NCBI RefSeq assembly: GCF_024700885.2
Contig: NZ_CP117016.1
DNA length: 64,000 nt
From: Escherichia coli
GTDB taxonomy: Bacteria > Pseudomonadota > Gammaproteobacteria > Enterobacterales > Enterobacteriaceae
Direction: 5' to 3' (one strand)
In this document: positions 1 to 64,000 of the stretch, piece after piece
Position numbering within the stretch: the stretch's first letter is position 1
How the letters are laid out: the number at the start of each line of letters is the position of its first letter
Notes under the pieces: generated by a model
The model's input: the letters and a program-made list of their open reading frames with translations, nothing else
Databases searched by the model: none
Told to the model about the DNA's origin: nothing
Position numbers and translations under genes: made by a program

Positions 1-187
1 CCTCTGAATTTCATCTTTTGTAAGCAATCAACTTAGCTGAATTTACTTTTCTTTAACAGTTGATTCGTTAGTCACCGATTACGACGGCATTAATGCGCAA
101 ATAAGTCGCTATACTTCGGATTTTTGCCATGCTATTTCTTTACATCTCTAAAACAAAACATAACGAAACGCACTGCCGGACAGACAA

Positions 188-1375
188 ATGAACTTATCCC
201 TACGACGCTCTACCAGCGCCCTTCTTGCCTCGTCGTTGTTATTAACCATCGGACGCGGCGCTACGCTGCCGTTTATGACCATTTACTTGAGTCGCCAGTA
301 CAGCCTGAGTGTCGATCTAATCGGTTATGCGATGACAATTGCGCTCACTATTGGCGTCGTTTTTAGCCTCGGTTTTGGTATCCTGGCGGATAAGTTCGAC
401 AAGAAACGCTATATGTTACTGGCAATTACCGCCTTCGCCAGCGGTTTTATTGCCATTCCTTTAGTGAATAACGTGACGCTGGTGGTGCTCTTTTTTGCCC
501 TTATTAACTGCGCCTATTCCGTTTTTGCTACCGTGTTGAAAGCCTGGTTTGCCGACAATCTTTCCTCCACCAGCAAAACGAAAATCTTCTCAATCAACTA
601 CACCATGCTCAACATTGGCTGGACCATCGGTCCGCCGCTCGGCACGCTGTTGGTGATGCAGAGCATCAATCTGCCCTTTTGGCTGGCAGCTATCTGTTCC
701 GCGTTTCCCATGCTTTTCATTCAAATTTGGGTAAAGCGCAGCGAGAAAATCATCGCCACGGAAACAGGCAGTGTCTGGTCGCCGAAAGTTTTATTACAAG
801 ATAAAGCACTGTTGTGGTTTACCTGCTCTGGTTTTCTGGCTTCTTTTGTTAGCGGCGCATTTGCTTCATGCATTTCACAATATGTGATGGTGATTGCTGA
901 TGGGGATTTTGCCGAAAAGGTGGTCGCGGTTGTTCTTCCGGTGAATGCTGCCATGGTGGTTACGTTGCAATATTCAGTGGGCCGCCGCCTTAACCCGGCT
1001 AACATCCGCGCGCTGATGACAGCAGGCACCCTCTGTTTCGTCATTGGGCTGGTCGGTTTTATTTTTTCCGGCAACAGCCTGCTATTGTGGGGTATGTCAG
1101 CTGCGGTATTTACTGTCGGTGAAATCATTTATGCGCCGGGCGAGTATATGTTGATTGACCATATTGCACCGCCAGGAATGAAAGCCAGCTATTTTTCCGC
1201 CCAGTCTTTAGGCTGGCTTGGTGCCGCGATTAACCCATTAGTGAGTGGCATAGTGCTTACCAGTCTGCCGCCTTTCTCGCTGTTTATCATCTTAGCGTTG
1301 GTGATCATTGCTGCGTGGGTGCTGATGTTAAAAGGAATTCGTGCAAGACCGTGGGGGCAGCCCGCGCTTTGTTGA
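188..1375 (+). CDS. ydeE: MFS transporter YdeE
   Basis: 395-aa ORF, multi-pass hydrophobic; recognised as E. coli YdeE from translation and conserved neighbourhood. Confidence 0.9.
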   Translation: MNLSLRRSTSALLASSLLLTIGRGATLPFMTIYLSRQYSLSVDLIGYAMTIALTIGVVFSLGFGILADKFDKKRYMLLAITAFASGFIAIPLVNNVTLVVLFFALINCAYSVFATVLKAWFADNLSSTSKTKIFSINYTMLNIGWTIGPPLGTLLVMQSINLPFWLAAICSAFPMLFIQIWVKRSEKIIATETGSVWSPKVLLQDKALLWFTCSGFLASFVSGAFASCISQYVMVIADGDFAEKVVAVVLPVNAAMVVTLQYSVGRRLNPANIRALMTAGTLCFVIGLVGFIFSGNSLLLWGMSAAVFTVGEIIYAPGEYMLIDHIAPPGMKASYFSAQSLGWLGAAINPLVSGIVLTSLPPFSLFIILALVIIAAWVLMLKGIRARPWGQPALC

Positions 1376-1501
1376 TTTAAGTCGAACACAATAAAAATTT
1401 AATTCAGCCTTCGTTTAGGTTACCTCTGCTAATATCTTTCTCATTGAGATGAAAATTAAGGTAAGCGAGGAAACACACCACACCATAAACGGAGGCAAAT
1501 A

Positions 1502-1597
1502 ATGCTGGGTAATATGAATGTTTTTATGGCCGTACTGGGAATAATTTTATTTTCTGGTTTTCTGGCCGCGTATTTCAGCCACAAATGGGATGACTAA
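1502..1597 (+). CDS. mgtS: small membrane protein MgtS (31 aa)
   Basis: Hand-translated short ORF MLGNMNVFMAVLGIILFSGFLAAYFSHKWDD, below the ORF-track length cutoff; hairpin plus T-run follows at ~1625-1664. Confidence 0.85.
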   Translation: MLGNMNVFMAVLGIILFSGFLAAYFSHKWDD

Positions 1598-1672
1598 TGA
1601 ACGGAGATAATCCCTCACCTAACCGGCCCCTTGTTACAGTTGTGTACAAGGGGCCTGATTTTTATGACGGCG

Positions 1673-1772
1673 AAAAAAAACCGCCAGTAAACCGGCGGTG
1701 AATGCTTGCATGGATAGATTTGTGTTTTGCTTTTACGCTAACAGGCATTTTCCTGCACTGATAACGGATCGT
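1673..1772 (-). ncRNA. mgrR: sRNA MgrR (PhoP-dependent), boundaries approximate
   Basis: Minus-strand intrinsic terminator (hairpin ccgccggtttactggcgg + T8) at 1673-1698; PhoP-box-like direct repeat GTTTAA-N5-GTTTAA on minus strand at 1804-1821; expected position between mgtS and dgcZ. Confidence 0.6.
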
Positions 1773-1803
1773 TGACACAGTAGCATCAGTTTTCTCAATG
1801 AAT

Positions 1804-1821
1804 GTTAAACGGAGCTTAAAC
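1804..1821 (-). promoter_or_regulatory. PhoP-box-like direct repeat upstream of mgrR
   Basis: Minus-strand sequence gtttaa gctcc gtttaa read directly. Confidence 0.5.
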
Positions 1822-2712
1822 TCGGTTAATCACGTTTTGTTCGTCAATAAACATACAGCGATTTCTTCCGGTTTGCTTACCCTCATACATTGCCCGGTCC
1901 GCTCTTCCAATGACCACATCCAGAGGCTCTTCAGGAAATGCGCGACTCACACCTGCAGTCACGGTAATGTTGATATGCCCTTCAGAATGTGTGATGGCAT
2001 GGTTATCGACTAACTGGCAAATTCTGATACCTGCACGACATGCTTCTTCATCATTAGCCGCTTTGACAATAATGATAAATTCTTCGCCACCGTAGCGATA
2101 AACCGTTTCGTAATCGCGCGTCCAACTGGCTAAGTAAGTTGCCAGGGTGCGTAATACTACATCGCCGATTAAATGCCCGTAGGTATCATTAACCAATTTA
2201 AATCGGTCAATATCCAACAACATTAAATAAAGATTCAGAGGCTCAGCGTTGCGTAACTGATGATCAAAGGATTCATCAAGAACCCGACGACCCGGCAATC
2301 CCGTCAAAACATCCATATTGCTACGGATCGTCAGCAAATAAATTTTGTAATCGGTTAATGCCGCAGTAAAAGAAAGCAACCCTTCCTGAAAGGCGTCGAA
2401 ATGCGCGTCCTGCCAGTGATTTTCAACAATAGCCAGCATTAATTCCCGACCACAGTTATGCATATGTTGATGGGCAGAATCCATTAGCCGAACGTAAGGT
2501 AATTCATCGTTATCGAGTGGTCCCAGATGATCAATCCACCGACCAAACTGGCACAGTCCATAAGAATGGTTATCCGTTATTTCTGGCTTACTGGCATCTC
2601 TCGCGACTACGCTGTGAAACATACTTACCAGCCACTGGTAGTGGGCATCGATAGCCTTATTGAGATTTAACAAGATGGCATCAATTTCCGTTGTCTTCTT
2701 GATCATTGCCAC
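1816..2712 (-). CDS. dgcZ: diguanylate cyclase DgcZ (zinc-sensing)
   Basis: 298-aa ORF containing the GGEEF motif (RYGGEEFIII). Confidence 0.9.
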   Translation of the reverse strand: MAMIKKTTEIDAILLNLNKAIDAHYQWLVSMFHSVVARDASKPEITDNHSYGLCQFGRWIDHLGPLDNDELPYVRLMDSAHQHMHNCGRELMLAIVENHWQDAHFDAFQEGLLSFTAALTDYKIYLLTIRSNMDVLTGLPGRRVLDESFDHQLRNAEPLNLYLMLLDIDRFKLVNDTYGHLIGDVVLRTLATYLASWTRDYETVYRYGGEEFIIIVKAANDEEACRAGIRICQLVDNHAITHSEGHINITVTAGVSRAFPEEPLDVVIGRADRAMYEGKQTGRNRCMFIDEQNVINRV

Positions 2713-2960
2713 TCCTTTTTCACAGTTCCTTGTGCGCGCTATTCTAACGAGAGAAAAGCAAAATTACGTCAATATTTTCATAGAAATCCGAAGTTATGAG
2801 TCATCTCTGAGATAACATTGTGATTTGAAACAAAATCAGCAGATAAAAAAGTGTTTAATTCTGTAAATTAAGCCTGCATTATCGCAATTAAAAGGATGAC
2901 AAATAGCATAACCCAATACCCTAATGGCCCAGTAGTTCAGGCCATCAGGCTAATTTATTT

Positions 2961-3353
2961 TTATTTCTGCAAATGAGTGACCCGAACGACGGCCGGAGCG
3001 CTTTTCTTATCCAGACTTCCGCTAATGTTGATCAGCTGGTCCGGCTGAACTTCTCGTCCATCAAAGACTGCCGCAGGAATAACAACATTAATTTCACCGC
3101 TCTTATCGCGAAAAACGTAACGGTCCTCTCCTTTGTGAGAAATCAAATTACCGCGTAGTGAAACCGAAGCGCCATCGTGCATTTTTTTTGCGAAATCAAC
3201 GGTCATTTTTTTTGCATCATCGGTTCCGCGATAGCCATCTTCTATTGCATGAGGCGGCGGTGGCGCTGCATCCTGTTTTAATCCGCCCTGGTCATCTGCC
3301 AACGCATAAGGCATGACAAGAAAACTTGCTAATACAATGGCCTGAAATTTCAT
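2961..3353 (-). CDS. ydeI: periplasmic OB-fold stress protein YdeI
   Basis: 130-aa ORF with signal peptide; K-12 neighbourhood. Confidence 0.85.
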
Positions 3354-3595
3354 ACTGACTCCTTAATTGCGTTTGGTTTGACTTATTAAGTCTGGTTGCT
3401 ATTTTTATAATTGACAAATAAGAATACTGCCAATTGTTATAAGGCATTTAAAATCAGGCAACTAGCTGTCAAATATTCAGAGAATTTTACTCACTAAAGT
3501 AAGAAGAAGATTAAAGAGTCTTAAACATATTTCAGAACAATCAGATTTATAAATTTGAAAATTATTATAACGGAAGGGTATACAAAAAAAGTAAT

Positions 3596-3673
3596 TTTGC
3601 TGGCGACTGCGAAACGGCATTCGCATTAGCGGTGAAGTTTGCCCTCACCCAGCTGCTGCAATTACTGCTATAA
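3596..3673 (+). pseudogene. ydeJ: possible 3' remnant of ydeJ (CinA/PncC-like)
   Basis: Only ~25 codons (…DCETAFALAVKFALTQLLQLLL*) resembling a PncC-family C-terminus; the 364-bp ydeI–dcp gap cannot hold the full gene; convergent hairpin follows. Confidence 0.35.
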
Positions 3674-3717
3674 CGAGGCTGGTCTGGCGATAAATCCAGG
3701 CCAGCCATTGGTGGTGT

Positions 3718-5763
3718 TTATACGTTCAAGCCACGATGTTGCAGCATCGGCATAATCTGAGGTGCCTTACCGCGCCATTGTCGATACAGGCGTTCCAGAT
3801 CTTCGCTGTTACCTCTGGAAAGAATCGCCTCGCGAAAACGCCGCCCATTTTCACGCGTTAATCCGCCCTGCTCAACAAACCACTGGTAACCATCATCGGC
3901 CAACATTTGCGTCCACAGATAAGCGTAATAACCTGCGGCATATCCGCCACCAAAAATATGGGCGAAATAACTGCTGCGATAGCGTGGCGGTATAGCAGGA
4001 AGATCCATATTTTCCGCCACCAGCGCCCGCAATTCGAAATCATCGACATCCTGCATTGCTTCGTTTTCTTCCAGGCAATGCCAGCGCATATCGAGAAGTG
4101 CGGCGCTAAGCAGTTCGCTCATCTCATACCCTTTATTGAACAGGCTGGCATTACGCATTTTCTGTTGCAGTTCATCAGGCATTGCTGCCCCGCTCTGATA
4201 ATGCCGGGCGTAGCGAGCGAATACCTGCGGATGCGTTGCCCAGTGTTCGTTGATTTGCGACGGAAATTCGACAAAATCACGCGGCGTGTTGGTGCCGGAA
4301 AGCGTGGCATAACGCTGGCGGGCAAAGAGGCCGTGTAGCGTATGACCAAATTCATGGAATAAGGTTATGACATCATCCCAGAGTAACAACGCAGGCTCAC
4401 CGGCAGCGGGTTTCTGATAATTGCAGACGTTATAAATTACCGGATGCGTTTCATTCAGCGTTGATTGCTCAACAAAATTGCCCATCCATGCACCGCCGCT
4501 TTTTGAATCACGGGCGAAGAAATCACCGTAAAATAACGCCAGCCCCACGCCATTATGATCAAAAATTTCCCATACACGAACGTCAGGATGGTAGACAGGA
4601 ATATCAAAACGTTCGACAAACTTAATACCGAAGAGCTGATTCGCAGTCCAGAATACGCCTTCATTCAACACCGTGTTTAATTCGAAATAAGGCTTGAGCT
4701 GCGCTTCATCGAGATCGAATTTCTCACGTCTTACCTGCTCGGCATAAAATGCCCAGTCCCACGGCTGCGCGCTAAACCCGCCCTGCTGCTTATCGATAAC
4801 CGCCTGTATGGAGGCTAATTCATCGCTCGCACGTTGACGCGCCGCTGGAACAATTTCCCGCATAAAGTTGAGTGCTGCTTCTGGCGTTTTTGCCATCTGA
4901 TCGGCGATTTTCCATGCGGCATAATGAGGGAAACCAAGCAGTTTCGCCTGCTGCGCGCGGATCTCCACCAGACGTTGAATGATAGCGCGGGTATCATTGG
5001 CATCATTTTTTTCCGCTCGCGTCCAGCCCGCAGTGAACAGTTTTTCACGCGTCGCACGATCGCGCATTTCGGCAAGCGCCGGTTGTTGGGTGGTATTCAG
5101 CAGCGGAATCAGCCATTTGTTATCCAGACCTTTCTCGCGAGCCGCCTCTGCCGCCAGCGCAATCTCTTGCTCACTTATTCCTGCCAGCTGCGCGATATCG
5201 TTCACAACCAGACCGCCGGATTTATTTGCTGCCAGTAACCGCTGGTTAAACTGGCTGGTCAGGGTCGCAGCTTCTGTATTCAGTACTTTTAATTTTGCTT
5301 TATCAGCTTGCGCAAGTTTGGCTCCGGCAAGGACAAAACGTTGATGAATGACCTCCACCAGGCGGATGGATTCACTATCAAGCCCCAGGGATTCTCGGCG
5401 CTGCCAGACAGCATCTACCCGCGCGAATAATTCACCGTTCAGATAGATATCATTAGCCAGTTCCGCCAGTTCAGCGGAAAACTGTTCATCAAGACGCTGT
5501 AATTCATCATTGGTATGCGCCGCAGTCATCGCAAAAAAGACGCTGGTAACGCGGGTAAGTAATTCTCCGCTTTGTTCCAGTGCCAGAATAGTATTGTTGA
5601 AATCAGGCGTTTGCGGGTTAAGCGCGATGGCAGTAATTTCTGCCCGCTTTTGCAGCATTCCCTCATCGAATGCCGGGCGATAGTGATGATTGGAAATTTG
5701 ATCAAAATGGGGAGCCAGATACGGCAGTGTGCTTTGCACAAGGAAAGGATTCATTGTTGTCAT
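3718..5763 (-). CDS. dcp: dipeptidyl carboxypeptidase II (M3 peptidase)
   Basis: HEFGH zinc motif in translation; start trimmed to MTTMNPF (681 aa) within the 703-aa track ORF. Confidence 0.92.
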   Translation of the reverse strand: MTTMNPFLVQSTLPYLAPHFDQISNHHYRPAFDEGMLQKRAEITAIALNPQTPDFNNTILALEQSGELLTRVTSVFFAMTAAHTNDELQRLDEQFSAELAELANDIYLNGELFARVDAVWQRRESLGLDSESIRLVEVIHQRFVLAGAKLAQADKAKLKVLNTEAATLTSQFNQRLLAANKSGGLVVNDIAQLAGISEQEIALAAEAAREKGLDNKWLIPLLNTTQQPALAEMRDRATREKLFTAGWTRAEKNDANDTRAIIQRLVEIRAQQAKLLGFPHYAAWKIADQMAKTPEAALNFMREIVPAARQRASDELASIQAVIDKQQGGFSAQPWDWAFYAEQVRREKFDLDEAQLKPYFELNTVLNEGVFWTANQLFGIKFVERFDIPVYHPDVRVWEIFDHNGVGLALFYGDFFARDSKSGGAWMGNFVEQSTLNETHPVIYNVCNYQKPAAGEPALLLWDDVITLFHEFGHTLHGLFARQRYATLSGTNTPRDFVEFPSQINEHWATHPQVFARYARHYQSGAAMPDELQQKMRNASLFNKGYEMSELLSAALLDMRWHCLEENEAMQDVDDFELRALVAENMDLPAIPPRYRSSYFAHIFGGGYAAGYYAYLWTQMLADDGYQWFVEQGGLTRENGRRFREAILSRGNSEDLERLYRQWRGKAPQIMPMLQHRGLNV

Positions 5764-5899
5764 TTTCTTCTCCTGAACGCGAGGTGTTCCATAGCGTAGG
5801 CTTACTGATAACGGAGTGCAATCTTGCAAACCAGTATTACCCGCTCTTAAGCATCACGTGCTATGTTATTGACACACAAAAGCGTTGAGGAACAGTGAG

Positions 5900-6646
5900 A
5901 TGATCGTTTTAGTAACTGGAGCAACGGCAGGTTTTGGTGAATGCATTACTCGTCGTTTTATTCAACAAGGGCATAAAGTTATCGCCACTGGCCGTCGCCA
6001 GGAGCGGTTGCAGGAGTTAAAAGACGAACTGGGAGATAATCTGTATATCGCCCAACTGGACGTTCGCAACCGCGCCGCTATTGAAGAGATGCTGGCATCG
6101 CTTCCTGCCGAGTGGTGCAATATTGATATCCTGGTAAATAATGCCGGTCTGGCGTTGGGCATGGAGCCTGCGCATAAAGCCAGCGTTGAAGACTGGGAAA
6201 CGATGATTGATACCAACAACAAAGGCCTGGTATATATGACGCGCGCCGTCTTACCGGGTATGGTTGAACGTAATCATGGTCATATTATTAACATTGGCTC
6301 AACGGCAGGCAGCTGGCCGTATGCCGGTGGTAACGTTTACGGTGCGACGAAAGCGTTTGTTCGTCAGTTTAGCCTGAATCTGCGTACGGACCTGCATGGT
6401 ACGGCGGTGCGCGTCACCGACATCGAACCGGGTCTGGTGGGTGGCACCGAGTTTTCCAATGTCCGCTTTAAAGGCGATGACGGTAAAGCGGAAAAAACCT
6501 ATCAAAATACCGTTGCATTGACGCCAGAAGATGTCAGCGAAGCCGTCTGGTGGGTGTCAACGCTGCCTGCTCACGTCAATATCAATACCCTGGAAATGAT
6601 GCCGGTTACCCAAAGCTATGCCGGACTGAATGTCCACCGTCAGTAA
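5900..6646 (+). CDS. ydfG: NADP-dependent 3-hydroxy acid dehydrogenase (SDR)
   Basis: TGATAGFG cofactor motif and YxxxK; start trimmed to MIVLVTG. Confidence 0.9.
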   Translation: MIVLVTGATAGFGECITRRFIQQGHKVIATGRRQERLQELKDELGDNLYIAQLDVRNRAAIEEMLASLPAEWCNIDILVNNAGLALGMEPAHKASVEDWETMIDTNNKGLVYMTRAVLPGMVERNHGHIINIGSTAGSWPYAGGNVYGATKAFVRQFSLNLRTDLHGTAVRVTDIEPGLVGGTEFSNVRFKGDDGKAEKTYQNTVALTPEDVSEAVWWVSTLPAHVNINTLEMMPVTQSYAGLNVHRQ

Positions 6647-6734
6647 TTTTTATACCCGGCGTAACTGCCGGGTTATTGCTTGTCACAAAAAAGTGGTAGA
6701 CTCATGCAGTTAACTCACTCACAAGCAAGAACGA

Positions 6735-7421
6735 ATGACCGTCGAAACGCAACTTAATCCCACACAGCCTGTCAATCAGCAGATTTATCGTATTCTTCGT
6801 CGCGACATTGTCCATTGCCTGATTGCACCAGGCACACCGTTGTCGGAAAAAGAAGTTTCTGTTCGTTTCAATGTGTCACGCCAGCCGGTTCGTGAAGCCT
6901 TTATTAAACTGGCGGAAAACGGCCTGATTCAAATTCGTCCGCAGCGTGGCAGCTACGTCAACAAAATTTCCATGGCCCAGGTGCGCAACGGCAGTTTTAT
7001 CCGTCAGGCCATTGAGTGCGCGGTGGCGCGTCGGGCGGCGAGCATGATTACCGAAAGCCAGTGCTACCAACTGGAACAAAATCTTCACCAGCAGCGCATT
7101 GCCATTGAGCGCAAGCAACTGGATGATTTTTTTGAACTTGATGACAACTTCCATCAACTCCTGACCCAGATTGCCGACTGTCAACTGGCGTGGGATACCA
7201 TTGAGAACCTGAAAGCGACCGTTGATCGCGTGCGCTATATGAGTTTCGACCACGTTTCTCCACCAGAAATGCTGTTACGCCAGCATCTTGAGATTTTCTC
7301 TGCCCTGCAAAAACGTGATGGCGATGCGGTAGAACGTGCAATGACGCAACATTTGCAGGAAATCAGCGAATCCGTGCGCCAGATCCGTCAGGAAAACAGC
7401 GACTGGTTTAGCGAAGAGTAA
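6735..7421 (+). CDS. ydfH: GntR-family transcriptional regulator
   Basis: 228-aa ORF with N-terminal HTH-like region; neighbourhood. Confidence 0.88.
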
Positions 7422-7597
7422 TTCATTTCCTCTCATCCCATCCGGGGTGAGAGTTTTTCCCTCCGTCATATGGCTCATGCATGCATCAAAAAAGATGTGA
7501 GCTTGATCAAAAACAAAAAATATTTCACTCGACAGGAGTATTTATATTGCGCCCGTTACGTGGGCTTCGACTGTAAATCAGAAAGGAGAAAACACCT

Positions 7598-7801
7598 ATG
7601 ACGACCTACGATCGTAACCGTAACGCAATCACCACTGGCAGCCGTGTTATGGTTAGCGGCACCGGTCACACTGGCAAGATCCTGTCGATTGATACTGAAG
7701 GTCTGACCGCAGAGCAAATCCGCCGCGGAAAAACCGTAGTTGTTGAAGGTTGTGAAGAGAAACTGGCACCTCTGGACCTGATTCGTCTCGGCATGAACTA
7801 A
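7598..7801 (+). CDS. ydfZ: small protein YdfZ
   Basis: 67-aa ORF with good RBS (aggaga); neighbourhood. Confidence 0.85.
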
Positions 7802-7835
7802 GCGTGTGAATGCCGCCGATGGCGGCATTGCTTTT

Positions 7836-9296
7836 TTACTTCACGGAATATTTCGCCACGGTCGCTTTCGCACCATGCGCTAATAAAGACAAGTACGCTT
7901 CCGTCACTTTTGCAGTAAACAAGCTATTGTCTGGCAAATCATCACCAAAGATTGCCTTAATCGCCAGCAATGACTGGACGCGCGCTTTCCCTTCGGCACT
8001 ACTTTGTACAGCCTTCTGAATAACAGGTAACAGTGGGTCACTGATTTCTATCGGATTTCCCTGTTCATCAACACCACCCACATAACGCATCCAACCTGCG
8101 ACGCCCAGCGCCAGCAGATCGAACTTGCTGTCATGCGCCAGATGCCAGCGAACAGAATCCAACATCCGCTGTGGCAATTTCTGGCTGCCATCCATCGCAA
8201 TCTGCCAGGTTCGATGACGTAACGCCGGGTTGCTATAGCGTGCAATTAATCGGTTAGCGTAATCTTGCAAATCAACGCCCTGCACTTTCAGCGTCGGCGC
8301 TTGTTCCTGCAACATCAAGCCATACGCCGCATGACGATAATGTTCATCTTCCATACAGTCATTAATGTGCTGATATCCAGCAAGATAACCCAGATACGCC
8401 AGGAATGAATGACTGCCGTTGAGCATGCGCAACTTCATCTCTTCATAAGGCAGCACATCGCTAACCAGTTCGGCTCCCGCTTTTTCCCATTCCGGACGTC
8501 CGGCAACAAAGTTATCTTCGATTACCCACTGGCGGAAAGGTTCACAGGCAACGCCAGCAGGATCGCGCACACCGGTAAGTTGTTCGATTTTCGCCAGCGT
8601 ATCCTCTGTCACTGCGGGCACAATACGGTCCACCATTGTTGATGGGAAAGTCACGTTATCTTCGATCCATTGTGCCAGTTTTACATCAACGGCTTGCGCG
8701 TAGGAAGTGACAACGTCACGCATAACATGACCGTTTTCTGGCATGTTGTCACATGACATGACGGTAAATGCGGGAAGTCCTGCCGCTTTACGGCGAGCCA
8801 GCGCCTCGACAATCACCCCTGTTGCAGTTTTCGGCTGGTGGGGATTTTGTACGTCGGCAACGACCATCGGGTGATCGAGCATTAACTGTCCGGTCGCCGG
8901 AGAGTGGAAATACCCTTTTTCGGTGATTGTCAGAGAGACAATCGCGATTTGCGGTTCACACATCGCAGCCAACACGGTTTCTAAGCCATCAATCTGTACG
9001 TGCAAGGCTTTTTTAACGACGCCAACGACGCGAGCCGTCCACGCATCGGCCGACATTTCCGCAACGGTATAAAGATTATCTTGCTGTTGTAAATCGGCAA
9101 TTTGCTGTTCGCCGCCGATTAAGTTGACCTCATAATATCCCCATTCACTGAAATGTTCCGTAGCAAGAATATCGGCATACACGCCCTGATGCGCACGGTG
9201 AAATGCACCAAAGCCTAAATGAACAATTCTTGGGGCCAGGTTATTACGATCATAAACAGGGAGTGTCGCTTTTGCTGATAACAAATTATTTCCCAT
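7836..9296 (-). CDS. ydfI: mannitol/mannonate dehydrogenase-family oxidoreductase
   Basis: 486-aa ORF; neighbourhood. Confidence 0.88.
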
Positions 9297-9384
9297 AACA
9301 ATTCCTTAAATATAAATATGGCAAGCTACATGTTTTGTTATATGAATAAAAATCCCCTCTCCGGTAAGAGAAGGGATTGAGGAT

Positions 9385-10752
9385 TTAAAGACTTCTGGAA
9401 GGTTGCGCAGCTCTGACAACACGCGGTTGATCTTCCGCAGCGTCTTCCAGCGCACTTAAATCACGGTCTTTCACTTCTGGCATTTTCAGCGCAGAGATTA
9501 AACCAATCACTGAATATGCCATGATCATAATGGCGATCGGATACCAGGATTCCGTCATGGTGCAGAAAATACCCGCCAGGATAGGACCAAAACCGGAAGC
9601 GATAAGACCACCAATTTCTTTAGAAATCGCCATCCGGGTAAAGCGGTTTTTACAGCCGAACATTTCTGCCATGGTAATGTTTTCCAGAGCAAATAATCCC
9701 AGCACCGCACAGTTATGAATCACAATCAGTGCAACCATAATGGTGCTCGGGGCATAGCTTTTATCTACGATGATAGAAAGCATTGGCCATGCCAGCACAA
9801 TCGCGGAGGTATTCATAATAATATACGGGATCCGGCGACCAATTTTATCGGATAACCAACCAAGGAACGGAATGGTCATAAAGCCGAGAATCGAACTGAT
9901 CATCAATGCATCTGTTGGAATTGCTTTGTTAAACAATAACGTCTGTACTAAATAGCCTGCAAGGAAAGTCTGAATTAAACCGGAGTTACCAGCCTGACCA
10001 AAACGCAGCCCTGTTGCCAGCCAGAAGGATTTGCTCTGGAACATGCTACCAGCAGGTGCAGGTTTTGCTGTCGGTTGGTTGCTGTCGTTAACCTTCTCAA
10101 AGACCGGGCTTTCTTTAAGATTCATACGCAACCAGATAGCAAAGACCATCACGACAACGCTCGCCAGAAACGGTATACGCCATCCCCACGCCAGCAGTTC
10201 TTCTTTACTGAGAATGAAGAACATAAAGGCCCAGATTGCCGTTGCGCTTAAGGTTCCGCAGTTAGTTCCCATAGCCACAAATGAGGAGATAATTCCGCGC
10301 TTACCTTTTGGTGCATATTCCGCCAGCATCGTGCCGGCACCGGAAATTTCCGCGCCTGCCCCCAGCCCCTGAATAATACGCAGCGTCACCAGCAAAATTG
10401 GCGCAAACACACCAATTTGTGCATAGGTCGGCAGCACACCAATTAAGGTGGTACAGATCCCCATCATAGTGATGGTAATAAAGAGCACTTTTTTACGCCC
10501 GATTCTGTCGCCCATTTTGCCGAAAATAAATGCTCCGACAATACGCGCCACATAACCTGCACCGTAGGTTCCCATTGCCAGAATTAACGCCATTGCCGTT
10601 GATGATTCAGGAAAAAATATTTCATGAAACACTAACGCTGCGCCGAGCGAATATAACTGGAAATCCATAAATTCAAGCGCAGTGCCCAGCCATCCCGATA
10701 CTGCTGCTTTCACCAAATCCTTAGTGCTTCTTTCGTGTTTTTCTATTGTCAT
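9385..10752 (-). CDS. ydfJ: MFS transporter YdfJ (intact)
   Basis: 455-aa multi-pass ORF directly adjacent to rspB with no intervening prophage. Confidence 0.85.
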   Translation of the reverse strand: MTIEKHERSTKDLVKAAVSGWLGTALEFMDFQLYSLGAALVFHEIFFPESSTAMALILAMGTYGAGYVARIVGAFIFGKMGDRIGRKKVLFITITMMGICTTLIGVLPTYAQIGVFAPILLVTLRIIQGLGAGAEISGAGTMLAEYAPKGKRGIISSFVAMGTNCGTLSATAIWAFMFFILSKEELLAWGWRIPFLASVVVMVFAIWLRMNLKESPVFEKVNDSNQPTAKPAPAGSMFQSKSFWLATGLRFGQAGNSGLIQTFLAGYLVQTLLFNKAIPTDALMISSILGFMTIPFLGWLSDKIGRRIPYIIMNTSAIVLAWPMLSIIVDKSYAPSTIMVALIVIHNCAVLGLFALENITMAEMFGCKNRFTRMAISKEIGGLIASGFGPILAGIFCTMTESWYPIAIMIMAYSVIGLISALKMPEVKDRDLSALEDAAEDQPRVVRAAQPSRSL

Positions 10753-10809
10753 AATGGTTATCTCTAAAAAAGAGGTAAGATGCGTACTACTTACTCGCCG
10801 TTATTGGTA

Positions 10810-22419: not shown

Positions 22420-23034
22420 ATGACCCATTTTTCACAGCAAGATAATTTTTCTGTTGCGGCGCGCGTGTTGGGCGCGCTGTTTTATTACGCTCCGGAGAGT
22501 GCGGAAGCCGCACCTCTGGTTGCGGTACTCACCAGTGACGGCTGGGAAACTCAGTGGCCTCTACCAGAAGCGTCATTAGCGCCGCTGGTGACGGCTTTTC
22601 AGGCACAGAGTGAAGAGACTCGCGCCCAGGCCTGGCAGCGTTTGTTTGTCGGCCCGTGGGCTCTGCCGTCTCCGCCGTGGGGGTCGGTCTGGCTGGATCG
22701 CGAATCTGTGCTGTTTGGCGATTCAACATTGGCACTTCGTCAATGGATGCGCGAGAAAGGCATTCAGTTCGAAATGCAGCAAAACGAACCGGAAGATCAT
22801 TTTGGTTCACTGCTGTTGATGGCTGCGTGGTTGGCGGAGAATGGTCGCCAGACAGAATGCGAAGAATTGCTGGCATGGCACCTTTTTCCGTGGTCAACAC
22901 GTTTTCTTGACGTTTTTATCGAAAAAGCAGAACACCCTTTCTACCGTGCACTGGGTGAACTGGCTCGCTTAACGCTGGCGCAATGGCAATCACAACTGTT
23001 AATTCCTGTCGCGGTTAAACCACTCTTTCGATAG
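22420..23034 (+). CDS. dmsD: Tat proofreading chaperone DmsD
   Basis: 204-aa ORF from MTHFSQQ; neighbourhood. Confidence 0.88.
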   Translation: MTHFSQQDNFSVAARVLGALFYYAPESAEAAPLVAVLTSDGWETQWPLPEASLAPLVTAFQAQSEETRAQAWQRLFVGPWALPSPPWGSVWLDRESVLFGDSTLALRQWMREKGIQFEMQQNEPEDHFGSLLLMAAWLAENGRQTECEELLAWHLFPWSTRFLDVFIEKAEHPFYRALGELARLTLAQWQSQLLIPVAVKPLFR

Positions 23035-23228
23035 GATCACCGTAATATTGCCGGATGGTGACGATTACGCGCAATTCGGCAATAATAGGTTACAGTGTCA
23101 CGTTTTTTTGTCTCTTAAAGCACGCACTGCTTTTGCGGCTGGCCTCTTTTGCCGCAAAATAGTCGCCCGTGTTTCATTGCCCATTTCTGCTCATGCATCA
23201 TCTACACATCTATCCGGATCTGCGCACT

Positions 23229-24485
23229 ATGTTCCGCCGTCTGCTTATCGCAACAGTCGTCGGTATTCTTGCGGCCTTTGCCGTTGCCGGGTTTCGTCAT
23301 GCGATGCTGCTACTGGAGTGGCTGTTCCTCAATAATGACTCGGGCAGTCTGGTCAATGCAGCTACAAATCTTTCCCCGTGGCGACGGCTGCTAACTCCGG
23401 CGCTCGGCGGACTGGCGGCGGGTTTGTTGCTGATGGGCTGGCAGAAATTTACCCAGCAACGCCCTCATGCGCCGACCGATTACATGGAAGCGTTGCAAAC
23501 CGATGGGCAGTTTGATTACGCAGCAAGCCTGGTTAAATCCCTTGCCTCTCTGCTGGTAGTAACCAGCGGCAGTGCAATTGGTCGCGAAGGTGCGATGATT
23601 CTTTTAGCTGCCCTTGCCGCCTCCTGTTTTGCCCAACGTTTTACGCCTCGCCAGGAGTGGAAATTATGGATCGCCTGTGGAGCTGCGGCGGGAATGGCTG
23701 CGGCCTATCGCGCCCCGCTTGCTGGCAGTTTATTTATAGCCGAAGTGCTGTTTGGCACTATGATGTTGGCCTCTCTCGGCCCGGTGATTATTTCCGCTGT
23801 CGTGGCGTTGCTGGTTAGCAATCTTATTAATCATAGCGACGCGTTACTCTACAGCGTACAACTCTCAGTGACGGTTCAGGCTCGTGACTATGCGCTGATT
23901 ATCAGTACAGGTGTGCTGGCAGGTCTGTGCGGACCACTGTTGTTAACGTTAATGAACGCCTGTCATCGTGGATTTGTAAGTCTCAAACTTGCGCCGCCCT
24001 GGCAACTGGCACTGGGCGGGTTGATCGTGGGTCTGCTTTCCCTGTTCACACCTGCAGTGTGGGGCAACGGCTATAGCACCGTACAATCCTTTTTAACCGC
24101 CCCGCCACTGTTAATGATCATTGCCGGGATCTTCCTCTGTAAACTGTTTGCCGTGCTGGCGAGTAGTGGTTCTGGCGCGCCCGGTGGTGTCTTTACACCG
24201 ACGCTATTTATCGGTCTTGCCATTGGCATGTTGTATGGTCGTAGCCTGGGATTATGGTTCCCTGATGGCGAAGAAATGACGCTTTTACTCGGATTGACCG
24301 GGATGGCGACACTGTTGGCGGCAACCACGCACGCGCCGATTATGTCGACGTTGATGATATGTGAAATGACCGGGGAGTATCAGCTACTCCCCGGTTTATT
24401 GATTGCCTGCGTAATTGCGTCGGTAATTTCGCGGACGTTACACCGTGACTCTATCTACCGCCAGCACACTGCGCAGCATAGCTAA
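23229..24485 (+). CDS. clcB: ClC-type chloride channel
   Basis: GREG and GxFxP selectivity motifs; 418 aa from MFRRLLIAT. Confidence 0.9.
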
Positions 24486-25133
24486 GCGGATGTATTGCCC
24501 CAGTTCACGCTGTTCGGCGCGCGGCAGATAAGGCAGTTCACCAATGAGCGGTGCCGGAAGTTTTTTACCCAGCACATCAATGATTTCCGCATAATGCGCC
24601 AGTCCTGGATTGATTCGGTTAGCCACCCAGCCAATGAGCGGCAGCCCGTCGTTGGCAATCGCCTGAGCTGTTAGTAGTGCATGGTTAATGCAACCTTCCT
24701 GAATACCGACAACCATCAATACCGGCAGTTGTTCCTGCACCACCCATTCAGAGAGCGGACGCAAATCATTCATCAGACTGCGCCAGCCGCCAGTCCCTTC
24801 TACCACCACATGATCGACTTTATCGGTCAGGTTTGCCAGGCCGTTTGAAATGAGGGTGTAATTGATTGGGCAACTGTGCGCCACGCTACTTTCTTCTTCG
24901 CTTAACGCGATAGGATTAACTGCTTCATAAGGCAGTTCGATGGTTGAAACACTCTGCAACACCAGGGCATCTTTATTACGCAGCCCTTCGGGTGTCTCTT
25001 TGCTCCCCTTCGCTACGGGTTTATATCCCGCAACCGTTTTTCCCTGGGAGGCTAACGCTTGTAGCAATGCGCGGGAAACCACCGTTTTCCCTACAGAAGT
25101 GTCTGTACCGGTAATAAAGAAACGCTTCAGCAT
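24438..25133 (-). CDS. ynfK: dethiobiotin synthetase paralogue
   Basis: P-loop GTDTSVGKT; 231 aa. Confidence 0.88.
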
Positions 25134-25257
25134 CACTAACTCCACCGTTATGCTTCACAAATATAAACCAGGAAAATAATTAACCTTGAAAGTCTAAGTT
25201 ATGCTTTCCTGGCCCAAATTGAGATAGCGCAAATTTTGGTAGAACAGTTAAAAAATG

Positions 25258-26478
25258 TTAACCCTGCAACAGACGAATCAACAAAGAACCGTTATACATC
25301 GCGTCTTTTACCAGCGCAGCCCCTGCCATCGTGCCCTGGTTAGAAAACTGAGTACTCTCAACGCTAATGTGCTGACTATACGCAGGAAGGGCCTGCTGAC
25401 GGATGCTATCTGAGATGACCGGGAAGAGGATATCTGCCGCTTTACTTAACGGTGAGCCAATCAGTATTTTTTGTGGGTTAAATAAATTCACCATGATGGC
25501 AAGAATGCGCCCTACATGCGCGCCCACCCCGGTAATGATGTCTTTTGCCAGCAGATCGCCGCGCAATGCCGCCTGACACAATGAGTCCACGGTTAACGGC
25601 TGTCCATGTAACATCGAGCTCATGGATTGATTGAGACGCAGCTGTGCCAGCTCAAGAATACTGTCCACACTGGCGATGGTTTCGAGGCAACCGTGATTCC
25701 CGCAATAACAGCGTTTCCCATACGGGTCGACCTGTGTGTGGCCTATTTCCACGAGGCTACTGCTGCCTGCGTGTAGCAGATGACCATCGGTAATGACGCC
25801 CGCCCCCACGTTGTGATCGATAACCACCTGAATCACATCGCGCGCCCCGCGTGAGGCACCAAACAAGGCCTCTGCCATCGTCCATGCGCTGATATCATGC
25901 TGAATATAAACCGGTACGCCGGTATGCTGCTCCAGCGCCTCGCCGAGCGGCATCTCTTTTACATCCTCGTAGAACGGCATGCGATGTACGATGCCATTTT
26001 CCGTATCAATAATTCCCGGCAAGGTTATGGCAATCGAAGTTAGACGCTCAAGTTTTTTCTGGTGGCGGATAAAAAACTGATCGATATGGGAAATGATACG
26101 ATCCAGCAATGGTGAGTCATCTTTTAACGCCAGTTCCTGCGCCTCCTCCACCACCAGTTTGCTGCTCAGATCGCGCAGAGCAAGGAAAATCTCCCCGCGA
26201 CTAATGCGCAGAGAAAGATAGTGCCAGGCTTCAGTTTCAACCACCAGCCCCACCGCCGGACGGCCACGGTTCCCCGCTTCTTTGATTTCCAGCTCTTGCA
26301 CCAGGTGTGCTTCGAGCATCTCACGGACAATTTTGGTGATACTGGCAGGAGCCAGTTGCGCCAGACGGGAAAGATCGATACGCGAGACTGGACCAAGCTG
26401 ATCAATCAGGCGATAAACCGCGCCCGCGTTGGTCTGCTTTATTTGATCAATGTGTCCAGGCTGGTTTTCAGCAACCAC
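25258..26478 (-). CDS. mlc: ROK-family global repressor Mlc
   Basis: 406-aa ORF; recognised sequence. Confidence 0.92.
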   Translation of the reverse strand: MVAENQPGHIDQIKQTNAGAVYRLIDQLGPVSRIDLSRLAQLAPASITKIVREMLEAHLVQELEIKEAGNRGRPAVGLVVETEAWHYLSLRISRGEIFLALRDLSSKLVVEEAQELALKDDSPLLDRIISHIDQFFIRHQKKLERLTSIAITLPGIIDTENGIVHRMPFYEDVKEMPLGEALEQHTGVPVYIQHDISAWTMAEALFGASRGARDVIQVVIDHNVGAGVITDGHLLHAGSSSLVEIGHTQVDPYGKRCYCGNHGCLETIASVDSILELAQLRLNQSMSSMLHGQPLTVDSLCQAALRGDLLAKDIITGVGAHVGRILAIMVNLFNPQKILIGSPLSKAADILFPVISDSIRQQALPAYSQHISVESTQFSNQGTMAGAALVKDAMYNGSLLIRLLQG

Positions 26479-26612
26479 CGCATACTCCCTATATTTTCGC
26501 GCTCCGAAATAATCTGTAGGCTATGGTGAAGCACTTCAATACGTGTCGTCAAATTTTTACTTAGGCATGTGATTAACAGCACATTTTTCGGGCTTTTTCG
26601 CTGAAATTTCCC

Positions 26613-27506
26613 TCACCTGAGAGCATTCAGCAGATGAATACGAAAGTTACGCGCAGCCGGACTTTGTTCATGATGTTTCGGCCAGACCAACCACATTTCA
26701 GAAACCGCATCCTCTTCAGCAATCGGCACCCAGCGCATTTCGTTGAGCTGAACACGTTTAAATGACGCAGGCAAAATTGAAACACCCAGACCGGCGGAAA
26801 CCAGACCGATGATGGTCATTGCCTCACCCACCTCCTGAGTGATGACGGGCGTCAAATGGTAACGTCGCATCAGCCCGAGAATATCGTCATACAGCCCTGT
26901 CCCGACGTGCGGATCAAAAAAGACAAAGGGTTCTTTCGCCAGTTCAGCCAGCGTTACACTCGGGTTATTTGCCAGGGGATGATCGTGCGGGATCATCGCC
27001 ATAAGCGGTTCATGGACGATGACTGCGTGTTCAAGCGTCTCCGGTAACGCTGTGTTACGCAGCAATCCCATATCCAGCGTTCCTTCAATGAGCGGAGCGA
27101 TTTGCTCGCGAGTGTTCATTTCGCGGGTTTGTAAATGGACATCGGGATAATCACGGCGAAACAGCGATAACGTATCGGACACTGCCCGAATAAAAGGAGC
27201 GGACGAAGTAAAACCAATGCGCAACTCCCCCGCTTCGCCCTGATGCAGCCTTTCAGCGCGAGCGGCAGCATCATCCACCATAGACAAGATTTGCCGACTA
27301 TCTACAAGAAACTGTTTTCCTGCTGCCGTCAGCAATACACTGCGATTGGTCCGTGCCAGCAGTCGGGCACCAATTTGTTGCTCCAGCGCCTGAATCTGCT
27401 GACTTAGCGGCGGTTGCGAAATATTCAGGCGGGCAGCGGCGCGCCCGAAATGCAGCTCTTCTGCAACAGCAACAAAGTAACGCAGATGACGAAGTTCAAT
27501 ATTCAT
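26613..27506 (-). CDS. ynfL: LysR-family transcriptional regulator
   Basis: 297 aa with N-terminal HTH; divergent from ynfM. Confidence 0.88.
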   Translation of the reverse strand: MNIELRHLRYFVAVAEELHFGRAAARLNISQPPLSQQIQALEQQIGARLLARTNRSVLLTAAGKQFLVDSRQILSMVDDAAARAERLHQGEAGELRIGFTSSAPFIRAVSDTLSLFRRDYPDVHLQTREMNTREQIAPLIEGTLDMGLLRNTALPETLEHAVIVHEPLMAMIPHDHPLANNPSVTLAELAKEPFVFFDPHVGTGLYDDILGLMRRYHLTPVITQEVGEAMTIIGLVSAGLGVSILPASFKRVQLNEMRWVPIAEEDAVSEMWLVWPKHHEQSPAARNFRIHLLNALR

Positions 27507-27612
27507 ATTTAAAACATCTTATTTGAGATTATTAATATATTAGACAGAACAATTCGATTTTCCTAATCTATTCATAAGCCTGATCCACAGGCATATTTAG
27601 CAAGGATTTCAA

Positions 27613-28866
27613 GTGAGCCGTACTACAACTGTTGATGGCGCTCCGGCAAGCGACACTGACAAGCAAAGCATTTCTCAGCCAAATCAATTTATTAAACGCG
27701 GTACGCCGCAATTTATGCGCGTCACCCTGGCGCTGTTCTCTGCCGGACTGGCAACCTTCGCACTTCTCTATTGTGTGCAACCTATCCTTCCGGTGCTTTC
27801 GCAGGAGTTTGGCTTAACGCCCGCGAACAGTAGTATTTCACTGTCCATTTCCACGGCGATGTTGGCTATCGGTTTGCTGTTTACTGGCCCGTTATCCGAT
27901 GCCATTGGTCGCAAACCAGTGATGGTAACGGCGCTACTGTTGGCCTCCATTTGTACGTTACTTTCGACAATGATGACCAGCTGGCACGGCATTTTGATTA
28001 TGCGCGCCTTGATTGGGCTTTCGTTAAGTGGCGTAGCAGCTGTCGGCATGACTTATCTTAGCGAGGAAATCCACCCCAGTTTCGTGGCCTTTTCTATGGG
28101 GTTGTATATCAGCGGCAACTCTATTGGCGGCATGAGCGGACGCTTAATTAGCGGTGTCTTCACGGACTTTTTCAACTGGCGAATTGCGCTGGCGGCAATC
28201 GGTTGTTTCGCGCTGGCCTCGGCGTTAATGTTCTGGAAAATCCTCCCGGAATCACGCCATTTTCGTCCGACTTCGCTGCGACCTAAGACGTTGTTTATCA
28301 ACTTTCGTCTGCACTGGCGTGACCGGGGATTACCGTTATTGTTCGCAGAAGGCTTTTTGCTGATGGGGTCGTTCGTCACGCTGTTTAATTACATCGGCTA
28401 TCGGTTGATGCTTTCCCCCTGGCATGTCAGTCAGGCCGTGGTTGGCTTATTATCGCTGGCTTATTTGACCGGTACATGGAGCTCACCCAAAGCCGGAACC
28501 ATGACCACCCGCTATGGGCGCGGTCCGGTGATGTTGTTTTCGACGGGGGTTATGCTGTTTGGTTTACTGATGACCTTATTTAGCTCGCTGTGGCTGATCT
28601 TTGCCGGAATGTTACTCTTCTCAGCCGGATTCTTCGCAGCCCACTCAGTAGCCAGCAGCTGGATCGGCCCCCGCGCAAAACGCGCTAAAGGCCAGGCCTC
28701 CTCGCTGTATCTGTTCAGTTACTATCTGGGGTCGAGTATTGCCGGGACGCTGGGTGGTGTTTTCTGGCATAACTATGGCTGGAACGGCGTCGGCGCATTT
28801 ATTGCTCTGATGCTGGTCATTGCTCTGCTGGTCGGGACGAGTTTGCATCGTCGTCTGCACGCCTGA
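27613..28866 (+). CDS. ynfM: MFS transporter
   Basis: 417-aa multi-pass ORF. Confidence 0.88.
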   Translation: MSRTTTVDGAPASDTDKQSISQPNQFIKRGTPQFMRVTLALFSAGLATFALLYCVQPILPVLSQEFGLTPANSSISLSISTAMLAIGLLFTGPLSDAIGRKPVMVTALLLASICTLLSTMMTSWHGILIMRALIGLSLSGVAAVGMTYLSEEIHPSFVAFSMGLYISGNSIGGMSGRLISGVFTDFFNWRIALAAIGCFALASALMFWKILPESRHFRPTSLRPKTLFINFRLHWRDRGLPLLFAEGFLLMGSFVTLFNYIGYRLMLSPWHVSQAVVGLLSLAYLTGTWSSPKAGTMTTRYGRGPVMLFSTGVMLFGLLMTLFSSLWLIFAGMLLFSAGFFAAHSVASSWIGPRAKRAKGQASSLYLFSYYLGSSIAGTLGGVFWHNYGWNGVGAFIALMLVIALLVGTSLHRRLHA

Positions 28867-29289
28867 AAAATAAGTCCGGACTGCGGTAAATACCCATCCG
28901 GACTTATTGCCTGCTCAAACCAACGTTAATAGCCATCCTAAAATAGACGAAGCGCCAGCCAATTCCCGCAGCGCATCTAGCGTCATCAGGACTATAAGTA
29001 CCCAAATAAACGGATTCATTTTGCTGTGTGTCATTTATTACTGATGCGCAGTTATTCTACCGCTTTGTAAGTAGTAAAATAGTTAACCTGATCAAGACTA
29101 CTATTATTGGTAGCTAAATTTCCCTTAAGTCACAATACGTTATTATCAACGCTGTAATTTATTCAGCGTTTGTACATATCGTTACACGCTGAAACCAACC
29201 ACTCACGGAAGTCTGCCATTCCCAGGGATATAGTTATTTCAACGGCCCCGCAGTGGGGTTAAATGAAAAAACAAATTGAGGGTATGACA

Positions 29290-29598
29290 ATGAAAAAAGT
29301 ATTAGCTCTGGTTGTTGCCGCTGCTATGGGTCTGTCTTCTGCCGCCTTTGCTGCAGAGACTGCGACCACACCTGCTCCGACTGCGACGACCACCAAAGCA
29401 GCGCCGGCGAAAACCACACATCATAAAAAACAGCATAAAGCAGCACCTGCCCAGAAAGCGCAGGCGGCTAAAAAGCATCATAAGAATGCGAAAACTGAAC
29501 AGAAAGCCCCTGAACAAAAAGCGCAGGCAGCGAAGAAACACGCCAAGAAACACAGCCATCAGCAACCGGAAAAACCTGCTGCACAACCCGCAGCGTAA
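29290..29598 (+). CDS. asr: acid shock protein
   Basis: Signal peptide plus Ala/Lys/His-rich repeats; start trimmed to MKKVLALV. Confidence 0.9.
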
Positions 29599-29690
29599 GT
29601 TTTCAACAGTAATACTGGCGCGCCCCCTCGCGCCTGAAAATTACGGTGCTAAGCGGGTAACGTTTAGCACCGCCTTTAGCGGAGGGTAGT

Positions 29691-29774
29691 ATGGTGGGCC
29701 GTTATCGCTTTGAGTTCATTCTTATCATCCTTATTTTATGCGCACTGATTGCCACCCGTTTTTATCTTTCCTGA
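29691..29774 (+). CDS. ydgU: small membrane protein YdgU (27 aa)
   Basis: Hand-translated MVGRYRFEFILIILILCALIATRFYLS with RBS ggaggg; below ORF-track cutoff. Confidence 0.7.
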   Translation: MVGRYRFEFILIILILCALIATRFYLS

Positions 29775-29873
29775 TCGTAGTTATCTGATTTTACTCCCAC
29801 TTTCATCCCGTCCCGTCTATAGTATTTATGAGGGTTTGCTTTTAATAATCATAATTACCCACCAGAGTGTGAT

Positions 29874-30695
29874 ATGCGTACAACCATTGCTGTAGTGTTG
29901 GGTGCAATTAGTTTGACGTCTGCTTTTGTGTTTGCAGATAAACCAGACGTTGCCAAATCGGCAAACGATGAGGTCAGCACCCTGTTTTTTGGTCATGATG
30001 ATCGTGTGCCAGTGAATGACACGACCCAATCACCGTGGGATGCGGTTGGCCAACTGGAAACGGCCAGCGGCAATTTATGTACGGCGACGCTGATTGCACC
30101 CAATCTGGCATTAACGGCAGGACACTGTTTATTGACGCCGCCAAAGGGTAAAGCCGATAAAGCGGTAGCGCTGCGTTTCGTGTCAAATAAAGGTCTTTGG
30201 CGCTATGAGATCCACGACATAGAAGGCCGCGTTGATCCGACACTGGGAAAGCGGTTAAAAGCAGATGGGGATGGTTGGATTGTTCCTCCCGCAGCTGCAC
30301 CATGGGACTTCGGCTTGATTGTGCTGCGTAATCCCCCTTCTGGCATTACACCATTGCCGTTATTTGAGGGAGATAAAGCCGCGCTTACCGCCGCATTAAA
30401 AGCGGCAGGTCGTAAAGTGACTCAGGCGGGATACCCTGAAGATCATCTCGATACGTTGTACAGTCATCAAAACTGTGAAGTGACTGGCTGGGCGCAAACG
30501 TCGGTGATGTCGCATCAGTGCGATACCTTGCCGGGTGACAGCGGTTCGCCTCTGATGTTGCATACCGATGACGGCTGGCAATTAATTGGGGTGCAAAGTT
30601 CGGCTCCTGCCGCGAAAGATCGCTGGCGCGCCGATAACCGGGCCATTTCTGTTACCGGTTTTCGCGACAAGCTGGATCAACTGTCGCAAAAATAA
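29874..30695 (+). CDS. ydgD: trypsin-like serine protease
   Basis: TAGHC and GDSGSP catalytic motifs; signal peptide. Confidence 0.9.
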
Positions 30696-30733
30696 TGTTC
30701 AAACGCTGCCCGACAGCGCGGGCAGCGTGTTCA

Positions 30734-31063
30734 TCAGGCAAGTTTCACCATGATCATTCCAGCCAACAGCAAGACCAGGCCAATCCAGCCTTTACGATTT
30801 AACCGTTGACCAAACAAGATCCAACCTGCGGCTAACGTGGCGGCAATACCAAACCCGCCCCACAATGCATAAGCGACAGACAAGTCGATCCCTTTAACGG
30901 CCTGAGAAAGCGCACTAAAGGCAGCCAGCACCGCCGCCAGGGAGAGCAAGCCAAATATTTTGCGACGAAAGCCGTCAGAAAATTTCAAAAAGACGTTAGC
31001 AACGATTTCCAGCACGATTGCCAATGCCAGCCAGGCGGCGTGAACCCATTCAAACTGCGCCAT
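30734..31063 (-). CDS. mdtI: SMR-family spermidine exporter subunit
   Basis: 109-aa four-helix hydrophobic ORF. Confidence 0.9.
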
Positions 31064-31415
31064 GGTTCACCTCCAGTTCAGGTTTACGCGCTTTACGGGT
31101 ACCTGATTTGATCAATACAATCCCGGCCACCAGGGTGGTTAACCCGGCAATTTTCATCAGCGATAAACTTTCGTCGAATAACAAAACGCTAAACAAGGTA
31201 ATAAATAAAATACCGATACCTTCCCACAGCGCATAAGCTACGCCTAAGGCGATCTTTTTAACGGCGAAAGAGAGAAATATATACGACAGAGAAATCATCA
31301 CCAGCATTAAAATAAAGCCGCCATTTCCCTCACTGACGCTCGCCCATTTCATAGACAGCGTACCGGTAATTTCTGTAGCAATAGCCAGACCTAATAAAAT
31401 CCAATAAATATACAT
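31050..31415 (-). CDS. mdtJ: SMR-family spermidine exporter subunit
   Basis: 121-aa hydrophobic ORF overlapping mdtI. Confidence 0.9.
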
Positions 31416-31826
31416 TGTCCTTCTCCTGCAAGAGAATTATTTTAATTTTCGCTTAATTCAGCGAAACCAAAGTAAAGTGGTCAAGCCCCGCGCATAGCGC
31501 AAGCTTAAGCAGAAGAAAGGACTAAAGCGCGTTGCGCCAGTGCTGCTCACCTACGAGCAAGATAGTGGATGAGGTACGAAGATGGGTAAATGTAGAAAAT
31601 AACGTCCTGAACAAATTGTCCATAATATTACAATTATCCGCAGTGTTGCTTCTCGTCATCGCGGATGATAATTGTCCTCGGTAGTTGAACACGCCTGATT
31701 TGTATCATAGCTTAAGAATTAACTCAAAATATTTTCACTTCTTTACCTGAGCGGTTTGATTTTCGTTATGATGACGGAGCGAAAAAGACATTATTATTAG
31801 CCAAGGAAGAAAAAACGGGGACAAGC

Positions 31827-31991
31827 ATGGCAAAGCCGATCATCACGCTCAATGGCCTAAAAATCGTCATTATGTTGGGAATGCTGGTCATTATTCTCTG
31901 CGGTATCCGTTTTGCCGCCGAGATCATCGTGCCGTTTATTCTCGCATTATTTATTGCTGTTATATATAACTTATTTCGCATAACACATTGA
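31827..31991 (+). pseudogene. tqsA: tqsA 5' fragment (45 native codons fused to 9 island-derived codons)
   Basis: [45 protein letters not shown] then IYNLFRITH*; the reading frame continues at 47218. Confidence 0.85.
31955..31963. repeat. attL core (tgctgttat)
   Basis: Identical 9-mer at both junctions of the interrupted tqsA frame. Confidence 0.7.
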
Positions 31992-32036
31992 TTTAATTAA
32001 ATAATTAACACCGCAAAAAGTGCCAAAAATCGCAAA

Positions 32037-32100
32037 ATGACTACACCAGTGACTACACCGTTCGGTGCACTGTATGAAACAACGTGGAACAAATAGACAC
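32037..32100 (+). repeat. left-end arm repeat (tgactacacc x2 then aacaacgtggaacaa)
   Basis: Near-identical to 47067-47135 in the same orientation. Confidence 0.7.
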
Positions 32101-32179
32101 AAGAAATATACAGGCGGATCATCTTTCCAGGGGGAAGCACACCAATTCATGAGGGGCGTTAATGTCGATATGGGGATCC

Positions 32180-32580
32180 CCACCTACCGGAATTTTTTTC
32201 CGGTTAAACGTTAATCAGGCTGGTGGGCTTTACCTGTTCGGTAGGTGTTATGATTATCGTAATACCTTTCCCCCAATGGGGTAAAAGCATCAACCGTAAC
32301 GAAAGTCGTTATGGTTGCCACTGATACCCCAAATTTGGGTATCACGAGTAAGCCCCAAAATCTGGGTGTTACTCTTACTACCCAAACTACGGGTAGTTTC
32401 CGTAGTTTCATGGTCGAGTTGCAGATCTGCAACTCCCCCATTAACCACAGGCGAATTTCCGCCTTCGGTCATTCCTTAATCATCTGCGTAATCATAATGA
32501 TTATTCAGCAAGCGCAATTTTGCGCTTTGCTTAAAGTTCAGCGAGTTACCGCGCCGACTTCCTCAAATTGAGGTTTCCGA
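32180..32580. other. palindrome-dense non-coding region (candidate packaging site or structured RNA)
   Basis: Inverted repeats read directly: cacctaccg/cggtaggtg, gatacccc-aaat-ttgggtatc, ctaccc/gggtag, ttgcagatctgcaa, gcgcaattttgcgc, cctcaaattgagg. Confidence 0.4.
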
Positions 32581-32689
32581 AAATATCAGCGGGTTAGCGA
32601 TTAAGCTGACCATTAATTAAACTGCGAAAATGTCGTAGTTGTGAGGGGTGTAGCCAACCCATTTTTGGGCCGTCGGGAATATCAACCAG

Positions 32690-32971
32690 TTACCGCCGCA
32701 ACCGCTCCGGCTTCTTCCAGTGGTACGTTATTTTCTCCTTCTCCCGATACATCTCCACGCGGCGACGGTAGGCCAGCAACTCAAGAACTCTGGTTCGTAT
32801 GTTGCGCATATCCACGCCATTAAGTTCTATACCATCACGGCGCATCACCTCAGCAACAACACGCGCATAGTTTTCGGCTGTCACGCTGTCCGGCTGCGTG
32901 GCCTGTTCGTCAGCCTGCTGGCTGATTCCGGCAACGCGGCGGATTAATCCCGTTATTTCGGCTTCTGTCAT
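32690..32971 (-). CDS. hypothetical protein (last gene of head/packaging operon)
   Basis: 93-aa ORF 13 bp downstream of terL on the same strand. Confidence 0.5.
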   Translation of the reverse strand: MTEAEITGLIRRVAGISQQADEQATQPDSVTAENYARVVAEVMRRDGIELNGVDMRNIRTRVLELLAYRRRVEMYREKEKITYHWKKPERLRR

Positions 32972-32984
32972 GCTGCTGACCTCA

Positions 32985-34646
32985 TTACACCCCGCTAAAT
33001 TCTTCCAGTTTCTGGCGGTGGCTGTCGCTTATATCAAAAGCAAAATCCTCATGCTCTGCCTGGAATGTACCAAACGCCATCAGCGCCGCCACGCTCGGGT
33101 CTATCTTGTTCGGTGATTTTTTCTTGTTCGGCTTGATATTGGCGTTCGCGTCACTCTGCATCACGACGTTACTCATCGACCAGGACAACACCGGATCGCC
33201 ACGATGCACAATCACCCTGCGGTTAACAAAAACTTCGAACGATTTCGCCGCCGGACTGAATCTGAGGTAGGTTTGCGGGAACGGCTCCACCTCAAAACCT
33301 GCCCCCTGTAATTGCGTTCTGAGATGCGTGGCGTTCCACGTATCAAAGCCCACCAGCCTGATATTAAATTTCTCCGCGTCCTGCATGATGTCATCTCTGA
33401 TCCGGTCGTAATCAATGCAGTCGCCAGGCGTTGTGCGTATCCAGCCTGCTTTAGCCCACTGACGATAGATGGCGCGGTTTTTATTGGCGGGGTTCTGTAG
33501 CTGAAATTCCGGCAGATAGTGACGGGAAACCAGCATAATGGTTTTACCGACCGGAAAGGCATAGCACACGCTGGAAATATCGCTGGTTGATGATAAGTCC
33601 AGCCCCGCGTAACACTCCTGGCCGTGTAAATCTTCCTCCGTGAACGTTCCGGCACACTCAGCCCATGCGCCGTTACCCATCCACGGGGTAGCCCCCTGGC
33701 ACCAGATATTAAATCGCTTTGTCATCATCTCCACCCACTGCGACGGAATACCCCGCGCTTTCTGGATGGTTGAGGCCAGTTTTTCACGATCGACGGAAAC
33801 ATCAATATTAGGGTTCGCCTTTATCCACATCGCCGGATCATCAACCTCGTTTTCGTCGTCCAGTTCGTAAATCAGTACAAAAATTGAATCGTTAACCTCT
33901 TCGCCGTCCAGGATCTGGCAGCAATAATCATAGTGCTGCTTACAGGCTGAAACGACGTTGCTGCCTGATGTGGTAATGGCAAATAACAGCCCTTCGGGAC
34001 GTGCGCCCATCCCCAGCTCAAGCGCGGAATAAACGCCGTTATCGGGGTGCAAGTGGTATTCGTCCACGATGGAAAGGCTGGGGTTTGTTCCCTCGATGGT
34101 TGCCGCTTTTGCTGCCAGCGGCTTTAACAGGCTGTTGCTTTTCGGGTGTATCACCTTATGCGCCTGAATATTCACCCGCCTGCGTAACGGTCGGGATAAA
34201 AGGCACATCTGACGCGCATCATCAAAGACGATCCGCGCCTGGTCACGGCTCACCGCTGCGGTGTAGATATCCTGCTGACCGTTCTCCATAATCAGAAACC
34301 AGTTAGCCAGAATCGCGGCGGTCGTGGATTTCGCATTTTTGCGCGGCACTTCGATAAAGGCGCTCGTGTATTTGCGCCGTCCGGTGGCCTTAACCTTAAA
34401 GCCGAGGATGCACGCAAAGGCGAACTGCTGCCACGGCTCCAGCTCAATGGGTCTGCCACGCATCGGTCCTTTTACGTGCGGGCACACCCTGGAAAAGGCA
34501 ATAAACCGCTCCACAACCTCACGATCGAACGTGTAAAGGGGGCTTTTAAGGTCCGAAAAGTACCGTTTAACGGCCTGTTTCAGCCGTTTACAGGCCGGAA
34601 TTTTGCCCGTTTTTACGTCTTCTGCGTACTTATTCCAGGCGGTCAA
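32985..34646 (-). CDS. terminase large subunit
   Basis: 553-aa ORF with an N-terminal ATPase-like region and a C-terminal nuclease-like acidic region typical of TerL; overlaps terS by 17 nt. Confidence 0.85.
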   Translation of the reverse strand: MTAWNKYAEDVKTGKIPACKRLKQAVKRYFSDLKSPLYTFDREVVERFIAFSRVCPHVKGPMRGRPIELEPWQQFAFACILGFKVKATGRRKYTSAFIEVPRKNAKSTTAAILANWFLIMENGQQDIYTAAVSRDQARIVFDDARQMCLLSRPLRRRVNIQAHKVIHPKSNSLLKPLAAKAATIEGTNPSLSIVDEYHLHPDNGVYSALELGMGARPEGLLFAITTSGSNVVSACKQHYDYCCQILDGEEVNDSIFVLIYELDDENEVDDPAMWIKANPNIDVSVDREKLASTIQKARGIPSQWVEMMTKRFNIWCQGATPWMGNGAWAECAGTFTEEDLHGQECYAGLDLSSTSDISSVCYAFPVGKTIMLVSRHYLPEFQLQNPANKNRAIYRQWAKAGWIRTTPGDCIDYDRIRDDIMQDAEKFNIRLVGFDTWNATHLRTQLQGAGFEVEPFPQTYLRFSPAAKSFEVFVNRRVIVHRGDPVLSWSMSNVVMQSDANANIKPNKKKSPNKIDPSVAALMAFGTFQAEHEDFAFDISDSHRQKLEEFSGV

Positions 34647-34986
34647 GCTCGTCCTCTTCTTCTGTTTCCGGTGGGTTTTTACGGCGGCTTATCGGGTCAA
34701 AACCGAGCAAGGAGGCCATTTTTATCATCACCCTTTCAGCGTCTGATTTCGCGCTTAATGCGGGGTTTCTGCTCTCGCCGCCCTGACTGTTAACAATGCT
34801 GAACCCGCGCGCCGCAAGGTCTGCGACGGCTTTCCGGTAAATGGAGTAGTTGACACAATACAGTTCCAGATTGCTCCAGTCGGCGGGGGTCAGGTCTCCC
34901 CGTTCCGCAAGCTGCCGCGATTTTTCCCGCCACTGCTTCACGGCGATGTCATCCAGGTAGGCGGGGGCTTTCGGTGGTCTTGCCAT
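34630..34986 (-). CDS. terminase small subunit (P27-family-like)
   Basis: 118-aa ORF with the W…LTxAD…YC…NPA pattern typical of P27-type TerS; directly upstream of terL. Confidence 0.65.
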   Translation of the reverse strand: MARPPKAPAYLDDIAVKQWREKSRQLAERGDLTPADWSNLELYCVNYSIYRKAVADLAARGFSIVNSQGGESRNPALSAKSDAERVMIKMASLLGFDPISRRKNPPETEEEDELDRLE

Positions 34987-35108
34987 GCTTATTTTTCGTC
35001 AGATTATTTTTCAAAAAATTCCCGTGCATAAAAATTTGAGGAGGCGTTCGGTGCCCGGCGGGGTCGGGTTTGTCCTGAAAACGCCCCCCACCCCGTCATA
35101 CAGCCTCA

Positions 35109-35291
35109 TCAGCGATTGCGGAAACATTCCATAACCTCGCGGTCACGGTCGGTTAATCGCTTCGCTGTGATGCGTTCTGCGCGTCCTGACGCTTTATCTT
35201 TATGCCCTGTTTCCTGTGTCTTCCATGCGTCACGCTGCCTTATAAGTCCACGGATAAGGCGGTTTTGTTCCCGCTCATTCATCAGCGTCAT
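35109..35291 (-). CDS. possible small ORF between HNH and terS
   Basis: ~60 codons (MTLMNEREQNRLIRGL…) within the tail of a longer track ORF; could instead be non-coding cos-region DNA. Confidence 0.25.
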   Translation of the reverse strand: MTLMNEREQNRLIRGLIRQRDAWKTQETGHKDKASGRAERITAKRLTDRDREVMECFRNR

Positions 35292-35715
35292 ACATCCAGT
35301 TATTGCGGTTAGCGGCCCGTTCTTCCTCTTCACGAAATCCACCTGCGGCACGCTTGCTTTTTGTTGCCGGATCAAGCCATTTCGTTTTCTGGTTATGACA
35401 CGCCTGGCACAATGGTTGATGGTTCCATTCGGGCCAGAAGAGAACATCATCACCGCCATTAATCGGGATAATGTGATCCACCACCACGGCGGGCGTATAT
35501 ATCCCCTTCTCAAGGCATCGCACGCATAACGGGTTTTTACTCAGATACATGGCGCGGTATTTGTCCCACTGTCTGGAATATCCACGCGCGCGGCGGTGTC
35601 CTCGTCTGGCATCCTCTGCACGCCATGCCGCCCGCCTGTGCTCCTCACACTTGCCGGATTTAACGCGCCTGTTACAGCCTGGTTCTGTGCATCGTCTTAA
35701 TGGTTGCCACGGCAT
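35275..35715 (-). CDS. HNH endonuclease (terminase-associated)
   Basis: CxxC…HxxP…N…H…CxxCH arrangement in a 146-aa ORF next to terS. Confidence 0.8.
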   Translation of the reverse strand: MPWQPLRRCTEPGCNRRVKSGKCEEHRRAAWRAEDARRGHRRARGYSRQWDKYRAMYLSKNPLCVRCLEKGIYTPAVVVDHIIPINGGDDVLFWPEWNHQPLCQACHNQKTKWLDPATKSKRAAGGFREEEERAANRNNWMYDADE

Positions 35716-36011
35716 CAGTACACCCCCACATCACGGTAAGCCGTCCAGAGTGCGCCTATCGTCATGGGTACGCGTGTTTTTGCGTTATCCGCGACAATCT
35801 GGCGATTTTCATACAGGTGAGCGATAAACATCATGCAGCCAATCTTTATGGCTGGCGTGAACTCCAGCCCGTCATCAAAGCGCCTGCCTATGTGTATCTG
35901 GCACGCCTCAAGCGATGCGGCAATGTATCCGCTGATTAACTGGTCTTCATCGTCGCCATCGATGCGGCAATGGAGTTTCACTTCTTCCAGGGTGATAAGT
36001 TCTTCTGTCAT
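35715..36011 (-). CDS. gp6-like head-tail connector / head completion protein
   Basis: 98-aa ORF with N-terminus …TLEEVKLHCRIDGDDEDQLI… characteristic of this family. Confidence 0.6.
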   Translation of the reverse strand: MTEELITLEEVKLHCRIDGDDEDQLISGYIAASLEACQIHIGRRFDDGLEFTPAIKIGCMMFIAHLYENRQIVADNAKTRVPMTIGALWTAYRDVGVY

Positions 36012-36346
36012 TTTTCCGCGCCCTCACGACAAAGAATTTCAAGGCGTGTCCTGGCGGCATCCGGCAGCGGCTGCCCGATGATATTCAGTACACGCCCCGC
36101 CAGCGGCCCCGTACTGACCTTTATCCGGCTGGTGGCGTTGATGTCCTTCCGGTACCGTATCCAGATCCTTACGGTACCAATCGCCAGCTCTGCGCCCGAT
36201 GAAATGGCCTCCTTGCTGCTGACCATGTTCACGCTTGCCCAGAGTGTGTGACCGTCCTCCCACGTTTCGAGTATTTCGCCGGTTATATCCCTGGTCTGTT
36301 TCAGGGTCTGAATCGTTATCCTGTCACGCAGTCGCCCTATGTTCAT
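36008..36346 (-). CDS. head closure / head-tail adaptor protein
   Basis: ~112 aa from the internal Met of the track ORF; position between portal and gp6-like gene. Confidence 0.5.
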   Translation of the reverse strand: MNIGRLRDRITIQTLKQTRDITGEILETWEDGHTLWASVNMVSSKEAISSGAELAIGTVRIWIRYRKDINATSRIKVSTGPLAGRVLNIIGQPLPDAARTRLEILCREGAEK

Positions 36347-37554
36347 TCCGGTTTTTCTCCCTCGCTGATTTTTACTTCCTGTTTCCATGCCTGGCTGAAC
36401 TCATCACCACCATCACGCGGTGACAGACCTTCACGTTCGCGGGCTTCGTTCGGACACATAACGCCGGATTTGATGCCGCGCTCATAGGTGGCAAAGCGTT
36501 CGCCAGGTGTGGCCCGTAACAGGTCCGCGCTGTCAAACTCCACCTGATACCGGATACCAGGTACAGGCGAGGCCACCAGCAGGGCGTTTTTTATCTGCTG
36601 CTCAAAGTTCGCCAGCCACGGGCGCATCGTCATGGTGAGAAATGCGCGGCTTGCCTCGCTGAAATTGCTGTAGGTGCTGTTGCTGTATTCCTGCAAAAAA
36701 ATCGGCGAGACGTTGAACATTCGGGCGATGTCTTCAATGGTGAAGCGACGGGAGGCCAGCCATTCAGCATCCTGATTACTCATGCCCAGCTGCTGATAGC
36801 TCATACCCCCTTCAAGGATGGGCGTTTTTCCGGCGTTTCTGGCCCCTTTGTAGCGTTCCAGTGCGGCTAATGCCTGTTTGCCCTTCACGCCGTCCAGCCA
36901 TTCGCCTGACGTGATAACCCCTGCCGCCATCATGCCATCACGCATCACGCTCGCGCCGTGGCGTTGTTGGGCCAGCCCAAGCCCCAGCGATTCGCGGCAG
37001 ATGGTTACAGGTGAGCACCCCATAAAGCCGTCATCCGTGGAGTAACGAAGGTGAAGTACTTCCCACGGTAAATAGTTGCGGGTGTTTCCGGTGTAGGCGT
37101 CAGTGATGCAGTAGCGCCAGTTGTGTTCGCCTGTCTGCTCCACGTTCACCGACTGCGGCGGGTAAGGATGTAAAGCCGCCGGAAAACCATCACGCCCCCA
37201 CTGAATCACCGCATAAGCATTACCGTTTAACAGGCAGTGGCGGATCATCATTCGCTTAAACTGGTAGGGGGTTTGCCATGCGTTCGGGCGCTCGTTGAGG
37301 ATGTGATCGACCGGATGAGAATCAAGCCACTCGCGGGCCTCCTTCCCCTTCTCATTGCGTACCAGGTACAGGTAACACGGCATGGTAGCCACCGCCTCAG
37401 AGATGACCGTCACGGCGTTCATGACGGCGGGCAGTGATTCCGCTGTCCCCGATGATACGTACTCACCCGCCCCCGTGTTCGATGTGCCAGCCAGCGCCAT
37501 AAATTCATCCAGCGTCATGCTGCGCTGCTCTTTTTTTCTTCTGAAAGGCCACAT
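36343..37554 (-). CDS. portal protein (HK97 family)
   Basis: 403-aa ORF; size and position next to the prohead protease. Confidence 0.85.
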   Translation of the reverse strand: MWPFRRKKEQRSMTLDEFMALAGTSNTGAGEYVSSGTAESLPAVMNAVTVISEAVATMPCYLYLVRNEKGKEAREWLDSHPVDHILNERPNAWQTPYQFKRMMIRHCLLNGNAYAVIQWGRDGFPAALHPYPPQSVNVEQTGEHNWRYCITDAYTGNTRNYLPWEVLHLRYSTDDGFMGCSPVTICRESLGLGLAQQRHGASVMRDGMMAAGVITSGEWLDGVKGKQALAALERYKGARNAGKTPILEGGMSYQQLGMSNQDAEWLASRRFTIEDIARMFNVSPIFLQEYSNSTYSNFSEASRAFLTMTMRPWLANFEQQIKNALLVASPVPGIRYQVEFDSADLLRATPGERFATYERGIKSGVMCPNEAREREGLSPRDGGDEFSQAWKQEVKISEGEKPE

Positions 37555-37555
37555 A

Positions 37556-38128
37556 TCACACCCCCGCTAAATCCACCCACCAGCGGCGATTATCCGCACG
37601 CGGCATTTTTTCGGGGTGCTGCTCATACAGGGAACGGCGGGCCAGCTCCACGCCGGAATCGGGGTAAGCCGGTACCGATGTAACGGTAATTTCGTACAGT
37701 TCCGCCACCAGCACGGTGCGCACGCATGGATCTGTTGTGGTATCCCATACATCCTTACGGGAGCGAAAGCCAAAGCTCATCCCCGAGATGTCCCCACGCT
37801 TAACCAGTTCGATAACGTCGCGCCCTGTACTGGTATCCGGTGGGGTCAGTTCAAAGCGTAACCCTGTTTCGTCCTCTTCCAGTTTCAGCGTGCCGGAACG
37901 GGTGCGCCCCAGTAACATGCTGTGGTCATGCTCATACAGGCCGCGAACGTCATTACCCGCCGCAAGCCACTCAGTAAACGCCCCCCGCTGGAATTTTTCG
38001 TAAAACTCCCCCCATAGCAGTTCTGAAAGCTTATCCCAGCGAACAACGTAGCCCGTCAGCGTACCGGCTCCGCTGGTAGTGATTTCCGATGACCGGATTT
38101 CCATACTCTTCATAATTTTTTCACCCAT
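37556..38128 (-). CDS. prohead maturation protease (HK97 family)
   Basis: 190-aa ORF with the GMSFGF region characteristic of HK97 prohead proteases. Confidence 0.85.
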   Translation of the reverse strand: MGEKIMKSMEIRSSEITTSGAGTLTGYVVRWDKLSELLWGEFYEKFQRGAFTEWLAAGNDVRGLYEHDHSMLLGRTRSGTLKLEEDETGLRFELTPPDTSTGRDVIELVKRGDISGMSFGFRSRKDVWDTTTDPCVRTVLVAELYEITVTSVPAYPDSGVELARRSLYEQHPEKMPRADNRRWWVDLAGV

Positions 38129-38167
38129 AAAACACTAAAGGGGCTTTTAAGCCCCTTCTGTATGCTG

Positions 38168-39325
38168 TTAATCGTCGTCCTGTGGCAGTTCCAGAATCTT
38201 GATCGCGTTCGAATCCACCACGCCACCGCCTAAATATTTCTGCGTGAAAATTTTGATGAAGCCCGGCTCTGTGAGGTTGTCCGGTCTGGTGCGAACACCT
38301 GTTTCGTGATCAACAATGTAGTAACCGCGTTTGAAGTCACCCAGGGCAATAACGTTATCCGGCATAAACTCCAGATATTCGACCGGAAGGCCCAGTAACG
38401 TATCAGGATCACCCGCCTGTAAACGGTCGCGCCAGATGTAATCACCGTTCGCGTTCTTCACCTTCTGAAGTTTTGCCGCCGTCGTGGAGTTAACCACCCA
38501 GACCGCGTTTTTGCGGTATTTTTTACGTAATGCAAATTTCAGGTCGATCAGCGGGTCCGCAGATGTCCACGCCAGAGATTCGGAAGGTTTAATTACCTGC
38601 AACGTACCAAAATCACGCTCTTTGTCGTTCTTCTCTGCACGGGGTACGGATAAAAAGCCTTTTGCTTTTTTGTCACCGTCGCCCACAACCAGATCGCTTT
38701 CTTCGGTTTCCGTGAAGTTGTCGCCAATCTCGCCCGTCAGCCATGAAAGGATGTCCACATCGGAAAAATCCACGATTTCCTGCGTGGTGCGCGGGTACGC
38801 ATAGACCGGATACAGCTTAATGCTCACCTCGTTAATCTGCGGGGTGCTGGTCTGTTCGCGTGCCTTACCCTCTTCACCGTGGTTAACGGTCGCACCGCCA
38901 GCGGAAACAAGCTGCTTAAACTCGTTGCTGCTGATTTTCTTCACGGTACAGATGCGGCGCATGGTGGATTCATCCGTCAGCATTCGCATGATTTCGGTGT
39001 TCAGTTCGGGGATAACGGTATAACCACCATCAGCGGGAACGCCTGTACTTAATGCGCGGGTTTCACCTGTCAGAATGTAGTGACGTAGTTCGGCTGGGTC
39101 AGTGGTCTGACTGCTTTTACCTGGCTTGCTGCGCTCTTCGTCTGCAATGGCTTCAAGGCGGGAAATGTCTTTATCGAGGGATTCAGCTTTAGCGCGTAAT
39201 TCGTCAAATTTTGCGCCCTCAGCATCGTTAAGACTGCGGTTTTCTTTTTCCGCGTTCTCCAGCATGTCGCGCATCTGATTTTTAATGGCGGTTTTCTGCT
39301 GGCGTAATTCGATTATTCTCGGCAT
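38168..39325 (-). CDS. major capsid protein (HK97 fold) with N-terminal delta domain
   Basis: 385-aa ORF; N-terminal ~100 aa charged and coiled-coil-like, then a capsid-like region. Confidence 0.85.
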   Translation of the reverse strand: MPRIIELRQQKTAIKNQMRDMLENAEKENRSLNDAEGAKFDELRAKAESLDKDISRLEAIADEERSKPGKSSQTTDPAELRHYILTGETRALSTGVPADGGYTVIPELNTEIMRMLTDESTMRRICTVKKISSNEFKQLVSAGGATVNHGEEGKAREQTSTPQINEVSIKLYPVYAYPRTTQEIVDFSDVDILSWLTGEIGDNFTETEESDLVVGDGDKKAKGFLSVPRAEKNDKERDFGTLQVIKPSESLAWTSADPLIDLKFALRKKYRKNAVWVVNSTTAAKLQKVKNANGDYIWRDRLQAGDPDTLLGLPVEYLEFMPDNVIALGDFKRGYYIVDHETGVRTRPDNLTEPGFIKIFTQKYLGGGVVDSNAIKILELPQDDD

Positions 39326-39362
39326 AAAAAAAGTCCTGGGGTTAAGTAAGGAACTCCAGGAC
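39326..39362 (-). terminator. terminator-like hairpin + U7 immediately 5' of the capsid start codon
   Basis: Minus strand reads gtcctggag…ccaggac then ttttttt then ATG; the AGGA Shine-Dalgarno lies inside the 3' stem arm. Confidence 0.5.
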
Positions 39363-39582
39363 GCGGCAAAAACTCAACCGTTTTTCATAAGGAAATCAGC
39401 AATCGCACCGATCGTTTTCCCGCCTGGTAATGAATATTGGCGAGAACATTAACAGGCGGAAAAGTGGCCCCAGCGTCCTGGCACCACGGGCGAGAATAAT
39501 CATGATTCAGTTCGGGTAAAATATGCCGATCCGCTCAGTGAACAACGTGGAACAACCACGAACAAATAATTTACAAAACATG

Positions 39583-39605
39583 ACAAAAAGCCGGATTGCT
39601 CCGGC
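39583..39605 (-). terminator. intrinsic terminator after the replication-module genes
   Basis: Hairpin gccggagcaatccggc followed by a T-run on the minus strand, just below the 93-aa ORF stop. Confidence 0.55.
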
Positions 39606-39612
39606 TGTGTGA

Positions 39613-39894
39613 TTATCTGTCCTGGTAATTTCGCCATATTTCATTACCAGCACCATCCATACCCATTTCGGCATAAGTGCGATCGACCGCCTTTTTCAGG
39701 TCTCCGTAGTTATCCGGCGGCTCCGGTGGCCTCTGTGCCTTCCTGGAACATTCCAGCCGTCGCATCGTGATGTGATGCCGTTCCTTGTCTGTCTCCACCA
39801 GTTGCATGACTTCACCCCATCGCGCCGACGCTCTCCGGTAAAAGCCTTTCGCCTCCAGTTCTTCCGCTATGCGGTCATGTACCATCGTCCCCAC
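39613..39894 (-). CDS. hypothetical protein
   Basis: 93-aa ORF, operonic with ssb. Confidence 0.5.
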   Translation of the reverse strand: MGTMVHDRIAEELEAKGFYRRASARWGEVMQLVETDKERHHITMRRLECSRKAQRPPEPPDNYGDLKKAVDRTYAEMGMDGAGNEIWRNYQDR

Positions 39895-39897
39895 CCC

Positions 39898-40308
39898 TCA
39901 GAACGGAATATCATCACCGTAAGGGTCATCGCCTCCCGCTGGTGGCTGATTACCCTGTGTGCCTGTGGTCTTGCGTCGGCTCCCACCAGGACGTGCCGCA
40001 CGGGCACTGATTACGCTGTCTGCAATAACCTGATAACCCTGCCGCGTTTCCCCGTTCTGTCCGGTCCACTGGCTGACCTGCATCGTGCCGGATACGCTGG
40101 CAACGTCGCCTTTTTGATGTTTAGCCAGGAAGTCGGCCTGCTTACCAAATGCGATGACCGATAGCCATAACGTCGCCTGTCCATCCTGTGCCTGGCTGCA
40201 TGGCAGCGATACCGCCATACGCGCCAGCGTCATCGGTGTACCCTTGCTGGTCTGTTTTACCTGCGGGTCGTCCACCAGCCGCCCGTAAGCTGCTATCTGT
40301 GCTGTCAT
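39898..40308 (-). CDS. ssb: single-stranded DNA-binding protein
   Basis: 136 aa ending in the acidic DDIPF tail; Gly/Pro-rich linker. Confidence 0.85.
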   Translation of the reverse strand: MTAQIAAYGRLVDDPQVKQTSKGTPMTLARMAVSLPCSQAQDGQATLWLSVIAFGKQADFLAKHQKGDVASVSGTMQVSQWTGQNGETRQGYQVIADSVISARAARPGGSRRKTTGTQGNQPPAGGDDPYGDDIPF

Positions 40309-40583
40309 GATTCCACCTCTCCGGTTTTAACGTTGATGGTTGTTACCTGTTCCGCTTCGGCAATCTCCCGCTCTGTCAGCGTGGCAAAATTTGCCGCCGT
40401 CGTGGTCATGAATGCGCTTATCAGTTTGGGATGTGCTTTCGCGTATCCTTCCCCCGCGTGGCGGTCTATCGTTCTGATTGCCACCTTTAAAGCGTGCTCT
40501 GTCATGTCTAACGCGCGATATTTCGGTTCTGTTCTGTCTCTGCGTTTTTTGAGTGATTTATTAAATTTCCCTGAAGTGTGCAT
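40305..40583 (-). CDS. hypothetical protein
   Basis: 92-aa ORF overlapping the ssb start by 4 nt. Confidence 0.5.
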   Translation of the reverse strand: MHTSGKFNKSLKKRRDRTEPKYRALDMTEHALKVAIRTIDRHAGEGYAKAHPKLISAFMTTTAANFATLTEREIAEAEQVTTINVKTGEVES

Positions 40584-40599
40584 ATTTATTTTTACCCCC

Positions 40600-40865
40600 T
40601 CGTTTAAAAAGTTTTGAGTTGTGCCTCCCCTTGTCTACCTTATCTACCTTAGTGGCCCTCATACCAGTAATGGCGCGGCTTTCAGCGGGGTAGAGTGCTT
40701 TTATCCACTATCTACCCCGTGTCTACCTCCCTGTCTGATTCAGGTAAAATCAGGTAGAGAGGGTAGATAGTGGGTAGACAGTAAAAAAAGGTTATCTACC
40801 TAACTTAATGCACTGAATTAAATGTATTTTTCTTTACTCAGGTAGACAGGGTAGACAGCAATTAC
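40600..40865. repeat. iteron-rich candidate replication origin
   Basis: At least 12 copies of a 7-9-bp unit (ggtagaca / tctacc) in both orientations, immediately 3' of the primase gene. Confidence 0.7.
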
Positions 40866-40871
40866 AAAAAA

Positions 40872-42626
40872 TTATAAAAACGCGTCGCACTCGTCTGTTG
40901 TTATTGCGTTAGTCTGCGTTACTCCCTTAACTTTCCGCGTAATATATTCATGTCCGTAAACTTTCGCGGCTGGCTTCATAGCCTTGCCAAAGTCATTTAC
41001 GTTTAGCGGTTTGCTCCTGCCTGCGTACGCCATAAACGCCAGATAGACGCGGTAAAGGCTGTTTCTGGTCGTGTACTTCACTGAATCGCCACCGCCGCCC
41101 ATCATCAGGCCGCGTGCTTCCTCCAGAAAATTCAGGAACTGGCAAAACTCAATAACCGGATCCGTCTGTTGCTTTATTGCCAGAGCTTCATCACCGTCAC
41201 GCTGTTCCAGTAGTAAAGCCCGTGCCTTCTCAGGGTCGGTAAAGTTCGCCAGCAATCGGCGGATAATGACAGGGATTTCAGCCGCGATCTTTTCCGGTAG
41301 CTCCCTGTCTTTTTCGGCCTCACTGACGATATTGTCGAAACGGAAAATCACGCGACGACGTGCCACACCTCCGGCCCGTTCGGTGAATATCATCGGGTTA
41401 TTGTTGGTCGCCAGCACCACCGCCCTGATTACCGCCGTGAAACGCTTTTCGTATTTCGGGTTAATTTCCACGGGGTCACCGCCCGTGATTTTCTTGATGC
41501 CCGTTCCTTCGCCTGTATATTTCGGCTGGTCAGCCAGGACGATAAGACGACTCCCGACAACCTGCGCACGTCCACCAGCATCATCAAGCGATGTCATTTC
41601 AGCGCTTACCGTGTTCTGTTTCCCTGCCAGAAGGCTGGCTATGTGTGTGAATGTACTTTTACCGCTCCCGCCGTCTCCGGTGGCCTCAATAAACATCTGC
41701 CAGTCGTACCGGTTCGCCATAATCATGTACAGCGCGGCACATATACGCATCATCTTGCGCGGGTCTTTTCCGGCTGCGTGCTCAAGCCATTTATGAAAGT
41801 TTGGCGCGTTATCGCGGATGTTCTCCCCTGGTGCTGGTGGCGTGTACTCAATGCCGTTGTGCGTGGTGATCCAGTTCTCCGGCGTGTGCGGGGAAAATTC
41901 CCCCGTTTTCAGGTCAAGCGCACCATTGGCGAACGGCAACAAATCGCCGGACGGCTCGCCCATTGGTTCGGCAATAACTTTTAACGCTTCCACGGCGTTA
42001 TTGATTACGCGCTTGCTGAAAGTGGCCCTGTGCTCTGAATAGATCGCCACCATTTCGCGGCTAAGTTCCATTGTGCTGACCGGACACCATACCCCGCCGC
42101 GCCATACGTGAACGATTTCACTTTCAGGATGTACGCAAACGCCATCAAAGCGATCGGCAAGCAGTTGCGCGCGCTCACTGTCCGCCATCTGCGAAAGTTG
42201 CGCCTTTTGCTTTACCGGAAGCTCAATGACCAGACCATCAGAAAGATTCTGGCGCTCACGGGCCAGATATTCGCGCCAGTTCTCCACCTTCTGACCGTGC
42301 ATACCATCAGGGTAAAAATTTGCATCCTGTACGCCTGCCGCCGCCAGCTTCTGACCAATCGCCTTTATCATTACTGGCGCAAGATATCCGGCCCTGAATA
42401 TGCGCACGGATTTTCTGCCTTCCGGCACAATTTGCAGCTTATCCAGTTCGGATAACTGCTGCTCCCCAAGCCACACAGGAGGCTCATTATCTCCGGCCAT
42501 ACGCGCGTCATGTTCCTGCCATTGTTTTGCGTGTGACCAGGCATCACTACCCGCAAAAATAATGACTTCTGTTTCTTTGTGTTTTATGCCGCGTGACTGC
42601 TGTTTTACGTTCGGTGCCAGTTTCAT
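40872..42626 (-). CDS. replication protein: primase/helicase (P4-alpha / D5-like)
   Basis: 584-aa ORF with Walker A GDGGSGKST. Confidence 0.8.
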   Translation of the reverse strand: MKLAPNVKQQSRGIKHKETEVIIFAGSDAWSHAKQWQEHDARMAGDNEPPVWLGEQQLSELDKLQIVPEGRKSVRIFRAGYLAPVMIKAIGQKLAAAGVQDANFYPDGMHGQKVENWREYLARERQNLSDGLVIELPVKQKAQLSQMADSERAQLLADRFDGVCVHPESEIVHVWRGGVWCPVSTMELSREMVAIYSEHRATFSKRVINNAVEALKVIAEPMGEPSGDLLPFANGALDLKTGEFSPHTPENWITTHNGIEYTPPAPGENIRDNAPNFHKWLEHAAGKDPRKMMRICAALYMIMANRYDWQMFIEATGDGGSGKSTFTHIASLLAGKQNTVSAEMTSLDDAGGRAQVVGSRLIVLADQPKYTGEGTGIKKITGGDPVEINPKYEKRFTAVIRAVVLATNNNPMIFTERAGGVARRRVIFRFDNIVSEAEKDRELPEKIAAEIPVIIRRLLANFTDPEKARALLLEQRDGDEALAIKQQTDPVIEFCQFLNFLEEARGLMMGGGGDSVKYTTRNSLYRVYLAFMAYAGRSKPLNVNDFGKAMKPAAKVYGHEYITRKVKGVTQTNAITTDECDAFL

Positions 42627-42922
42627 TTTTTACCCCTGAATCCGTTAATCATGGTTTTCAGCTTCTGGATGTTTGCCCGTGCCCTGGCGTTGCTGGTGGA
42701 CACGTTATGCGGCGCGGTCTGTACCAGAGAAAAATCACGCCGGAACTGATAAACAGGCATCACGCAATCATATTCGTAACCTTCACGGCGGTAGGTTACG
42801 CGCCGTTCTTCCACGCCCTTAATCATTACCGTGCCGCCGTACTGGTCGCGGTAAATATCGCCGCGCGTAAATTTAGGGTGAGTGTTGCCACTGGCAGTTA
42901 AGCCAGAATATTTAAGTTTCAT
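42623..42922 (-). CDS. hypothetical protein
   Basis: 99-aa ORF; stop overlaps primase start (ATGA). Confidence 0.55.
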   Translation of the reverse strand: MKLKYSGLTASGNTHPKFTRGDIYRDQYGGTVMIKGVEERRVTYRREGYEYDCVMPVYQFRRDFSLVQTAPHNVSTSNARARANIQKLKTMINGFRGKK

Positions 42923-42927
42923 TATTT

Positions 42928-43161
42928 TTATTCTCCGGTGTGCTGTTCTTTATATCTGTCGTGCAATAGATCTATTTCTTGCAGTTCCATTATTACAGGC
43001 TCAAGAAGCGTTATTAATGCCGTGGCAATTCTTGATTTTTGTTTGTCGCGTTCATTGTCGCCAAGTGTTTCAAGCCATATGCGCAATATTTCCAGCATGT
43101 TTTCACTGTGAGAAAGTGCAAGAAATGCGCGGTCTATTGTTTCGTGGTAAATATCACGCAT
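42928..43161 (-). CDS. hypothetical protein
   Basis: 77-aa ORF in a tightly packed same-strand operon. Confidence 0.5.
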   Translation of the reverse strand: MRDIYHETIDRAFLALSHSENMLEILRIWLETLGDNERDKQKSRIATALITLLEPVIMELQEIDLLHDRYKEQHTGE

Positions 43162-43387
43162 GGCTTACATCCTCAGGAAATTTTCTTCTATAACGCGCCT
43201 CTGCCACATATTCCGCATAATCGGCGGCGATATTCAGTACATCAAGCCCCGTTGATTTATATTCTCTCGTGGAAAGTAAGAAAAAAGCCGCTCTAATAAG
43301 TTCTGGCATTGACGAAAGCGCATCAGCCGCATCATCAGGAACGCCGGAAAATTCCTGTTTCAGGGAATTAAAACGATCATCACGCAT
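43154..43387 (-). CDS. hypothetical protein
   Basis: 77-aa ORF with 8-nt overlap to the next gene. Confidence 0.5.
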   Translation of the reverse strand: MRDDRFNSLKQEFSGVPDDAADALSSMPELIRAAFFLLSTREYKSTGLDVLNIAADYAEYVAEARYRRKFPEDVSHA

Positions 43388-43745
43388 GTTTACCCCCCTG
43401 AATGACCTGATAACCGCAACTGGTCAGCAACTCGATAAATTCCGGCAGTGTGCCGAAACAGCAATCATCACGCAGCCGTTCACAGGATACCTCGACGCCG
43501 TTTTCGTAGTGACTCACCATACATCCGGTAAAATGCAGATCATCATCGTGATGGCTCGTTGACGGCTTAATCAGTCGCGCACGTTCCGCCAGTTCCAGCA
43601 ATGCTTCAACGCTTCCGGCAATTGCACCATCCGGCAGGTGATAATTACGCACTATGCGCCCGTTCTCCACATTGACCAGCAACTGCCCGGTAAATTTCTC
43701 ATCAAACTGAATGCTGTTAAGGTCAGAAATTGACAGATTATGCAT
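43380..43745 (-). CDS. hypothetical protein
   Basis: ~121 aa from MHNLSISDL; Cys-containing. Confidence 0.5.
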   Translation of the reverse strand: MHNLSISDLNSIQFDEKFTGQLLVNVENGRIVRNYHLPDGAIAGSVEALLELAERARLIKPSTSHHDDDLHFTGCMVSHYENGVEVSCERLRDDCCFGTLPEFIELLTSCGYQVIQGGKHA

Positions 43746-43962
43746 GGTGCACCTCCTGCACATCAGCCATGATAATTTTTCCGGCCTTATCCAGTGCCTG
43801 ATCGGCTTTTAGCTGCACAAATGCTAAATAATGGAAGATGCATTCTGATTCTCTGGCTGCGTGTTTATGCGCCCTGTCAGCAATAACAGAAATATCAATA
43901 AGCGCGTGCATCAGCGTAGTGAGCGCGGCGGCGGCTGCGTCCGGTGTGGTTTTATTGCACAT
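43738..43962 (-). CDS. hypothetical protein
   Basis: ~74 aa from an internal Met of the 92-aa track ORF; start uncertain. Confidence 0.4.
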   Translation of the reverse strand: MCNKTTPDAAAAALTTLMHALIDISVIADRAHKHAARESECIFHYLAFVQLKADQALDKAGKIIMADVQEVHHA

Positions 43963-44182
43963 GTACCCCTCCGCATTTTTTTTCGTTAGAAATAAGCGTT
44001 CTTCTTTCCTGTTCATCGCTCAGGAATACGCAGACCTCACCGCTAAGGCGTTTAAGTAAGCCGATGATTGCCCCTGATTCGCTGTCGGTCATCATGCCAG
44101 GGTAATCCTCTGCCAGTGCGCAAATAACTTCGATTTGGTGGGCGCGTTCTGCTGCCTGTTGTAGTGTGATTTCCTGGCTCAT
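43952..44182 (-). CDS. hypothetical protein
   Basis: 76-aa ORF. Confidence 0.5.
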   Translation of the reverse strand: MSQEITLQQAAERAHQIEVICALAEDYPGMMTDSESGAIIGLLKRLSGEVCVFLSDEQERRTLISNEKKCGGVHVQ

Positions 44183-44379
44183 AAGCCTACCCCCTGACGA
44201 ATACGGGCAGCAAATACCATCACGCAGCCAGCCGGAGATTGCTGGCGTGCTTCCTGTTCGCTGGTGGCCTCAATGGTAATCACGCGCGGTTGTGCCGTGC
44301 TCAGGGCGATAAAACGCCAGATGTATTTATTCAGGTTGTGCGAGTCCCGCCCTTGCGGGTGTGTGGTATGATTTCTCAT
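44179..44379 (-). CDS. hypothetical protein (possible first gene of early operon)
   Basis: 66 codons from the last Met of the long track ORF; GAGGT RBS 4 nt upstream; stop overlaps the next start. Confidence 0.35.
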   Translation of the reverse strand: MRNHTTHPQGRDSHNLNKYIWRFIALSTAQPRVITIEATSEQEARQQSPAGCVMVFAARIRQGVGL

Positions 44380-44475
44380 AGCTACCTCGATACTTTCGCT
44401 ATCGTTGGTGGTTAGAAGCCCGGTTAGTGTTAGCGCACTGCCGGGTTTCGTCGTTTCTGCACCTTGCGCCAACAA

Positions 44476-44549
44476 GGTGTTGAACACCAATTTAAACCCA
44501 GGTGTTAAACACGTCAAGTGTTGAACACTTATTTTTTTTCCTGCATACT
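44476..44549. promoter_or_regulatory. divergent control region with three 13-bp palindromic operators and a sigma70-like promoter
   Basis: ggtgttgaacacc (44476-44488), ggtgttaaacacg (44501-44513), agtgttgaacact (44517-44529); ttgaac -35 and catact -10 with 17-bp spacer. Confidence 0.6.
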
Positions 44550-44578
44550 GCATTTGTTTTTTATGAGGGGTACACCAC

Positions 44579-44758
44579 ATGGCGACAAAAGCGGTAAACG
44601 CAAAATCACAAACCGTTGCGGCAAGGGTTCCGCATGAAGTTATGAACAATGTTGAGGCGGTAAAAATGCCTGGCGAAAGTACGGGGCAATTTGTTACTGC
44701 GGCATTAAAACGAGAAGTTGAATATCGCCAGCGGCGCAAGGCCAAAGAACCAGAGTAA
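44579..44758 (+). CDS. small DNA-binding protein, probable ribbon-helix-helix regulator
   Basis: Hand-translated 59-aa ORF MATKAVNAKSQTVAARVPHEVMNNVEAVKMPGESTGQFVTAALKREVEYRQRRKAKEPE; gagggg RBS 8 nt upstream. Confidence 0.55.
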   Translation: MATKAVNAKSQTVAARVPHEVMNNVEAVKMPGESTGQFVTAALKREVEYRQRRKAKEPE

Positions 44759-45084
44759 TCACCATCAGCGCCGTGGTGTAAGGTATTACGGCGCATTGCT
44801 ATGCAGGACAACACAATGACCGATAAAGAATTGACCAAAACATTATCACCGGCACGGAAAAGACGGCGCAGAAAGATAGAGCATGAATCAGAAAGATTCG
44901 CGCCATGTGCTTTTGCCCTTGAGCAATTCCTTAAAGAGTACAGGGAAAAGCGCTCATTGCAGGTATGGCAACGAACTGAACCAGACTGATTGCATTGCCC
45001 ACCAGCCTGATAACGGCTATCATCCCCGTGCTTATGTTTGGGATCACACACACAAACGGCGCAGCGGGTTATCTGTTCAGAAAG

Positions 45085-45112
45085 GCGGCTCCATTTCGGG
45101 GCCGCTTTTTTT
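45085..45112 (+). terminator. intrinsic terminator
   Basis: Hairpin gcggctcc…ggggccgc followed by T7. Confidence 0.6.
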
Positions 45113-45258
45113 ATACCTGAAAAACCCCAATTTTGTTGTTTTTCAGTTTCACCAGGGCGAACGAATCCCCGCCCACGTTCTGGCGTATATTCAATCTTCA
45201 TGGTTATAGCTCTGTGTTCAGATGATTGATGTGTGGCGGCTGCGTGCCGCCAGCGTGA

Positions 45259-45528
45259 TTAATGAACTGCCTTGCAGCTATCCTTCCAGGCCAGAACCTC
45301 GGATAAAGACCAGCCAACGGAACGACCGCCAAGTTTACGACGTGATGGGAATTGTCCGGCCTTTTCCAGGCGGTAGCGACACGTACGGCTAAGGCCGGTT
45401 AGTTTTTCGCATTCTTTTTCACGTATAAACCGATCAGTGCTTAACACTATTGCCCCCCTTTCGTTTCTTAAAGAGTCATCAGGTGTCTTATTGTGTCGTA
45501 TTGTTCCCGCTAGAGTGATGAATGGCAA
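45259..45528 (-). CDS. alpA: AlpA-family transcriptional regulator / excisionase-like
   Basis: C-terminal …LTGLSRTCRYRLEKAGQFPSRRKLGGRSVGW… HTH typical of AlpA; true start probably internal. Confidence 0.7.
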   Translation of the reverse strand: MPFITLAGTIRHNKTPDDSLRNERGAIVLSTDRFIREKECEKLTGLSRTCRYRLEKAGQFPSRRKLGGRSVGWSLSEVLAWKDSCKAVH

Positions 45529-45720
45529 ATACTGAGGATGTATGATTTACAGAAAATGAAACAGTAAGAATAAAATTTTTTAAATTCATGTTAATACAAA
45601 GGCATAAAATATTGTTCCATGCCTTTTTTCTCGCTCTTTAAAGAGTGATTCGCTAGTGTACAAAAAACCAGTAACGCATTAAAAATCAGCTACTTATAAA
45701 TCCGTACGCTTTTTCGCCTC

Positions 45721-45760
45721 TTGTTCGTAGTTGTTCCACATTGTTGCTCATTGTTGCACG
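45721..45760. repeat. internal copy of ACAACGTGnAACAA motif (reverse orientation) upstream of alpA
   Basis: Reverse complement reads acaacgtgcaacaatgagcaacaatgtggaacaactacgaacaa. Confidence 0.55.
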
Positions 45761-45812
45761 TTGTATCTGTTCGCATATCCAGTATGCGCATACTGAAAAA
45801 ACACGAAAAAAA

Positions 45813-47042
45813 TTATTTTCTTCTGGCTACGGGTAGCGTGGTTACGTTTTCATGTGTTCCCGCCAGTATCCCTAACCGCTCCGTCCACATATCCAGCGCA
45901 TTGCGTTTCGCATCCAGATAACGGGAATGATTATAAACTCGCTGCATTCCTGGCATCTGGTGGCCTGTAAGCTGCTCCACGACATGCGGATCAACGCCTA
46001 AATCGTTCAGCATGGTTGTAAAGGTGCGCCGGATGTCATGCAGTGACCAGTGAGGGTGATTAAGCCTCCTGTACGCTAATCTTCCATACTGCGATACGCT
46101 GGCCTCCTGTTTCACTTCCCCCAGCAATAAGCCCGTGTGCCTGTTCTGCTCCACCAGCTGCGTGACGAACGGCAGGATCGCTTCCGGTATGGGCCGGAAT
46201 ATTGCGACCTTCGTTTTGCTGTGCTCCTTCGGAACGGTCCATAGCATTTCCGTAAAATCCCACTCCCCGATCTCCGATAACCTCAGTTCTACCGTTCTGG
46301 CTCCGAAGACAATCAGGAGGCGGATTAACGCGACGTAGTAAGGGGAGAATATTTTTTTGTCCAGTGCCTGCAATAATTCGCCAAGTTCTTTGTTACTTAA
46401 GACACGTTCGCTTATATCCGGTTTTTTCCCAACGTCCGCAACGTTCAGATCGTCCAGAACGTTGCTGATTGCATAGCGCCGCCTACGGCAGAACTTAAGC
46501 GCCTGTTTGCACGCCTGTAGCACGAATCCGGCAGTAACAGGCGTTCGCTTTGCCACCTGGTCAAAACAGGCCAGCCAGTGCCGTAGCTCGCATTTATCCA
46601 GCGGCATAGCACCAATCTGCTGTATTACGTGATTATTAAGTCGCCTTTTCAGGGCGATATAATCCACGCGGTTTTCCTTTACGTAATACTCAAGCCAGTA
46701 GGTGAGCGCATCGCCAACCGTTACGGGCTTTAACGCTTCCTGTACGGTGTAATTCATCTCATGACGTGGATTTTTCCCCTCAGCCAGCCATGTGCGACAC
46801 TGTGCGGCTTTTTCCCTGGCTGCTTTCAGGCTCAGATCAGGATAACTTCCCAGCTTAATGCGTTCGGGTCGTGTCTCCCTTCCCGTTCCGGCCCTGTATG
46901 TGAAATACCAGGTCAATTTCCCTGATGTTAAATATTTCACGCTCAGGTTTCCGCCATCACTATAAAACGTGTTTTTCTCCGCTGGCTTACCATGAAGTTT
47001 CCTTAGCAAGGTATCGCTCAGTTTGTTCATTGCTCTGCTCAC
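45813..47042 (-). CDS. int: tyrosine recombinase / integrase
   Basis: 409 aa with C-terminal catalytic region (HDIRRT…RVYNHSRY); adjacent to attR. Confidence 0.9.
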   Translation of the reverse strand: MSRAMNKLSDTLLRKLHGKPAEKNTFYSDGGNLSVKYLTSGKLTWYFTYRAGTGRETRPERIKLGSYPDLSLKAAREKAAQCRTWLAEGKNPRHEMNYTVQEALKPVTVGDALTYWLEYYVKENRVDYIALKRRLNNHVIQQIGAMPLDKCELRHWLACFDQVAKRTPVTAGFVLQACKQALKFCRRRRYAISNVLDDLNVADVGKKPDISERVLSNKELGELLQALDKKIFSPYYVALIRLLIVFGARTVELRLSEIGEWDFTEMLWTVPKEHSKTKVAIFRPIPEAILPFVTQLVEQNRHTGLLLGEVKQEASVSQYGRLAYRRLNHPHWSLHDIRRTFTTMLNDLGVDPHVVEQLTGHQMPGMQRVYNHSRYLDAKRNALDMWTERLGILAGTHENVTTLPVARRK

Positions 47043-47066
47043 GTTTTACCCCCTCTTTACGAAAAA

Positions 47067-47135
47067 GTGACTACACCAGTGACTACACCGATCGTTGCAC
47101 AAAGGGCTACAACGTGAAACAAGCTGGAACAAGGA
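47067..47135 (+). repeat. right-end arm repeat (gtgactacacc x2 then acaacgtgaaacaa)
   Basis: Matches 32037-32100; lies between int and attR. Confidence 0.7.
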
Positions 47136-47217
47136 AAATCACAAATCTATTGATAATCAAAAACATAATGCACAGCCTGAAACATTATGAAACAGCAAAA
47201 AACACTAAATGATAAAA

Positions 47218-47226
47218 TGCTGTTAT
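47218..47226. repeat. attR core (tgctgttat)
   Basis: Direct repeat of 31955-31963. Confidence 0.7.
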
Positions 47227-48124
47227 TCTTAACCCGCTGGTGCAACACATGGTCCGCTGGCGTGTGCCGCGTGTACTGGCAGTGTCGATTTTGATGACCA
47301 TCATCGTGATGGCGATGGTGTTGCTGTTAGCTTATCTGGGTTCCGCACTCAACGAGTTGACGCGGACGTTACCGCAATATCGCAACTCTATTATGACGCC
47401 GCTGCAAGCTCTTGAACCGTTGTTGCAACGCGTAGGGATTGACGTCTCAGTTGACCAACTGGCGCATTACATTGATCCGAACGCGGCGATGACGTTGCTC
47501 ACCAACTTATTGACGCAGTTATCTAATGCCATGTCATCAATCTTTTTATTGCTGCTGACGGTGCTGTTTATGCTGCTCGAAGTGCCACAATTGCCCGGAA
47601 AATTTCAGCAAATGATGGCGCGTCCGGTTGAAGGGATGGCGGCGATTCAGCGTGCGATTGACAGTGTGTCTCATTATCTGGTGCTGAAAACAGCCATCAG
47701 CATCATCACCGGCCTGGTCGCCTGGGCGATGCTCGCCGCACTCGATGTTCGCTTCGCTTTTGTCTGGGGATTGCTGGCCTTTGCGCTTAATTACATCCCG
47801 AATATTGGTTCAGTTCTCGCGGCAATCCCCCCTATTGCTCAGGTACTGGTGTTTAATGGCTTCTACGAAGCGTTGCTGGTGCTGGCGGGATATCTGCTGA
47901 TTAATCTGGTCTTCGGCAATATTCTGGAGCCACGCATCATGGGGCGTGGGCTGGGGCTTTCCACATTGGTGGTATTTTTGTCGTTGATTTTTTGGGGATG
48001 GTTGTTAGGACCGGTGGGTATGCTGCTTTCCGTGCCGTTGACAATTATTGTCAAAATTGCGCTTGAACAAACAGCGGGAGGTCAAAGCATCGCCGTTCTG
48101 TTAAGCGATCTCAATAAAGAGTGA
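47218..48124 (+). pseudogene. tqsA: tqsA 3' portion, separated from its start and promoter
   Basis: In-frame continuation …[16 protein letters not shown]…; track ORF 47240-48124 (GTG start) covers the C-terminal 294 aa. Confidence 0.85.
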
Positions 48125-48148
48125 CGGCCTCCGCAGAGGCCGTCAGGG

Positions 48149-49540
<1,392 letters not shown>

Positions 49541-49547
49541 TTACCCC

Positions 49548-51143
<1,596 letters not shown>

Positions 51144-51603
51144 TCATGTACGAGCTAAATGTTACTCCGTTAAAATAAATTAGTAACAAACGCCCTATAA
51201 CGTACTGAAAATTATGCCTGTGATCTAGCGCCAAAAATCAGTATTTCGGCGTGAACTCGCAAAATATTAACGATTCAGCCGTGATAGTGGGATAAACACC
51301 TTAGAACGGCGGATAAAGACTGATAATTGTCTTCGGCGGTCGGGTAAAACGAGACATCGCCCCGGCACGAATCACTACTTAACATTAAATTAACTTATAC
51401 AATTCAGTTGCTTCAGTAGTAATGATGCTGATACGGCTGTTTTTTAAGCATAGACGGTCATTTGAGCAGGATTAAAATTGGCTTAAGGAATGTGATATGA
51501 AAAATGACGCAGACAGTTACACCGTTTAAATGCAATAATCAGCCACGTTTCTCGTTAATAACAATACCAGTACCTGGTTTGCGCAAGGCGAAGGATTATT
51601 TTT

Positions 51604-52548
51604 ATGAAGCTTAAGAACACCCTCCTGGCGTCGGCACTGCTTTCTGCTACGGCATTCTCCGTTAACGCAGCAACAGAACTGACACCGGAGCAAGCGGCAG
51701 CGGTTAAACCTTTTGACCGTGTAGTGGTTACCGGTCGTTTTAATGCTATTGGCGAAGCGGTGAAAGCCGTTTCTCGTCGCGCAGATAAAGAAGGTGCCGC
51801 CTCTTTTTATGTTGTCGACACTTCTGATTTTGGTAACAGCGGTAACTGGCGTGTGGTCGCTGACCTCTATAAAGCCGATGCTGAAAAAGCAGAAGAAACA
51901 AGTAATCGCGTAATTAACGGTGTTGTCGAACTGCCGAAAGATCAGGCCGTTCTGATTGAACCGTTTGACACGGTCACCGTCCAGGGCTTCTATCGTAGCC
52001 AGCCAGAAGTCAATGATGCCATCACCAAAGCGGCAAAAGCGAAAGGTGCCTACTCTTTCTACATCGTTCGTCAAATCGATGCCAACCAGGGCGGCAACCA
52101 GCGTATTACTGCATTCATCTATAAAAAAGATGCTAAGAAACGTATCGTCCAGAGCCCGGATGTGATCCCGGCAGATTCCGAAGCAGGACGTGCAGCTCTG
52201 GCTGCCGGTGGCGAAGCTGCGAAGAAAGTTGAGATCCCGGGTGTTGCGACTACCGCATCACCAAGTTCTGAAGTCGGTCGCTTCTTTGAAACCCAGTCAT
52301 CAAAAGGCGGGCGTTACACCGTCACGCTCCCGGATGGCACTAAAGTCGAAGAACTGAACAAAGCGACCGCAGCGATGATGGTCCCGTTCGACAGCATCAA
52401 ATTCTCTGGCAACTACGGCAACATGACTGAAGTCTCCTATCAGGTTGCGAAACGTGCCGCGAAGAAAGGTGCTAAGTATTACCACATCACCCGCCAGTGG
52501 CAGGAACGTGGTAATAACCTGACCGTCAGCGCAGATCTGTATAAATAA
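51604..52548 (+). CDS. ydgH: periplasmic DUF1471-repeat protein
   Basis: 314-aa ORF with signal peptide and internal repeats. Confidence 0.88.
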   Translation: MKLKNTLLASALLSATAFSVNAATELTPEQAAAVKPFDRVVVTGRFNAIGEAVKAVSRRADKEGAASFYVVDTSDFGNSGNWRVVADLYKADAEKAEETSNRVINGVVELPKDQAVLIEPFDTVTVQGFYRSQPEVNDAITKAAKAKGAYSFYIVRQIDANQGGNQRITAFIYKKDAKKRIVQSPDVIPADSEAGRAALAAGGEAAKKVEIPGVATTASPSSEVGRFFETQSSKGGRYTVTLPDGTKVEELNKATAAMMVPFDSIKFSGNYGNMTEVSYQVAKRAAKKGAKYYHITRQWQERGNNLTVSADLYK

Positions 52549-52733
52549 CTATTCAGTTACTCCTATAAGGCGGCTTGATGCCGCCTTTCGCATTTTTAGT
52601 CACAAATTTCCCCGCGACCATTGCATGCAGACACATCTCTTCGTAAAATCCCGCGCTTCAGTGGCAAACTCCATTTTTATGCGTTTTGCCCTAATATTTA
52701 TTCTTCTTATCACGTTTTAATCACTGGATATCG

Positions 52734-54116
52734 ATGGAAAAGAAACTGGGACTGAGCGCACTCACCGCGCTGGTATTAAGCTCAATGCTGGGCGCGGGTG
52801 TTTTCAGTCTGCCGCAAAATATGGCGGCAGTTGCCAGCCCGGCAGCACTGCTCATCGGCTGGGGCATTACTGGCGCTGGCATTTTATTGCTGGCCTTTGC
52901 CATGCTGATCCTCACGCGCATTCGTCCCGAACTTGACGGCGGTATCTTTACCTATGCCCGCGAAGGGTTTGGCGAGCTAATCGGCTTTTGTTCCGCATGG
53001 GGATACTGGCTGTGCGCAGTCATCGCCAACGTCTCCTATCTGGTGATCGTTTTTTCCGCGTTAAGCTTTTTTACGGACACGCCGGAATTGCGCCTGTTTG
53101 GCGATGGTAATACCTGGCAATCGATCCTCGGTGCATCGGCTTTATTGTGGATTGTTCACTTTTTGATCCTGCGCGGAGTGCAAACCGCTGCCAGCATTAA
53201 CCTGGTGGCGACACTGGCAAAATTGTTGCCGCTGGGTCTGTTTGTTGTGCTGGCGATGATGATGTTCAAACTGGATACCTTCAAGCTCGACTTCACCGGA
53301 CTTGCACTTGGCGTACCCGTTTGGGAACAGGTGAAAAACACCATGCTGATCACCCTGTGGGTTTTCATTGGTGTGGAAGGTGCCGTGGTTGTTTCTGCGC
53401 GTGCGCGTAATAAACGTGATGTTGGCAAAGCGACACTGCTGGCGGTTCTCTCCGCTCTGGGCGTTTACTTGCTGGTAACGCTGCTTTCGCTGGGCGTGGT
53501 GGCACGTCCTGAACTGGCTGAAATTCGTAACCCGTCAATGGCCGGTCTGATGGTGGAAATGATGGGACCGTGGGGCGAAATCATCATCGCTGCCGGTTTG
53601 ATCGTTTCCGTTTGCGGCGCGTACTTAAGCTGGACCATCATGGCGGCAGAAGTTCCGTTCCTGGCTGCCACTCATAAAGCATTCCCGCGCATTTTTGCGC
53701 GCCAGAACGCACAAGCTGCGCCATCCGCCTCACTGTGGTTGACCAACATCTGCGTGCAAATTTGTCTGGTACTCATCTGGCTGACCGGTTCCGATTACAA
53801 CACGTTGCTGACCATCGCCTCAGAAATGATTCTGGTGCCCTATTTCCTGGTCGGCGCGTTCTTGCTGAAAATCGCAACCCGTCCACTGCATAAAGCGGTA
53901 GGTGTCGGTGCCTGCATTTATGGCTTATGGTTATTGTACGCCTCTGGTCCAATGCACTTGCTGTTATCCGTTGTTCTGTATGCGCCGGGGCTGCTGGTTT
54001 TCCTGTATGCGCGTAAAACGCATACACATGATAACGTACTGAACCGCCAGGAAATGGTGCTAATTGGCATGCTGTTAATTGCCTCAGTTCCGGCGACCTG
54101 GATGCTGGTGGGATAA
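52734..54116 (+). CDS. ydgI: amino-acid antiporter (arginine:ornithine-like)
   Basis: 460-aa multi-pass ORF. Confidence 0.88.
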   Translation: MEKKLGLSALTALVLSSMLGAGVFSLPQNMAAVASPAALLIGWGITGAGILLLAFAMLILTRIRPELDGGIFTYAREGFGELIGFCSAWGYWLCAVIANVSYLVIVFSALSFFTDTPELRLFGDGNTWQSILGASALLWIVHFLILRGVQTAASINLVATLAKLLPLGLFVVLAMMMFKLDTFKLDFTGLALGVPVWEQVKNTMLITLWVFIGVEGAVVVSARARNKRDVGKATLLAVLSALGVYLLVTLLSLGVVARPELAEIRNPSMAGLMVEMMGPWGEIIIAAGLIVSVCGAYLSWTIMAAEVPFLAATHKAFPRIFARQNAQAAPSASLWLTNICVQICLVLIWLTGSDYNTLLTIASEMILVPYFLVGAFLLKIATRPLHKAVGVGACIYGLWLLYASGPMHLLLSVVLYAPGLLVFLYARKTHTHDNVLNRQEMVLIGMLLIASVPATWMLVG

Positions 54117-54152
54117 CGTTCATCCCATCGTTGGATAGCAAAGGAGATAACG

Positions 54153-54875
54153 ATGGGTAAAGCCCAGCCCTTGCCAATATTAATTACTGGCGGAGGTCGT
54201 CGCATCGGCCTCGCACTCGCCTGGCATTTCATTAATCAAAAGCAACCGGTGATTGTCAGCTATCGGACGCACTATCCAGCCATTGATGGACTGATTAAGG
54301 CAGGTGCGCAGTGTATTCAGGCTGATTTTTCGACCAACGACGGTGTGATGGCGTTTGCCGATGAAGTACTAAAAAGCACCCATGGTCTGCGTGCTATTTT
54401 GCATAACGCCAGCGCGTGGATGGCGGAAAAACCGGGAGCGCCACTGACCGACGTACTGGCTTGCATGATGCAGATCCACGTTAATACCCCATACCTGCTC
54501 AACCATGCGCTGGAAAGATTACTGCGTGGGCACGGACACGCCGCCAGTGATATCATTCACTTTACCGATTATGTGGTGGAGCGCGGTAGCGACAAACATA
54601 TTGCCTATGCTGCAAGCAAGGCGGCACTGGATAATATGACCCGCTCGTTTGCCCGCAAGCTGGCACCGGAAGTGAAAGTGAATTCTATTGCGCCATCGCT
54701 GATCCTGTTTAATGAGCATGATGATGCCGAATATCGACAACAGGCGCTGAATAAATCACTGATGAAAACCGCGCCTGGCGAGAAAGAAGTGATCGACCTG
54801 GTCGATTACTTACTTACCAGCTGCTTTGTCACCGGACGCAGTTTCCCTCTTGATGGCGGTCGTCATCTGCGTTAA
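54153..54875 (+). CDS. folM: dihydromonapterin reductase (SDR)
   Basis: 240-aa ORF; recognised sequence. Confidence 0.9.
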   Translation: MGKAQPLPILITGGGRRIGLALAWHFINQKQPVIVSYRTHYPAIDGLIKAGAQCIQADFSTNDGVMAFADEVLKSTHGLRAILHNASAWMAEKPGAPLTDVLACMMQIHVNTPYLLNHALERLLRGHGHAASDIIHFTDYVVERGSDKHIAYAASKAALDNMTRSFARKLAPEVKVNSIAPSLILFNEHDDAEYRQQALNKSLMKTAPGEKEVIDLVDYLLTSCFVTGRSFPLDGGRHLR

Positions 54876-55207
54876 TGCAGCTTAATCCAGCATATAATCA
54901 ACACCCATGCGCTTATCCCCCAGCATGCAACAGAACCAACAAAAGCGGCGGGCAAGCGCATCATTCCGGTGAAATACCACAGCGACGCCAGGTAAACAAA
55001 ATAGGGAATAATCGACCACATGCTAAAAATGATGGTTGCGCGTAAGGCTTCAATGCCGCGTTCGCTGGCAACAATATAATGCGCGATGAGCGCAAAGGTC
55101 GGGAAAAGTGGAATCAGCCCGGCGATATAATAATTTTTCGTTTTTGCTAAAACACCAATCAACAGCACTACCAGCGCACCGAGCGCGGCTTTGATTACCA
55201 GCCCCAT
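54872..55207 (-). CDS. ydgC: GlpM-family inner membrane protein
   Basis: 111-aa hydrophobic ORF. Confidence 0.85.
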   Translation of the reverse strand: MGLVIKAALGALVVLLIGVLAKTKNYYIAGLIPLFPTFALIAHYIVASERGIEALRATIIFSMWSIIPYFVYLASLWYFTGMMRLPAAFVGSVACWGISAWVLIICWIKLH

Positions 55208-55335
55208 CTTTTTACCTTAACACCTCCATAACAAGTCATCAGTAGAATACCTGATGAAAGCTTGTTTAGAAACGATTGATAGTAAGTAAAAACAGCGCGG
55301 TGTATTGTGACGTTTTTATATCTACCGTGAATGTT

Positions 55336-56055
55336 ATGAACACTATCGTATTTGTGGAAGATGATGCGGAAGTCGGTTCACTGATTGCCGCGTACCTGGC
55401 AAAACATGATATGCAGGTTACCGTAGAGCCGCGCGGCGACCAGGCCGAAGAAACCATTTTGCGAGAAAATCCGGATTTGGTGTTACTCGATATCATGCTA
55501 CCAGGCAAGGACGGCATGACCATTTGTCGTGATTTACGCGCAAAGTGGTCCGGACCGATTGTTCTTCTAACCTCTCTCGATAGCGATATGAACCACATCC
55601 TGGCACTGGAAATGGGTGCCTGCGACTATATTCTCAAAACGACGCCCCCTGCTGTTTTGTTAGCGCGTTTACGTTTGCATTTGCGTCAGAATGAGCAAGC
55701 CACACTGAGCAAAGGTCTTCAGGAAACGTCTCTGACTCCCTACAAAGCCCTGCATTTCGGCACGTTGACCATCGATCCTATCAACCGCGTAGTCACCCTG
55801 GCTAACACTGAAATCTCGCTCTCGACAGCTGATTTCGAATTATTGTGGGAATTAGCTACCCATGCTGGGCAAATCATGGACCGCGATGCATTGCTGAAAA
55901 ATTTACGTGGCGTCAGTTATGACGGACTGGATCGTAGCGTGGACGTGGCTATTTCGCGGTTAAGAAAAAAACTGCTCGATAACGCCGCAGAACCTTATCG
56001 CATTAAAACTGTGCGTAACAAAGGCTATCTTTTTGCGCCTCATGCATGGGAATAA
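55336..56055 (+). CDS. rstA: two-component response regulator RstA
   Basis: 239 aa from MNTIVFVEDD; receiver plus winged-helix domains. Confidence 0.9.
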   Translation: MNTIVFVEDDAEVGSLIAAYLAKHDMQVTVEPRGDQAEETILRENPDLVLLDIMLPGKDGMTICRDLRAKWSGPIVLLTSLDSDMNHILALEMGACDYILKTTPPAVLLARLRLHLRQNEQATLSKGLQETSLTPYKALHFGTLTIDPINRVVTLANTEISLSTADFELLWELATHAGQIMDRDALLKNLRGVSYDGLDRSVDVAISRLRKKLLDNAAEPYRIKTVRNKGYLFAPHAWE

Positions 56056-56058
56056 GCG

Positions 56059-57360
56059 ATGAAAAAACTGTTTATCCAGTTTTACCTGTTATTGTTTGTC
56101 TGCTTCCTTGTGATGTCTCTGCTGGTCGGGCTGGTGTACAAATTTACCGCCGAACGCGCGGGCAAACAGTCGCTGGATGATTTGATGAACAGTTCGCTGT
56201 ATCTGATGCGTAGCGAATTGCGTGAGATCCCCCCACACGACTGGGGTAAGACGCTGAAAGAGATGGATTTAAATCTCTCTTTCGATCTGCGTGTCGAGCC
56301 ACTGAGTAAATACCATCTGGATGATATTTCCATGCACCGGCTGCGTGGCGGCGAAATTGTCGCTCTGGACGATCAGTACACCTTTTTGCAACGTATCCCG
56401 CGCAGCCACTACGTGCTGGCAGTTGGTCCTGTTCCTTATCTTTATTACCTCCATCAGATGCGATTACTGGATATCGCCCTGATCGCTTTTATTGCCATTT
56501 CCCTCGCCTTTCCGGTGTTTATCTGGATGCGTCCGCACTGGCAGGATATGTTAAAACTGGAAGCAGCGGCGCAACGATTTGGCGATGGGCATCTCAGTGA
56601 GCGTATCCACTTTGATGAGGGTTCGAGCTTTGAACGACTTGGCGTCGCATTTAACCAGATGGCGGACAATATCAACGCCTTGATTGCCAGCAAAAAACAG
56701 CTTATCGACGGAATCGCTCACGAACTGCGAACGCCGTTAGTGCGCTTGCGTTATCGACTGGAGATGAGTGATAACCTGAGCGCCGCCGAATCCCAGGCAT
56801 TGAATCGCGATATCAGTCAACTTGAAGCTTTAATTGAAGAGCTACTGACTTATGCCCGACTCGATCGCCCACAAAACGAGCTTCATCTTAGCGAACCAGA
56901 CCTGCCGTTGTGGCTGTCAACGCATCTGGCAGACATTCAGGCAGTAACACCCGATAAAACGGTACGGATTAAAACGCTCGCGCAAGGCCATTATGCGGCG
57001 TTGGATATGCGCTTAATGGAGCGTGTGCTGGATAATTTGCTCAATAACGCCCTGCGCTACTGCCATTCAACGGTTGAAACCAGCCTGCTACTGTCGGGGA
57101 ATAGAGCGACATTAATTGTTGAGGATGATGGCCCAGGGATTGCCCCAGAAAACCGCGAACATATCTTTGAACCTTTTGTTCGCCTCGATCCCAGCCGGGA
57201 TCGCTCAACCGGCGGCTGCGGGCTGGGGTTGGCGATTGTCCACTCTATAGCACTGGCAATGGGCGGTACGGTTAATTGTGACACCAGCGAACTGGGTGGT
57301 GCCCGCTTCTCGTTTAGTTGGCAGTTATGGCATAACATCCCGCAATTTACCTCTGCCTGA
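56059..57360 (+). CDS. rstB: sensor histidine kinase RstB
   Basis: H-box HELRTP and ATPase motifs. Confidence 0.9.
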   Translation: MKKLFIQFYLLLFVCFLVMSLLVGLVYKFTAERAGKQSLDDLMNSSLYLMRSELREIPPHDWGKTLKEMDLNLSFDLRVEPLSKYHLDDISMHRLRGGEIVALDDQYTFLQRIPRSHYVLAVGPVPYLYYLHQMRLLDIALIAFIAISLAFPVFIWMRPHWQDMLKLEAAAQRFGDGHLSERIHFDEGSSFERLGVAFNQMADNINALIASKKQLIDGIAHELRTPLVRLRYRLEMSDNLSAAESQALNRDISQLEALIEELLTYARLDRPQNELHLSEPDLPLWLSTHLADIQAVTPDKTVRIKTLAQGHYAALDMRLMERVLDNLLNNALRYCHSTVETSLLLSGNRATLIVEDDGPGIAPENREHIFEPFVRLDPSRDRSTGGCGLGLAIVHSIALAMGGTVNCDTSELGGARFSFSWQLWHNIPQFTSA

Positions 57361-57402
57361 CACTACGCGCACGGTGGTCAAGTCACCACCATTGTGCTAT
57401 AA

Positions 57403-59765
<2,363 letters not shown>

Positions 59766-59878
59766 GGCCTGCTCCTCACCTGATTAATTTTTTCTTTCTG
59801 TTTTGCTTTCGTTAAGCAACTTTTAGCTCACTCATTATTTACTATTTGATAACAAATGTTTGGTCTTTCGTGCCATGT

Positions 59879-59903
59879 AAAAAAACCGCCCCGAAGGGCG
59901 GCT
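59879..59903 (-). terminator. intrinsic terminator downstream of fumA
   Basis: Hairpin ccgcccttcggggcgg followed by T7 on the minus strand. Confidence 0.6.
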
Positions 59904-59907
59904 CTGT

Positions 59908-61554
59908 TTATTTCACACAGCGGGTGCACTGTGTGAGTTGTATCTGCTGGAAGAAGTCATTTCCTTTATCATCCACAAGGATAAACGCCGGGAAATCTTC
60001 CACTTCAATTTTCCAGATGGCTTCCATTCCCAGTTCCGGATATTCAACACATTCCAGGCTCTTAATGCTTCCCTGCGCCAATACAGCTGCCGGACCACCG
60101 ATACTACCGAGGTAGAAACCGCCGTGTTTTTTACAAGCATCCGTCACCTGCTGGCTGCGGTTGCCTTTCGCCAGCATGATCATACTTCCGCCCTGCGCTT
60201 GCAGTTGATCGACATAAGAATCCATCCGTCCGGCGGTCGTTGGGCCAAGAGAACCGGAGGCATAACCTTCCGGCGTTTTGGCCGGACCCGCATAGTAAAT
60301 CGGATGATCTTTGATGTACTGCGGCAGCCCTTCACCGTTATCCATCCGCTCTTTCAGTTTGGCGTGAGCAATATCACGACCGACGATAATCGTGCCGTTA
60401 AGCGATAAGCGTGTAGAAACGGGGTACTGCGACAACTGTGCGAGGATCTCTTTCATCGGACGGTTAAGGTCAACGCGCACCGCTTCGCCTTCTCCCGTTT
60501 TGCGCAGCTCTTCCGGAATATATTTGCCTGGATTATGTTCCAGTTTTTCGATCCAGATCCCCTGACGGTTGATCTTCGCTTTGATATTACGGTCAGCGGA
60601 ACAGGAGACGCCCATTCCGACCGGGCAGGATGCGCCGTGACGTGGCAGGCGAATCACGCGGATGTCGTGAGCGAAGTATTTACCACCAAACTGCGCACCC
60701 AGACCAAGATTTTGCGCTTCGATCAGCAATTCTTTTTCCAGTTCCACATCGCGGAACGCCTGACCGTGCTCATTCCCTTCCGTTGGCAATTCATCATAGT
60801 ATTTAGCGGAAGCCAGTTTCACCGTTTTAAGGTTCGTTTCCGCAGAAGTTCCACCAATCACAAATGCAATATGATAGGGAGGACAGGCCGCCGTACCCAG
60901 CGTGCGCATCTTCTCAACCAGGTAATTTTTCAGTTTCCCCGGCGTTAGTAACGCTTTGGTTTCCTGATAGAGATACGTCTTGTTTGCCGAACCGCCACCT
61001 TTGGCGATACAGAGGAATTTGTACTCGTCGCCATCAACGGCATAAAGATCGATCTGCGCTGGTAGATTGGTGCCGGTATTCACCTCTTTATACATATCCA
61101 GCGGCGCGTTTTGCGAGTAGCGCAGATTATCTTCGATATAAGTGTTATAGACACCGCGTGCCAGCGCCGCTTCATCACCGCCACCGGTCCATACACGCTG
61201 CCCTTTTTTACCAACAATAATCGCGGTGCCGGTATCCTGACAGGTTGGCAGAACGCCTTTCGCCGCGATGTCGGAGTTGCGCAGGAATTGCAGCGCCACA
61301 TATTTATCATTTTCGCTGGCTTCCGGGTCACGCAGAATGTCGGCCACCTGTTGTTGGTGAGCCGGACGCAGCATAAATGACGCATCATGAAACGCCTGAC
61401 GCGCCAACAAAGTTAACGCTTCGGGTGCGACTTTCAAAATCTCCTGCCCTTCAAATTCAGATACGCTAACGTGTTCGCTGGTTAGCAGGTAATACTCAGT
61501 ATCATCTTTTTTGAGTGGAAAAGGAGCCTGATAATGAAAGGGTTTGTTTGACAT
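59908..61554 (-). CDS. fumA: fumarate hydratase class I (Fe-S)
   Basis: 548-aa ORF; recognised sequence. Confidence 0.93.
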
Positions 61555-61752
61555 TGTTCTCTCACTTACTGCCTGGTTTGGTTATGCTCTGGGCGGGTGT
61601 TCCGTTGCCCTGTTAAAAGCGAGTAACAATATCCTACACACTTTTTTAACAAAAACTGAGACTAGTACGACTTTTTGCGGCTCCAGGTTACTTCCCGTAG
61701 GATTCTTGCTTTAATAGCGGGATTAATTTCCACATTAAAACAGGGATTGATC

Positions 61753-62928
61753 ATGCAAAAACTCATTAACTCAGTGCAAAACTATGCCTGGGGCAGCAAA
61801 ACGGCGTTGACTGAACTTTATGGTATGGAAAATCCGTCCAGCCAGCCGATGGCCGAGCTGTGGATGGGCGCACATCCGAAAAGCAGTTCACGGGTGCAGA
61901 ATGCCGCCGGAGATATCGTTTCACTGCGTGATGTGATTGAGAGTGATAAATCGACTCTGCTCGGAGAGGCCGTTGCCAAACGCTTTGGCGAACTGCCTTT
62001 CCTGTTCAAAGTATTATGCGCAGCACAGCCGCTCTCCATTCAGGTTCATCCAAACAAACGCAATTCTGAAATCGGTTTTGCCAAAGAAAATGCCGCAGGT
62101 ATTCCGATGGATGCCGCCGAGCGTAACTATAAAGATCCTAACCACAAGCCGGAGCTGGTTTTTGCGCTGACGCCTTTCCTTGCGATGAACGCGTTTCGTG
62201 AATTTTCCGAGATTGTCTCCCTACTCCAGCCAGTCGCAGGTGCACATCCGGCGATTGCTCACTTTTTACAACAGCCTGATGCCGAACGTTTAAGCGAACT
62301 GTTCGCCAGCCTGCTGAATATGCAGGGGGAAGAAAAATCCCGCGCGCTGGCGATTTTAAAATCGGCGCTCGACAGTCAGCAGGGTGAACCGTGGCAAACG
62401 ATTCGTTTAATTTCTGAATTTTACCCGGATGACAGCGGTCTGTTCTCCCCGCTGTTGCTGAATGTGGTGAAATTGAATCCTGGCGAAGCGATGTTCCTGT
62501 TCGCTGAAACGCCGCACGCTTACCTGCAAGGCGTAGCGCTGGAAGTGATGGCGAACTCCGATAATGTGCTGCGTGCGGGTCTGACGCCTAAATATATTGA
62601 TATTCCGGAACTGGTTGCCAATGTGAAGTTCGAAGCCAAACCGGCTAACCAGTTGTTGACCCAGCCGGTGAAACAAGGTGCAGAACTGGACTTCCCGATT
62701 CCTGTTGATGATTTTGCCTTCTCGCTGCATGACCTTAGTGATAAAGAAACCACCATCAGCCAGCAGAGTGCCGCCATTTTGTTCTGCGTCGAAGGCGATG
62801 CAACGCTGTGGAAAGGTTCTCAGCAGTTACAGCTTAAACCGGGTGAATCAGCGTTTATTGCCGCCAACGAATCACCGGTGACTGTCAAAGGCCACGGCCG
62901 TTTAGCGCGTGTTTACAACAAGCTGTAA
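61753..62928 (+). CDS. manA: mannose-6-phosphate isomerase
   Basis: 391 aa from MQKLINSVQNYAWGSK. Confidence 0.93.
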   Translation: MQKLINSVQNYAWGSKTALTELYGMENPSSQPMAELWMGAHPKSSSRVQNAAGDIVSLRDVIESDKSTLLGEAVAKRFGELPFLFKVLCAAQPLSIQVHPNKRNSEIGFAKENAAGIPMDAAERNYKDPNHKPELVFALTPFLAMNAFREFSEIVSLLQPVAGAHPAIAHFLQQPDAERLSELFASLLNMQGEEKSRALAILKSALDSQQGEPWQTIRLISEFYPDDSGLFSPLLLNVVKLNPGEAMFLFAETPHAYLQGVALEVMANSDNVLRAGLTPKYIDIPELVANVKFEAKPANQLLTQPVKQGAELDFPIPVDDFAFSLHDLSDKETTISQQSAAILFCVEGDATLWKGSQQLQLKPGESAFIAANESPVTVKGHGRLARVYNKL

Positions 62929-63028
62929 GAGCTTACTGAAAAAATTAACATCTCTTGCTAAGCTTATTAAAGGCTTATAACACCTTCAGGCGGCCAGTCC
63001 GCCTGATTTCATTTTATGGATAATCATT

Positions 63029-64000
63029 ATGAATAAATCGCTGGTAGCGGTAGGCGTCATTGTTGCGCTAGGCGTAGTCTGGACAGGCGGCGCATGGTAT
63101 ACAGGCAAGAAGATTGAAACCCATCTCGAAGACATGGTCGCGCAGGCGAACGCGCAACTCAAACTGACCGCTCCTGAATCCAACCTGGAAGTCAGTTATC
63201 AAAACTATCATCGCGGCGTATTCAGCAGCCAGTTGCAACTGTTGGTGAAACCCATTGCCGGGAAAGAAAATCCGTGGATTAAAAGCGGTCAGAGCGTCAT
63301 CTTCAACGAATCGGTTGATCATGGTCCCTTCCCCCTTGCCCAGCTAAAAAAACTGAACCTGATCCCGTCGATGGCATCAATTCAAACCACGCTGGTTAAT
63401 AACGAAGTTAGCAAGCCACTGTTTGATATGGCAAAAGGTGAAACGCCTTTTGAGATTAACTCCCGCATTGGTTACAGCGGAGATTCCAGTTCCGATATTT
63501 CGCTCAAGCCGCTGAATTACGAGCAAAAGGATGAAAAAGTCGCCTTTAGCGGCGGCGAGTTCCAGTTAAATGCGGACAGAGACGGCAAAGCTATCTCCCT
63601 TTCCGGGGAGGCGCAAAGTGGTCGGATAGACGCAGTTAACGAATACAACCAGAAAGTGCAGTTGACCTTTAATAATCTGAAAACCGACGGTTCCAGCACG
63701 CTGGCAAGTTTTGGTGAGCGCGTAGGAAACCAAAAACTGTCACTGGAAAAAATGACCATTTCAGTGGAAGGCAAAGAACTGGCACTGCTGGAAGGCATGG
63801 AGATCAGCGGTAAATCGGATCTGGTCAATGACGGTAAAACGATCAATAGCCAACTGGATTACTCGCTAAACAGCCTGAAGGTACAGAATCAGGATCTGGG
63901 CAGTGGCAAGCTGACTCTAAAAGTCGGCCAAATTGATGGCGAAGCCTGGCATCAGTTTAGCCAGCAATATAACGCGCAAACTCAGGCGCTGCTGGCACAG
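63029..64000 (+). CDS. ydgA: DUF945 protein YdgA (partial, runs off window end)
   Basis: Starts MNKSLVAVGVIVALGV; truncated at the window edge. Confidence 0.8.
   Translation, partial: MNKSLVAVGVIVALGVVWTGGAWYTGKKIETHLEDMVAQANAQLKLTAPESNLEVSYQNYHRGVFSSQLQLLVKPIAGKENPWIKSGQSVIFNESVDHGPFPLAQLKKLNLIPSMASIQTTLVNNEVSKPLFDMAKGETPFEINSRIGYSGDSSSDISLKPLNYEQKDEKVAFSGGEFQLNADRDGKAISLSGEAQSGRIDAVNEYNQKVQLTFNNLKTDGSSTLASFGERVGNQKLSLEKMTISVEGKELALLEGMEISGKSDLVNDGKTINSQLDYSLNSLKVQNQDLGSGKLTLKVGQIDGEAWHQFSQQYNAQTQALLAQ

What the first reader, a model, noticed from the sequence alone, without database searches (positions are those of the whole stretch)
1502..1821. Convergent PhoP-regulated pair: mgtS small protein and mgrR sRNA
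A 31-aa ORF matching MgtS and a minus-strand terminator with an upstream PhoP-box-like repeat consistent with MgrR are both present. This is ordinary core-genome content, noted because neither appears in the ORF track.
Basis: partly seen in the sequence, partly recalled or inferred. Interest (0 to 1): 0.15.

Follow-up and report, generated by a model that had tools for sequence, protein, structure and literature searches.

The report
Known E. coli mgtS–mgtT / mgrR locus

Summary
Confirmed and ordinary. The window is E. coli chromosome.

- **mgtS:** 1502-1597 (+) encodes a peptide identical to K-12 MgtS. It scores 80.6 bits against the NCBIfam equivalog NF033842 (cut-off 35).
- **mgrR:** 1673-1770 (-) is the 98-nt sRNA MgrR, with one SNP relative to K-12 b4698. 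The Rfam model for this RNA (RF01407, STnc560) scores 281.9 bits (gathering score 55).
- **Arrangement:** the genes are convergent, each with its own one-directional terminator. The locus is found in 5416 of 5426 complete E. coli genomes.

Three corrections or additions:

1. The MgrR 5' end is at 1770, not 1772.
2. The PhoP box conserved across 76 Enterobacteriaceae sequences is CGTTTA-ACATT-CATTGA at 1795-1811 (-), 12 nt upstream of the -10 element. The repeat ending near 1821 shares only its middle half-site. Its outer half-site is the last codon and stop codon of dgcZ.
3. It overlaps the mgtS stop codon, runs through the mgtS terminator, and ends antisense inside the MgrR terminator.

Comparison among Escherichia species shows no protein-level constraint on mgtT: 16 nonsynonymous changes, 2 synonymous, 1 frameshift. 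Nothing here is new; interest is low.

The parts
1401..1417 (+). Putative PhoP box of the mgtS promoter: AATTCA-GCCTT-CGTTTA (weak upstream half-site, strong downstream half-site)
   Evidence: Conserved block (A/G)ATT(C/A)A-N5-yGTTTA in the alignment of mgtS upstream regions from 42 distinct enterobacterial sequences. It lies 12 nt upstream of the -10 element. PhoP binding was not tested here. PhoQP dependence of mgtS-mgtT transcription is reported in PMC11429745.
1430..1435 (+). mgtS -10 hexamer TAATAT; predicted transcription start near 1443
   Evidence: Read from the sequence. TA..(A/C)T is conserved. The transcription start is inferred, not measured.
1491..1495 (+). mgtS Shine-Dalgarno sequence GGAGG, 6 nt before the ATG
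   Evidence: Sequence; GGAG is conserved.
1502..1597 (+). mgtS (yneM) CDS: 31 aa, one hydrophobic (transmembrane) segment, stop codon TAA
   Evidence: ORF. (NCBIfam NF033842 equivalog, 80.6 bits against cut-off 35, covering 1-31 of 31). (identical to RefSeq mgtS b4599).
1597..1701 (+). mgtT CDS, 34 aa. Its ATG shares the A of the mgtS TAA (TAATG). It reads through the mgtS terminator and ends (TGA, 1699-1701) antisense inside the MgrR terminator stem.
   Evidence: ORF. (RefSeq 'protein MgtT', b4775). (detected by ribosome profiling and tagging, Weaver et al.). (operon mgtS-mgtT; no deletion or overexpression phenotype). (no NCBIfam model). (ORF not conserved outside Escherichia; 16 nonsynonymous, 2 synonymous, 1 frameshift within the genus).
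1625..1665 (+). Intrinsic terminator of the mgtS transcript: hairpin 1625-1655 (GGCCCCUUGU...ACAAGGGGCC) followed by UGAUUUUUAU
   Evidence: Fold. Paired in the Rfam consensus structure line. A Term-seq 3' end at MG1655 1,622,804 (+) maps to window 1660 (PMC7815308 supplement; coordinate offset).
1673..1770 (-). mgrR: the 98-nt Hfq-dependent sRNA MgrR (Salmonella STnc560)
   Evidence: RF01407, 281.9 bits, gathering score 55. (K-12 b4698 coordinates; one SNP at 1767 = MgrR nt 4, C here and U in MG1655). (fold -25.9 kcal/mol, z = -2.9). (STnc560: about 90 nt, 29-fold Hfq enrichment, in the ydeI/ydeE spacer).
1736..1766 (-). MgrR 5' stem-loop (nt 5-35)
   Evidence: A hairpin of different sequence is retained in representatives of other genera.
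1703..1734 (-). Single-stranded centre of MgrR: A-rich (ARN)-type Hfq distal-face motif (about nt 37-52) and the seed U55-A68 (1703-1716) that pairs with eptB and ygdQ mRNAs
   Evidence: Unpaired. The motif and seed are defined experimentally in PMC6239178. The sequence here is identical to K-12.
1673..1699 (-). MgrR Rho-independent terminator: 8-bp stem, UUUA loop, U8 tail (Hfq proximal-face site)
   Evidence: 7 consensus pairs across 76 sequences, one with A-U to G-C compensatory change in 21 sequences. A Term-seq 3' end at MG1655 1,622,824 (-) maps to window 1680.
1777..1785 (-). mgrR extended -10 element TGcTACTGT (-15 to -7 relative to the start at 1770)
   Evidence: T, G, T, A and T of TGnTAnnnT are invariant or nearly so in 76 sequences.
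1795..1811 (-). Conserved PhoP box of mgrR: CGTTTA-ACATT-CATTGA (-41 to -25), 12 nt upstream of the -10 element
   Evidence: GTTTA is at least 90% conserved, and the second half-site yrTTkA is conserved, across 76 Enterobacteriaceae sequences. Binding was not tested. PhoP/PhoQ dependence of MgrR is cited from Moon & Gottesman 2009 in PMC6239178.
1817..1822 (-). Additional upstream half-site AGTTTA, one helical turn further out.
   Evidence: match at 1806-1822. (dgcZ ORF ends at 1816). Conserved only in Escherichia.

Best explanation
This is the E. coli mgtS-mgtT / mgrR locus, lying between ydeE and dgcZ.

**How it works.** Low Mg2+ activates the PhoQ/PhoP two-component system. Phospho-PhoP then binds a box that replaces the -35 element of each of two facing promoters.
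- The plus-strand promoter makes a transcript of about 220 nt that encodes MgtS. MgtS is a 31-residue inner-membrane protein that protects the Mg2+ importer MgtA from FtsH-dependent degradation and also acts on the PitA phosphate symporter, raising intracellular Mg2+.
- The minus-strand promoter makes MgrR, a 98-nt Hfq-bound sRNA. Its single-stranded seed pairs with eptB, ygdQ and other mRNAs and represses them.

**Termination.** Each transcript ends at its own one-directional intrinsic terminator. The primary 3' ends (about 1660 on the plus strand, 1673-1680 on the minus strand) face each other without overlapping.

**mgtT.** A second small ORF starts on the mgtS stop codon. It can be completed only on transcripts that read through the mgtS terminator. 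It is translated in K-12, but it shows no protein-level conservation and is probably incidental.

**Shown here:** the identity, coordinates and structures of all parts; conservation of promoter geometry; conservation of the gene pair across genera.
**Taken from the literature:** PhoP dependence, Hfq binding, targets, and MgtS function.
For: - **Identity:** Rfam RF01407 scores 281.9 bits and is the only Rfam hit in the 64 kb. NCBIfam MgtS equivalog scores 80.6 bits against a cut-off of 35. The region is 453/455 identical to MG1655, where mgtS, mgtT and mgrR are annotated at the corresponding positions.
- **Distribution:** present in 5416 of 5426 complete E. coli genomes.
- **Terminators:**. Published Term-seq 3' ends map to 1660 (+) and 1680 (-).
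- **Promoters:** both have a GTTTA-containing box, exactly 12 nt, then a -10 element, and both are conserved across genera.
- **Pair linkage:** mgtS lies convergent and within about 100-215 nt of the mgrR 5' end in 44 of 79 loci from about ten genera, while the flanking ydeE, dgcZ and ydeI vary.
- **Literature:**
  - Convergent, PhoPQ-dependent transcription (10.1101/2021.06.30.450655).
  - MgrR PhoP/PhoQ dependence, Hfq sites and seed (PMC6239178).
  - mgtS-mgtT operon, PhoQP-dependent (PMC11429745).
  - MgtS inhibits FtsH-dependent degradation of its transporter (PMC12648545).
  - STnc560 and yneM transcripts in the same Salmonella spacer (PMC2515195).
Against: - Nothing substantive contradicts this reading.
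- The PhoP boxes deviate from the (T/G)GTTTA-N5-(T/G)GTTTA consensus. Each has one good and one degenerate half-site, and such matches are not enriched in the window.
- No expression or binding data exist for this particular strain.
- The original papers defining MgrR regulation and MgtS function (PMC2841474, PMC5465934, PMC6351178) were not available to read. Those points rest on secondary citations.
- The Term-seq MgrR 3' end (1680) lies 7 nt inside the annotated end (1673). I did not resolve this difference.
Confidence: 0.96

Rival explanations
1. The minus-strand RNA is a longer transcript of about 214 nt spanning 1591-1804, as the Rfam model's extent suggests, rather than the 98-nt MgrR.
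For: The RF01407 model is 214 positions long and matches end to end at 1804-1591. Its consensus includes a second hairpin, which is the reverse complement of 1625-1655.
Against: - The conserved extended -10 element at 1777-1785 puts the transcription start at 1770, inside the model.
- Positions 1771-1804 are promoter: they include the second PhoP half-site.
- A strong terminator with a U8 tail ends at 1673, and the second hairpin has no U-run on the minus strand.
- RefSeq annotates 98 nt. The Salmonella northern band is about 90 nt. The Term-seq 3' end is at the first terminator.
- The model evidently includes flanking sequence.
Confidence: 0.02
2. mgtT is a functional, selected third gene, making this a three-component low-Mg2+ module in which MgtT protein has its own role.
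For: - It is annotated in RefSeq.
- It was detected by initiation-complex ribosome profiling and epitope tagging.
- It is induced by low Mg2+ in a PhoQ-dependent way.
- The TAATG/TGATG overlap and the first roughly 20 codons recur in several genera.
Against: - Deletion and overexpression have no phenotype.
- No protein family model exists for it.
- Among Escherichia species there are 16 nonsynonymous changes, 2 synonymous, and a frameshift in E. whittamii.
- Outside Escherichia the ORF length ranges from under 20 to 66 codons, with unrelated C-termini.
- The conserved N-terminal codons coincide with the mgtS terminator stems (RPL = CGGCCCCTT; KGP = AAGGGGCCT), so the RNA structure explains their conservation.
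- The mapped mRNA 3' end (1660) lies 41 nt before the mgtT stop codon.
- Kluyvera has only 6-9 nt between mgtS and mgrR and no such ORF.
Confidence: 0.12
3. The GTTTA repeats are chance matches, and one or both genes are not directly PhoP-controlled in this strain.
For: The degenerate PhoP pattern is not enriched in the window: 23 hits against 15.6 +/- 4.1 expected. Each box has one poor half-site.
Against: - Both boxes are conserved across genera at a fixed 12-nt distance from the -10 element.
- Published reporter and RNA-seq data show PhoQ dependence for mgtS-mgtT and for MgrR.
- The promoters here differ from K-12 at only one position (1396), which lies outside the box.
Confidence: 0.02

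Closest known systems
E. coli K-12 mgrR (b4698) = Salmonella STnc560 (Rfam RF01407), a PhoP-activated class II Hfq-dependent sRNA
   Same: Same locus, strand, length (98 nt), 5' hairpin, A-rich ARN motif, seed, terminator and promoter. It differs from MG1655 at 1 of 98 positions.
   Different: Only MgrR nt 4 (C here, U in MG1655). C is the Rfam consensus.
E. coli K-12 MgtS/YneM (b4599; NCBIfam NF033842), a 31-aa inner-membrane regulator of MgtA and PitA
   Same: Identical amino-acid sequence, the same Shine-Dalgarno sequence, and the same position after ydeE.
   Different: One upstream SNP at 1396 (A here, G in MG1655), 5 nt upstream of the putative PhoP box.
E. coli K-12 MgtT (b4775), a small protein found by ribosome profiling of stalled initiation complexes
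   Same: Identical 34-aa ORF overlapping the mgtS stop codon.
   Different: None in sequence. The comparative analysis here adds that the ORF spans the mgtS terminator and shows no protein-level constraint.
Canonical PhoP-activated promoters (e.g. mgtA, mgrB, phoP): a (T/G)GTTTA-N5-(T/G)GTTTA box in place of the -35 element
   Same: A direct repeat with 11-bp periodicity overlapping the -35 position, at a fixed distance (12 nt) from the -10 element. One half-site matches GTTTA exactly at each promoter. The consensus itself is from my own knowledge of the PhoP literature.
   Different: The second half-site is degenerate at both promoters: CATTGA for mgrR and AATTCA for mgtS.

Membership tests
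MgrR / STnc560 sRNA (Rfam RF01407) | Covariance-model score at or above the curated gathering score | tested here: met
   281.9 bits against 55, E = 1.8e-64, model positions 1-214 of 214.
MgrR / STnc560 sRNA (Rfam RF01407) | Sequence and position equivalent to the experimentally defined E. coli mgrR gene | tested here: met
   Maps to K-12 b4698 with 97 of 98 positions identical, between mgtS/mgtT and dgcZ.
MgrR / STnc560 sRNA (Rfam RF01407) | Hfq-type architecture: single-stranded A-rich (ARN) motif, accessible seed, Rho-independent terminator with a U-tail | tested here: met
   The fold shows a 5' hairpin, an unpaired centre and an 8-bp terminator with U8. The features are as defined in PMC6239178. 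The terminator is kept in 75 of 76 homologues, with one compensatory pair. Invariance of the 21-nt seed block among those homologues follows from the search design and is not evidence.
MgrR / STnc560 sRNA (Rfam RF01407) | PhoP/PhoQ-dependent expression and Hfq binding in vivo | not testable with these tools
   Literature only.
MgtS (YneM) small protein (NCBIfam NF033842) | Equivalog HMM score above the curated cut-off over the full length | tested here: met
   80.6 bits against 35, residues 1-31 of 31. 100% identical to b4599.
MgtS (YneM) small protein (NCBIfam NF033842) | Translatable ORF with a ribosome-binding site and a single hydrophobic helix | tested here: met
   GGAGG lies 6 nt before the ATG. 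Residues about 6-24 (NVFMAVLGIILFSGFLAAY) are hydrophobic.
MgtS (YneM) small protein (NCBIfam NF033842) | Stabilises MgtA and modulates PitA | not testable with these tools
   Literature only.
PhoP-activated promoter | PhoP box (T/G)GTTTA-N5-(T/G)GTTTA overlapping the -35 position | tested here: inconclusive
   Each promoter has one exact GTTTA half-site and one degenerate half-site. The pattern alone is not above chance. Both boxes are conserved across genera at 12 nt from the -10 element.
PhoP-activated promoter | PhoP binding and PhoP-dependent activation | not testable with these tools
   Reported for the K-12 locus, which is nearly identical.
MgtT small protein (RefSeq b4775) | Identical ORF at the annotated position, overlapping the mgtS stop codon | tested here: met
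   1597-1701; identical to WP_211180496.1 / YP_010051185.1 by position and sequence.
MgtT small protein (RefSeq b4775) | Conservation as a protein (purifying selection) | tested here: not met
   16 nonsynonymous changes, 2 synonymous and 1 frameshift among four Escherichia lineages. The ORF is variable or absent in other genera. The sample is small, so this is indicative only.

The most novel reading that the evidence does not exclude
Translation of mgtT may act as a regulatory device rather than produce a useful protein.

- The mgtT ORF covers the whole mgtS terminator hairpin and U-run. A ribosome following RNA polymerase closely into mgtT could therefore suppress hairpin formation.
- That would set the fraction of mgtS transcripts that read through across the 3' end of mgrR (antisense overlap 1673-1701 and beyond).
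- The result would be cross-talk between the two PhoP-induced genes, by transcriptional interference or duplex formation.
- On terminated transcripts, which lack a stop codon, it would also lead to tmRNA rescue.

The data here neither support nor exclude this beyond the geometry.
Probability: 0.07. Interest if true: 0.4.

Novelty: already known. Interest (0 to 1): 0.07.

Why it matters
It matters little as a discovery: this is one of the best-characterised small-protein and small-RNA loci in E. coli. There are three practical points.

- It shows what length-filtered ORF tracks miss: two annotated small proteins and an sRNA within 320 bases.
- The Rfam model for this sRNA spans 214 nt. That includes part of the promoter and the neighbouring gene's terminator, so hit coordinates overstate the RNA.
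- The annotated mgtT ORF looks comparatively like a by-product of a terminator. That is a caution for small-protein annotation.

Tried and rejected
- **Primary papers.** I tried to read the papers on MgrR regulation and MgtS function (PMC2841474, PMC5465934, PMC6351178). None is held, so I relied on later papers that cite them.
- **STnc560 = MgrR.** A literature search for the two names together found nothing. The link rests on the Rfam hit landing on the annotated mgrR, and on Sittka et al. placing STnc560 and the yneM transcript in the same ydeI/ydeE spacer.
- **Promoter scan.** The generic sigma-70 scan found neither promoter. This is as expected for PhoP-dependent promoters, which lack a -35 element.
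- **PhoP pattern.** A PhoP-box pattern search alone cannot establish the boxes, because hits are not enriched.
- **Consensus folding.** RNAalifold on the MAFFT alignment recovered only the terminator, because the variable 5' hairpin is misaligned. My automated tally of 5' hairpins and unpaired seeds (21 and 22 of 76) is unreliable, because weak 3-bp pairings in the MFE structures defeat the criteria. I rely only on the ten representative folds printed there.
- **mgtS mRNA fold.** The whole-mRNA fold is not more stable than shuffles (z = -0.85). Only its terminator hairpin is meaningful.
- **Longer RNA.** I considered and rejected the idea that the 214-nt Rfam extent reflects a longer RNA (see rivals).

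Full report
**What is there**

The window is E. coli chromosome.
- 1380-1830 is 100% identical to many strains and is found in 5416 of 5426 complete E. coli genomes.
- The first 25 kb is 100% identical to several strains.
- Around the finding, the genes are ydeE (188-1375, +), dgcZ (1816-2706, -) and ydeI (2961-3353, -).
- Aligned to MG1655, 1376-1830 differs at 2 of 455 positions: 1396 and 1767. K-12 annotation therefore transfers with an offset of 1145 relative to locus L002.
- Transferred coordinates: mgtS 1502-1597 (+), mgtT 1597-1701 (+), mgrR 1673-1770 (-).

**Check of the observation**

- The 31-codon ORF at 1502-1597 is present. It is preceded by GGAGG at 1491-1495. It scores 80.6 bits against the NCBIfam MgtS equivalog, whose cut-off is 35.
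- On the minus strand, an 8-bp G+C-rich stem (1699-1680) with a U8 run ending at 1673 is detected by the terminator scan and in the fold.
- The Rfam scan of all 64 kb gives a single hit, RF01407 (STnc560), at 1804-1591 (-), with 281.9 bits against a gathering score of 55.
- STnc560 was described in Salmonella as an RNA of about 90 nt, enriched 29-fold with Hfq, in the ydeI/ydeE spacer. A yneM (= mgtS) transcript of about 190 nt lies beside it (PMC2515195).
MgrR begins at 1770, not 1772.

**Anatomy of MgrR**

The 98-nt RNA folds into three parts (-25.9 kcal/mol, z = -2.9):
- a 5' hairpin (nt 5-35);
- an unpaired centre;
- the terminator.

The unpaired centre carries the A-rich ARN-type motif and the seed U55-A68 (window 1703-1716). 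These were mapped experimentally in PMC6239178.

To obtain relatives, I scanned one genome per species for the 21-nt block around the seed and found 79 loci in about fifteen genera of Enterobacteriaceae. Invariance of the seed in that set is therefore by construction.

Independent of the search key:
- the terminator is retained in 75 of 76 distinct sequences, with an A-U to G-C compensatory pair in 21 of them;
- the 5' hairpin is retained with quite different sequences in the ten representative genera that I folded and inspected.

**Promoters**

- **mgrR.** The alignment of 76 upstream regions shows a conserved yGTTTA-N5-yrTTkA block, then 12 nt, then an extended -10 element, TGnTAnnnT.
  - In the window these are CGTTTA-ACATT-CATTGA (1795-1811, -) and TGcTACTGT (1777-1785, -). 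This places the transcription start at the annotated G at 1770.
  - Its outer half-site is conserved only in Escherichia and coincides with the last codon and stop codon of dgcZ (GTT TAA, 1816-1821). It may be an accident of the neighbouring gene.
- **mgtS.** The promoter has the mirror arrangement: AATTCA-GCCTT-CGTTTA (1401-1417), 12 nt, TAATAT (1430-1435). It is also conserved.
- **Strength of the evidence.** As a pattern alone, PhoP-like repeats are not enriched in the window (23 found, 15.6 +/- 4.1 expected). The evidence is the conservation and the fixed geometry.
- **PhoP dependence.** This comes from the literature.

- **What mgtT is.**
  - RefSeq annotates mgtT (34 aa) at 1597-1701.
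  - Its ATG shares a base with the mgtS stop codon (TAATG).
  - It was found by ribosome profiling of stalled initiation complexes and confirmed by tagging.
  - It is co-induced with mgtS in a PhoQ-dependent way and has no deletion or overexpression phenotype.
- **Terminator inside the ORF.** The ORF contains the whole mgtS terminator: hairpin 1625-1655 plus UGAUUUUUAU.
- **Mapped 3' ends.**
  - Published Term-seq data place a plus-strand 3' end at MG1655 1,622,804, which is window 1660. That is 41 nt before the mgtT stop codon.
  - The minus-strand 3' end maps to 1680, and the annotated mgrR end is 1673.
  - The two primary transcripts therefore end facing each other without overlapping.
  - Only read-through mgtS transcripts contain a complete mgtT, and its last 29 nt are antisense to the MgrR terminator.
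- **Comparative pattern** (a small sample, so indicative only).
  - The pattern looks like a terminator rather than a coding sequence. Among four Escherichia lineages the ORF carries 16 nonsynonymous and 2 synonymous differences, plus a frameshift in E. whittamii.
  - In other genera the ORF ranges from under 20 to 66 codons, with unrelated C-termini. In Kluyvera only 6-9 nt separate mgtS from mgrR.
  - The conserved 'RPL...KGP' residues are simply the two arms of the hairpin.

**Conservation of the pair**

- mgtS lies convergent to mgrR and close to it in 44 of 79 loci. These include Escherichia, Citrobacter, Salmonella, Kosakonia, Kluyvera, Phytobacter, Pluralibacter and Yokenella.
- The pair stays together although the flanking ydeE, dgcZ and ydeI come and go.
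- In Enterobacter, Lelliottia, Leclercia, Silvania, Siccibacter and some others, mgrR stands alone in the DNA held, with its PhoP box intact.

**Mechanism**

- **Shown here:** the identities, boundaries, structures and promoter geometry.
- **From the literature:**
  - Low Mg2+ activates PhoQ/PhoP, which turns on both promoters.
  - MgtS inhibits FtsH-dependent degradation of its Mg2+ transporter and thereby raises Mg2+.
  - MgrR, bound to Hfq on two faces, represses eptB, ygdQ and other mRNAs through its seed.
- **Inferred:** the mgtS transcription start near 1443, and the view that mgtT is incidental.

**Verdict**

The finding is correct and already known. Interest is low. The only mildly non-obvious points are these:
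- the mgtT ORF spans the mgtS terminator;
- the PhoP box sits more precisely at 1795-1811;
- the Rfam model extends beyond the RNA itself.

Noticed in passing
window 1597-1701 (with 1625-1665): The annotated small-protein gene mgtT contains the entire mgtS intrinsic terminator. A published Term-seq 3' end (window 1660) lies 41 nt before the mgtT stop codon, so a complete MgtT needs terminator read-through. Among Escherichia species the ORF shows 16 nonsynonymous changes, 2 synonymous and 1 frameshift.
   Followed up: partly
window 1591-1804 (-): The Rfam RF01407 model (214 positions) is more than twice the length of the 98-nt sRNA. It also covers part of the promoter (including the second PhoP half-site) and the reverse complement of the mgtS terminator and mgtT start. 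Hit coordinates from this family overstate the RNA.
   Followed up: yes
window 1816-1822 (-): The outermost GTTTA half-site upstream of mgrR is the last codon and stop codon of dgcZ (GTT TAA). No terminator is evident between the end of dgcZ and the mgrR promoter, so dgcZ transcription may run into mgrR.
   Followed up: partly
window 1396 and 1767: These are the only two differences from MG1655 in 1376-1830. One is A for G, 5 nt upstream of the putative mgtS PhoP box. The other is MgrR nt 4, C for U; C is the Rfam consensus.
   Followed up: no
L023:1396-1565 and L023:2990-3159 (Enterobacteriaceae bacterium RIT691): There are two mgrR copies 1.6 kb apart on the same strand. The copy next to mgtS lacks the conserved PhoP box and -10 upstream sequence; the other copy has them.
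   Followed up: no
L005, L009-L011, L013, L014, L028-L030, L032, L035, L036, L040-L042, L047, L049, L058, L060, L061, L063, L065, L067, L069, L070, L074, L076-L078: In Enterobacter, Lelliottia, Leclercia, Silvania, Siccibacter and Huaxiibacter, mgrR (with an intact PhoP box) has no mgtS, ydeE, dgcZ or ydeI nearby in the DNA held. I could not check whether mgtS exists elsewhere in those genomes.
   Followed up: partly
L019, L038, L050, L057, L071, L072, L080 (Kluyvera and relatives): Only 6-9 nt separate the mgtS stop codon from the mgrR 3' end. There is no separate mgtS terminator hairpin, so the MgrR terminator region may have to serve both convergent genes there.
   Followed up: no
L008 (MAG 'Caldithrix sp.') and L075 ('Chryseobacterium sp. 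18061'): These contigs carry enterobacterial mgtS-mgrR loci. L008 has E. coli-identical MgtS and spacing, and L075 closely resembles Citrobacter sp. 18056 (L062). They look like contamination or mislabelling in the public assemblies.
   Followed up: no
L001:2937-4603 (E. coli E2865): In this strain dgcZ, the gene next to mgrR, is split by an IS1 insertion.
   Followed up: no
window 1816-2712 (-): The mechanical ORF for dgcZ starts at a GTG (298 aa). RefSeq K-12 starts 2 codons later at the ATG (296 aa; window 1816-2706), and the NCBIfam model aligns from residue 3.
   Followed up: no

Follow-up and report, generated by a model that had tools for sequence, protein, structure and literature searches.

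YdeJ consists of a CinA domain only and is a paralogue of the NMN deamidase PncC/YgaD. A profile search with the E. coli K-12 protein places it among the CinA/PncC-domain proteins (PF02464), and the K-12 record names the product 'PF02464 family protein YdeJ'. According to a published report (PMC3855486), YdeJ does not act as an NMN deamidase and its active-site blocks contain substitutions. Salmonella carries ydeJ as well (PMC7387798, PMC3855486), where the gene, as RdsA, has a supercoiling-sensitive promoter and its deletion raises negative supercoiling (PMC7387798). In automated PGAP annotation YdeJ is called '2-oxo-tetronate isomerase' via NF002972, as at 2169-2687 of the intact allele L004 and in many other matches. 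PMC12506659, citing Zhang et al. 2016, assigns the published E. coli 2-oxo-tetronate isomerase to b2739, and the name looks like a widely propagated mislabel when applied to YdeJ. In K-12 MG1655 (NC_000913.3), ydeJ (b1537, UniProt P31131) occupies 1,624,773-1,625,291 on the + strand (519 nt, 172 aa) within the 837-bp gap that separates the end of ydeI at 1,624,497 from the end of dcp at 1,625,335.

The locus described here lies near the start of a 64-kb stretch of E. coli DNA, referred to as the window, which covers the mar-ydeE-dgcZ-ydeI-dcp-ydfG part of the chromosome and whose first 12 kb run in the order ydeE - mgtS/mgtT/MgrR - dgcZ - ydeI - dcp - ydfG - rspR - ydfZ - ydfI - ydfJ. The left neighbour of the gap is an intact ydeI (2961-3353, - strand, 130 aa), which shares 97.7% nucleotide identity with K-12 ydeI and whose product, a periplasmic OB-fold stress protein, matches the YdeI equivalog NF007471 end to end (257 bits) together with Pfam PF04076 (BOF). 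The right neighbour is an intact dcp (peptidyl-dipeptidase; 3718-5763, - strand, stop codon 3718-3720), 97.6% identical to K-12 dcp over the 2046 nt compared and so named in the RefSeq annotation of strain 1190, which is identical to the window over 2961-4100. The genes beside the gap are 97.6-99.2% identical to those of K-12. Elsewhere in this segment mgtS (1502-1597, +) and the overlapping mgtT open reading frame (1597-1701, +) are both present and conserved, as is the antisense small RNA MgrR (1591-1804, -; Rfam STnc560, RF01407, 282 bits). Further along, ydfJ is a complete 455-codon open reading frame (9385-10752, -) directly adjoining rspB and rspA (10810-13088, -). In K-12 the ydfJ/rspB junction is interrupted by the Qin prophage, which is absent from the window there (9385-13088).

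Measured from the ends of the two reading frames, the space between ydeI and dcp spans 3354-3717 and is exactly 364 bp, the length given in a preliminary description of this DNA. That description expected a ydeJ of about 170 codons at this position in K-12, supposed that its 5' part had been deleted here, and allowed that an equally short gap in K-12 would undo the argument. The K-12 gap is more than twice as long, ydeJ is intact within it with 172 codons, and alignment of the two regions by blastn, together with an explicit in-silico deletion, bears out a loss of the 5' part of ydeJ with both flanks collinear. A reading in which K-12 has its ydeJ elsewhere, and 364 bp is simply the normal distance from ydeI to dcp, can be discarded outright, given the placement of b1537 in NC_000913.3 and the presence of the missing segment in 3618 of 5426 complete E. 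coli genomes.

The same two approaches, blastn and in-silico deletion, place the junction. On the left, window 3300-3591 aligns with K-12 sequence to the left of ydeJ, up to 38 bp before its start, at 92.5% identity; on the right, window 3594-3780 aligns with the final 80 nt of ydeJ, the following hairpin and the 3' end of dcp at 93.6% identity over 188 nt. The scar itself (3592-3595, no strand) marks the absence of K-12 1,624,738-1,625,212, a segment of 475 bp missing between A3594 and T3595. Removing that segment in silico (positions 5739-6213 of the K-12 locus L001) yields the window's junction at 3591-3599 bar one base: the product AAAAAGCAATTTTGCTGG and the window sequence AAAAAGTAATTTTGCTGG differ only at T3592 (C>T against K-12), the sole mismatch at the reconstructed junction. 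The lost 475 bp comprise 440 nt of coding sequence and the 35 bp that precede the GTG start codon of ydeJ, the latter being a part of the loss that the preliminary description had not noted. The position of the breakpoint is uncertain by 1 nt, an A, which is the only sequence common to both breakpoints; microhomologies of 2 nt ('AT') or 3 nt ('GCA') at the junction were considered and rejected. Direct repeats of at least 6 nt are absent from the breakpoints, where the longest k-mer common to the two K-12 neighbourhoods is 5 nt and lies off the junction, and no mobile-element (IS), foreign or extra sequence was found at the junction. Because at most 1 nt is shared, with no longer repeat and no foreign sequence, the event is best described as a simple illegitimate deletion rather than one mediated by an IS or a repeat, and it may have originated by illegitimate recombination or replication slippage.

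We are highly confident that the short gap records a single old and inherited 475-bp deletion of ydeJ that left a remnant between ydeI and dcp. This deletion removed the ribosome-binding region, ydeJ codons 1-146 and two bases of codon 147, and it joined the ydeI-ydeJ spacer straight to codon 148. What is left of the gene (3596-3673, + strand) is its last 25 sense codons, FAGDCETAFALAVKFALTQLLQLLL, followed by the stop codon TAA, in agreement with the C-terminal-like tail of about 25 codons noticed previously. Searched with K-12 YdeJ by tblastn, the window returns only residues 147-172 at 3593-3670 (81% identity, E = 6e-8), and no other copy of ydeJ was found in its 64 kb. A complete CinA domain (about 155 residues in an open reading frame of about 172 codons; NF002972, PF02464) is accordingly absent from the window, and the ydeJ start codon and translation initiation region have both been removed. 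The remnant is non-coding: upstream of the tail its frame contains a stop and no ATG, GTG or TTG. With no in-frame start and this upstream in-frame stop, the 25 left-over codons would not be translatable as YdeJ.

Relative to codons 148-172 of K-12 ydeJ, the remnant has 21 of 25 residues identical, with 5 differences, 4 non-synonymous and 1 synonymous, counts that are very small. Three intact ydeJ alleles compared among themselves show 2-5 non-synonymous against 4-6 synonymous codons over all 172 codons. The pattern in the remnant fits the direction expected for relaxed constraint, tiny as the counts are, and the remnant is probably drifting neutrally. It has the attributes of a pseudogene, namely homology to part of a gene, orthologous position and conserved flanks (93.6% nucleotide identity over 188 nt), and PGAP annotates the equivalent of window 3593-3673 (81 nt) as a pseudogene, 'incomplete; missing N-terminus', in strains 1190 and elppa4. 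It is an ordinary gene remnant that already stands as a pseudogene in public PGAP annotation, and in that respect there is nothing new in it. No paper on the ydeJ deletion was found in the literature searched for ydeJ with phylogroup, ExPEC or pseudogene.

The polarity of the event rests on a domain argument together with the literature. Residues 19-171 of K-12 YdeJ match positions 3-155 of the 155-position PF02464 (CinA) profile; since this match runs through the final residues of the protein, the tail is the true in-frame end of the CinA domain, and its being an integral part of that domain argues for a deletion here rather than an insertion in K-12. The opposite order of events, in which the short form is ancestral and ydeJ was inserted in K-12-like lineages, would need an insertion that completed an open reading frame onto a pre-existing in-frame CinA tail, and Salmonella has ydeJ (PMC7387798). 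Escherichia sp. MOD1-EC7003, the sole other Escherichia species retrieved, is likewise without an intact ydeJ, which would favour an ancestral short form; its tail, however, is different and shorter (13 codons) and is placed on the 3' end of dgcZ, as expected of an independent deletion of ydeJ. We consider an ancestral short form very improbable and retain a deletion of ydeJ as the preferred reading. The scan of species representatives that was made with a degenerate pattern for the 3' end of dcp returned one Escherichia locus, its other ten matches being chance hits in unrelated organisms.

Other rearrangements are found at this locus. In MOD1-EC7003 (L016 10246-10685) the 3' end of dgcZ is joined directly to the last 13 ydeJ codons, the hairpin and dcp; the strain has eamA and then the MgrR region, is without ydeE, mgtS and ydeI, and has lost the greater part of both dgcZ and ydeJ. 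This loss is independent of the one in the window and larger. Sporadic IS1-associated deletions occur in two E. coli strains: strain 7_12_15B has an IS1 in place of the stretch from mgtS to ydeI and keeps ydeJ (L019 1748-2445), and strain EC1 has an IS1 in place of the stretch from mgtS to the 3' end of dcp (L020 3249-3945). E. coli IAI39, of phylogroup F, contains two IS629-family transposase copies, both of them interrupted by a group II intron (ltrA; L017 4319-7802 and L018 6561-10044). Its min/dad region is found about 200 kb past tyrR, which shows that, compared with K-12, the chromosome has undergone a large rearrangement.

Of the 5426 complete E. coli genomes probed with a 60-mer centred on the junction, 1630 (about 30%) contain it; junction and intact segment together account for 5248 genomes. 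Carriers come from humans, dogs, chickens, cattle and water and include O25b:H4-ST131 and an O18:H1 strain. About 20 genomes, elppa4 among them, match the first 12 kb of the window at 100% identity, and strain 1190 is identical over 2961-4100. It is scarcely conceivable that the short gap is an artefact of assembly, or that it arose recently in this strain alone, in the face of an identical junction in 1630 independent complete genomes and of the roughly 20 genomes that match the window perfectly over 12 kb. The ydeJ deletion is an old, inherited allele, present in about 30% of the complete genomes rather than confined to this strain. Among strains whose phylogroup has been published, PCN033 comes closest, with 99.0% identity; it was assigned to group D by the 2000 triplex PCR, a method that cannot split D from F or G (PMC4578781).

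A second deletion is nested on the first. ST131 genomes (L003 2501-2709, L005 2403-2611) have the same ydeJ junction and, in addition, a further 502-bp deletion corresponding to window 3050-3551, which takes out the entire spacer together with two-thirds of ydeI, from its 5' end, and leaves two head-to-head pseudogene stubs 38 bp apart. The junction of this 502-bp deletion occurs in 1039 of the 5426 complete genomes. Its carriers include UPEC 536, IHE3034, a Nissle derivative, O6:K2:H1 and APEC O1:K1:H7, all of which we take to be B2 strains, the phylogroups of carriers being read from strain names only. Since the second deletion is nested on the same ydeJ junction, the window displays an intermediate state, with ydeJ lost and ydeI kept, which is found in roughly 590 genomes; in the sampled B2 lineages a second deletion would then have destroyed ydeI as well. 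Compared with K-12, the ydeJ tails of the window and of ST131 have four substitutions in common and one private non-synonymous change each. The shared substitutions point to a single origin of the ydeJ deletion, with independent drift thereafter; B2 and related lineages may have received it by vertical descent or through recombination.

Between ydeI and the scar, the window retains part of the divergent ydeI-ydeJ intergenic region (3354-3591, no strand), which is 90.8% identical to L001 5499-5735 of K-12. Mismatches to K-12 number 1/60 and 3/60 on the ydeI side and 8/62 and 11/60 near the junction; in the intact allele L004 the same bins have 0, 2, 3 and 1 mismatches, and in intact alleles generally the stretch equivalent to the former ydeJ leader (window 3480-3591) is nearly invariant. 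In the window this former leader is about 85% identical to K-12, the ydeI-proximal spacer about 96% and the flanking genes 97-99%. The gradient looks as though the ydeI promoter side of the spacer has been maintained and the former ydeJ leader side abandoned, and the divergence near the junction could be decay that followed the deletion or could belong in part to an old divergent haplotype. With ydeI intact and its proximal upstream sequence conserved, both the gene and its promoter side are probably still functional. RcdA has been reported to bind the ydeI-ydeJ spacer at a box TTGTnnACA (PMC3535384); neither the gap nor the K-12 spacer contains an exact match, and only one-mismatch sites occur.

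Downstream of the tail, between the ydeJ and dcp stop codons, lies a G+C-rich hairpin (3677-3706, no strand) with an 11-pair stem (3677-3687 / 3696-3706), which is the convergent hairpin mentioned in the preliminary description. It begins 4 nt past the ydeJ stop and ends 11 nt short of the dcp stop. Its folding energy in the window is -25.7 kcal/mol on the + strand, with flanks, and -18.2 kcal/mol on the - strand, where there is one A.C mismatch, and z is about -3.4 to -3.5 against shuffled sequence. In K-12 the hairpin folds at -25.9 kcal/mol (+) and -24.9 kcal/mol (-). Of the features of an intrinsic terminator, the stable G+C-rich stem-loop is present and a U run 3' of the stem is not, neither strand being flagged in a scan for at least 5 T in 8; the tails that follow the hairpin are AUUGGUGG (+ strand) and UCGUUAUA (- strand). 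We infer that the hairpin is a shared, bidirectional terminator of the convergent ydeJ/dcp pair, and its retention suggests that it still ends the dcp transcript.

These retained elements raise the prospect that the remnant is not inert, either because the old ydeJ promoter drives a short non-coding RNA ending at the hairpin or because tail and hairpin are selected together as a dcp terminator. The hairpin is kept in both the window and the ST131 types, which represent one shared deletion, and in the independently deleted MOD1-EC7003, and with only 35 bp lost before the start codon a promoter could survive. However, the former ydeJ side is the most decayed part of the spacer (11/60 and 8/62 mismatches), and in the ST131-type allele the upstream region is wholly deleted. 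Promoter-like sites on the + strand of the gap number 2 against 2.2 expected in shuffled sequence, so there is no excess over chance, and an Rfam search of window 1400-6000 (E <= 1) gave no match in the gap, its only matches being STnc560/MgrR at 1591-1804 and a chance lncRNA match. The hairpin is, moreover, weaker on the dcp-sense strand than in K-12 (-18.2 against -24.9 kcal/mol). An active remnant is therefore unlikely in our estimation, and a neutrally drifting remnant beside a working ydeI is preferred.

More speculative is the notion that loss of YdeJ/RdsA was adaptive or physiologically consequential rather than neutral decay. We regard it as unlikely; its background is the reported feedback of the Salmonella protein on DNA supercoiling. 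If true, supercoiling might be set to a different level, or envelope-stress behaviour be altered, in lineages without ydeJ, which include the major extraintestinal pathogenic lineages ST131, ST73 and ST95. In a weaker variant, the orphaned promoter, tail and hairpin may encode a lineage-specific small RNA. The immediate significance of the deletion is low and lies in correct comparative annotation, with roughly a third of sequenced E. coli being without YdeJ. The two nested junctions, first of ydeJ and then of ydeJ and ydeI, nevertheless offer markers that are clean and easy to score, by which groups of E. coli lineages can be told apart. They also advise caution when work on Salmonella RdsA and supercoiling, or on YdeI, is carried over to E. 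coli, where B2 strains such as ST131 and Nissle are without both genes and window-type strains are without ydeJ only.

Set against the described systems, the locus is closest in layout to that of K-12, with the ydeJ sequence in the same place between ydeI and dcp and followed by the same hairpin. The difference is that codons 1-147 and the ribosome-binding region are gone from the window, which can therefore encode no CinA domain here. The relationship to Salmonella ydeJ/rdsA is that of an orthologous gene family in which the Salmonella member is functional; in the window strain the gene is destroyed and an RdsA-type function would be absent. The RefSeq pseudogenes CNQ48_RS26200 (strain 1190), G6P89_RS27750 (p11A) and K9U07_RS02265 (elppa4) have the same sequence at the same coordinates relative to dcp and are labelled 'incomplete; partial in the middle of a contig; missing N-terminus'; nothing separates them from the window remnant. 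The B2-type double remnant of ST131, 536, IHE3034 and Nissle shares the identical ydeJ junction and the same tail substitutions, and the window departs from it in being without the 502-bp deletion and in keeping ydeI intact.

Follow-up and report, generated by a model that had tools for sequence, protein, structure and literature searches.

A 15-kb island within tqsA of Escherichia coli is very probably a capsid-forming PICI of the EcCIEDL933 family

The tqsA locus and the boundaries of the insert

In the 64,000-nucleotide stretch of E. coli DNA analyzed here (the window; NZ_CP117016.1), a 15,263-bp insert bracketed by two copies of TGCTGTTAT lies within tqsA. On the chromosome it is flanked by mdtJ/ydgV at one end and by tqsA/pntB at the other. 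The junction features are as follows.

31827..31963, plus strand: tqsA 5' fragment, from the start codon to the left core; the ORF continues into the element, with its stop ending at 31991
31955..31963, no strand: attL core TGCTGTTAT, matching the published core ATAACAGCA
47218..47226, no strand: attR core TGCTGTTAT, at the right junction
47218..48124, plus strand: tqsA 3' fragment, codons 44-344, without a start codon

From the tqsA start at 31827, the native part up to 31963 amounts to 45 complete codons and 2 nt of the next. Codon 46 stays Ile despite the insertion, and the left ORF reads 8 codons into the insert to a stop at 31989-31991, yielding a 54-aa ORF. On the right flank, homology to intact tqsA genes begins exactly at 47218, and in-frame TGA and TAA codons precede it closely, at 47210-47215. 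No outward promoter driving the 3' fragment was found in a promoter scan. Joining 31827-31963 to 47227-48124 in silico produced an uninterrupted 344-aa TqsA, in agreement with the preliminary description, in which tqsA was said to break off after 45 native codons and to resume in frame at 47218. The clean empty site that it expected in genomes with intact tqsA was also recovered by alignment: the 602-bp rebuilt site matches NZ_CP023386.1 at 100% identity, and it runs unbroken through 5166 of 5426 complete E. coli genomes. Its remaining structural claims, namely a 15.3-kb integrase-bearing element within tqsA, a 9-bp direct repeat at both junctions (31955-31963 and 47218-47226) and destruction of the gene by integration into its 5' coding part, agree with the insert length, the integrase near the right end and the two tqsA fragments. 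That both fragments are non-functional is inferred from the split itself.

Identity between the two junctions stops at the 9-bp core, and a longer imperfect att repeat, sought at both junctions, was ruled out. By chance alone the window should contain about 0.46 copies of TGCTGTTAT; a third one, at 53959 inside ydgI and with no element close by, was rejected as a chance match. Rfam and tRNA scans found no tRNA or Rfam non-coding RNA in or beside the element, and a tRNA-type att site is thereby excluded. The sole Rfam match, STnc560, falls within an IS200 about 30 kb away.

Gene content of the element

Gene content was taken from PHROG matches and from the way RefSeq annotates a copy of the element with 100% identity. 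All genes lie on the minus strand except for one small ORF.

32690..32971, minus strand: conserved hypothetical gene (phrog_1561), end of the packaging operon
32985..34646, minus strand: terminase large subunit, TerL (PHROG, RefSeq)
34630..34986, minus strand: terminase small subunit, TerS, P27 family; same accession as in EcCIEDL933
35109..35291, minus strand: small conserved hypothetical gene (phrog_3173); same accession as in EcCIEDL933
35275..35715, minus strand: HNH endonuclease, packaging cofactor (PHROG, RefSeq)
35715..36011, minus strand: head-tail adaptor/connector (PHROG, RefSeq)
36008..36346, minus strand: head closure protein (PHROG, RefSeq)
36343..37554, minus strand: portal protein (PHROG, RefSeq)
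37556..38128, minus strand: HK97-family prohead protease (PHROG, RefSeq)
38168..39325, minus strand: major capsid protein (PHROG, RefSeq)
39613..39885, minus strand: PerC-family transcriptional regulator, accessory gene (PHROG, RefSeq)
39898..40308, minus strand: single-stranded DNA-binding protein, SSB (PHROG, RefSeq)
40631..40858, no strand: cluster of 11 iterons, CTNTCTACC, on both strands, just 3' of the primase gene; putative replication origin
40872..42626, minus strand: primase/replicase; allele differing from the EcCIEDL933 pri-rep
42623..44182, minus strand: DUF4222 gene and five small conserved genes of unknown function (RefSeq, PHROG)
44179..44580, minus strand: Icd-like gene (RefSeq, host cell division inhibitor Icd-like protein; top PHROG, transcriptional repressor)
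45259..45447, minus strand: alpA, excisionase-like HTH activator; same accession as in EcCIEDL933 and EcCI042
45813..47042, minus strand: tyrosine integrase, 409 aa, 176 bp inside attR

These genes were compared with the cfPICI component list, as given in the text description of the SatelliteFinder model (PMC10085698). The element has each of the 11 core components: int, the alpA regulator and pri-rep, together with a head and packaging set consisting of the major capsid protein, HK97 prohead protease, portal, head-tail adaptor, connector/head closure, HNH, TerS and TerL. PHROG E-values across the 11 range from 1e-17 to 1e-179, and the RefSeq annotation concurs. Besides int, alpA and the primase, the element carries the icd-like gene, the putative iteron origin, SSB and perC. 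No tail or holin/lysis genes, which are forbidden components for cfPICIs, were found among the annotated genes and the scanned left-end ORFs. There is also no CI-type immunity repressor, the only "repressor" label being the PHROG name of the icd-like gene, and PADLOC matched no defence gene in ten ORFs covering the unknown-function genes and the icd-like region. The icd-like region at 44580-45201 is annotated in part as a pseudogene in RefSeq, so some accessory genes may have decayed.

The element thus does not show the head plus tail, lysis cassette and CI-type repressor of a temperate prophage. It displays the features of Gram-negative PICIs in the broad sense: an int-alpA-pri/rep module is present, transcription runs in one direction, the size fits the range of roughly 8-15 kb, and the attC is specific. 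The attC sites of Gram-negative PICIs are reported to be unused by temperate prophages (PMC6092414). The preliminary description had left the element unrecognized as a phage satellite.

Relationship to known islands

EcCIEDL933 is the prototype capsid-forming PICI (cf-PICI), shown experimentally to build its own capsids and to need just the tails of its helper (Alqurainy et al., bioRxiv 10.1101/2022.09.08.507074). It resembles the element in size (both ~15 kb) and gene order. The two packaging modules are 97.4% identical at the nucleotide level over 6.6 kb (100% of the length), and the protein accessions of AlpA, TerS and one small ORF are common to both. EcCIEDL933, however, resides between phoQ and roxA (ycfD) with the core AAATATGTCC, whereas the element resides in tqsA. 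In addition, the pri-rep of EcCIEDL933 is of the DUF927 type while that of the element is a primase family protein, and their small accessory genes differ. The integrases are 91% identical, the tqsA type and the phoQ/roxA type differing at roughly 36 residues, and the attP arms are about 90-94% identical, forming an integrase pair with nearly identical arms and unlike cores. By analogy with the EcCIEDL933-type attP, the 7-bp overlap in the att core of the element is likely TGCTGTT.

The attachment site itself is shared with the classical Gram-negative PICIs EcCI042 and EcCIK1516, which have the same att gene and 9-bp core; the core tabulated for both, in tqsA, is ATAACAGCA (Fillol-Salom et al. 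2018, PMC6092414 Table S1), the reverse complement of TGCTGTTAT. The element and EcCI042 have integrases with 99% identity, the same AlpA accession and the same two junctions. EcCI042 is smaller, at 11 kb compared with 15,263 bp, and carries a RepA-type helicase in place of the primase. In RefSeq it has genes for major capsid and head decoration proteins and none for portal, protease, connector, HNH or terminase, and on this annotation it would need the capsid and packaging functions of a helper.

Islands of 11-16 kb in E. coli tqsA have also been predicted by TIGER (Eco282.16.tqsA, Eco557.15.tqsA and Eco33.11.tqsA; Mageeney et al. 2020, PMC7192596). That study counted each as a disruption of the UPF0118 domain, put them forward as candidates for regulated gene integrity and did not class them as satellites; their likeness to the element is drawn from their description. 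A 2013 survey likewise placed tqsA among the genes disrupted by integrative elements (PMC3603311). The earlier view that the integration site is unusual therefore stands in general; the site is not new at tqsA, since a PICI att core there was already tabulated (PMC6092414) and tqsA disruption already reported (PMC3603311, PMC7192596). Both the att site and the element type have been described before, and the element at tqsA is an already known finding. A search of the full-text literature returned no papers pairing tqsA with PICI or tqsA with ST1193; the one place where tqsA was found tied to PICIs is Table S1 in the supplement of PMC6092414.

Among the 5426 complete E. coli genomes, 246 (about 4.5%) have the same int-attR-tqsA junction, and carriers at the tqsA site include many human clinical isolates. 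At least 80% of the element is found in 158 of the 5426, in which the ~15-kb architecture recurs.

Candidate arm sites and AlpA-binding motifs

Motif searches revealed repeats on both arms of the element and at two internal positions.

32038..32059, plus strand: two tandem copies of TGACTACACC on the P' arm, candidate integrase arm-type site
32078..32102, plus strand: three phased (N4)RAACAA repeats near attL, candidate AlpA (Xis/Vis-like) binding site
39541..39565, plus strand: three phased RAACAA repeats upstream of the capsid operon
45721..45755, minus strand: phased RAACAA repeats between int and alpA, 5' of alpA
47068..47089, plus strand: two tandem copies of TGACTACACC on the P arm, candidate integrase arm-type site
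47108..47142, plus strand: phased RAACAA repeats near attR

The P'-arm tandem of TGACTACACC is conserved in EcCI042 and takes the variant form TTAACTACACC in EcCIEDL933, where TTAACTACACC corresponds to GTGACTACACC of the element. The RAACAA motif occupies four like positions in the element and EcCIEDL933; the copy preceding the capsid operon is present in both cf-PICIs examined but did not turn up in EcCI042, a classical PICI. The RAACAA repeats at the four places are a candidate AlpA operator.

Nature of the element

Taken together, the insert is, with high confidence, an intact cf-PICI that belongs to the EcCIEDL933 family and occupies the PICI attachment site within tqsA; no feature of the sequence is at odds with this. 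The phage-type head and packaging genes and the single RefSeq pseudogene in the icd-like region would also suit a decayed HK97-like prophage, a dead remnant deprived of its tail, lysis and immunity genes, rather than a satellite. This is very unlikely, because every head and packaging ORF is full length and these genes share 97.4% identity with their counterparts in a functional, experimentally mobilized cf-PICI, the ~15-kb architecture is repeated in 158 genomes, and the genes are co-oriented, as reported for Gram-negative PICIs. Moreover, half of the element is the PICI int-alpA-pri module, common to the classical PICI EcCI042.

The same module, with an integrase, AlpA and att site as in EcCI042, could place the element among classical PICIs, or among P4-like satellites, which also have int, an alpA/vis homologue and a primase; either would remodel helper capsids instead of making its own. 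Such an assignment is extremely improbable, as the portal, protease, adaptor, head closure and TerL genes found here are forbidden in the PICI model and diagnostic of cfPICI (PMC10085698). Against a P4-like satellite also stand the element's own capsid module and, as negative evidence from annotation, the lack of any counterpart of the P4 genes sid, psu and delta in the PHROG and RefSeq annotation. Finally, although 9 bp is a typical length for a target-site duplication, transposition can practically be dismissed as the origin of the repeat, because the element encodes a tyrosine integrase and no transposase, shares one nucleotide position with the 11-kb EcCI042 carrying the same integrase, recurs with an identical junction in 246 genomes and has on its arms the repeated arm-type motifs typical of attP.

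Proposed life cycle and significance

For the cf-PICI at tqsA, the integrase recombined the attP of the element with the TGCTGTTAT core at tqsA codons 43-46, duplicating the core and splitting the gene. As the element supplies no replacement 5' end, the AI-2 exporter TqsA would be inactive for as long as the island stays in place. From what is known of the homologous islands EcCIEDL933 and EcCICFT073, a helper phage would turn on alpA, AlpA would activate its own promoter, and excision of the island would restore tqsA exactly. The island would then replicate from its own primase and the putative iteron origin, form its own small capsids and package its DNA through TerS, TerL and HNH, with the helper contributing tails and lysis only. 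Helper induction via alpA, small capsids of its own and dependence on helper tails are thus attributed to this copy by analogy, on the basis of the AlpA accession and the near-identical packaging genes shared with EcCIEDL933.

The structural attributes of regulated gene integrity are found at this locus: tqsA is broken, the element provides no replacement sequence, and precise excision in silico restores an ORF that matches natural empty sites. Regulated gene integrity at tqsA has been proposed as a candidate status only (PMC7192596). A single AlpA operator may make AlpA an autoactivator, excision directionality factor and late-gene activator in one. The joint reading, in which the tqsA split is a reversible switch and the RAACAA repeats are one AlpA operator, is a speculative one that we regard as unlikely.

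In summary, the annotation that best suits the locus is a cf-PICI satellite occupying the PICI attachment site of tqsA, rather than a generic prophage remnant. The element settles no open question and raises no new one; the candidate AlpA operator map, and the integrase pair for studying how att-core specificity is retargeted, are modest leads. For as long as they harbor the island, its carriers, which make up about 4.5% of complete E. coli genomes, are best treated as tqsA-null. If the switch reading were true, residence of a PICI or cf-PICI would block AI-2 export, AlpA-driven or spontaneous excision would rebuild tqsA in a subpopulation, and quorum-signal export and biofilm behavior would be coupled to satellite and helper activity.

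Junctions and empty site of the insertion in tqsA

The insert in tqsA is a known kind of element, a capsid-forming phage-inducible chromosomal island (cf-PICI), and sits at an attachment site already known for PICIs. As the preliminary description had proposed, the same 9-mer lies at both junctions and an integrase gene just within the right end, and the element, put there at about 15.3 kb, measures 15,263 bp.

31955-31963: left core copy of TGCTGTTAT, from a sequence search of the window
47218-47226: right core copy of TGCTGTTAT, from the same search
45813-47042, minus strand: tyrosine integrase gene, 176 bp inward of the right junction

No extension of the repeat past 9 bp was found at the two junctions. 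A third copy of TGCTGTTAT, at 53959 within ydgI, is a chance match.

The tqsA gene starts at 31827, and its native sequence extends through the left 9-mer, beyond which the frame runs through 8 codons of foreign DNA to a stop, giving a 54-aa ORF. The frame had been said to break at the insert and to resume across it; indeed, splicing of 31827-31963 to 47227-48124 in silico yielded a 344-aa TqsA without interruption, and excision in silico restores the tqsA ORF exactly. A clean empty site was also found: the 602-bp site reconstructed likewise is 100% identical to NZ_CP023386.1, in which tqsA is annotated as intact, and 5166 of 5426 complete E. coli genomes carry it uninterrupted. Right-flank homology in intact-tqsA genomes begins precisely at 47218. 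Every element of the preliminary observation is confirmed; its interpretation is supported but incomplete.

The insertion is site-specific, the 9-bp core falling within tqsA codons 43-46. The element supplies no replacement for the tqsA 5' end, an in-frame TGA and TAA directly precede the 3' fragment, and a promoter scan detected no promoter-like site reading into this fragment. With the N-terminal 43 residues cut off from the rest of the protein, we infer that TqsA function is lost in the carrier. In the identical strain SCU-204, RefSeq flags the 3' fragment (18265-19170 of the comparison locus) with 'internal stop', and the window fragment (47218-48124) translates without any stop; the flag is possibly explained by the in-frame TGA/TAA just upstream of the junction.

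Elsewhere in the window, an IS200C insertion (1574-2032) adjoins mgtS; an identical genome has its mgtT annotated as truncated there, and an STnc560 Rfam match (1591-1804) falls inside the IS200. The ydfJ gene is annotated as intact (ydfJ, rspB, rspA and ynfA, about 9384-13586), with no prophage between ydfJ and ynfA, a region where K-12 carries the Qin prophage.

Gene content and classification of the element

A 100%-identical copy of the element is annotated in RefSeq record NZ_CP053251.2, with the following gene order on the minus strand, from the right end leftwards.

Right end: tyrosine integrase, small HTH regulator
Next: Icd-like genes, several small ORFs including a DUF4222 gene
Next: primase-family replicase, SSB, PerC
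Next: major capsid protein, HK97 prohead protease, portal
Next: head closure protein, head-tail connector, HNH endonuclease
Left end: P27-family TerS, TerL, one further small ORF

PHROG profile searches upheld every gene assignment, the HTH protein matching 'excisionase and transcriptional regulator', that is, the AlpA type. Among the remaining ORFs of the element, no match was found to tail, holin or lysis families (PHROG) or to PADLOC defence models. The SatelliteFinder cfPICI model comprises eleven core components and forbids tail and holin components (PMC10085698); compared with this published list, the gene set contains 11 of 11 core components and none of the forbidden ones. A 228-bp stretch (40631-40858) immediately downstream of the primase gene holds 11 copies of CTNTCTACC, on both strands, and looks like an iteron replication origin of the island. 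At 44580-45201, mechanical ORF calling gives a single 340-aa ORF where RefSeq annotates an Icd-like gene, a YlcI/YnfO-family ORF on the opposite strand and an Icd-like pseudogene; this arrangement recurs in EcCI042, and the region may be decayed or programmed.

Along its entire length, the packaging module (32690-39325) matches a region of E. coli O157:H7 EDL933 at 97.4% identity. The matching region is a 15-kb island lying between phoQ and roxA (ycfD), with a gene order identical to that of the window element. This island is EcCIEDL933, the prototype cf-PICI. Experiments have shown that EcCIEDL933 is induced by phages HK106 and HK446 with alpA required, makes its own small capsids, packages itself only and needs only helper tails (10.1101/2022.09.08.507074). 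The two elements share protein accessions for AlpA, TerS and one small ORF; their integrases are 91% identical, and the pri-rep allele and part of the small accessory genes also differ. An origin as a decayed prophage is unlikely, given the intact ORFs, the near-identity to a functional satellite and an architecture that recurs across genomes. Identity as a classical PICI or P4-like element fails, since the portal, protease, connectors and TerL are present.

For the classical PICIs EcCI042 and EcCIK1516, an att core ATAACAGCA, the reverse complement of TGCTGTTAT, has been reported in tqsA (Fillol-Salom et al. 2018, PMC6092414 Table S1). The integrase of EcCI042, from E. coli 042, is 99% identical to that in the window, its AlpA has the identical protein accession, and its two junctions align base for base. 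A transposon target-site duplication as the source of the 9-bp repeat fails, as the element lacks a transposase and one position is shared by different elements carrying the same integrase. Six E. coli attB sites are given for cf-PICIs, four of them common with classical PICIs, in 10.1101/2022.09.08.507074. Moreover, tqsA is among the conserved genes broken by integration (Bobay et al. 2013, PMC3603311), and Mageeney et al. 2020 (PMC7192596) called islands of 11-16 kb within tqsA of E. coli and named the gene among candidates for regulated gene integrity.

The element is common: it has been sequenced many times, and public genomes that carry it number in the hundreds. Of 5426 complete E. coli genomes, 246 (4.5%) have the exact int-attR-tqsA junction; 158 genomes contain at least 80% of the window element, in 73 cases with an identity of 99% or higher; many carriers are human clinical or canine isolates.

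By homology, a helper phage would turn on alpA, and AlpA would autoactivate, as shown for EcCICFT073 (PMC6092414). The island would then excise, replicate with its own primase and origin, build its own capsids and package itself via TerS, TerL and HNH, borrowing tails and lysis from the helper.

Integrase specificity and candidate AlpA operators

A 76-nt module lies on both arms (32034-32109 and 47064-47139; 76% identical to each other), and inside it, in the same orientation on both arms, are two tandem copies of TGACTACACC, plausibly an integrase arm-type site pair.

32038-32059: tandem TGACTACACC, two copies
47068-47089: tandem TGACTACACC, two copies

At the corresponding positions EcCIEDL933 has TTAACTACACC, in keeping with its integrase being divergent in the N-terminal region. 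The attP arms of tqsA-type and phoQ/roxA-type elements are about 90-94% identical up to a common GATAAAA, beyond which the cores diverge (TGCTGTTAT versus TATGTCC). Between window 45813-47226 and EDL933 locus L002 24203-25613, the arms are about 94% identical and the difference is confined to the core. In the EDL933 type, GATAAAA-TATGTCC-TTTTATC forms a perfect inverted pair flanking a 7-bp spacer, which by analogy suggests a 7-bp overlap, TGCTGTT, in the window element. The two integrase types, 91% identical, form a natural pair in which the determinants of core specificity could be mapped.

The phased motif AACAAnnnnRAACAAnnnnRAACAA, a triple (N4)RAACAA repeat, matches 6 times where 0.07 matches would be expected, and all 4 places concerned lie inside the element.

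32078-32102: next to attL
39541-39565: upstream of the capsid operon
45721-45755: upstream of alpA
47108-47142: next to attR

EcCIEDL933 keeps all four positions (L002 10269, 17854, 24111 and 25497), whereas EcCI042 has the attL, attR and alpA sites (042 locus L003 2136, 11550 and 12937) and lacks the capsid-operon site. These repeats are candidate operators for AlpA; were they to serve as such, a single protein would govern autoactivation, excision directionality and late-gene activation in cf-PICIs.

Follow-up and report, generated by a model that had tools for sequence, protein, structure and literature searches.

An island with the gene content of a capsid-forming phage satellite splits Escherichia coli tqsA at a published attachment site

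In the stretch of E. coli DNA analyzed here (64,000 nucleotides, referred to as the window), the gene for the AI-2 exporter TqsA lies in two pieces on either side of a mobile element. The locus raises the question of whether this arrangement is a device, in which departure of the element gives the gene back to a living cell, or a by-product of the place where the element happens to land. The initial annotation proposed the former, as a possible lysogeny-dependent switch in AI-2 export. Every segment of the window that was tested has 100% identity to E. coli MLI114 (NZ_CP117013.1), and the PGAP annotation of that identical locus is used throughout.

The window sequence shows that tqsA, a gene of 344 codons, is broken after codon 45 by an element of 15,263 bp. 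A perfect 9-bp direct repeat, TGCTGTTAT, lies at both element ends and corresponds to codons 43 to 46 of tqsA. The features of the two junctions are as follows.

31827..31991, plus strand: tqsA 5′ fragment (translation; alignment with the intact attB and with seven other carriers; PGAP partial pseudogene in MLI114)
31955..31963, no strand assigned: attL core TGCTGTTAT, with the same nine base pairs in attR and attB; read on the other strand, it gives the published tqsA PICI core ATAACAGCA
47218..47226, no strand assigned: attR core TGCTGTTAT, exact 9-bp repeat
47219..48124, plus strand: tqsA 3′ fragment, codons 44 to 344 (in-frame reading; PGAP partial pseudogene; intact in 7/7 carriers sampled)

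On translation, the 5′ open reading frame (ORF) gives 54 amino acids, which begin with MAKPI, run to LFIAVI, and end with YNLFRITH before a stop codon. Its host part is codons 1 to 45 (31827 to 31961), followed by nine element-influenced codons and the stop, with eight alien residues at attL. Codon 46 spans the end of the 9-bp core and reads ATA in the window versus ATT in the intact gene, Ile in each, so that the division into 45 host residues and nine element-influenced codons, as originally described, is exact at the DNA level and agrees with both the translation and the intact gene. The frame of the 3′ piece is open from 47219 (GCT, Ala44) to the stop at 48124 and is closed upstream by an in-frame TAA at 47213, one codon before the attR core. 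The earliest start after this TAA is GTG 47240 (Val51), which yields 294 amino acids, and the next is ATG 47249 (Met54); the distal ORF was therefore correctly described from the outset as intact and in frame, with a possible GTG restart. A replacement N terminus supplied by the element was considered and rejected, as the TAA at 47213 is in frame and no ORF runs into tqsA. The gene is truly interrupted, and the element brings no substitute N terminus. Nothing in the attP arms makes up for the displaced 5′ part of the gene, so tqsA would be knocked out for as long as the island stays.

When the halves were joined in silico, they formed a 1,035-nucleotide ORF whose product equals TqsA of a K-12-derived strain at 344/344 residues; between the two genes there are 13 nucleotide differences, every one a synonymous change at a third position. 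The rebuilt product matched PDB 7NB6 over residues 1 to 344 (E = 1e-208), and the empty attB junction reads …TTTATTGCTGTTATTCTTAACCC…. The integrase gene int (409 codons), alpA, and both att cores are intact in the element, and precise excision would give back the wild-type tqsA ORF; the earlier statement that excision restores the gene is thus upheld in silico only, by the joining of the halves. No second tqsA copy was found: the distal segment has a single place in the matching MLI114 chromosome, and an attB probe found 5,674 places in 5,422 genomes (5,170 uninterrupted plus 252 split in two), exactly the number expected for one tqsA copy per genome.

The distal ORF had also been called promoterless. 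A sigma-70 consensus scan of 46600 to 47400 found no promoter, and direct reading of the sequence showed no Shine-Dalgarno sequence before either GTG 47240 or ATG 47249. The scan also missed the int promoter, which must lie in the same interval, and it is therefore insensitive; likewise, crude consensus scans for promoters and terminators near attR and attL gave nothing above shuffled expectation. An extended −10-like element, TGATAAAAT, lies at 47210 to 47218 in AT-rich arm DNA and, given the crudeness of the scan, makes some transcription of the distal ORF conceivable. The label “promoterless” consequently keeps its two negative observations, no sigma-70 match and no Shine-Dalgarno sequence, and loses force to the insensitivity of the scan and the presence of TGATAAAAT. 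On balance, the distal ORF is probably not expressed. In TqsA, helix H1 (residues 7 to 29) is the main cytoplasmic pentamer contact and H2 comprises residues 31 to 57; a product starting at Val51 lacks H1 entirely, together with 20 of the 27 H2 residues. Neither the 54-residue stub nor any product that starts at Val51 is expected to function, and the carrier has probably lost TqsA function. Since E. coli has three TqsA paralogues, YhhT (46% identical), YdiK, and PerM, this loss need not abolish AI-2 export.

Judged by its gene content, the element is a capsid-forming phage-inducible chromosomal island (cf-PICI) of the EcCIEDL933 type, with these features.

31964..47217, minus strand for nearly all genes: cf-PICI, EcCIEDL933 type (PGAP table of the identical MLI114 locus; Pfam; capsid match to PDB 9GYI)
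32034..32109, plus strand: attP arm, attL side, a 76-nucleotide direct repeat with 47064 to 47139 (motif counts versus shuffles; conserved in the O157 cf-PICI)
32985..34646, minus strand: terminase large subunit (PF03354 and PF20441; PGAP)
34630..34986, minus strand: terminase small subunit, P27 family (PF05119; WP_000113645.1, also in the O157 element)
35275..35715, minus strand: HNH endonuclease (PF01844)
35715..36346, minus strand: head-tail connector (35715 to 36011) and head closure protein (36008 to 36346) (PGAP, identical locus)
36343..37554, minus strand: portal protein (PF04860, E = 6e-90)
37556..38128, minus strand: HK97-type prohead protease (PF04586)
38168..39325, minus strand: major capsid protein, HK97 fold (PF05065; full-length match to PDB 9GYI)
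39613..40308, minus strand: PerC-family regulator (39613 to 39885) and SSB (39898 to 40308) (PGAP; PF00436)
40872..42626, minus strand: primase/replication protein (Pfam D5_N, DUF5906, and Pox_D5; PGAP “DNA primase family protein”)
45259..45447, minus strand: alpA, PICI inducer or excisionase-like regulator (PF05930; WP_000953272.1, identical in the O157 cf-PICI)
45813..47042, minus strand: tyrosine integrase with arm-binding domain (PF13356 and PF00589; 91% identical to the phoQ-roxA cf-PICI integrase)
47064..47139, plus strand: attP arm, attR side, a 76-nucleotide direct repeat with 32034 to 32109 (motif counts)

Measured core to core, the element falls inside the size range of cf-PICIs, which span ~10 to 15.5 kb with a short direct repeat. 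The int, alpA, and primase backbone lies entirely on the minus strand, giving one transcription direction, and the element has its own head genes (capsid, prohead protease, portal, head-tail connectors, HNH, TerS, and TerL, by Pfam and PGAP). Its capsid protein is virtually identical to that of EcCIEDL933 (PDB 9GYI), with a match of 848 bits over 385 amino acids (E = 5.8e-255). Neither the list of ORFs nor the PGAP table for MLI114 includes a tail or lysis gene. With this cf-PICI gene set, and with tail and lysis genes missing, the element is not a prophage; the lysogenic phage implied by a “lysogeny-dependent” switch gives way to what, on this gene content, is a helper-dependent satellite.

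The attachment arms have the layout of a P4-like integrase system, in which an enzyme with an N-terminal arm-binding domain and a catalytic domain is accompanied by repeated arm sites flanking a short core. The attL-side arm holds two tandem copies of TGACTACACC (32038 to 32059) and ACAACGTGGAACAA (32079 to 32092), and the attR-side arm holds two tandem copies of TGACTACACC (47068 to 47089) and ACAACGTGAAACAA (47109 to 47122); the tandem TGACTACACC copies on the two arms are the only exact ones in the window. A further motif, ACAACGTGRAACAA, occurs five times, against 0.05 expected, and is found in both att arms, upstream of alpA, and upstream of the capsid operon. The 700-bp noncoding left end had no Rfam match at the gathering score and two matches at chance level.

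The docking site itself is not new. Fillol-Salom et al. 2018 (ISME J, Table S1) gave tqsA, with the core ATAACAGCA, as the att site of the PICIs EcCI042 and EcCIK1516, and this core is the reverse complement of TGCTGTTAT. The att gene, the 9-bp core, the position of the split, and the int-alpA-rep backbone are all common to those islands and the one described here. However, EcCI042 and EcCIK1516 are classical PICIs of ~11 kb that remodel helper capsids, whereas the 15.3-kb island of the window brings its own genes for capsid, portal, protease, connector, HNH, and terminase; equivalent 11-kb islands are present in EcPF5, O18:H1 CFSAN067215, and RM9245. Bobay et al. 2013 had already placed tqsA among genes disrupted by integration, with the occupants called prophages by an automatic pipeline. 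An island at tqsA is therefore a correct but ordinary observation.

In its other genes the island resembles EcCIEDL933, the prototype cf-PICI (Alqurainy et al. 2022/2023; He et al. 2025; PDB 9GYI), with the same gene order and content and a capsid protein that matches 9GYI over all 385 residues. In O157 strains, EcCIEDL933-type islands lie between phoQ and roxA (ycfD), at a core with ATATGTCC, and interrupt no gene. The O157 phoQ-roxA element matches the window island in gene order, its AlpA and TerS are identical, and near-identity of the attP arms extends as far as the core, which differs. The integrases, in contrast, share only 91% identity and diverge mostly within their first 60 residues, and the arm repeats read GTGACTACACC in the window island versus TTAACTACACC in the O157 islands. 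Compared with the intergenic O157 site, the core of the window island has been retargeted into tqsA. Induction of cf-PICIs by helper phage requires alpA, and EcCIEDL933, induced by its helper through alpA, builds small T=4 capsids that are fitted with helper tails. Because the modules are near-identical, the window island would probably be induced in the same way, form T=4 capsids, and take helper tails. He et al. 2025 report capsid formation by cf-PICIs in the absence of a productive helper, so the induction biology of these islands is not fully settled.

Among complete E. coli genomes, the tqsA site is interrupted in 252 of 5,422 (~4.6%) and intact in 5,170. An int-tqsA junction was found in 246 of 5,426 complete genomes, an attL flank identical to that of the window in 207, and 80% or more of the island, wherever inserted, in 158, counts that do not separate cf-PICIs from classical PICIs at tqsA. 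All eight occupied sites that we inspected hold PICIs or cf-PICIs, and of the 252 genomes with an interrupted site, 246 show the PICI int junction. Seven sampled carriers from different lineages, which hold cf-PICIs, 11-kb classical PICIs, and a cf-PICI damaged by IS5, all share one breakpoint; moreover, the site is occupied in O157:H7 PV15-279 and intact in O157:H7 TW14359. The tqsA site has been hit in multiple independent events. In all seven sampled carriers both halves of tqsA are free of frameshifts and stops, with 0 to 2 amino acid changes, even where the island is damaged. Undamaged halves fit recent insertion and equally fit selection for restorability; as tqsA divergence among carriers is ≤1%, the absence of decay carries little weight, and we dropped decay as a measure of age or of selection because divergence this low cannot discriminate.

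The anatomy of the element, its exact junctions, the in silico restoration, the single copy of tqsA, and the recurrence across lineages and element types are direct observations. The reading that we consider likely is site-specific integration of a cf-PICI, with disruption of tqsA as a tolerated by-product of the landing site and not a regulatory device. An EcCIEDL933-type island would integrate by site-specific recombination at a dedicated attachment site, TGCTGTTAT in tqsA, where its P4-type tyrosine integrase would recognize the core together with the repeated arm sites that flank attP. The gene would simply be knocked out during residence of the island and restored by precise excision. Excision of PICIs is coupled, via AlpA, to helper-phage induction and packaging, such that the excising cell would normally be lost; this coupling of excision to cell death is what we infer for the window island.

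A reversible switch would require the opposite, namely, that excision in surviving cells restores AI-2 export and re-integration stops it. This idea was shared by the initial annotation and Mageeney et al. 2020, who listed tqsA as one of 19 new “regulated gene integrity” candidates and whose Pfam-disruption test was “yes” for three E. coli tqsA elements. Like the known examples of regulated gene integrity or active lysogeny (the phi10403S prophage in Listeria comK and the skin element in sigK), the window island interrupts a conserved coding region without restoring it, excision would precisely rebuild the gene, and the site recurs, being hit repeatedly in many lineages by one tight integrase clade; both halves, as noted, are intact in every carrier sampled. 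The candidate listing rests on these same properties. However, they are purely genomic, and any satellite with a fixed intragenic att site shares them equally, while the low divergence of tqsA takes most of the weight from the intact halves. In the proven cases, excision is regulated developmentally or environmentally and the surviving cells use the gene, whereas PICI excision is tied to the helper lytic cycle. To our knowledge, no PICI has regulated excision in surviving, gene-using cells. The putative regulator motif ACAACGTGRAACAA ties the att arms to the packaging operon, and no experimental report connecting a PICI to tqsA function was found in the literature searched. Since excision depends on helper-triggered alpA and is followed by packaging and, normally, lysis, we regard a reversible switch as decidedly improbable.

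Stable conversion by gene loss, in which the knockout benefits carrier or island and the site is selected as a landing pad with no switching, seems unlikely. Deletion of tqsA is reported to raise biofilm formation, motility, intracellular AI-2, and lsr expression (Herzberg 2006), and the site is occupied across pathotypes and sources. Nevertheless, tqsA is intact in 95% of genomes and, with its 13 differences from K-12 all synonymous, is under purifying selection, and YhhT, YdiK, and PerM may mask any effect. In addition, most PICI att sites in the table of Fillol-Salom et al. 2018 are intergenic, which means that the choice of site can be explained without a benefit specific to one gene. Hardest to credit is expression of the 294-residue ORF from an element or junction promoter as a truncated TqsA with residual, altered, or dominant-negative activity, which we hold to be extremely doubtful. 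The intact frame, its two possible starts, and the −10-like TGATAAAAT would allow it, but the starts lack Shine-Dalgarno sequences, no consensus promoter was found, the neighboring int is transcribed in the opposite direction, and the protein would be without most of H2 and all of H1, the main protomer contact around the fivefold axis. Poisoning of YhhT pentamers is an example of what such a protein could do.

Tolerated site-specific integration thus remains our preferred reading, and its significance beyond correct annotation is small: the two tqsA pieces are one gene split by a mobile satellite. Regulated gene integrity at tqsA has been in print since 2020, and nothing in the present analysis strengthens that idea. 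It is very improbable that occupancy of tqsA is a functional device, either as a reversible block whose helper-independent, AlpA-driven excision in surviving cells would toggle AI-2 export and biofilm behavior or through truncated TqsA interfering with YhhT pentamers; if it were, carriage of a phage satellite would be linked to quorum-sensing behavior in ~5% of E. coli strains. Excision in surviving cells, if shown, would make the locus a cheap test system for regulated gene integrity by a satellite and not a prophage. Roughly one sequenced E. coli strain in 20 has tqsA split in this way, and comparisons of AI-2 export or biofilm formation among natural isolates should check tqsA occupancy.

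The window, which shares 100% identity with E. coli MLI114 (NZ_CP117013.1) in every segment tested, carries the AI-2 exporter gene tqsA as two pieces separated by a gap of 15.3 kb, both of them already annotated by PGAP as partial pseudogenes:

31827-31991, plus strand: tqsA 5' ORF, downstream of mdtJI, encoding TqsA residues 1-46, then YNLFRITH and a stop
47219-48124, plus strand: tqsA 3' part, an open frame from GCT (Ala44) at 47219 to the natural stop at 48124

Alignment with K-12-derived tqsA placed a 9-bp core, TGCTGTTAT, at 31955-31963 and 47218-47226, with a single copy in the empty site; from core to core, the island is 15,263 bp long. Codon 46 spans the core end and retains Ile by chance. 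An in-frame TAA at 47213 closes the 3' frame on the upstream side, and the earliest start codon within it is a GTG at 47240 (Val51), giving a 294-aa ORF. Rejoined in silico, the halves yielded a 1,035-nt gene with 13 nucleotide differences from the K-12-derived gene, all synonymous (13/13), and a product identical to K-12 TqsA at 344/344 residues. The initial annotation had described 45 host residues fused to 9 element-derived codons, a remainder in frame past attR with a possible GTG restart at 47240, and predicted restoration of the gene on excision. Because the junction alignment agrees with the residue and codon counts, the observation is confirmed in every detail, the 45-plus-9 count being exact at the DNA level.

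The island genes lie in the following groups:

minus strand: tyrosine integrase with an arm-binding domain, and alpA
minus strand: small ORFs, Icd-like ones among them
minus strand: D5-type primase, SSB and a PerC-family regulator
minus strand: HK97-type capsid protein, prohead protease, portal and two head-tail connector proteins
minus strand: HNH endonuclease, small and large terminase subunits

Neither tail nor lysis genes turned up for the island in the ORF list, the PGAP table of the identical locus or Pfam. We therefore rejected a prophage reading of this phage-inducible chromosomal island (PICI) backbone with its own capsid and terminase genes; the lysogenic phage originally supposed is not borne out, and the gene content points to a helper-dependent satellite, a capsid-forming PICI (cf-PICI). 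The capsid protein matches PDB 9GYI, the deposited capsid of the prototype cf-PICI EcCIEDL933, across 385/385 residues (E=5.8e-255). A cf-PICI located between phoQ and roxA in an O157:H7 genome has the same gene order and identical AlpA and TerS. Since gene set, capsid match and O157:H7 gene order agree, the island qualifies as a cf-PICI on every sequence-level criterion of Alqurainy et al.; it would presumably also depend on a helper and form small capsids.

A mechanically listed 340-aa ORF at 44179-45201 (minus strand) overlaps a PGAP partial Icd-like pseudogene and, on the other strand, a small YlcI/YnfO gene, and is likely spurious or a remnant. The left end of the island (31964-32690, about 700 bp) contains no convincing ORF and no Rfam match; 31982-32319 within it is 90% conserved in the O157 cf-PICI. 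Within the window's annotated positions (1-49400), neither a prophage nor a possible helper phage was found apart from the PICI. STnc560, an Hfq-binding sRNA at 1591-1804 on the minus strand (Rfam RF01407, 281.9 bits), adjoins ydeE/mgtS and is an ordinary chromosomal feature. The gene ydfJ, at about 9400-10750 (3949-5316 in locus L010), is annotated intact; in K-12 it is interrupted by the Qin prophage.

A 217-nt probe spanning the empty site showed tqsA to be uninterrupted in 5,170 and interrupted in 252 of 5,422 genomes; its 5,674 places equal 5,170 + 2 x 252, as one copy per genome would give. The int-tqsA junction occurred in 246 and the same left flank (attL) in 207 of 5,426 complete genomes, and at least 80% of the island, at any site, in 158 genomes. 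We compared seven carriers besides the window strain. PCN033 and O157:H7 PV15-279 have intact cf-PICIs at tqsA, NMBU-W12E19 has a cf-PICI with IS5 in terL, and EcPF5, O18:H1 CFSAN067215 and RM9245 have 11-kb classical PICIs in the same attB. The breakpoint and 5' fragment were identical in all seven, and the 3' fragment was intact in all seven, with 0 to 2 amino acid changes. The identical breakpoint in varied carriers and an empty site in another O157:H7 strain imply that the site has been hit repeatedly and recently. In NMBU-W12E19 (L008, 1304-4029), terL is split by the IS5-family element, so that its cf-PICI probably cannot package; its tqsA halves are still intact. In the classical PICIs, the capsid-related module is another one ("major capsid protein" and "head decoration protein"), and the island of RM9245 has a replication protein of the RepA-helicase type. 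As judged from these sequences, the comparison shows modular exchange behind a common int/att module at the tqsA attB.

Compared with the enzyme of the phoQ-roxA island, the integrase shows 91% identity, and residues 1-60 account for over half of the differences. Between the two islands, the attP arms hardly differ until the core is reached, which is ATATGTCC at the O157 site and TGCTGTTAT here. Each arm contains one copy of a 76-nt direct repeat (32034-32109 and 47064-47139), and a tandem pair of TGACTACACC lies on either side of the attP core (32038-32059 and 47068-47089), these four exact copies being the only ones in the 64-kb window. At the same positions, the O157 island has TTAACTACACC. 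The TGACTACACC repeats thus resemble arm-type integrase sites whose sequence varies together with the integrase N-terminal domain, which suggests that arm sites and arm-binding domain co-varied while the core was retargeted. A PGAP 60-aa "hypothetical protein" between int and the tqsA 3' fragment (WP_001332680.1, 47030-47212, plus strand) overlies the arm repeats and is frameshifted in EcPF5 and is therefore probably not a real gene. A further motif, ACAACGTGRAACAA, is present in five copies, where chance would predict 0.05:

32079-32092 and 47109-47122, plus strand: one copy in each att arm
45731-45744 and 45751-45764, minus strand: two copies upstream of alpA
39542-39555, plus strand: one copy upstream of the capsid operon

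From this distribution, ACAACGTGRAACAA is a candidate target of a single regulator, plausibly AlpA, which would tie excision to the packaging programme and late-gene expression.

In the cryo-EM structure of TqsA, H1 (residues 7-29) of five protomers entwines at the fivefold axis as the main cytoplasmic contact, and H2 comprises residues 31-57. We infer with good reason that TqsA function is lost while the island is present, because the 54-aa stub retains only H1 and half of H2, and a product starting at Val51 would lack H1 and most of H2. A second tqsA copy, which the initial annotation had set against its own proposal, was sought in the MLI114 chromosome and not found, the distal segment having one place there. 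Redundancy through YhhT (46% identical), YdiK and PerM is possible. The distal ORF had also been called promoterless. An insensitive scan found no consensus promoter by it, GTG 47240 and ATG 47249 both lack a Shine-Dalgarno sequence, and int transcription runs away from tqsA; however, an extended −10-like element, TGATAAAAT, lies on the plus strand exactly at the attR junction (47210-47218), 22 nt upstream of GTG 47240. This putative promoter element has no −35 element. Given the element and the insensitivity of the scan, the ORF is likely, but not proven, to be promoterless. An expressed truncated TqsA protein is very improbable.

The att site, core, disruption and regulatory hypothesis are all already in print. 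In Fillol-Salom et al. (2018), Table S1 assigns PICIs EcCI042 and EcCIK1516 to att gene tqsA with core ATAACAGCA, the exact reverse complement of TGCTGTTAT, and EcCICFT073 to ycfD-phoQ with core GGACATATTT, which agrees with the O157 site. Bobay et al. (2013) listed tqsA as a core gene disrupted by integration. The abstract of Mageeney et al. (2020) puts it forward as a new candidate for "regulated gene integrity", and in their supplement three E. coli islands in tqsA (11, 15 and 16 kb) pass the domain-disruption test. According to Alqurainy et al., classical PICIs also use four of six cf-PICI sites. Our literature search found no main text mentioning both "PICI" and "tqsA", and no printed confirmation in the main texts searched that a capsid-forming island uses the tqsA site.

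We favor simple, tolerated insertional inactivation of tqsA by the island as the probable explanation; adaptive stable loss of the gene is unlikely. A true switch, in which regulated excision turns tqsA back on, draws on the intact int, alpA, cores and arms, which constitute the machinery for precise excision that would restore the gene, and on the intact halves in all carriers, which are compatible with selection for restorability. Such halves are, however, also expected from recent insertions at no more than 1% divergence, and the features behind the candidacy of tqsA for regulated gene integrity (the disruption is not restored, the integrases form a tight clade and the site recurs) fit any satellite with a fixed intragenic site equally well. 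Moreover, cf-PICI induction needs alpA, switched on by a helper phage (Alqurainy et al.). A helper phage would thus turn on alpA and excision, to be followed by replication, packaging and lysis, and because helper-triggered excision would end in this way, a cell regaining tqsA would not be expected to survive to use TqsA. We consider such a switch quite improbable. The initial interpretation is therefore supported in part: a lysogeny-dependent switch in AI-2 export is unsupported, whereas tqsA is inactivated, restorable and without a second copy, and the element that occupies it is a satellite, presumably helper-dependent, and not a lysogenic phage.

Follow-up and report, generated by a model that had tools for sequence, protein, structure and literature searches.

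A conserved small gene and an adjoining Rha/IHF-type repeat array at the int-distal end of Escherichia coli phage satellites

What is a small gene doing at the very end of the capsid and packaging operon of a phage satellite? The window analysed here, a 64,000-nt stretch of an Escherichia coli genome, contains an open reading frame of 93 codons at 32690–32971 on the minus strand, the strand of the whole operon, hereafter called ORF93. The original prediction had described it as an extra gene appended to terL at the end of a satellite's late operon, with a possible cargo or interference function. The coordinates proved exact, with the start ATG at 32971–32969, the stop TAA at 32692–32690 and a ribosome-binding site GAGG at 32980–32983, 8 nt 5′ of the ATG, all read in the sequence. 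The upstream cistron is terL (32985–34646, minus strand), which matches the Pfam families TerL_nuclease (E 1e-50) and TerL_ATPase (E 1.3e-25). Its stop codon lies at 32985–32987 and ORF93 starts 13 nt further on, with the ribosome-binding site inside this gap. No sigma-70-like promoter was found between terL and ORF93 on the minus strand, and ORF93 therefore appears to be co-transcribed with terL as the final cistron of the late operon, as had been proposed.

The operon belongs to a 15.3-kb island that splits tqsA and is flanked by 9-bp repeats. The att core repeat TGCTGTTAT, the longest exact word common to both junctions, lies at 31955–31963, at the int-distal junction in tqsA, and again at 47218–47226, and joining the island flanks restores an intact TqsA reading frame. 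All genes of the island point in one direction, from int through alpA, an Icd-like gene, DUF4222, pri-rep, ssb and perC to the late genes, which run in the order major capsid, prohead protease, portal, head closure, connector, HNH, terS, terL and ORF93. Tail and lysis genes are absent. By gene set, att repeats and size, we class the tqsA element as a predicted capsid-forming PICI (cf-PICI), and in this respect the original prediction of a satellite was right. The 601 nt of the window that we queried are identical to E. coli strain FORC_069, and the surrounding gene order is shared with that strain. About 80–130 bp inside both island ends lies a doubled motif, CGGTGTAGTCACTGGTGTAGTCA (32038–32060 and 47068–47090, minus strand), identified from the sequences and from a repeat match in locus L001, which is probably an integrase arm-type site.

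ORF93 is a genuine, satellite-specific gene under purifying selection and not a phage gene. Among 45 distinct alleles from the fetched loci, the median pairwise dN/dS is 0.20 (916 pairs) and the variable sites are distributed 26/21/51 over codon positions 1/2/3. In the last 14 codons, changes at the three positions number 1/0/11; the invariant C-terminal Y-x-WKKPERLRR tail is therefore kept as protein, not as DNA. Homologues with 66% and 45% protein identity retain the same frame and length. The gene is found in 1566 of 5426 complete E. coli genomes (29%), with up to 6 copies per genome, and these copies are always annotated as ‘hypothetical protein’. ORF93 is matched by 1028 protein clusters, and its family is narrow, with 36 representatives at 50% clustering that are mostly variants of one sequence; apart from close relatives and frameshift variants, an exhaustive search of representatives returned nothing but two spurious giant proteins. 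Neither a tblastn search of 50,697 phage records nor a species-wide search of representative genomes from 100,044 species found a relative. ORF93 looks like a backbone gene of an Escherichia/Shigella lineage of AlpA/PerC-type PICIs, common but not universal.

The context of the gene was surveyed at 83 related loci. At all of them ORF93 is the last gene before the int-distal end, followed by 470–850 nt of non-coding DNA up to att, and it is the upstream module that varies. The full HK97-type set of a cf-PICI is present at 24 of the 83 loci, where the gap before ORF93 is 13–16 nt, and about 50 carry lambda E/D-type capsid and decoration genes, with a TerS/Rpp-like gene before ORF93. Two further types end in ORF93, one with a ClpP-capsid fusion alone and one with an unrelated late module. 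At one locus (L047 7318–9237), little more than one 639-aa fusion of ClpP protease and major capsid makes up the late module, and the ORF93 homologue comes next. As the same gene ends islands with four unrelated late modules, it is neither variable cargo nor specific to cf-PICIs or to the terL operon; the description of an ‘extra’ gene of this operon thus has to be given up. One related island (L096) lacks ORF93.

Several of these islands have features of their own around the gene. In lambda-type islands, ORF93 is usually preceded by its own spacer of approximately 258–260 nt. Within this spacer lie a lambda-like cosN, reversely oriented, and a strong hairpin with a T-run; by eye the latter resembles a terminator, but it was not called as one by the scan. 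In a lambda E/D-type PICI of E. coli strain War (L002 11745–12001), the reversed cosN, AGGTCGCCGCCC, lies between the TerS/Rpp-like gene and the ORF93 homologue, which starts on the cosQ side at a distance of 60 nt from the cohesive-end site. At L067, L079 and L083–L087 there are four GTGAC repeats with an exact 10-bp spacing, then a hairpin with a T-run. They begin approximately 10–45 nt, or a longer distance, 3′ of the ORF93 homologue, either in place of the array described below or beyond it, and are absent from this window. Such phasing is typically seen in binding sites of the excisionase type. In one type of island with ORF93, a ProQ/FinO-domain protein (L004 3960–4490) takes the place of the SSB encoded by the others, a hint of RNA-based regulation in these satellites.

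The ORF93 protein (93 aa, 11.0 kDa, pI 9.8) is bipolar in charge, with an acidic N-terminal half (pI 4.8) and a basic C-terminal half (pI 10.3). Its AlphaFold (AF2) model contains helices at residues 3–13, 28–45 and 52–82 and a disordered linker, with a pLDDT of 74 overall and 86–92 in the core; a homodimer model of two copies joined by a Gly-Ser linker has a pLDDT of 43. Remote-homology searches and structure prediction, the checks suggested with the original prediction, yielded this three-helix model and a full-length match to PHROG 1561 (residues 1–93 against profile positions 1–93 of 93, E 2.9e-56), but neither a named family nor an informative fold match. PHROG 1561 and 7271, the only PHROGs that match, are both of unknown function. 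Pfam has no family for ORF93 at E ≤ 0.1 or at E ≤ 10, NCBIfam, PADLOC and PDB-sequence profiles provide no named family for the protein or its relatives, and fold searches with the model return generic helical hairpins only. The protein has no homology or fold match to known DNA- or RNA-binding proteins and no fold similarity to the Rop four-helix-bundle dimer or the FinO/ProQ domain. Pfam and NCBIfam detect no excisionase or RDF signature (HTH_17, Xis, winged-helix), the model has no wing, and hhalign finds no relation between ORF93 and the Rha/Roi proteins.

The reading that we prefer, tentatively and with a probability of roughly 0.3, is that the satellite uses ORF93 at its int-distal control region as a small regulatory or architectural factor that binds nucleic acid. 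Nucleic-acid binding is suggested by the charge and shape of the protein, and the site of action by the position of its gene. A regulatory role agrees with the constant int-distal location, the bipolar charge, the helical model, the independence of the late module and the placement of the stop codon inside the first repeat of the array that follows. It is at odds with the lack of a match to nucleic-acid-binding proteins, with the occurrence of gene and array without each other and with the capsid-related late genes that lie directly upstream of ORF93 in every carrier island.

These upstream capsid genes would be expected if ORF93 were instead an accessory of late morphogenesis or packaging, small and basic, that aids DNA packaging, its termination or head stabilisation. 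Its place at the end of the operon, 13 nt behind terL and with a ribosome-binding site of its own, and the 60 nt that separate its start from a lambda-like cosN in cos-type islands, point the same way. However, no head-completion, connector, terminase or scaffold family matches. The head-completion and head–tail connector families (Phage_HCP PF05521, Phage_connect_1 PF05135 and the PHROG connector classes) gave no hit in the Pfam and PHROG profile searches, and assignment to a standard head-completion family, the outcome named as contrary to the original prediction, was not found. The tqsA island has its own HCP gene (36008–36388) and connector gene (35715–36011). A terminase-small-subunit profile does not match ORF93 either, and hence by profile it is not a TerS-derived Rpp. 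Furthermore, a single protein stands behind four unrelated capsid and packaging systems and is absent from all of the 50,697 phage records searched, and the cos site of the cf-PICI is expected, from the HK97 layout, in the HNH–terS gap, that is, upstream of terS and away from ORF93. This gap (window 34986–35275, minus strand; L001 13810–13992) contains a 60-aa ORF annotated by PGAP as WP_000174068. A transfer phenotype bears on the same question. According to the accessible parts of the published work, a mutant of ‘hypothetical gene 1792’ transfers poorly and the capsid gene is gene 1786. We considered ORF93 as gene 1792, but this numbering, taken with the gene order of the O157:H7 island, indicates that gene 1792 is probably the 60-aa HNH–terS ORF; by the same count ORF93 would be gene 1795, which does not occur in those parts of the published texts. 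The transfer defect would then say nothing for ORF93 in packaging, and we consider such a role doubtful.

A moron-like accessory gene at the end of the operon, serving helper interference or benefiting the host, is less probable still. In the accessible text of the cf-PICI literature, what follows the packaging module is called variable and ‘expected to encode immune systems’, ORF93 has its own upstream spacer in many islands, and some related islands lack it. Nevertheless, the gene is one conserved family present in 29% of genomes, and its dN/dS of 0.20 is that of a gene under purifying selection and not of variable cargo, contrary to the first proposal. The PADLOC-DB defence models do not match any of three ORF93 family members at E ≤ 1, and in the tqsA island the gene has no promoter of its own.

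We turn to the DNA on which ORF93 would act. Starting inside the last ORF93 codons, an array of approximately 48-nt units occupies 32505–32698 on the minus strand, recognized as a family of direct repeats that lie 96 and 48 nt apart. In each unit a conserved head is followed by a palindrome that varies and is AT-rich at its centre, and then by a tail with GGCG at its end; the heads follow the pattern [CG]G[CG]TAAC-NN-G-N-TGAT... (all positions below are on the minus strand unless stated). Head 1, GCGGTAACTGGTTGA (32682–32696), contains the ORF93 stop codon TAA, and its complement TATCAACCAGTTA (32680–32692, plus strand) is a perfect match to the IHF consensus WATCARNNNNTTR. The palindrome of unit 1, GGCCCAAAAATGGGTT (32656–32671), also appears as a hairpin in the predicted fold. 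Head 2, TCGCTAACCCGCTGA (32586–32600), is assigned by membership of the repeat family and again has a perfect IHF consensus in its complement, TATCAGCGGGTTA (32584–32596, plus strand); it is followed by the palindrome CCTCAATTTGAGG (32561–32573), which matches roi. Head 3, GCGGTAACTCGCTGA (32538–32552), has an imperfect IHF consensus, and its palindrome GCAAAGCGCAAAATTGCGCTTGC (32508–32530) matches a Rha-family gene of phi191. The two perfect IHF-consensus matches compare with about 0.01 expected per 200 nt, and 44 of 61 heads in related islands match the full consensus; by this measure, the heads are predicted IHF sites. The motif does not occur elsewhere in the 64-kb window.

The array is the fast-changing part of the island end. 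Related islands have 0 to 6 units in varying order, with a modal spacing of 48 nt. Their palindromes comprise 25 different sequences, which by eye fall into about a dozen types, and the content differs even between otherwise nearly identical islands. Arrays are also seen at L003 15395–15840, L004 10255–10470 and L096 4040–4090. ORF93 occurs without any unit at 6 of 38 distinct right ends, and L096 is the one island with a unit and no ORF93; each can be found alone, and a functional link between them is therefore only a possibility. We found no earlier account of the array in the accessible literature. Several familiar classes of repeat do not fit it. Sites for cos or TerS are rejected as the array is common to islands with different packaging systems and the lambda-type cosN lies on the other side of ORF93. 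For a replication origin the position is unfavourable, with pri-rep 8 kb away. A CRISPR array, with identical repeats and non-palindromic unique spacers, is rejected too, as the constant part here is approximately 20 nt with mismatches and the variable part is itself palindromic, at a period of 48 nt. The repeat RNA of a type III toxin–antitoxin system (ToxIN-like) is contradicted by units that differ from one another, by their location after the ORF and by the lack of a ToxN-like match for ORF93.

The variable palindromes have counterparts in phage regulatory genes. Seven unit types match seven different phage gene alleles, all in antisense and all at codons ~41–73: CCTCAATTTGAGG in roi of HK620, H-19B, Kapi1 and many Stx phages, TTCGCCA..GGCGAA in a gene of an Stx2 phage (EH2201), CAGCCATTGGCGG in phiP27 L14, CCACAGnCTGTGG in a gene of an Stx1 phage (14744), CCCCCATTGGGGG in roi of VT2-Sakai and HK629, AGCGCAAAATTGCGCT in Rha of phi191 and AGCTCATTTTTGAGCT in ST64B sb54. 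Six of the seven matched genes have a Phage_pRha domain and one has KilA-N. Within the window, unit 2 is approximately 90% identical, in antisense, to roi codons ~41–55 of HK620, H-19B, Kapi1 and Stx phages, unit 3 matches, also in antisense, inside the Rha-family gene of phi191 and relatives, and a tblastn search with HK620 Roi finds a single matching region, 32555–32608. The E-values of single matches are weak (5e-4 to 2); we draw the link between the array and these regulators because all matches share one spot and one orientation in related genes.

In the phages themselves, the matched site, compared among five Roi-type proteins, is a hypervariable stretch between highly conserved flanks, and the phage alleles carry their own palindromes there, of up to 19 perfect nucleotides or about 25–27 imperfect ones. 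These palindromes sit in the segment after the predicted helix-turn-helix, presumably the wing. In phage roi/rha genes at L089 1458–1568 and L090–L093, an allele-specific palindrome at codons ~41–55 adjoins an IHF consensus in the INNLG codons. In work attributed to Clerget and Boccard in 1996, Roi of HK022 is said to bind a site inside its own roi gene, beside an IHF site, and to be autoregulatory. The coding DNA of phage rha/roi may double as a cis-element of the regulator that it encodes, and the satellite array looks like a library of helper-regulator operators or, alternatively, of antisense sequences.

If the second alternative were correct, the array would be the 3′ part of the ORF93 message, its hairpin RNAs antisense to helper rha/roi mRNAs, and ORF93 a Rom- or FinO-like helper. 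Antirepressor genes are classic antisense targets, as with P22 sar and P1 c4. Read in the direction of ORF93 transcription, all seven matched unit types are antisense to their phage gene, the hairpin arms of each unit co-vary, and beside the stems G-T mismatches outnumber A-C mismatches by 48 to 25, counts in which the units are not independent; the uniform orientation, co-varying stems and G-T excess argue for sense-strand hairpins or antisense RNA. The basic helical hairpin modelled for ORF93 and the ProQ/FinO-domain protein of one island type are also consistent with this. On the other side, the satellite heads retain the IHF-consensus positions and deviate from the phage codons at the four free positions, which a DNA site fits better than pairing does. 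With no Rop or FinO fold match for ORF93, and with ORF93 and array separable, an RNA module of this kind seems a long shot. That ORF93 is a chance frame over constrained non-coding DNA is close to negligible: the final 47 nt are 89% identical even to the homologue with 45% protein identity and the array begins within the gene, but the dN/dS, the prevalence of third-position changes, tail included, and the retention of frame and length at 45–66% protein identity rule it out.

Beyond the array lies a second candidate element, a conserved structured non-coding block of 121 nt (32318–32438, minus strand), supported by comparison with locus L008 and by its fold z-scores of -6.8 and -6.3. It is predicted to form several nested hairpins and is more conserved than ORF93, being 92% identical in L008, versus 66% protein identity for ORF93 there. 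A perfect 20-nt palindrome with a central GATC, GAGTTGCAGATCTGCAACTC, lies inside it at 32416–32435. Rfam has no match over 31700–33100, and no phage match to the block was found.

Returning to ORF93 as a regulatory or architectural factor, the protein would be translated from the end of the late capsid-packaging transcript in the cf-PICI, as a soluble three-helix protein and not a component of the virion or the packaging machinery. It would act on the region 3′ of its gene, with the IHF/Rha-type array, the structured block and the att arm, or alternatively on the transcript running through this control region. A bolder and distinctly improbable extension holds that the satellite end is a rapidly evolving library whose cis-elements were copied from the hypervariable site in helper Rha/Roi- and KilA-N-type genes, with ORF93 as a partner factor, a spacer-like record of helpers kept without CRISPR machinery. 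The helper regulator that matches a unit would then be captured there along with IHF, or the unit would pair with the mRNA of that regulator.

Nearly one third of complete E. coli genomes contain ORF93, a core part, as yet without a name, of a very common class of mobile element. The gene by itself is of modest interest, and it is the adjoining Rha/IHF-type array that is most worth following. The array ties these satellites to a specific family of helper-phage regulators, Rha/Roi, and so bears on how Gram-negative PICIs recognize and manipulate their helpers. The allele-matched units predict which phage regulator binds which unit, and further predictions contrast regulator titration with gene silencing and relate array content to helper range. 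If the units do form a library, a satellite could sense or sabotage many different helpers, and a hypervariable wing-coding segment of rha/roi that serves as a cis-element would bear on the regulation of lambdoid phages themselves.

Among known systems, the tqsA island has the same gene order and families as EcCIEDL933, a cf-PICI according to the accessible text of two preprints (bioRxiv 10.1101/2022.09.08.507074 and 10.1101/2025.02.11.637232), and the EcCIEDL933-like island of O157:H7 (L003) likewise has the ORF93 gene after terL. The insertion sites differ, with tqsA here versus roxA/phoQ for the EcCIEDL933 type. The region after terL is treated as variable or accessory in the accessible parts of these cf-PICI papers (10.1101/2022.09.08.507074, 10.1101/2025.02.11.637232), in which the ORF93 gene is not discussed. 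The SaPI proteins Ppi, PtiA/M and CpmB and the E. coli PICI protein Rpp (PMC6739421) are also small proteins from a satellite late operon, but they have no sequence or fold similarity to ORF93. These interference proteins each fit one helper packaging system, whereas ORF93 is common to four different late modules.

Similar to the RDFs Xis, Cox/Apl and AlpA, ORF93 is small, basic and encoded beside an attachment arm. Unlike them, it is int-distal, belongs to an island that already has alpA and has no HTH_17, winged-helix or other RDF signature. P22 sar, P1/P7 c4, P4 CI RNA, ColE1 Rom and F FinO resemble the locus in that the array hairpins are antisense to a regulator gene of the Bro network and lie beside a small basic helical protein. 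They differ in that the array, known here from sequence alone, has no Rfam match and keeps the IHF consensus instead of full complementarity, and in that ORF93 has no match to their folds. The closest likeness in arrangement is to the site reported for HK022 roi, as both have an IHF-consensus site beside a palindrome and the satellite units match inside Rha/Roi- or KilA-N-type genes. As opposed to that site, the satellite sites lie outside any rha gene, stand in tandem and bring together several phage alleles, and their binding by the cognate regulators and IHF is predicted.

Follow-up and report, generated by a model that had tools for sequence, protein, structure and literature searches.

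EcCIEDL933, found in O-island 51 of E. coli O157:H7 EDL933, is the prototype of the capsid-forming PICIs (cf-PICIs) and has been established experimentally as a functional satellite, in a study that also describes the gene content and gene order of the proteobacterial cf-PICIs (Alqurainy et al., bioRxiv 10.1101/2022.09.08.507074). The structure of its T=4 capsid is available as PDB 9GYI (He et al., bioRxiv 10.1101/2025.02.11.637232). A second reference is EcCI042, a classical PICI of E. coli 042 (Fillol-Salom et al. 2018, PMC6092414), and a third is the HK97-like helper phage HK106 (NC_019768).

The DNA analyzed here, referred to as the window, is a stretch of 64 kb from E. coli, and strain MLI114 is 100% identical to it across the region compared. 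On the minus strand inside tqsA it contains an element of 15,263 bp (31964-47226) that, read from sequence alone, we regard with high confidence as an integrated cf-PICI of the EcCIEDL933 type. Direct repeats of 9 bp, TGCTGTTAT (reverse complement ATAACAGCA), flank the element at both ends, at 31955-31963 for the int-distal junction, which lies within the tqsA coding sequence, and at 47218-47226 for the int-proximal one. The same att core serves the tqsA PICIs EcCI042 and EcCIK1516 (PMC6092414 Table S1). Removal of the element in silico restores an intact tqsA of 344 aa, and 5,166 of 5,426 complete E. coli genomes contain this rebuilt empty-site junction as an uninterrupted stretch. As annotated, all genes of the element but one small one are on the minus strand. 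The element is flanked by genes of the E. coli core, mdtJI and ydgD to one side, tqsA and pntAB to the other, and the rest of the window contains no prophage. A previous sequence-only reading of this DNA had held that neither the element nor its helper could be identified. For the helper this stands, but the element is recognizable from databases by its EcCIEDL933 and EcCI042 modules and by the published attB in tqsA.

The same reading had proposed a complete head and packaging module at 32985-39325, and all of its genes are indeed present, intact and on the minus strand, with PHROG matches for every head gene and 96.4-100% identity to the EcCIEDL933 proteins in the profile searches and reference comparison that it had suggested. 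The module follows the order capsid-protease-portal-connectors-hnh-terS-terL, as in EcCIEDL933, to which it is 97.4% identical in nucleotide sequence over 6,936 bp, in support of the capsid-forming class that had been put forward. It begins with the HK97-fold major capsid protein (38168-39325, 385 aa; phrog_10, E 3.5e-88), which carries an N-terminal delta domain and matches PDB 9GYI with an E value of 5.8e-255. It is 99.2% identical to its EcCIEDL933 counterpart (382 of 385 residues), and none of the three substitutions, N82H, T155A and T203N, falls into the connector loop 227-248. A terminator-like hairpin (38137-38158) follows the gene. Next come the HK97-family prohead protease (37556-38128, 190 aa; phrog_80, E 1.9e-67; 97.4% identical to EcCIEDL933), the portal (36343-37554, 403 aa; phrog_12, E 2e-115; 99.0%), the head-closure protein Hc1 (36008-36346, 112 aa; phrog_25; 96.4%) and the head-tail adaptor Ad1 (35715-36011, 98 aa; phrog_40; 99.0%). 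Hc1 differs from the prototype in 4 of 112 residues, and these substitutions could alter tail compatibility. The HNH endonuclease (35275-35715, 146 aa; phrog_144; 99.3%) precedes a 60-aa ORF (35109-35291; phrog_3173; 100%) that, by gene order counted from the capsid gene as 1786, probably corresponds to 'gene 1792' of EcCIEDL933, mutants of which are severely reduced in transfer (bioRxiv 10.1101/2022.09.08.507074; 10.1101/2025.02.11.637232). The P27-family TerS (34630-34986, 118 aa; phrog_83; 100%) and TerL (32985-34646, 553 aa; phrog_9, E 2e-179; 98.7%) complete the module, and the last gene of the operon is a 93-aa ORF with no assigned function (32690-32971, minus strand; phrog_1561) that is also present in EcCIEDL933 and EcCI042. 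As the head proteins are equal in length to the orthologs of the functional prototype and at least 96.4% identical to them, none of their genes is a pseudogene. Tail, tape-measure and lysis families had no PHROG match among the ORFs of the element, as had been stated before, and the window as a whole, including the core genes beyond the att sites, holds no tail or lysis genes; neither of the two findings named beforehand as speaking against a satellite, such genes just outside the att sites or degenerate head genes, was thus made.

The leader 5' of the capsid gene (39326-39525, minus strand) is structured, with a fold z-score of -3.99. It includes a small GACG-loop hairpin (39464-39487) that shows compensatory changes among lineages, and another hairpin with a T-run behind it (approximately 39333-39362), which extends over the AGGA ribosome-binding site. 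Some 230-240 nt 5' of the gene lies a TTGTTC array with a period of 10 bp (39541-39575, minus strand), a candidate operator of the packaging operon for the activator AlpA. When the 400 nt before the capsid gene are compared across 48 related loci, a strictly phased TTGTTC pair is present in 41 of them, at roughly -210 to -245. Helically phased TTGTTC arrays occupy four fixed positions in the element. A second one, of about 3.4 GAACAA copies with period 10, is located upstream of alpA in the int-alpA intergenic region (45731-45765), and the other two are phased GAACAA arrays accompanied by tandem GTGACTACACC repeats in the int-distal (32034-32112) and int-proximal (47064-47142) att arms. All four positions are identical in EcCIEDL933, and the arrays may be AlpA operators. 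In HK97-type genomes cos lies between hnh and terS, and by this analogy we place a candidate cos site in the intergenic region between the HNH gene with its 60-aa ORF and terS (34987-35108, minus strand), which has a G-rich and a C-rich tract. The folding analysis revealed no unusual fold there; as a weak hint for cos, the alignments of two IMG/VR contigs stop at 35050 and 35037, at most 4 nt from the contig ends.

The four further genes that had been assigned to the same ~15 kb, int, alpA, pri and ssb, were found as well, all on the minus strand. The P4-type tyrosine integrase (45813-47042, 409 aa; phrog_1, E 7e-72) is 91.2% identical to that of EcCIEDL933 and yet uses a different core. AlpA, an activator of the excisionase family (45259-45447, 62 aa; phrog_2790), is 100% identical to the EcCIEDL933 protein and is represented by a single RefSeq entry, WP_000953272.1, in MLI114, EDL933 and 042. 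The region 3' of alpA (44179-45201, minus strand) is variable: RefSeq annotates an Icd-like gene (44179-44379), a ylcI/ynfO gene (44579-44758, plus strand) and a pseudogene (44754-45201), while mechanically the span reads as a single open frame of 340 aa. Six small ORFs on the minus strand (42623-44182), one of them encoding a DUF4222 protein (42623-42922), belong to PHROG families without known function and gave no PADLOC hits. The primase or replication initiator (40872-42626, 584 aa; phrog_864, E 1.2e-175) shares only 32.7% identity with the 710-aa DUF927 protein of EcCIEDL933, and nucleotide likeness is limited to the 5' part. Directly downstream of its gene lies a cluster of 10 iterons, CTRTCTACC, five in either orientation (40631-40858, 228 bp). 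The motif matches 24 times in the window, with 11.9 matches expected, and 10 of the 24 are in this cluster, which by its position and repeat structure is a candidate replication origin. We assume that the element is competent for replication with a rep allele that differs from that of the prototype. The genes for the single-stranded DNA-binding protein (39898-40308; phrog_44; 98.5% identical to EcCIEDL933) and a PerC-family regulator (39613-39885, minus strand), the latter followed by a terminator-like hairpin (39589-39606), lead over to the packaging operon.

With EcCIEDL933 the element shares the size class (15.26 kb, against a published 15.4-15.5 kb), but the prototype resides between ycfD (roxA) and phoQ with the core GGACATATTT, its PerC is 85.6% identical, the region 3' of alpA differs, and EDL933 has a small ORF between its perC and capsid genes that has no counterpart here. 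With EcCI042, in turn, it has attB, core and orientation in common, and the int-alpA end with the adjoining tqsA flank (44671-48200) is 98.1% identical in nucleotide sequence. The AlpA proteins are the same, and ssb, perC, the DUF4222, icd-like and ylcI/ynfO genes and the terminal 93-aa ORF have homologs there. EcCI042, however, is an island of 11 kb with a RepA-helicase replication gene and without portal, protease, HNH and terminase genes. Where the present element has its capsid/terminase module, EcCI042 carries a different gene set, with a major capsid protein, a head decoration protein and hypothetical proteins as annotations. In its att core and int-alpA end the element agrees with EcCI042, its replication gene is a different allele from the prototype's, and it is therefore a recombinant of known modules that joins an EcCIEDL933-type packaging module to the int/att/alpA end of EcCI042.

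Descent from a cf-PICI would also be compatible with an immobile copy, held back by an incompatible rep allele or origin, by the truncated gene 3' of alpA or by the lack of a compatible helper in its niche. We consider this unlikely. The rep allele is unlike that of the prototype and a pseudogene is annotated 3' of alpA, but the iterons adjoin their cognate primase gene, the alpA-proximal arrangement, including the pseudogene-annotated gene, is also that of EcCI042, and the packaging genes, int, alpA, primase and ssb are all intact. At megablast sensitivity, only 17 of the 5,426 E. coli genomes show HK106-like neck and tail DNA. MLI114, with its identity to the window, is not among them, so that at this sensitivity no tail donor of a known type was detected in the host strain. 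The resident prophages of EDL933 likewise do not induce its own island (bioRxiv 10.1101/2022.09.08.507074; 10.1101/2025.02.11.637232), but the tails of cf-PICIs can come from elsewhere than the producing cell (bioRxiv 10.1101/2025.02.11.637232). In addition, at least 80% of an 18-kb query containing the element is found in 138 of 5,426 complete genomes, and isolates from humans, dogs and the environment carry copies of at least 99.8% identity, which suggests recent spread or strong maintenance.

Far less probable still is a decayed HK97-like prophage that deletions have left without tail, lysis and lysogeny modules. The head genes do come from phage families and RefSeq labels them as phage proteins, and historically such elements, O-island 51 among them, were annotated as defective prophages (PMC6092414). 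Decay is, however, hard to reconcile with att repeats of 9 bp that delimit the element precisely and an empty site that fits exactly, with head genes that are free of frameshifts, and with the experimental function of the near-identical EcCIEDL933. The ~15 kb architecture is also found at different att sites of E. coli and in hundreds of genomes, and 357 of the 5,426 contain a capsid module of at least 95% identity. The non-structural half is of the PICI type (int, alpA, DUF4222, pri-rep, perC) and common to EcCI042. Among deposited phages, capsid proteins more than 58% identical belong exclusively to records of ~15-16.5 kb, those of full-size phages reach 40% at most, and a full-length phage genome that has this head module, highly identical, alongside tails and lysis genes was not found. 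HK106 has the same kinds of parts, namely an HK97-fold capsid protein with delta domain, an HK97-type protease, a portal, Ad1 and Hc1 connectors and an HNH-dependent terminase logic, but its gene order differs, and its genome of 41.5 kb includes the neck, tail, lysis and immunity genes that the 15-kb element lacks. Neither its capsid protein (28.6% over 77 aa, E 0.083) nor its TerS gives a significant match, and identities are 26% for the portal, 27% for TerL, 24% for Ad1 and 47% for Hc1 (gp07). Finally, a P4-like satellite or classical PICI that remodels helper capsids, as the P4-type integrase, the AlpA/Vis-family regulator, the primase and the attB shared with EcCI042 might suggest, can practically be dismissed, given that capsid protein, protease, portal, connectors and a full terminase are all encoded by the element itself, that the packaging module of EcCI042 at the corresponding position is a different one, and that no ORF of the element matches other head-related PHROG families.

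For a cf-PICI of the EcCIEDL933 type, the steps of mobilization can be taken from what has been published about the near-identical prototype, from which we infer induction, capsid size and tail specificity of the present element. A helper phage would turn on alpA, and AlpA would activate the island, to be excised by Int (with AlpA) at the ATAACAGCA core and replicated by the primase/initiator from the putative iteron origin. The capsid operon would then be expressed, the HK97-type protease would remove the delta domain of the capsid protein, and small T=4 heads of ~47 nm would assemble on the island's own portal. HNH, TerS and TerL would recognize and cut the island's own cos, placing one genome of ~15 kb in each head, which Ad1 and Hc1 would close. 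Lysis of the cell by a co-resident phage would free the tail-less capsids, which would presumably turn infectious by joining compatible siphovirus tails, in the case of the prototype those of an HK97-like phage such as HK106. Every feature of the proteobacterial cf-PICI family that is accessible to such an analysis appears in the element. With cf-PICIs described in 2022-23 and the capsid structure solved, it belongs to a known family and is an ordinary representative of it.

The RefSeq annotation of the window runs through core genes from ydeE to ydgA and is interrupted by a single foreign block, situated inside tqsA, the gene for the AI-2 transporter. A 9-bp sequence, TGCTGTTAT, is found at 31955-31963 and again at 47218-47226, and removal of the 15,263 bp from 31964 to 47226 restores an uninterrupted tqsA of 344 aa. 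Of 5,426 complete E. coli genomes, 5,166 have the 600-bp junction rebuilt in this way in contiguous form, the best matches being 100% identical. Read on the other strand, this core is ATAACAGCA, the att core given for EcCI042 and EcCIK1516, two phage-inducible chromosomal islands (PICIs) integrated in tqsA (Fillol-Salom et al. 2018, PMC6092414, Table S1). Both att arms contain tandem GTGACTACACC repeats in direct orientation (32037-32059 and 47067-47089) that are possibly arm-type sites of the integrase; similar tandem 'GTAGTTA' motifs can be seen in att cores published for other PICIs of E. coli. In the occupied state tqsA is split at about codon 46 into pieces at 31827-31963 and 47227-48124, and an N-terminally shortened open reading frame could still begin at GTG 47240. 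Note that the stretch 30000-48000 is 100% identical to E. coli strain MLI114 (NZ_CP117013.1), and that at least 80% of these 18 kb is present in 138 of the 5,426 genomes.

The head and packaging module occupies 32985-39325 on the minus strand, from the start codon of the capsid gene at 39325 to the stop codon of the large terminase gene at 32985. Its nine genes encode, in this order, the major capsid protein (385 aa), an HK97-family prohead protease (190 aa), the portal (403 aa), the head-closure protein Hc1 (112 aa), the adaptor Ad1 (98 aa), an HNH endonuclease (146 aa), a 60-aa ORF, TerS of the P27 family (118 aa) and TerL (553 aa), and all nine proteins gave strong PHROG matches. Upstream on the same strand follow int (phrog_1), alpA, an Icd-like gene, small ORFs, a DUF4222 protein, a 584-aa primase (phrog_864), ssb and perC; every annotated gene of the element save one small ORF is on the minus strand in RefSeq. 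No ORF within 31964-47226 matched a tail, tape-measure or lysis family in the PHROG search or the RefSeq annotation. The sequence-only reading, which had proposed a complete tail-less module combined with int, alpA, pri and ssb in about 15 kb and had called for a profile search and a comparison with references of the capsid-forming class (cf-PICIs), is thus borne out. Tail or lysis genes just outside the att sites, or degenerate head genes, had been named as grounds for abandoning it. According to the annotation, however, the flanks and the remainder of the window consist of core E. coli genes and hold no further prophage, and the complete set of capsid, protease, portal, connectors, HNH, TerS and TerL has the lengths of the functional orthologues in EcCIEDL933, the characterised cf-PICI prototype of E. 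coli O157:H7 EDL933.

A PADLOC search for defence cargo among ten ORFs without an assigned function gave no match. A single open frame of 340 aa at 44179-45201 covers three RefSeq entries, namely a truncated gene, the antisense of ylcI/ynfO (annotated on the plus strand at 44579-44758) and the Icd-like gene, and the same arrangement is present in EcCI042, a classical PICI of E. coli 042. Among RNA families, Rfam returned for the element nothing beyond a sub-threshold symR-like match at 44380-44452 on the plus strand (33 bits versus a gathering score of 61).

The island shares features with a classical Gram-negative PICI: EcCI042 occupies the same site, is 98.1% identical over window positions 44671-48200, which take in the int-alpA end together with the neighbouring tqsA flank, and has a 100% identical AlpA. 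However, classical PICIs of the EcCICFT073/EcCI042 type use the capsid and terminase of their helper and have no portal, protease or TerL of their own, and the packaging module of EcCI042 is a different one that lacks genes for portal, protease, HNH and terminase, whereas here the portal, protease, capsid protein, TerS and TerL are all island-encoded. A decayed prophage is very unlikely, since the att repeats are precise, the empty site exists, related elements recur at several att sites and the backbone is of PICI type. A temperate HK97-like prophage should carry tail and lysis genes in about 40 kb, and against the map of phage HK106 (NC_019768), a helper of EcCIEDL933, the element is 15.3 kb in size and devoid of both; protein identities to HK106 range from 24 to 47% where matches are significant, Hc1 (47%) being the closest of the head proteins.

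In its sequence, the element corresponds to a cf-PICI of the proteobacterial lineage. The island falls within the range of about 10-19 kb, has its own integrase and precise 9-bp att repeats, and its PICI-type genes alpA and pri-rep run in one direction with a candidate origin next to them. The head set is complete, the gene order capsid-protease-portal-connectors followed by hnh-terS-terL on the minus strand is that described for these elements (bioRxiv 10.1101/2022.09.08.507074), and no tail, tape-measure or lysis genes are found in or beside the element. The head genes are moreover satellite-specific and distant from those of full-size phages. In 50,697 phage records the best capsid matches, at 58-66% identity, were to records of about 15-16.5 kb, which alone among deposited phages hold capsid proteins more than 58% identical; full-size phages reached 40% at most. 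Two such records, LR881103.1 (16,548 bp, 'Escherichia phage vB_KppS-Ant') and OR544139.1 (15,321 bp, 'Pasteurella phage Pmp8'), have capsids 59-66% identical and, being of cf-PICI size, are probably cf-PICIs that were entered as phages.

The relationship to the prototype is close. In a direct comparison of the loci the whole packaging module is 97.4% nucleotide-identical to that of EcCIEDL933 over 6,936 bp, and a sensitive DNA search gave 98.4% for the portal-protease-capsid segment. Protein identities are 99.2% for the capsid, 97.4% for the protease, 99.0% for the portal, 96.4% for Hc1, 99.0% for Ad1, 99.3% for HNH, 100% for both the 60-aa ORF and TerS, and 98.7% for TerL, as well as 100% for AlpA and 98.5% for SSB. 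The capsid protein matches PDB entry 9GYI with an E value of 5.8e-255 and 382 of 385 identical residues; this entry is the EcCIEDL933 capsid, a T=4 particle of 47.5 nm solved at 3.24 Å (depositors; bioRxiv 10.1101/2025.02.11.637232). The three substitutions are N82H, T155A and T203N. With the published cleavage, after which the mature protein begins at residue 93, N82H falls in the cleaved-off N-terminal part, and all three lie outside the connector loop 227-248 singled out in bioRxiv 10.1101/2025.02.11.637232. The size of the element, 15,263 bp, is compatible with such a T=4, 47.5-nm capsid.

Outside this module the two islands diverge. The integrase of EcCIEDL933 is 91% identical and acts at another core, GGACATATTT, located between roxA (ycfD) and phoQ in EDL933 and matching the core published for this location, and its primase/initiator is another allele, 710 aa versus 584 aa, with 32.7% identity. 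While the element had been considered unidentifiable from its sequence, the databases place it as an EcCIEDL933-type packaging module joined to an EcCI042-type int-alpA end in tqsA; together with the different primase allele, this makes it, as judged from sequence comparison, a recombinant of known modules. Closely related to the characterised cf-PICI prototype, it occupies an attachment site already published for PICIs.

For EcCIEDL933, induction depends on alpA and on HK106 or HK446 as helper phage, transfer needs every gene of the packaging module, gene 1792 being merely strongly helpful, the small capsids consist of island proteins and hold island DNA only, and of the helper genes those for the tail alone are required (bioRxiv 10.1101/2022.09.08.507074). 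Its tail-less capsids can acquire tails from outside the cell, with tail specificity set by the adaptor and connector proteins (bioRxiv 10.1101/2025.02.11.637232). Given the near-identity of the two islands, we infer that this mechanism is the best explanation for the present copy as well. A helper phage would induce the island through alpA, island proteins would build small capsids holding only island DNA, and these would become infectious with helper tails, including tails from outside the cell. In a megablast search, which misses diverged tails, DNA of the HK106-type neck and tail region from adaptor to major tail was detected in 17 of the 5,426 genomes, MLI114 not being among them; in EDL933 itself the prototype is induced by none of the resident prophages (bioRxiv 10.1101/2022.09.08.507074; bioRxiv 10.1101/2025.02.11.637232).

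Repeats of GAACAA/TTGTTC with a 10-bp period form four arrays, one in each att arm (32078-32112 and 47108-47142), one upstream of alpA (45731-45765) and one some 230-240 nt ahead of the capsid gene (39541-39575). The sequence AACAACGTGGAACAA, part of this array, is present in six copies in the element at up to two mismatches, versus 0.28 expected in the whole window, and in EDL933 the arrays are found in the same places. In 48 related loci, pairs in strict phase are confined to these four relative positions, and 41 of the loci have a pair upstream of the capsid gene. The att-arm arrays are missing from elements whose AlpA is a different allele of 94 aa. We found no description of such phased sites in the literature searched. 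Tentatively, the arrays might be operators of one island protein, most plausibly AlpA, with the integrase or another protein as the alternative; AlpA is favoured because it activates its own promoter (PMC6092414). If AlpA binds all four arrays, a single excisionase-family protein would couple excision, auto-activation and the switching on of the capsid and packaging operon.

Compared with shuffled sequence, the capsid leader of about 200 nt (39326-39525, minus strand), which lies downstream of the capsid-proximal array, folds much better (z = -3.99). It contains a small hairpin with an invariant GACG loop at 39464-39487, whose pairing has been preserved between cf-PICI lineages through compensatory changes, and a second hairpin followed by T7 (~39333-39362) that spans the AGGA ribosome-binding site just ahead of the capsid ATG. 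In a consensus structure of the whole leader across lineages the sole common helix is one of 4 bp. Downstream of both perC and the capsid gene there are terminator-like hairpins.

Directly downstream of the primase gene, ten CTRTCTACC iterons, five per orientation, are clustered with an AT-rich spacer within 228 bp (40631-40858), the probable origin for the rep allele of this element. By analogy with HK97-type genomes, the 122-bp intergenic region with G-rich and C-rich tracts between HNH/60-aa ORF and terS (34987-35108) is a candidate cos site; as DNA, it folds no better than shuffled sequence. When contig ends in IMG/VR were inspected for cos, most fell at gene boundaries; the alignments of only two contigs stop in the hnh-terS region, at 35050 and 35037 and no more than 4 nt from the contig ends, a weak hint at a cos site there.

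A search with the capsid module, covering this and related cf-PICI lineages, returned 533 of the 5,426 genomes, 357 with at least 95% identity and 173 in a band around 70%, and IMG/VR holds many near-identical copies. Three members of the ~70% band reside at other att sites (gcd-hpt, cspD-clpS and yhdJ-fis) with the same architecture. In two loci of this lineage (L005 13954-14256 and L006 13984-14286), the annotation shows a single head-tail connector gene between portal and HNH and no head-closure gene, so that the lineage may have a variant neck.

The element thus belongs to a known kind, is nearly known in sequence as well, and establishes no new principle. What it shows is the packaging module of the prototype circulating as a cassette with varying integrase/att and replication modules, here in a tqsA site that earlier work had listed for classical PICIs, with the AI-2 transporter gene split by the insertion. 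The rebuilt junction is matched in 5,422 complete E. coli genomes, and tqsA is non-contiguous in 256 of them; PICI carriage at this site may therefore be accompanied by loss or reversible switching of AI-2 export. More generally, cf-PICIs have only recently been recognised as a means of gene transfer; they combine their own small capsids with tails from unrelated phages, which allows identical islands to cross species boundaries.

Follow-up and report, generated by a model that had tools for sequence, protein, structure and literature searches.

A conserved small gene and a predicted cos site between hnh and terS in a capsid-forming satellite of Escherichia coli

In the 64,000-nucleotide stretch of Escherichia coli DNA analyzed here (hereafter the window), the genes encoding an HNH endonuclease and a small terminase are separated by a gap whose content raises a simple question: does it hold a small protein gene, a DNA packaging (cos) site, or both? 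The original prediction treated a small ORF and a cos site as alternatives for positions 35109-35291, and took the surrounding element to be an HK97-like phage.

The element and its packaging genes

All genes surrounding the gap are on the minus strand. From the HNH stop to the terS start it spans 288 bp (34987-35274), in line with the ~290 bp first estimated. The HNH endonuclease gene (35275-35715, minus strand; 146 aa), a component of the packaging module, was recognized by Pfam HNH (E=1.8e-8), phrog_144 (E=8e-45), and RefSeq annotation. Its stop codon (35277-35275) is overlapped by 8-17 nt by a small ORF running from 35291 to 35109, with 60 codons from the first ATG or 57 from the ATG at 35282, so an ORF of 57-60 codons overlapping the HNH stop was correctly anticipated. 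Beyond the ORF stop, a noncoding spacer of 122 bp (34987-35108, minus strand) leads to terS (34630-34986, minus strand; P27 family, 118 aa; Pfam Terminase_4 E=1.3e-23) and terL (32985-34646, minus strand; 553 aa), the latter assigned from RefSeq annotation and from the TerL_ATPase and TerL_nuclease domains of its homologs. The G/C-rich tract ccccccacccc, noted earlier in the gap, does exist, but at 35084-35094, outside 35109-35291 and within the spacer between the ORF stop and terS. Given this position and the extent of the ORF, positions 35109-35291 are exactly the ORF. After terL, a 93-aa ORF (32690-32971, minus strand) matched phrog_1561 (E=2.9e-56), to which no function is assigned; this region corresponds to the variable region flanking the packaging operon in the terms of He et al.

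The element that carries these genes is a capsid-forming phage-inducible chromosomal island (cf-PICI) of the EcCIEDL933 type, a tail-less satellite and not an HK97-like phage as had been proposed. This identity follows from the lack of tail genes, the split tqsA flanks, and the 97.4% identity of its packaging module (6.6 kb) to that of EcCIEDL933. The whole island occupies window positions ~31815-47220 (~15 kb) and splits tqsA, leaving a 5' fragment on one side and a 3' remnant on the other. In strain C7, where the locus is identical, RefSeq annotates an integrase, HTH (alpA-like), Icd-like, primase, SSB, PerC, capsid, protease, portal, head closure, and connector, followed by HNH, a 60-aa hypothetical protein (WP_000174068.1), P27-family terS, terL, and a further hypothetical protein; tail and lysis genes were absent from that annotated island. 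The composition is that of the cf-PICI class (about 10-18 kb), with an integrase, an alpA-type regulator, and a primase/replication module accompanied by the island's own capsid, protease, portal, and connectors, and then hnh-terS-terL. The 501 bp around the site were found in 488 of 5,426 complete E. coli genomes.

The prototype EcCIEDL933 (CP-933C of E. coli O157:H7 EDL933; Alqurainy et al., bioRxiv 10.1101/2022.09.08.507074) shares the gene order of the island but is located in EDL933 between roxA and phoQ, whereas the island here is inserted in tqsA. Across the 288-bp gap the two differ by one substitution and one 1-nt indel. The small protein is identical to the EDL933 copy, and both it and TerS (WP_000113645.1) carry the same RefSeq accessions in the two islands. 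For the near-identical EcCIEDL933, helper induction and exclusive packaging into small, island-made capsids have been shown experimentally (10.1101/2022.09.08.507074).

The small gene at 35109-35291

Judged by sequence conservation, positions 35109-35291 (minus strand) encode a genuine, conserved gene. Its product matched phrog_3173 (no assigned function; E=7.5e-37), with residues 4-60 aligned to profile positions 1-57 of 57, that is, over the full length of the profile. RefSeq begins the protein at 35291 (60 aa), but the start that is conserved, and that we favor because the profile match begins at residue 4, is the ATG at 35282 (57 aa). This ATG sits 2 nt before the HNH stop codon, suggesting translational coupling to HNH; a strong Shine-Dalgarno sequence is absent from the small ORF. 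The frame was nearly always open across 64 distinct copies taken from IMG/VR and from other genomes, variation was mostly confined to the central linker of the protein, and the Klebsiella-type ORF carries a 7-codon deletion that remains in frame. Pairwise dN/dS values of 0.2-0.3 are those of purifying selection, and synonymous changes were present even within the most conserved C-terminal codons; together, these observations argue for constraint at the protein level rather than the DNA level. In a few E. coli copies the ORF is truncated, to 19 aa by a frameshift or to 41 aa by a premature stop. Such natural truncations are consistent with a gene that helps without being indispensable, or with islands in decay.

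A profile search of 1.8 billion protein representatives returned only 20 clusters, all of ~50 aa, which share a helix at the N terminus and the ending RDRE(L/V)xEC(F/M)RNR-stop. The protein is basic (pI about 10.7) and was modeled with moderate confidence (pLDDT 73) as two helices and a disordered linker. It had no match in Pfam and no relatives in a PDB sequence search, and a word-indexed protein search returned close relatives only. Even where the small protein diverges, its gene stays between hnh and terS: two distant members, encoded in cf-PICI-like islands next to fis/dusB, keep the order HNH, small ORF, spacer of 127-129 nt, and terS. A tblastn search of 50,697 phage records detected the protein in two only, the cf-PICI Ant (LR881103.1) and OR845787.1. 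The latter, deposited as 'Escherichia phage ECO95', is a 1.6-kb low-coverage, unannotated contig, 87% identical to the Klebsiella type and with a small protein only 43% identical to that of EcCIEDL933; its ORF order (a partial gp6-like connector, HNH, small ORF, terS) identifies it as a cf-PICI fragment. From these comparisons, phrog_3173 proteins appear to form a narrow, uncharacterized accessory family.

In EcCIEDL933, each packaging-module gene has been mutated (Alqurainy et al., 10.1101/2022.09.08.507074). Transfer was abolished in every case, including HNH, TerS, and TerL, all of which are required, except for 'hypothetical gene 1792': here the mutant still transferred, at a severely reduced level, and its replication was unaffected, with titers restored by complementation in trans. 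The same study reported that the island does not interfere with its helper and that helper titers were unchanged in the mutants. The small ORF is very likely gene 1792, an assignment reached by counting locus tags rather than from the original annotation. The count was anchored at EDL933_RS08600 = EDL933_1767 (espK) and advanced one number per RS tag, skipping the PerC/pchE-like gene, which is not annotated in EDL933 (PMC5120812), and gives RS08695 = EDL933_1785. EDL933_1785 has been described as a 9-kDa CP-933C protein with an upstream intergenic region of 406 nt (PMC5120812), in agreement with RS08695 as measured (8.6 kDa, 407 nt). The capsid would therefore be 1786, the protease 1787, the portal 1788, the closure protein 1789, the connector 1790, and HNH 1791, with the gene directly upstream of terS being 1792, terS 1793, and terL 1794. 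An alternative calibration, RS08680 = 1785, was rejected, as it would make 1792 a named connector gene and contradict the wording of Alqurainy et al.; reading '1792' as a Z-number or by 5×RS numbering was likewise wrong.

The predicted cos site in the adjoining spacer

Gene and cos site need not be alternatives, as both appear to be present, side by side. The expectation that the packaging site would fall in the HNH-terS gap was upheld, indirectly, by the virion-derived contigs of related islands described below, which break in the hnh-terS spacer; its placement at 35109-35291 was not, as those positions are entirely taken up by the small gene. By comparison with related islands, cos is best placed in the adjoining 122-bp spacer (34987-35108).

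For K. pneumoniae DSM 30104, a virion preparation yielded the raw SPAdes contig LR881103.1 ('vB_KppS-Ant'), which is the cf-PICI KpCIDSM30104 in its cos-permuted virion form. The genes stand in permuted order: terS opens the contig, the integrase falls in its interior, and HNH and the small ORF close it. The contig starts 22 nt before the terS ATG, contains the whole small ORF, and runs on for 37 nt past the stop of that ORF to ...GGGGTGGGGGAGGTTTTCAGGAC (...TTTTCAGGAC), ending exactly at ...CAGGAC; integrated copies carry 69 further nt between these two ends. The record had been published as a filamentous ssDNA phage of a novel genus (PMC8006926). In PQ569648.1, the last 15.9 kb are also a permuted cf-PICI, running from terS codon 2 to 5 nt before the small-ORF stop. 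That record ('Klebsiella phage P12620-1', 106.5 kb, from a virion preparation) is chimeric, with unrelated DNA joined at terS codon 2 (~90600-90660). The two independent virion-derived assemblies break in the spacer and nowhere else; with a spacer of 128 nt and a genome of 16.6 kb, a break at random would land there with ~0.8% probability per assembly. Since both break there and cohesive ends, without their sequence, have been reported for KpCIDSM30104, the physical ends are most probably located within the spacer. In window coordinates, the segment absent from the Ant contig corresponds to ~35000-35071 and brackets the cut only roughly, because contig ends are eroded by tens of nucleotides. 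We found no mapped termini for this island or for EcCIEDL933 in the accessible literature, and scans of IMG/VR and metagenomes returned integrated copies or storage-chunk ends and no further terminus evidence. One sequence ending 33 nt after CAGGAC was rejected as a terminus, being an internal storage chunk. In a K. pneumoniae genome (L008, 3154-4946), an IS3-family transposase lies between the small ORF and terS, which is cut to 70 aa; this insertion is a natural knock-out of the cos/terS region.

Alignment of divergent islands, read on the minus strand, resolved the spacer into several parts. Its length is held at 122-130 nt, and its identity to the distant islands (63-73%) exceeds that of the small ORF (57-61%) and is roughly on a par with HNH, terS, and terL (64-77%). 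Nearest the small gene is a left block, GGGGTGGGGGGCGTTTTCAGGAC (35094-35072), which contains the G/C tract and is conserved in E. coli, Klebsiella, and the more distant islands; it is a candidate protein-binding or cosQ-like element. A hypervariable segment of ~13 nt (35066-35054) differs between lineages while both of its flanks are conserved. It is followed by an invariant core, CGCCTCCTCAAATTTTT (35046-35030; CGCCyCCTCAAATTTTT), identical at 16 of 17 positions in six aligned elements with a Y at the fifth, and unique in the window, where 0.04 occurrences are expected by chance. This core falls inside the piece missing from the virion contigs and is the predicted cleavage (cosN-like) region. 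To its right lies an A/T-tract, GCACGGGAATTTTTTGAAAAATAA (35027-35004), whose pattern GCACGGNRATTTTTTKRAAAATAA recurs in at least 120 viral contigs and in the alignment of divergent islands; it is a candidate TerS-binding or bending (cosB-like) element. A variable leader separates this right block from the terS ATG at 34986. An Rfam scan of the spacer and single-strand folding gave nothing significant, and a promoter and terminator scan found no such site on the coding strand. A 10-bp inverted repeat (35059-68/35086-95) was rejected as a functional hairpin because it is not conserved in Klebsiella or other lineages. The tailed EDL933 prophage CP-933N (L213, 24575-24863) also has an HNH-terS gap of ~290 bp, with a G-run right after HNH, and its C-rich motif 'CACCGCGCCCCCTCTC' appears, by eye, to resemble the cf-PICI 'CACCGAACGCCTCCTC'.

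Recombination is also concentrated at the core. E. coli copies fall into two haplotype families, and haplotype switches in L013, L025, and L058 (both directions), together with L032, map to the 18-bp interval 35029-35047. Three to four switches in this interval compare with ~0.2 expected, given 27 switches across 2.6 kb. All four pairings of left and right spacer types were observed, a four-gamete shuffling across the core. Such a pattern is what exchange at cohesive ends would produce; shared ancestry, or just the presence of the longest identical stretch, could account for part of the breakpoint cluster.

Proposed role and comparison with known systems

We give a probability of about 0.7 to the reading that a cf-PICI inserted in tqsA encodes here a 57-aa accessory packaging protein and carries its cos site in the adjacent 122-bp spacer. 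After induction the island would replicate as concatemers. TerS would bind the A/T-rich block proximal to its own gene, and TerL together with HNH would nick within or next to the core CGCCTCCTCAAATTTTT, ~44-60 nt upstream of the terS ATG, to generate cohesive ends. The small two-helix protein, translated just after HNH and probably by coupling, would serve as a nonessential accessory to packaging by the island's own HNH, TerS, and TerL. Together with the G-rich left block it may raise the efficiency or specificity of the cleavage step, acting at that block or bridging subunits. In a bolder version, the 57-aa protein would be a terminase accessory subunit of a new kind, confined to enterobacterial cf-PICIs, that binds the G-rich left block or bridges HNH and TerS, so helping packaging to stay exclusive to satellite DNA; this version is offered tentatively and we consider it doubtful.

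Three other explanations were weighed, none of which we favor. That the ORF is untranslated, its conservation reflecting DNA-level packaging signals of an extended cos reaching into 35109-35291, might be argued from the lack of a strong Shine-Dalgarno sequence, from the 3' end of the ORF abutting the conserved left block, and from PQ569648.1 ending 5 nt before the ORF stop. Yet the dN/dS values, the in-frame 7-codon indel, and the synonymous third-position changes inside the conserved C-terminal motif all speak for a protein, as do divergent homologs that keep the protein pattern at only ~57-61% nucleotide identity. The Ant virion contig, moreover, holds the entire ORF, and the mutant of the likely gene 1792 was complemented in trans, leaving this explanation hardly tenable. 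The main task of the spacer might instead be to control the transcription or translation of terS-terL, with cos elsewhere in the island. Conserved A/T-rich blocks just upstream of terS could well be an operator or leader, and the terS ribosome-binding site is weak. Against this, the coding strand bears no promoter-like or terminator-like site, the spacer has no Rfam match or significant fold, and both cos-permuted virion assemblies break only there, at the ~0.8% chance each given above; we regard a purely regulatory spacer as very improbable.

The third explanation retains the protein but makes it a regulator or interference factor, acting for example on helper-phage proteins or late gene expression, rather than a packaging factor. 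A small, basic, helical protein with no recognized domain would suit such a role, and other PICIs encode small proteins that retarget (Rpp) or block (Ppi) phage TerS. However, EcCIEDL933 leaves its helper alone, helper titers being unchanged in its mutants, and a defect in transfer but not in replication points to packaging, as does the fixed slot inside the hnh-terS pair next to cos. A regulatory or interfering function is thus unlikely, if less so than the other two explanations, and an accessory packaging protein beside a spacer-borne cos site is the reading that we retain.

Much of this case is known biology, as the island closely duplicates a satellite that has been studied before, and a mutant of its small ORF has very probably been made already. 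The results refine that known system in modest ways and do not describe a new one: a sharper cos prediction and the recognition of a narrow accessory protein family. For the prototype's family, they supply a bracketed cos site with a 17-nt core, and the one uncharacterized gene of the packaging module is now flagged as a conserved protein family. These refinements bear on the question of how cf-PICIs, which spread between species by borrowing only phage tails, package themselves exclusively.

The closest architectural parallel is HK97-type, HNH-dependent cos packaging, which has the same layout of hnh, cos, and then terS and terL, and which involves gp74 with gp1/gp2 in HK97. There, the left genome end lies 49 nt from the terS ATG, compared with 44-60 nt upstream of the terS ATG for the core predicted here, and HNH stops 319 nt before the right genome end. 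Nonetheless, HK97 is a phage while the island is a tail-less satellite, and the island's TerS belongs to the P27/Terminase_4 family, unlike the HK97 type. Local alignment of HK97 cos with the spacer scored at the shuffle mean, with no significant similarity. The 60% of the island's gap that lies nearest hnh belongs to a conserved small gene, whereas HK97 has no annotated gene there; the HK97 gap is spanned by an unannotated 83-codon ORF. Rpp and Ppi resemble the small protein, in its proposed role, as small satellite proteins acting at the terminase step, although they act on helper TerS and interfere with the phage, while islands of the EcCIEDL933 type use their own terminase without interference. 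In phage lambda, cos is built as cosQ-cosN-cosB, and the spacer appears similarly tripartite, with a conserved block followed by a predicted cleavage core and then by an A/T-rich block beside the small terminase gene. The two share no sequence similarity, and the likeness is one of analogy only.
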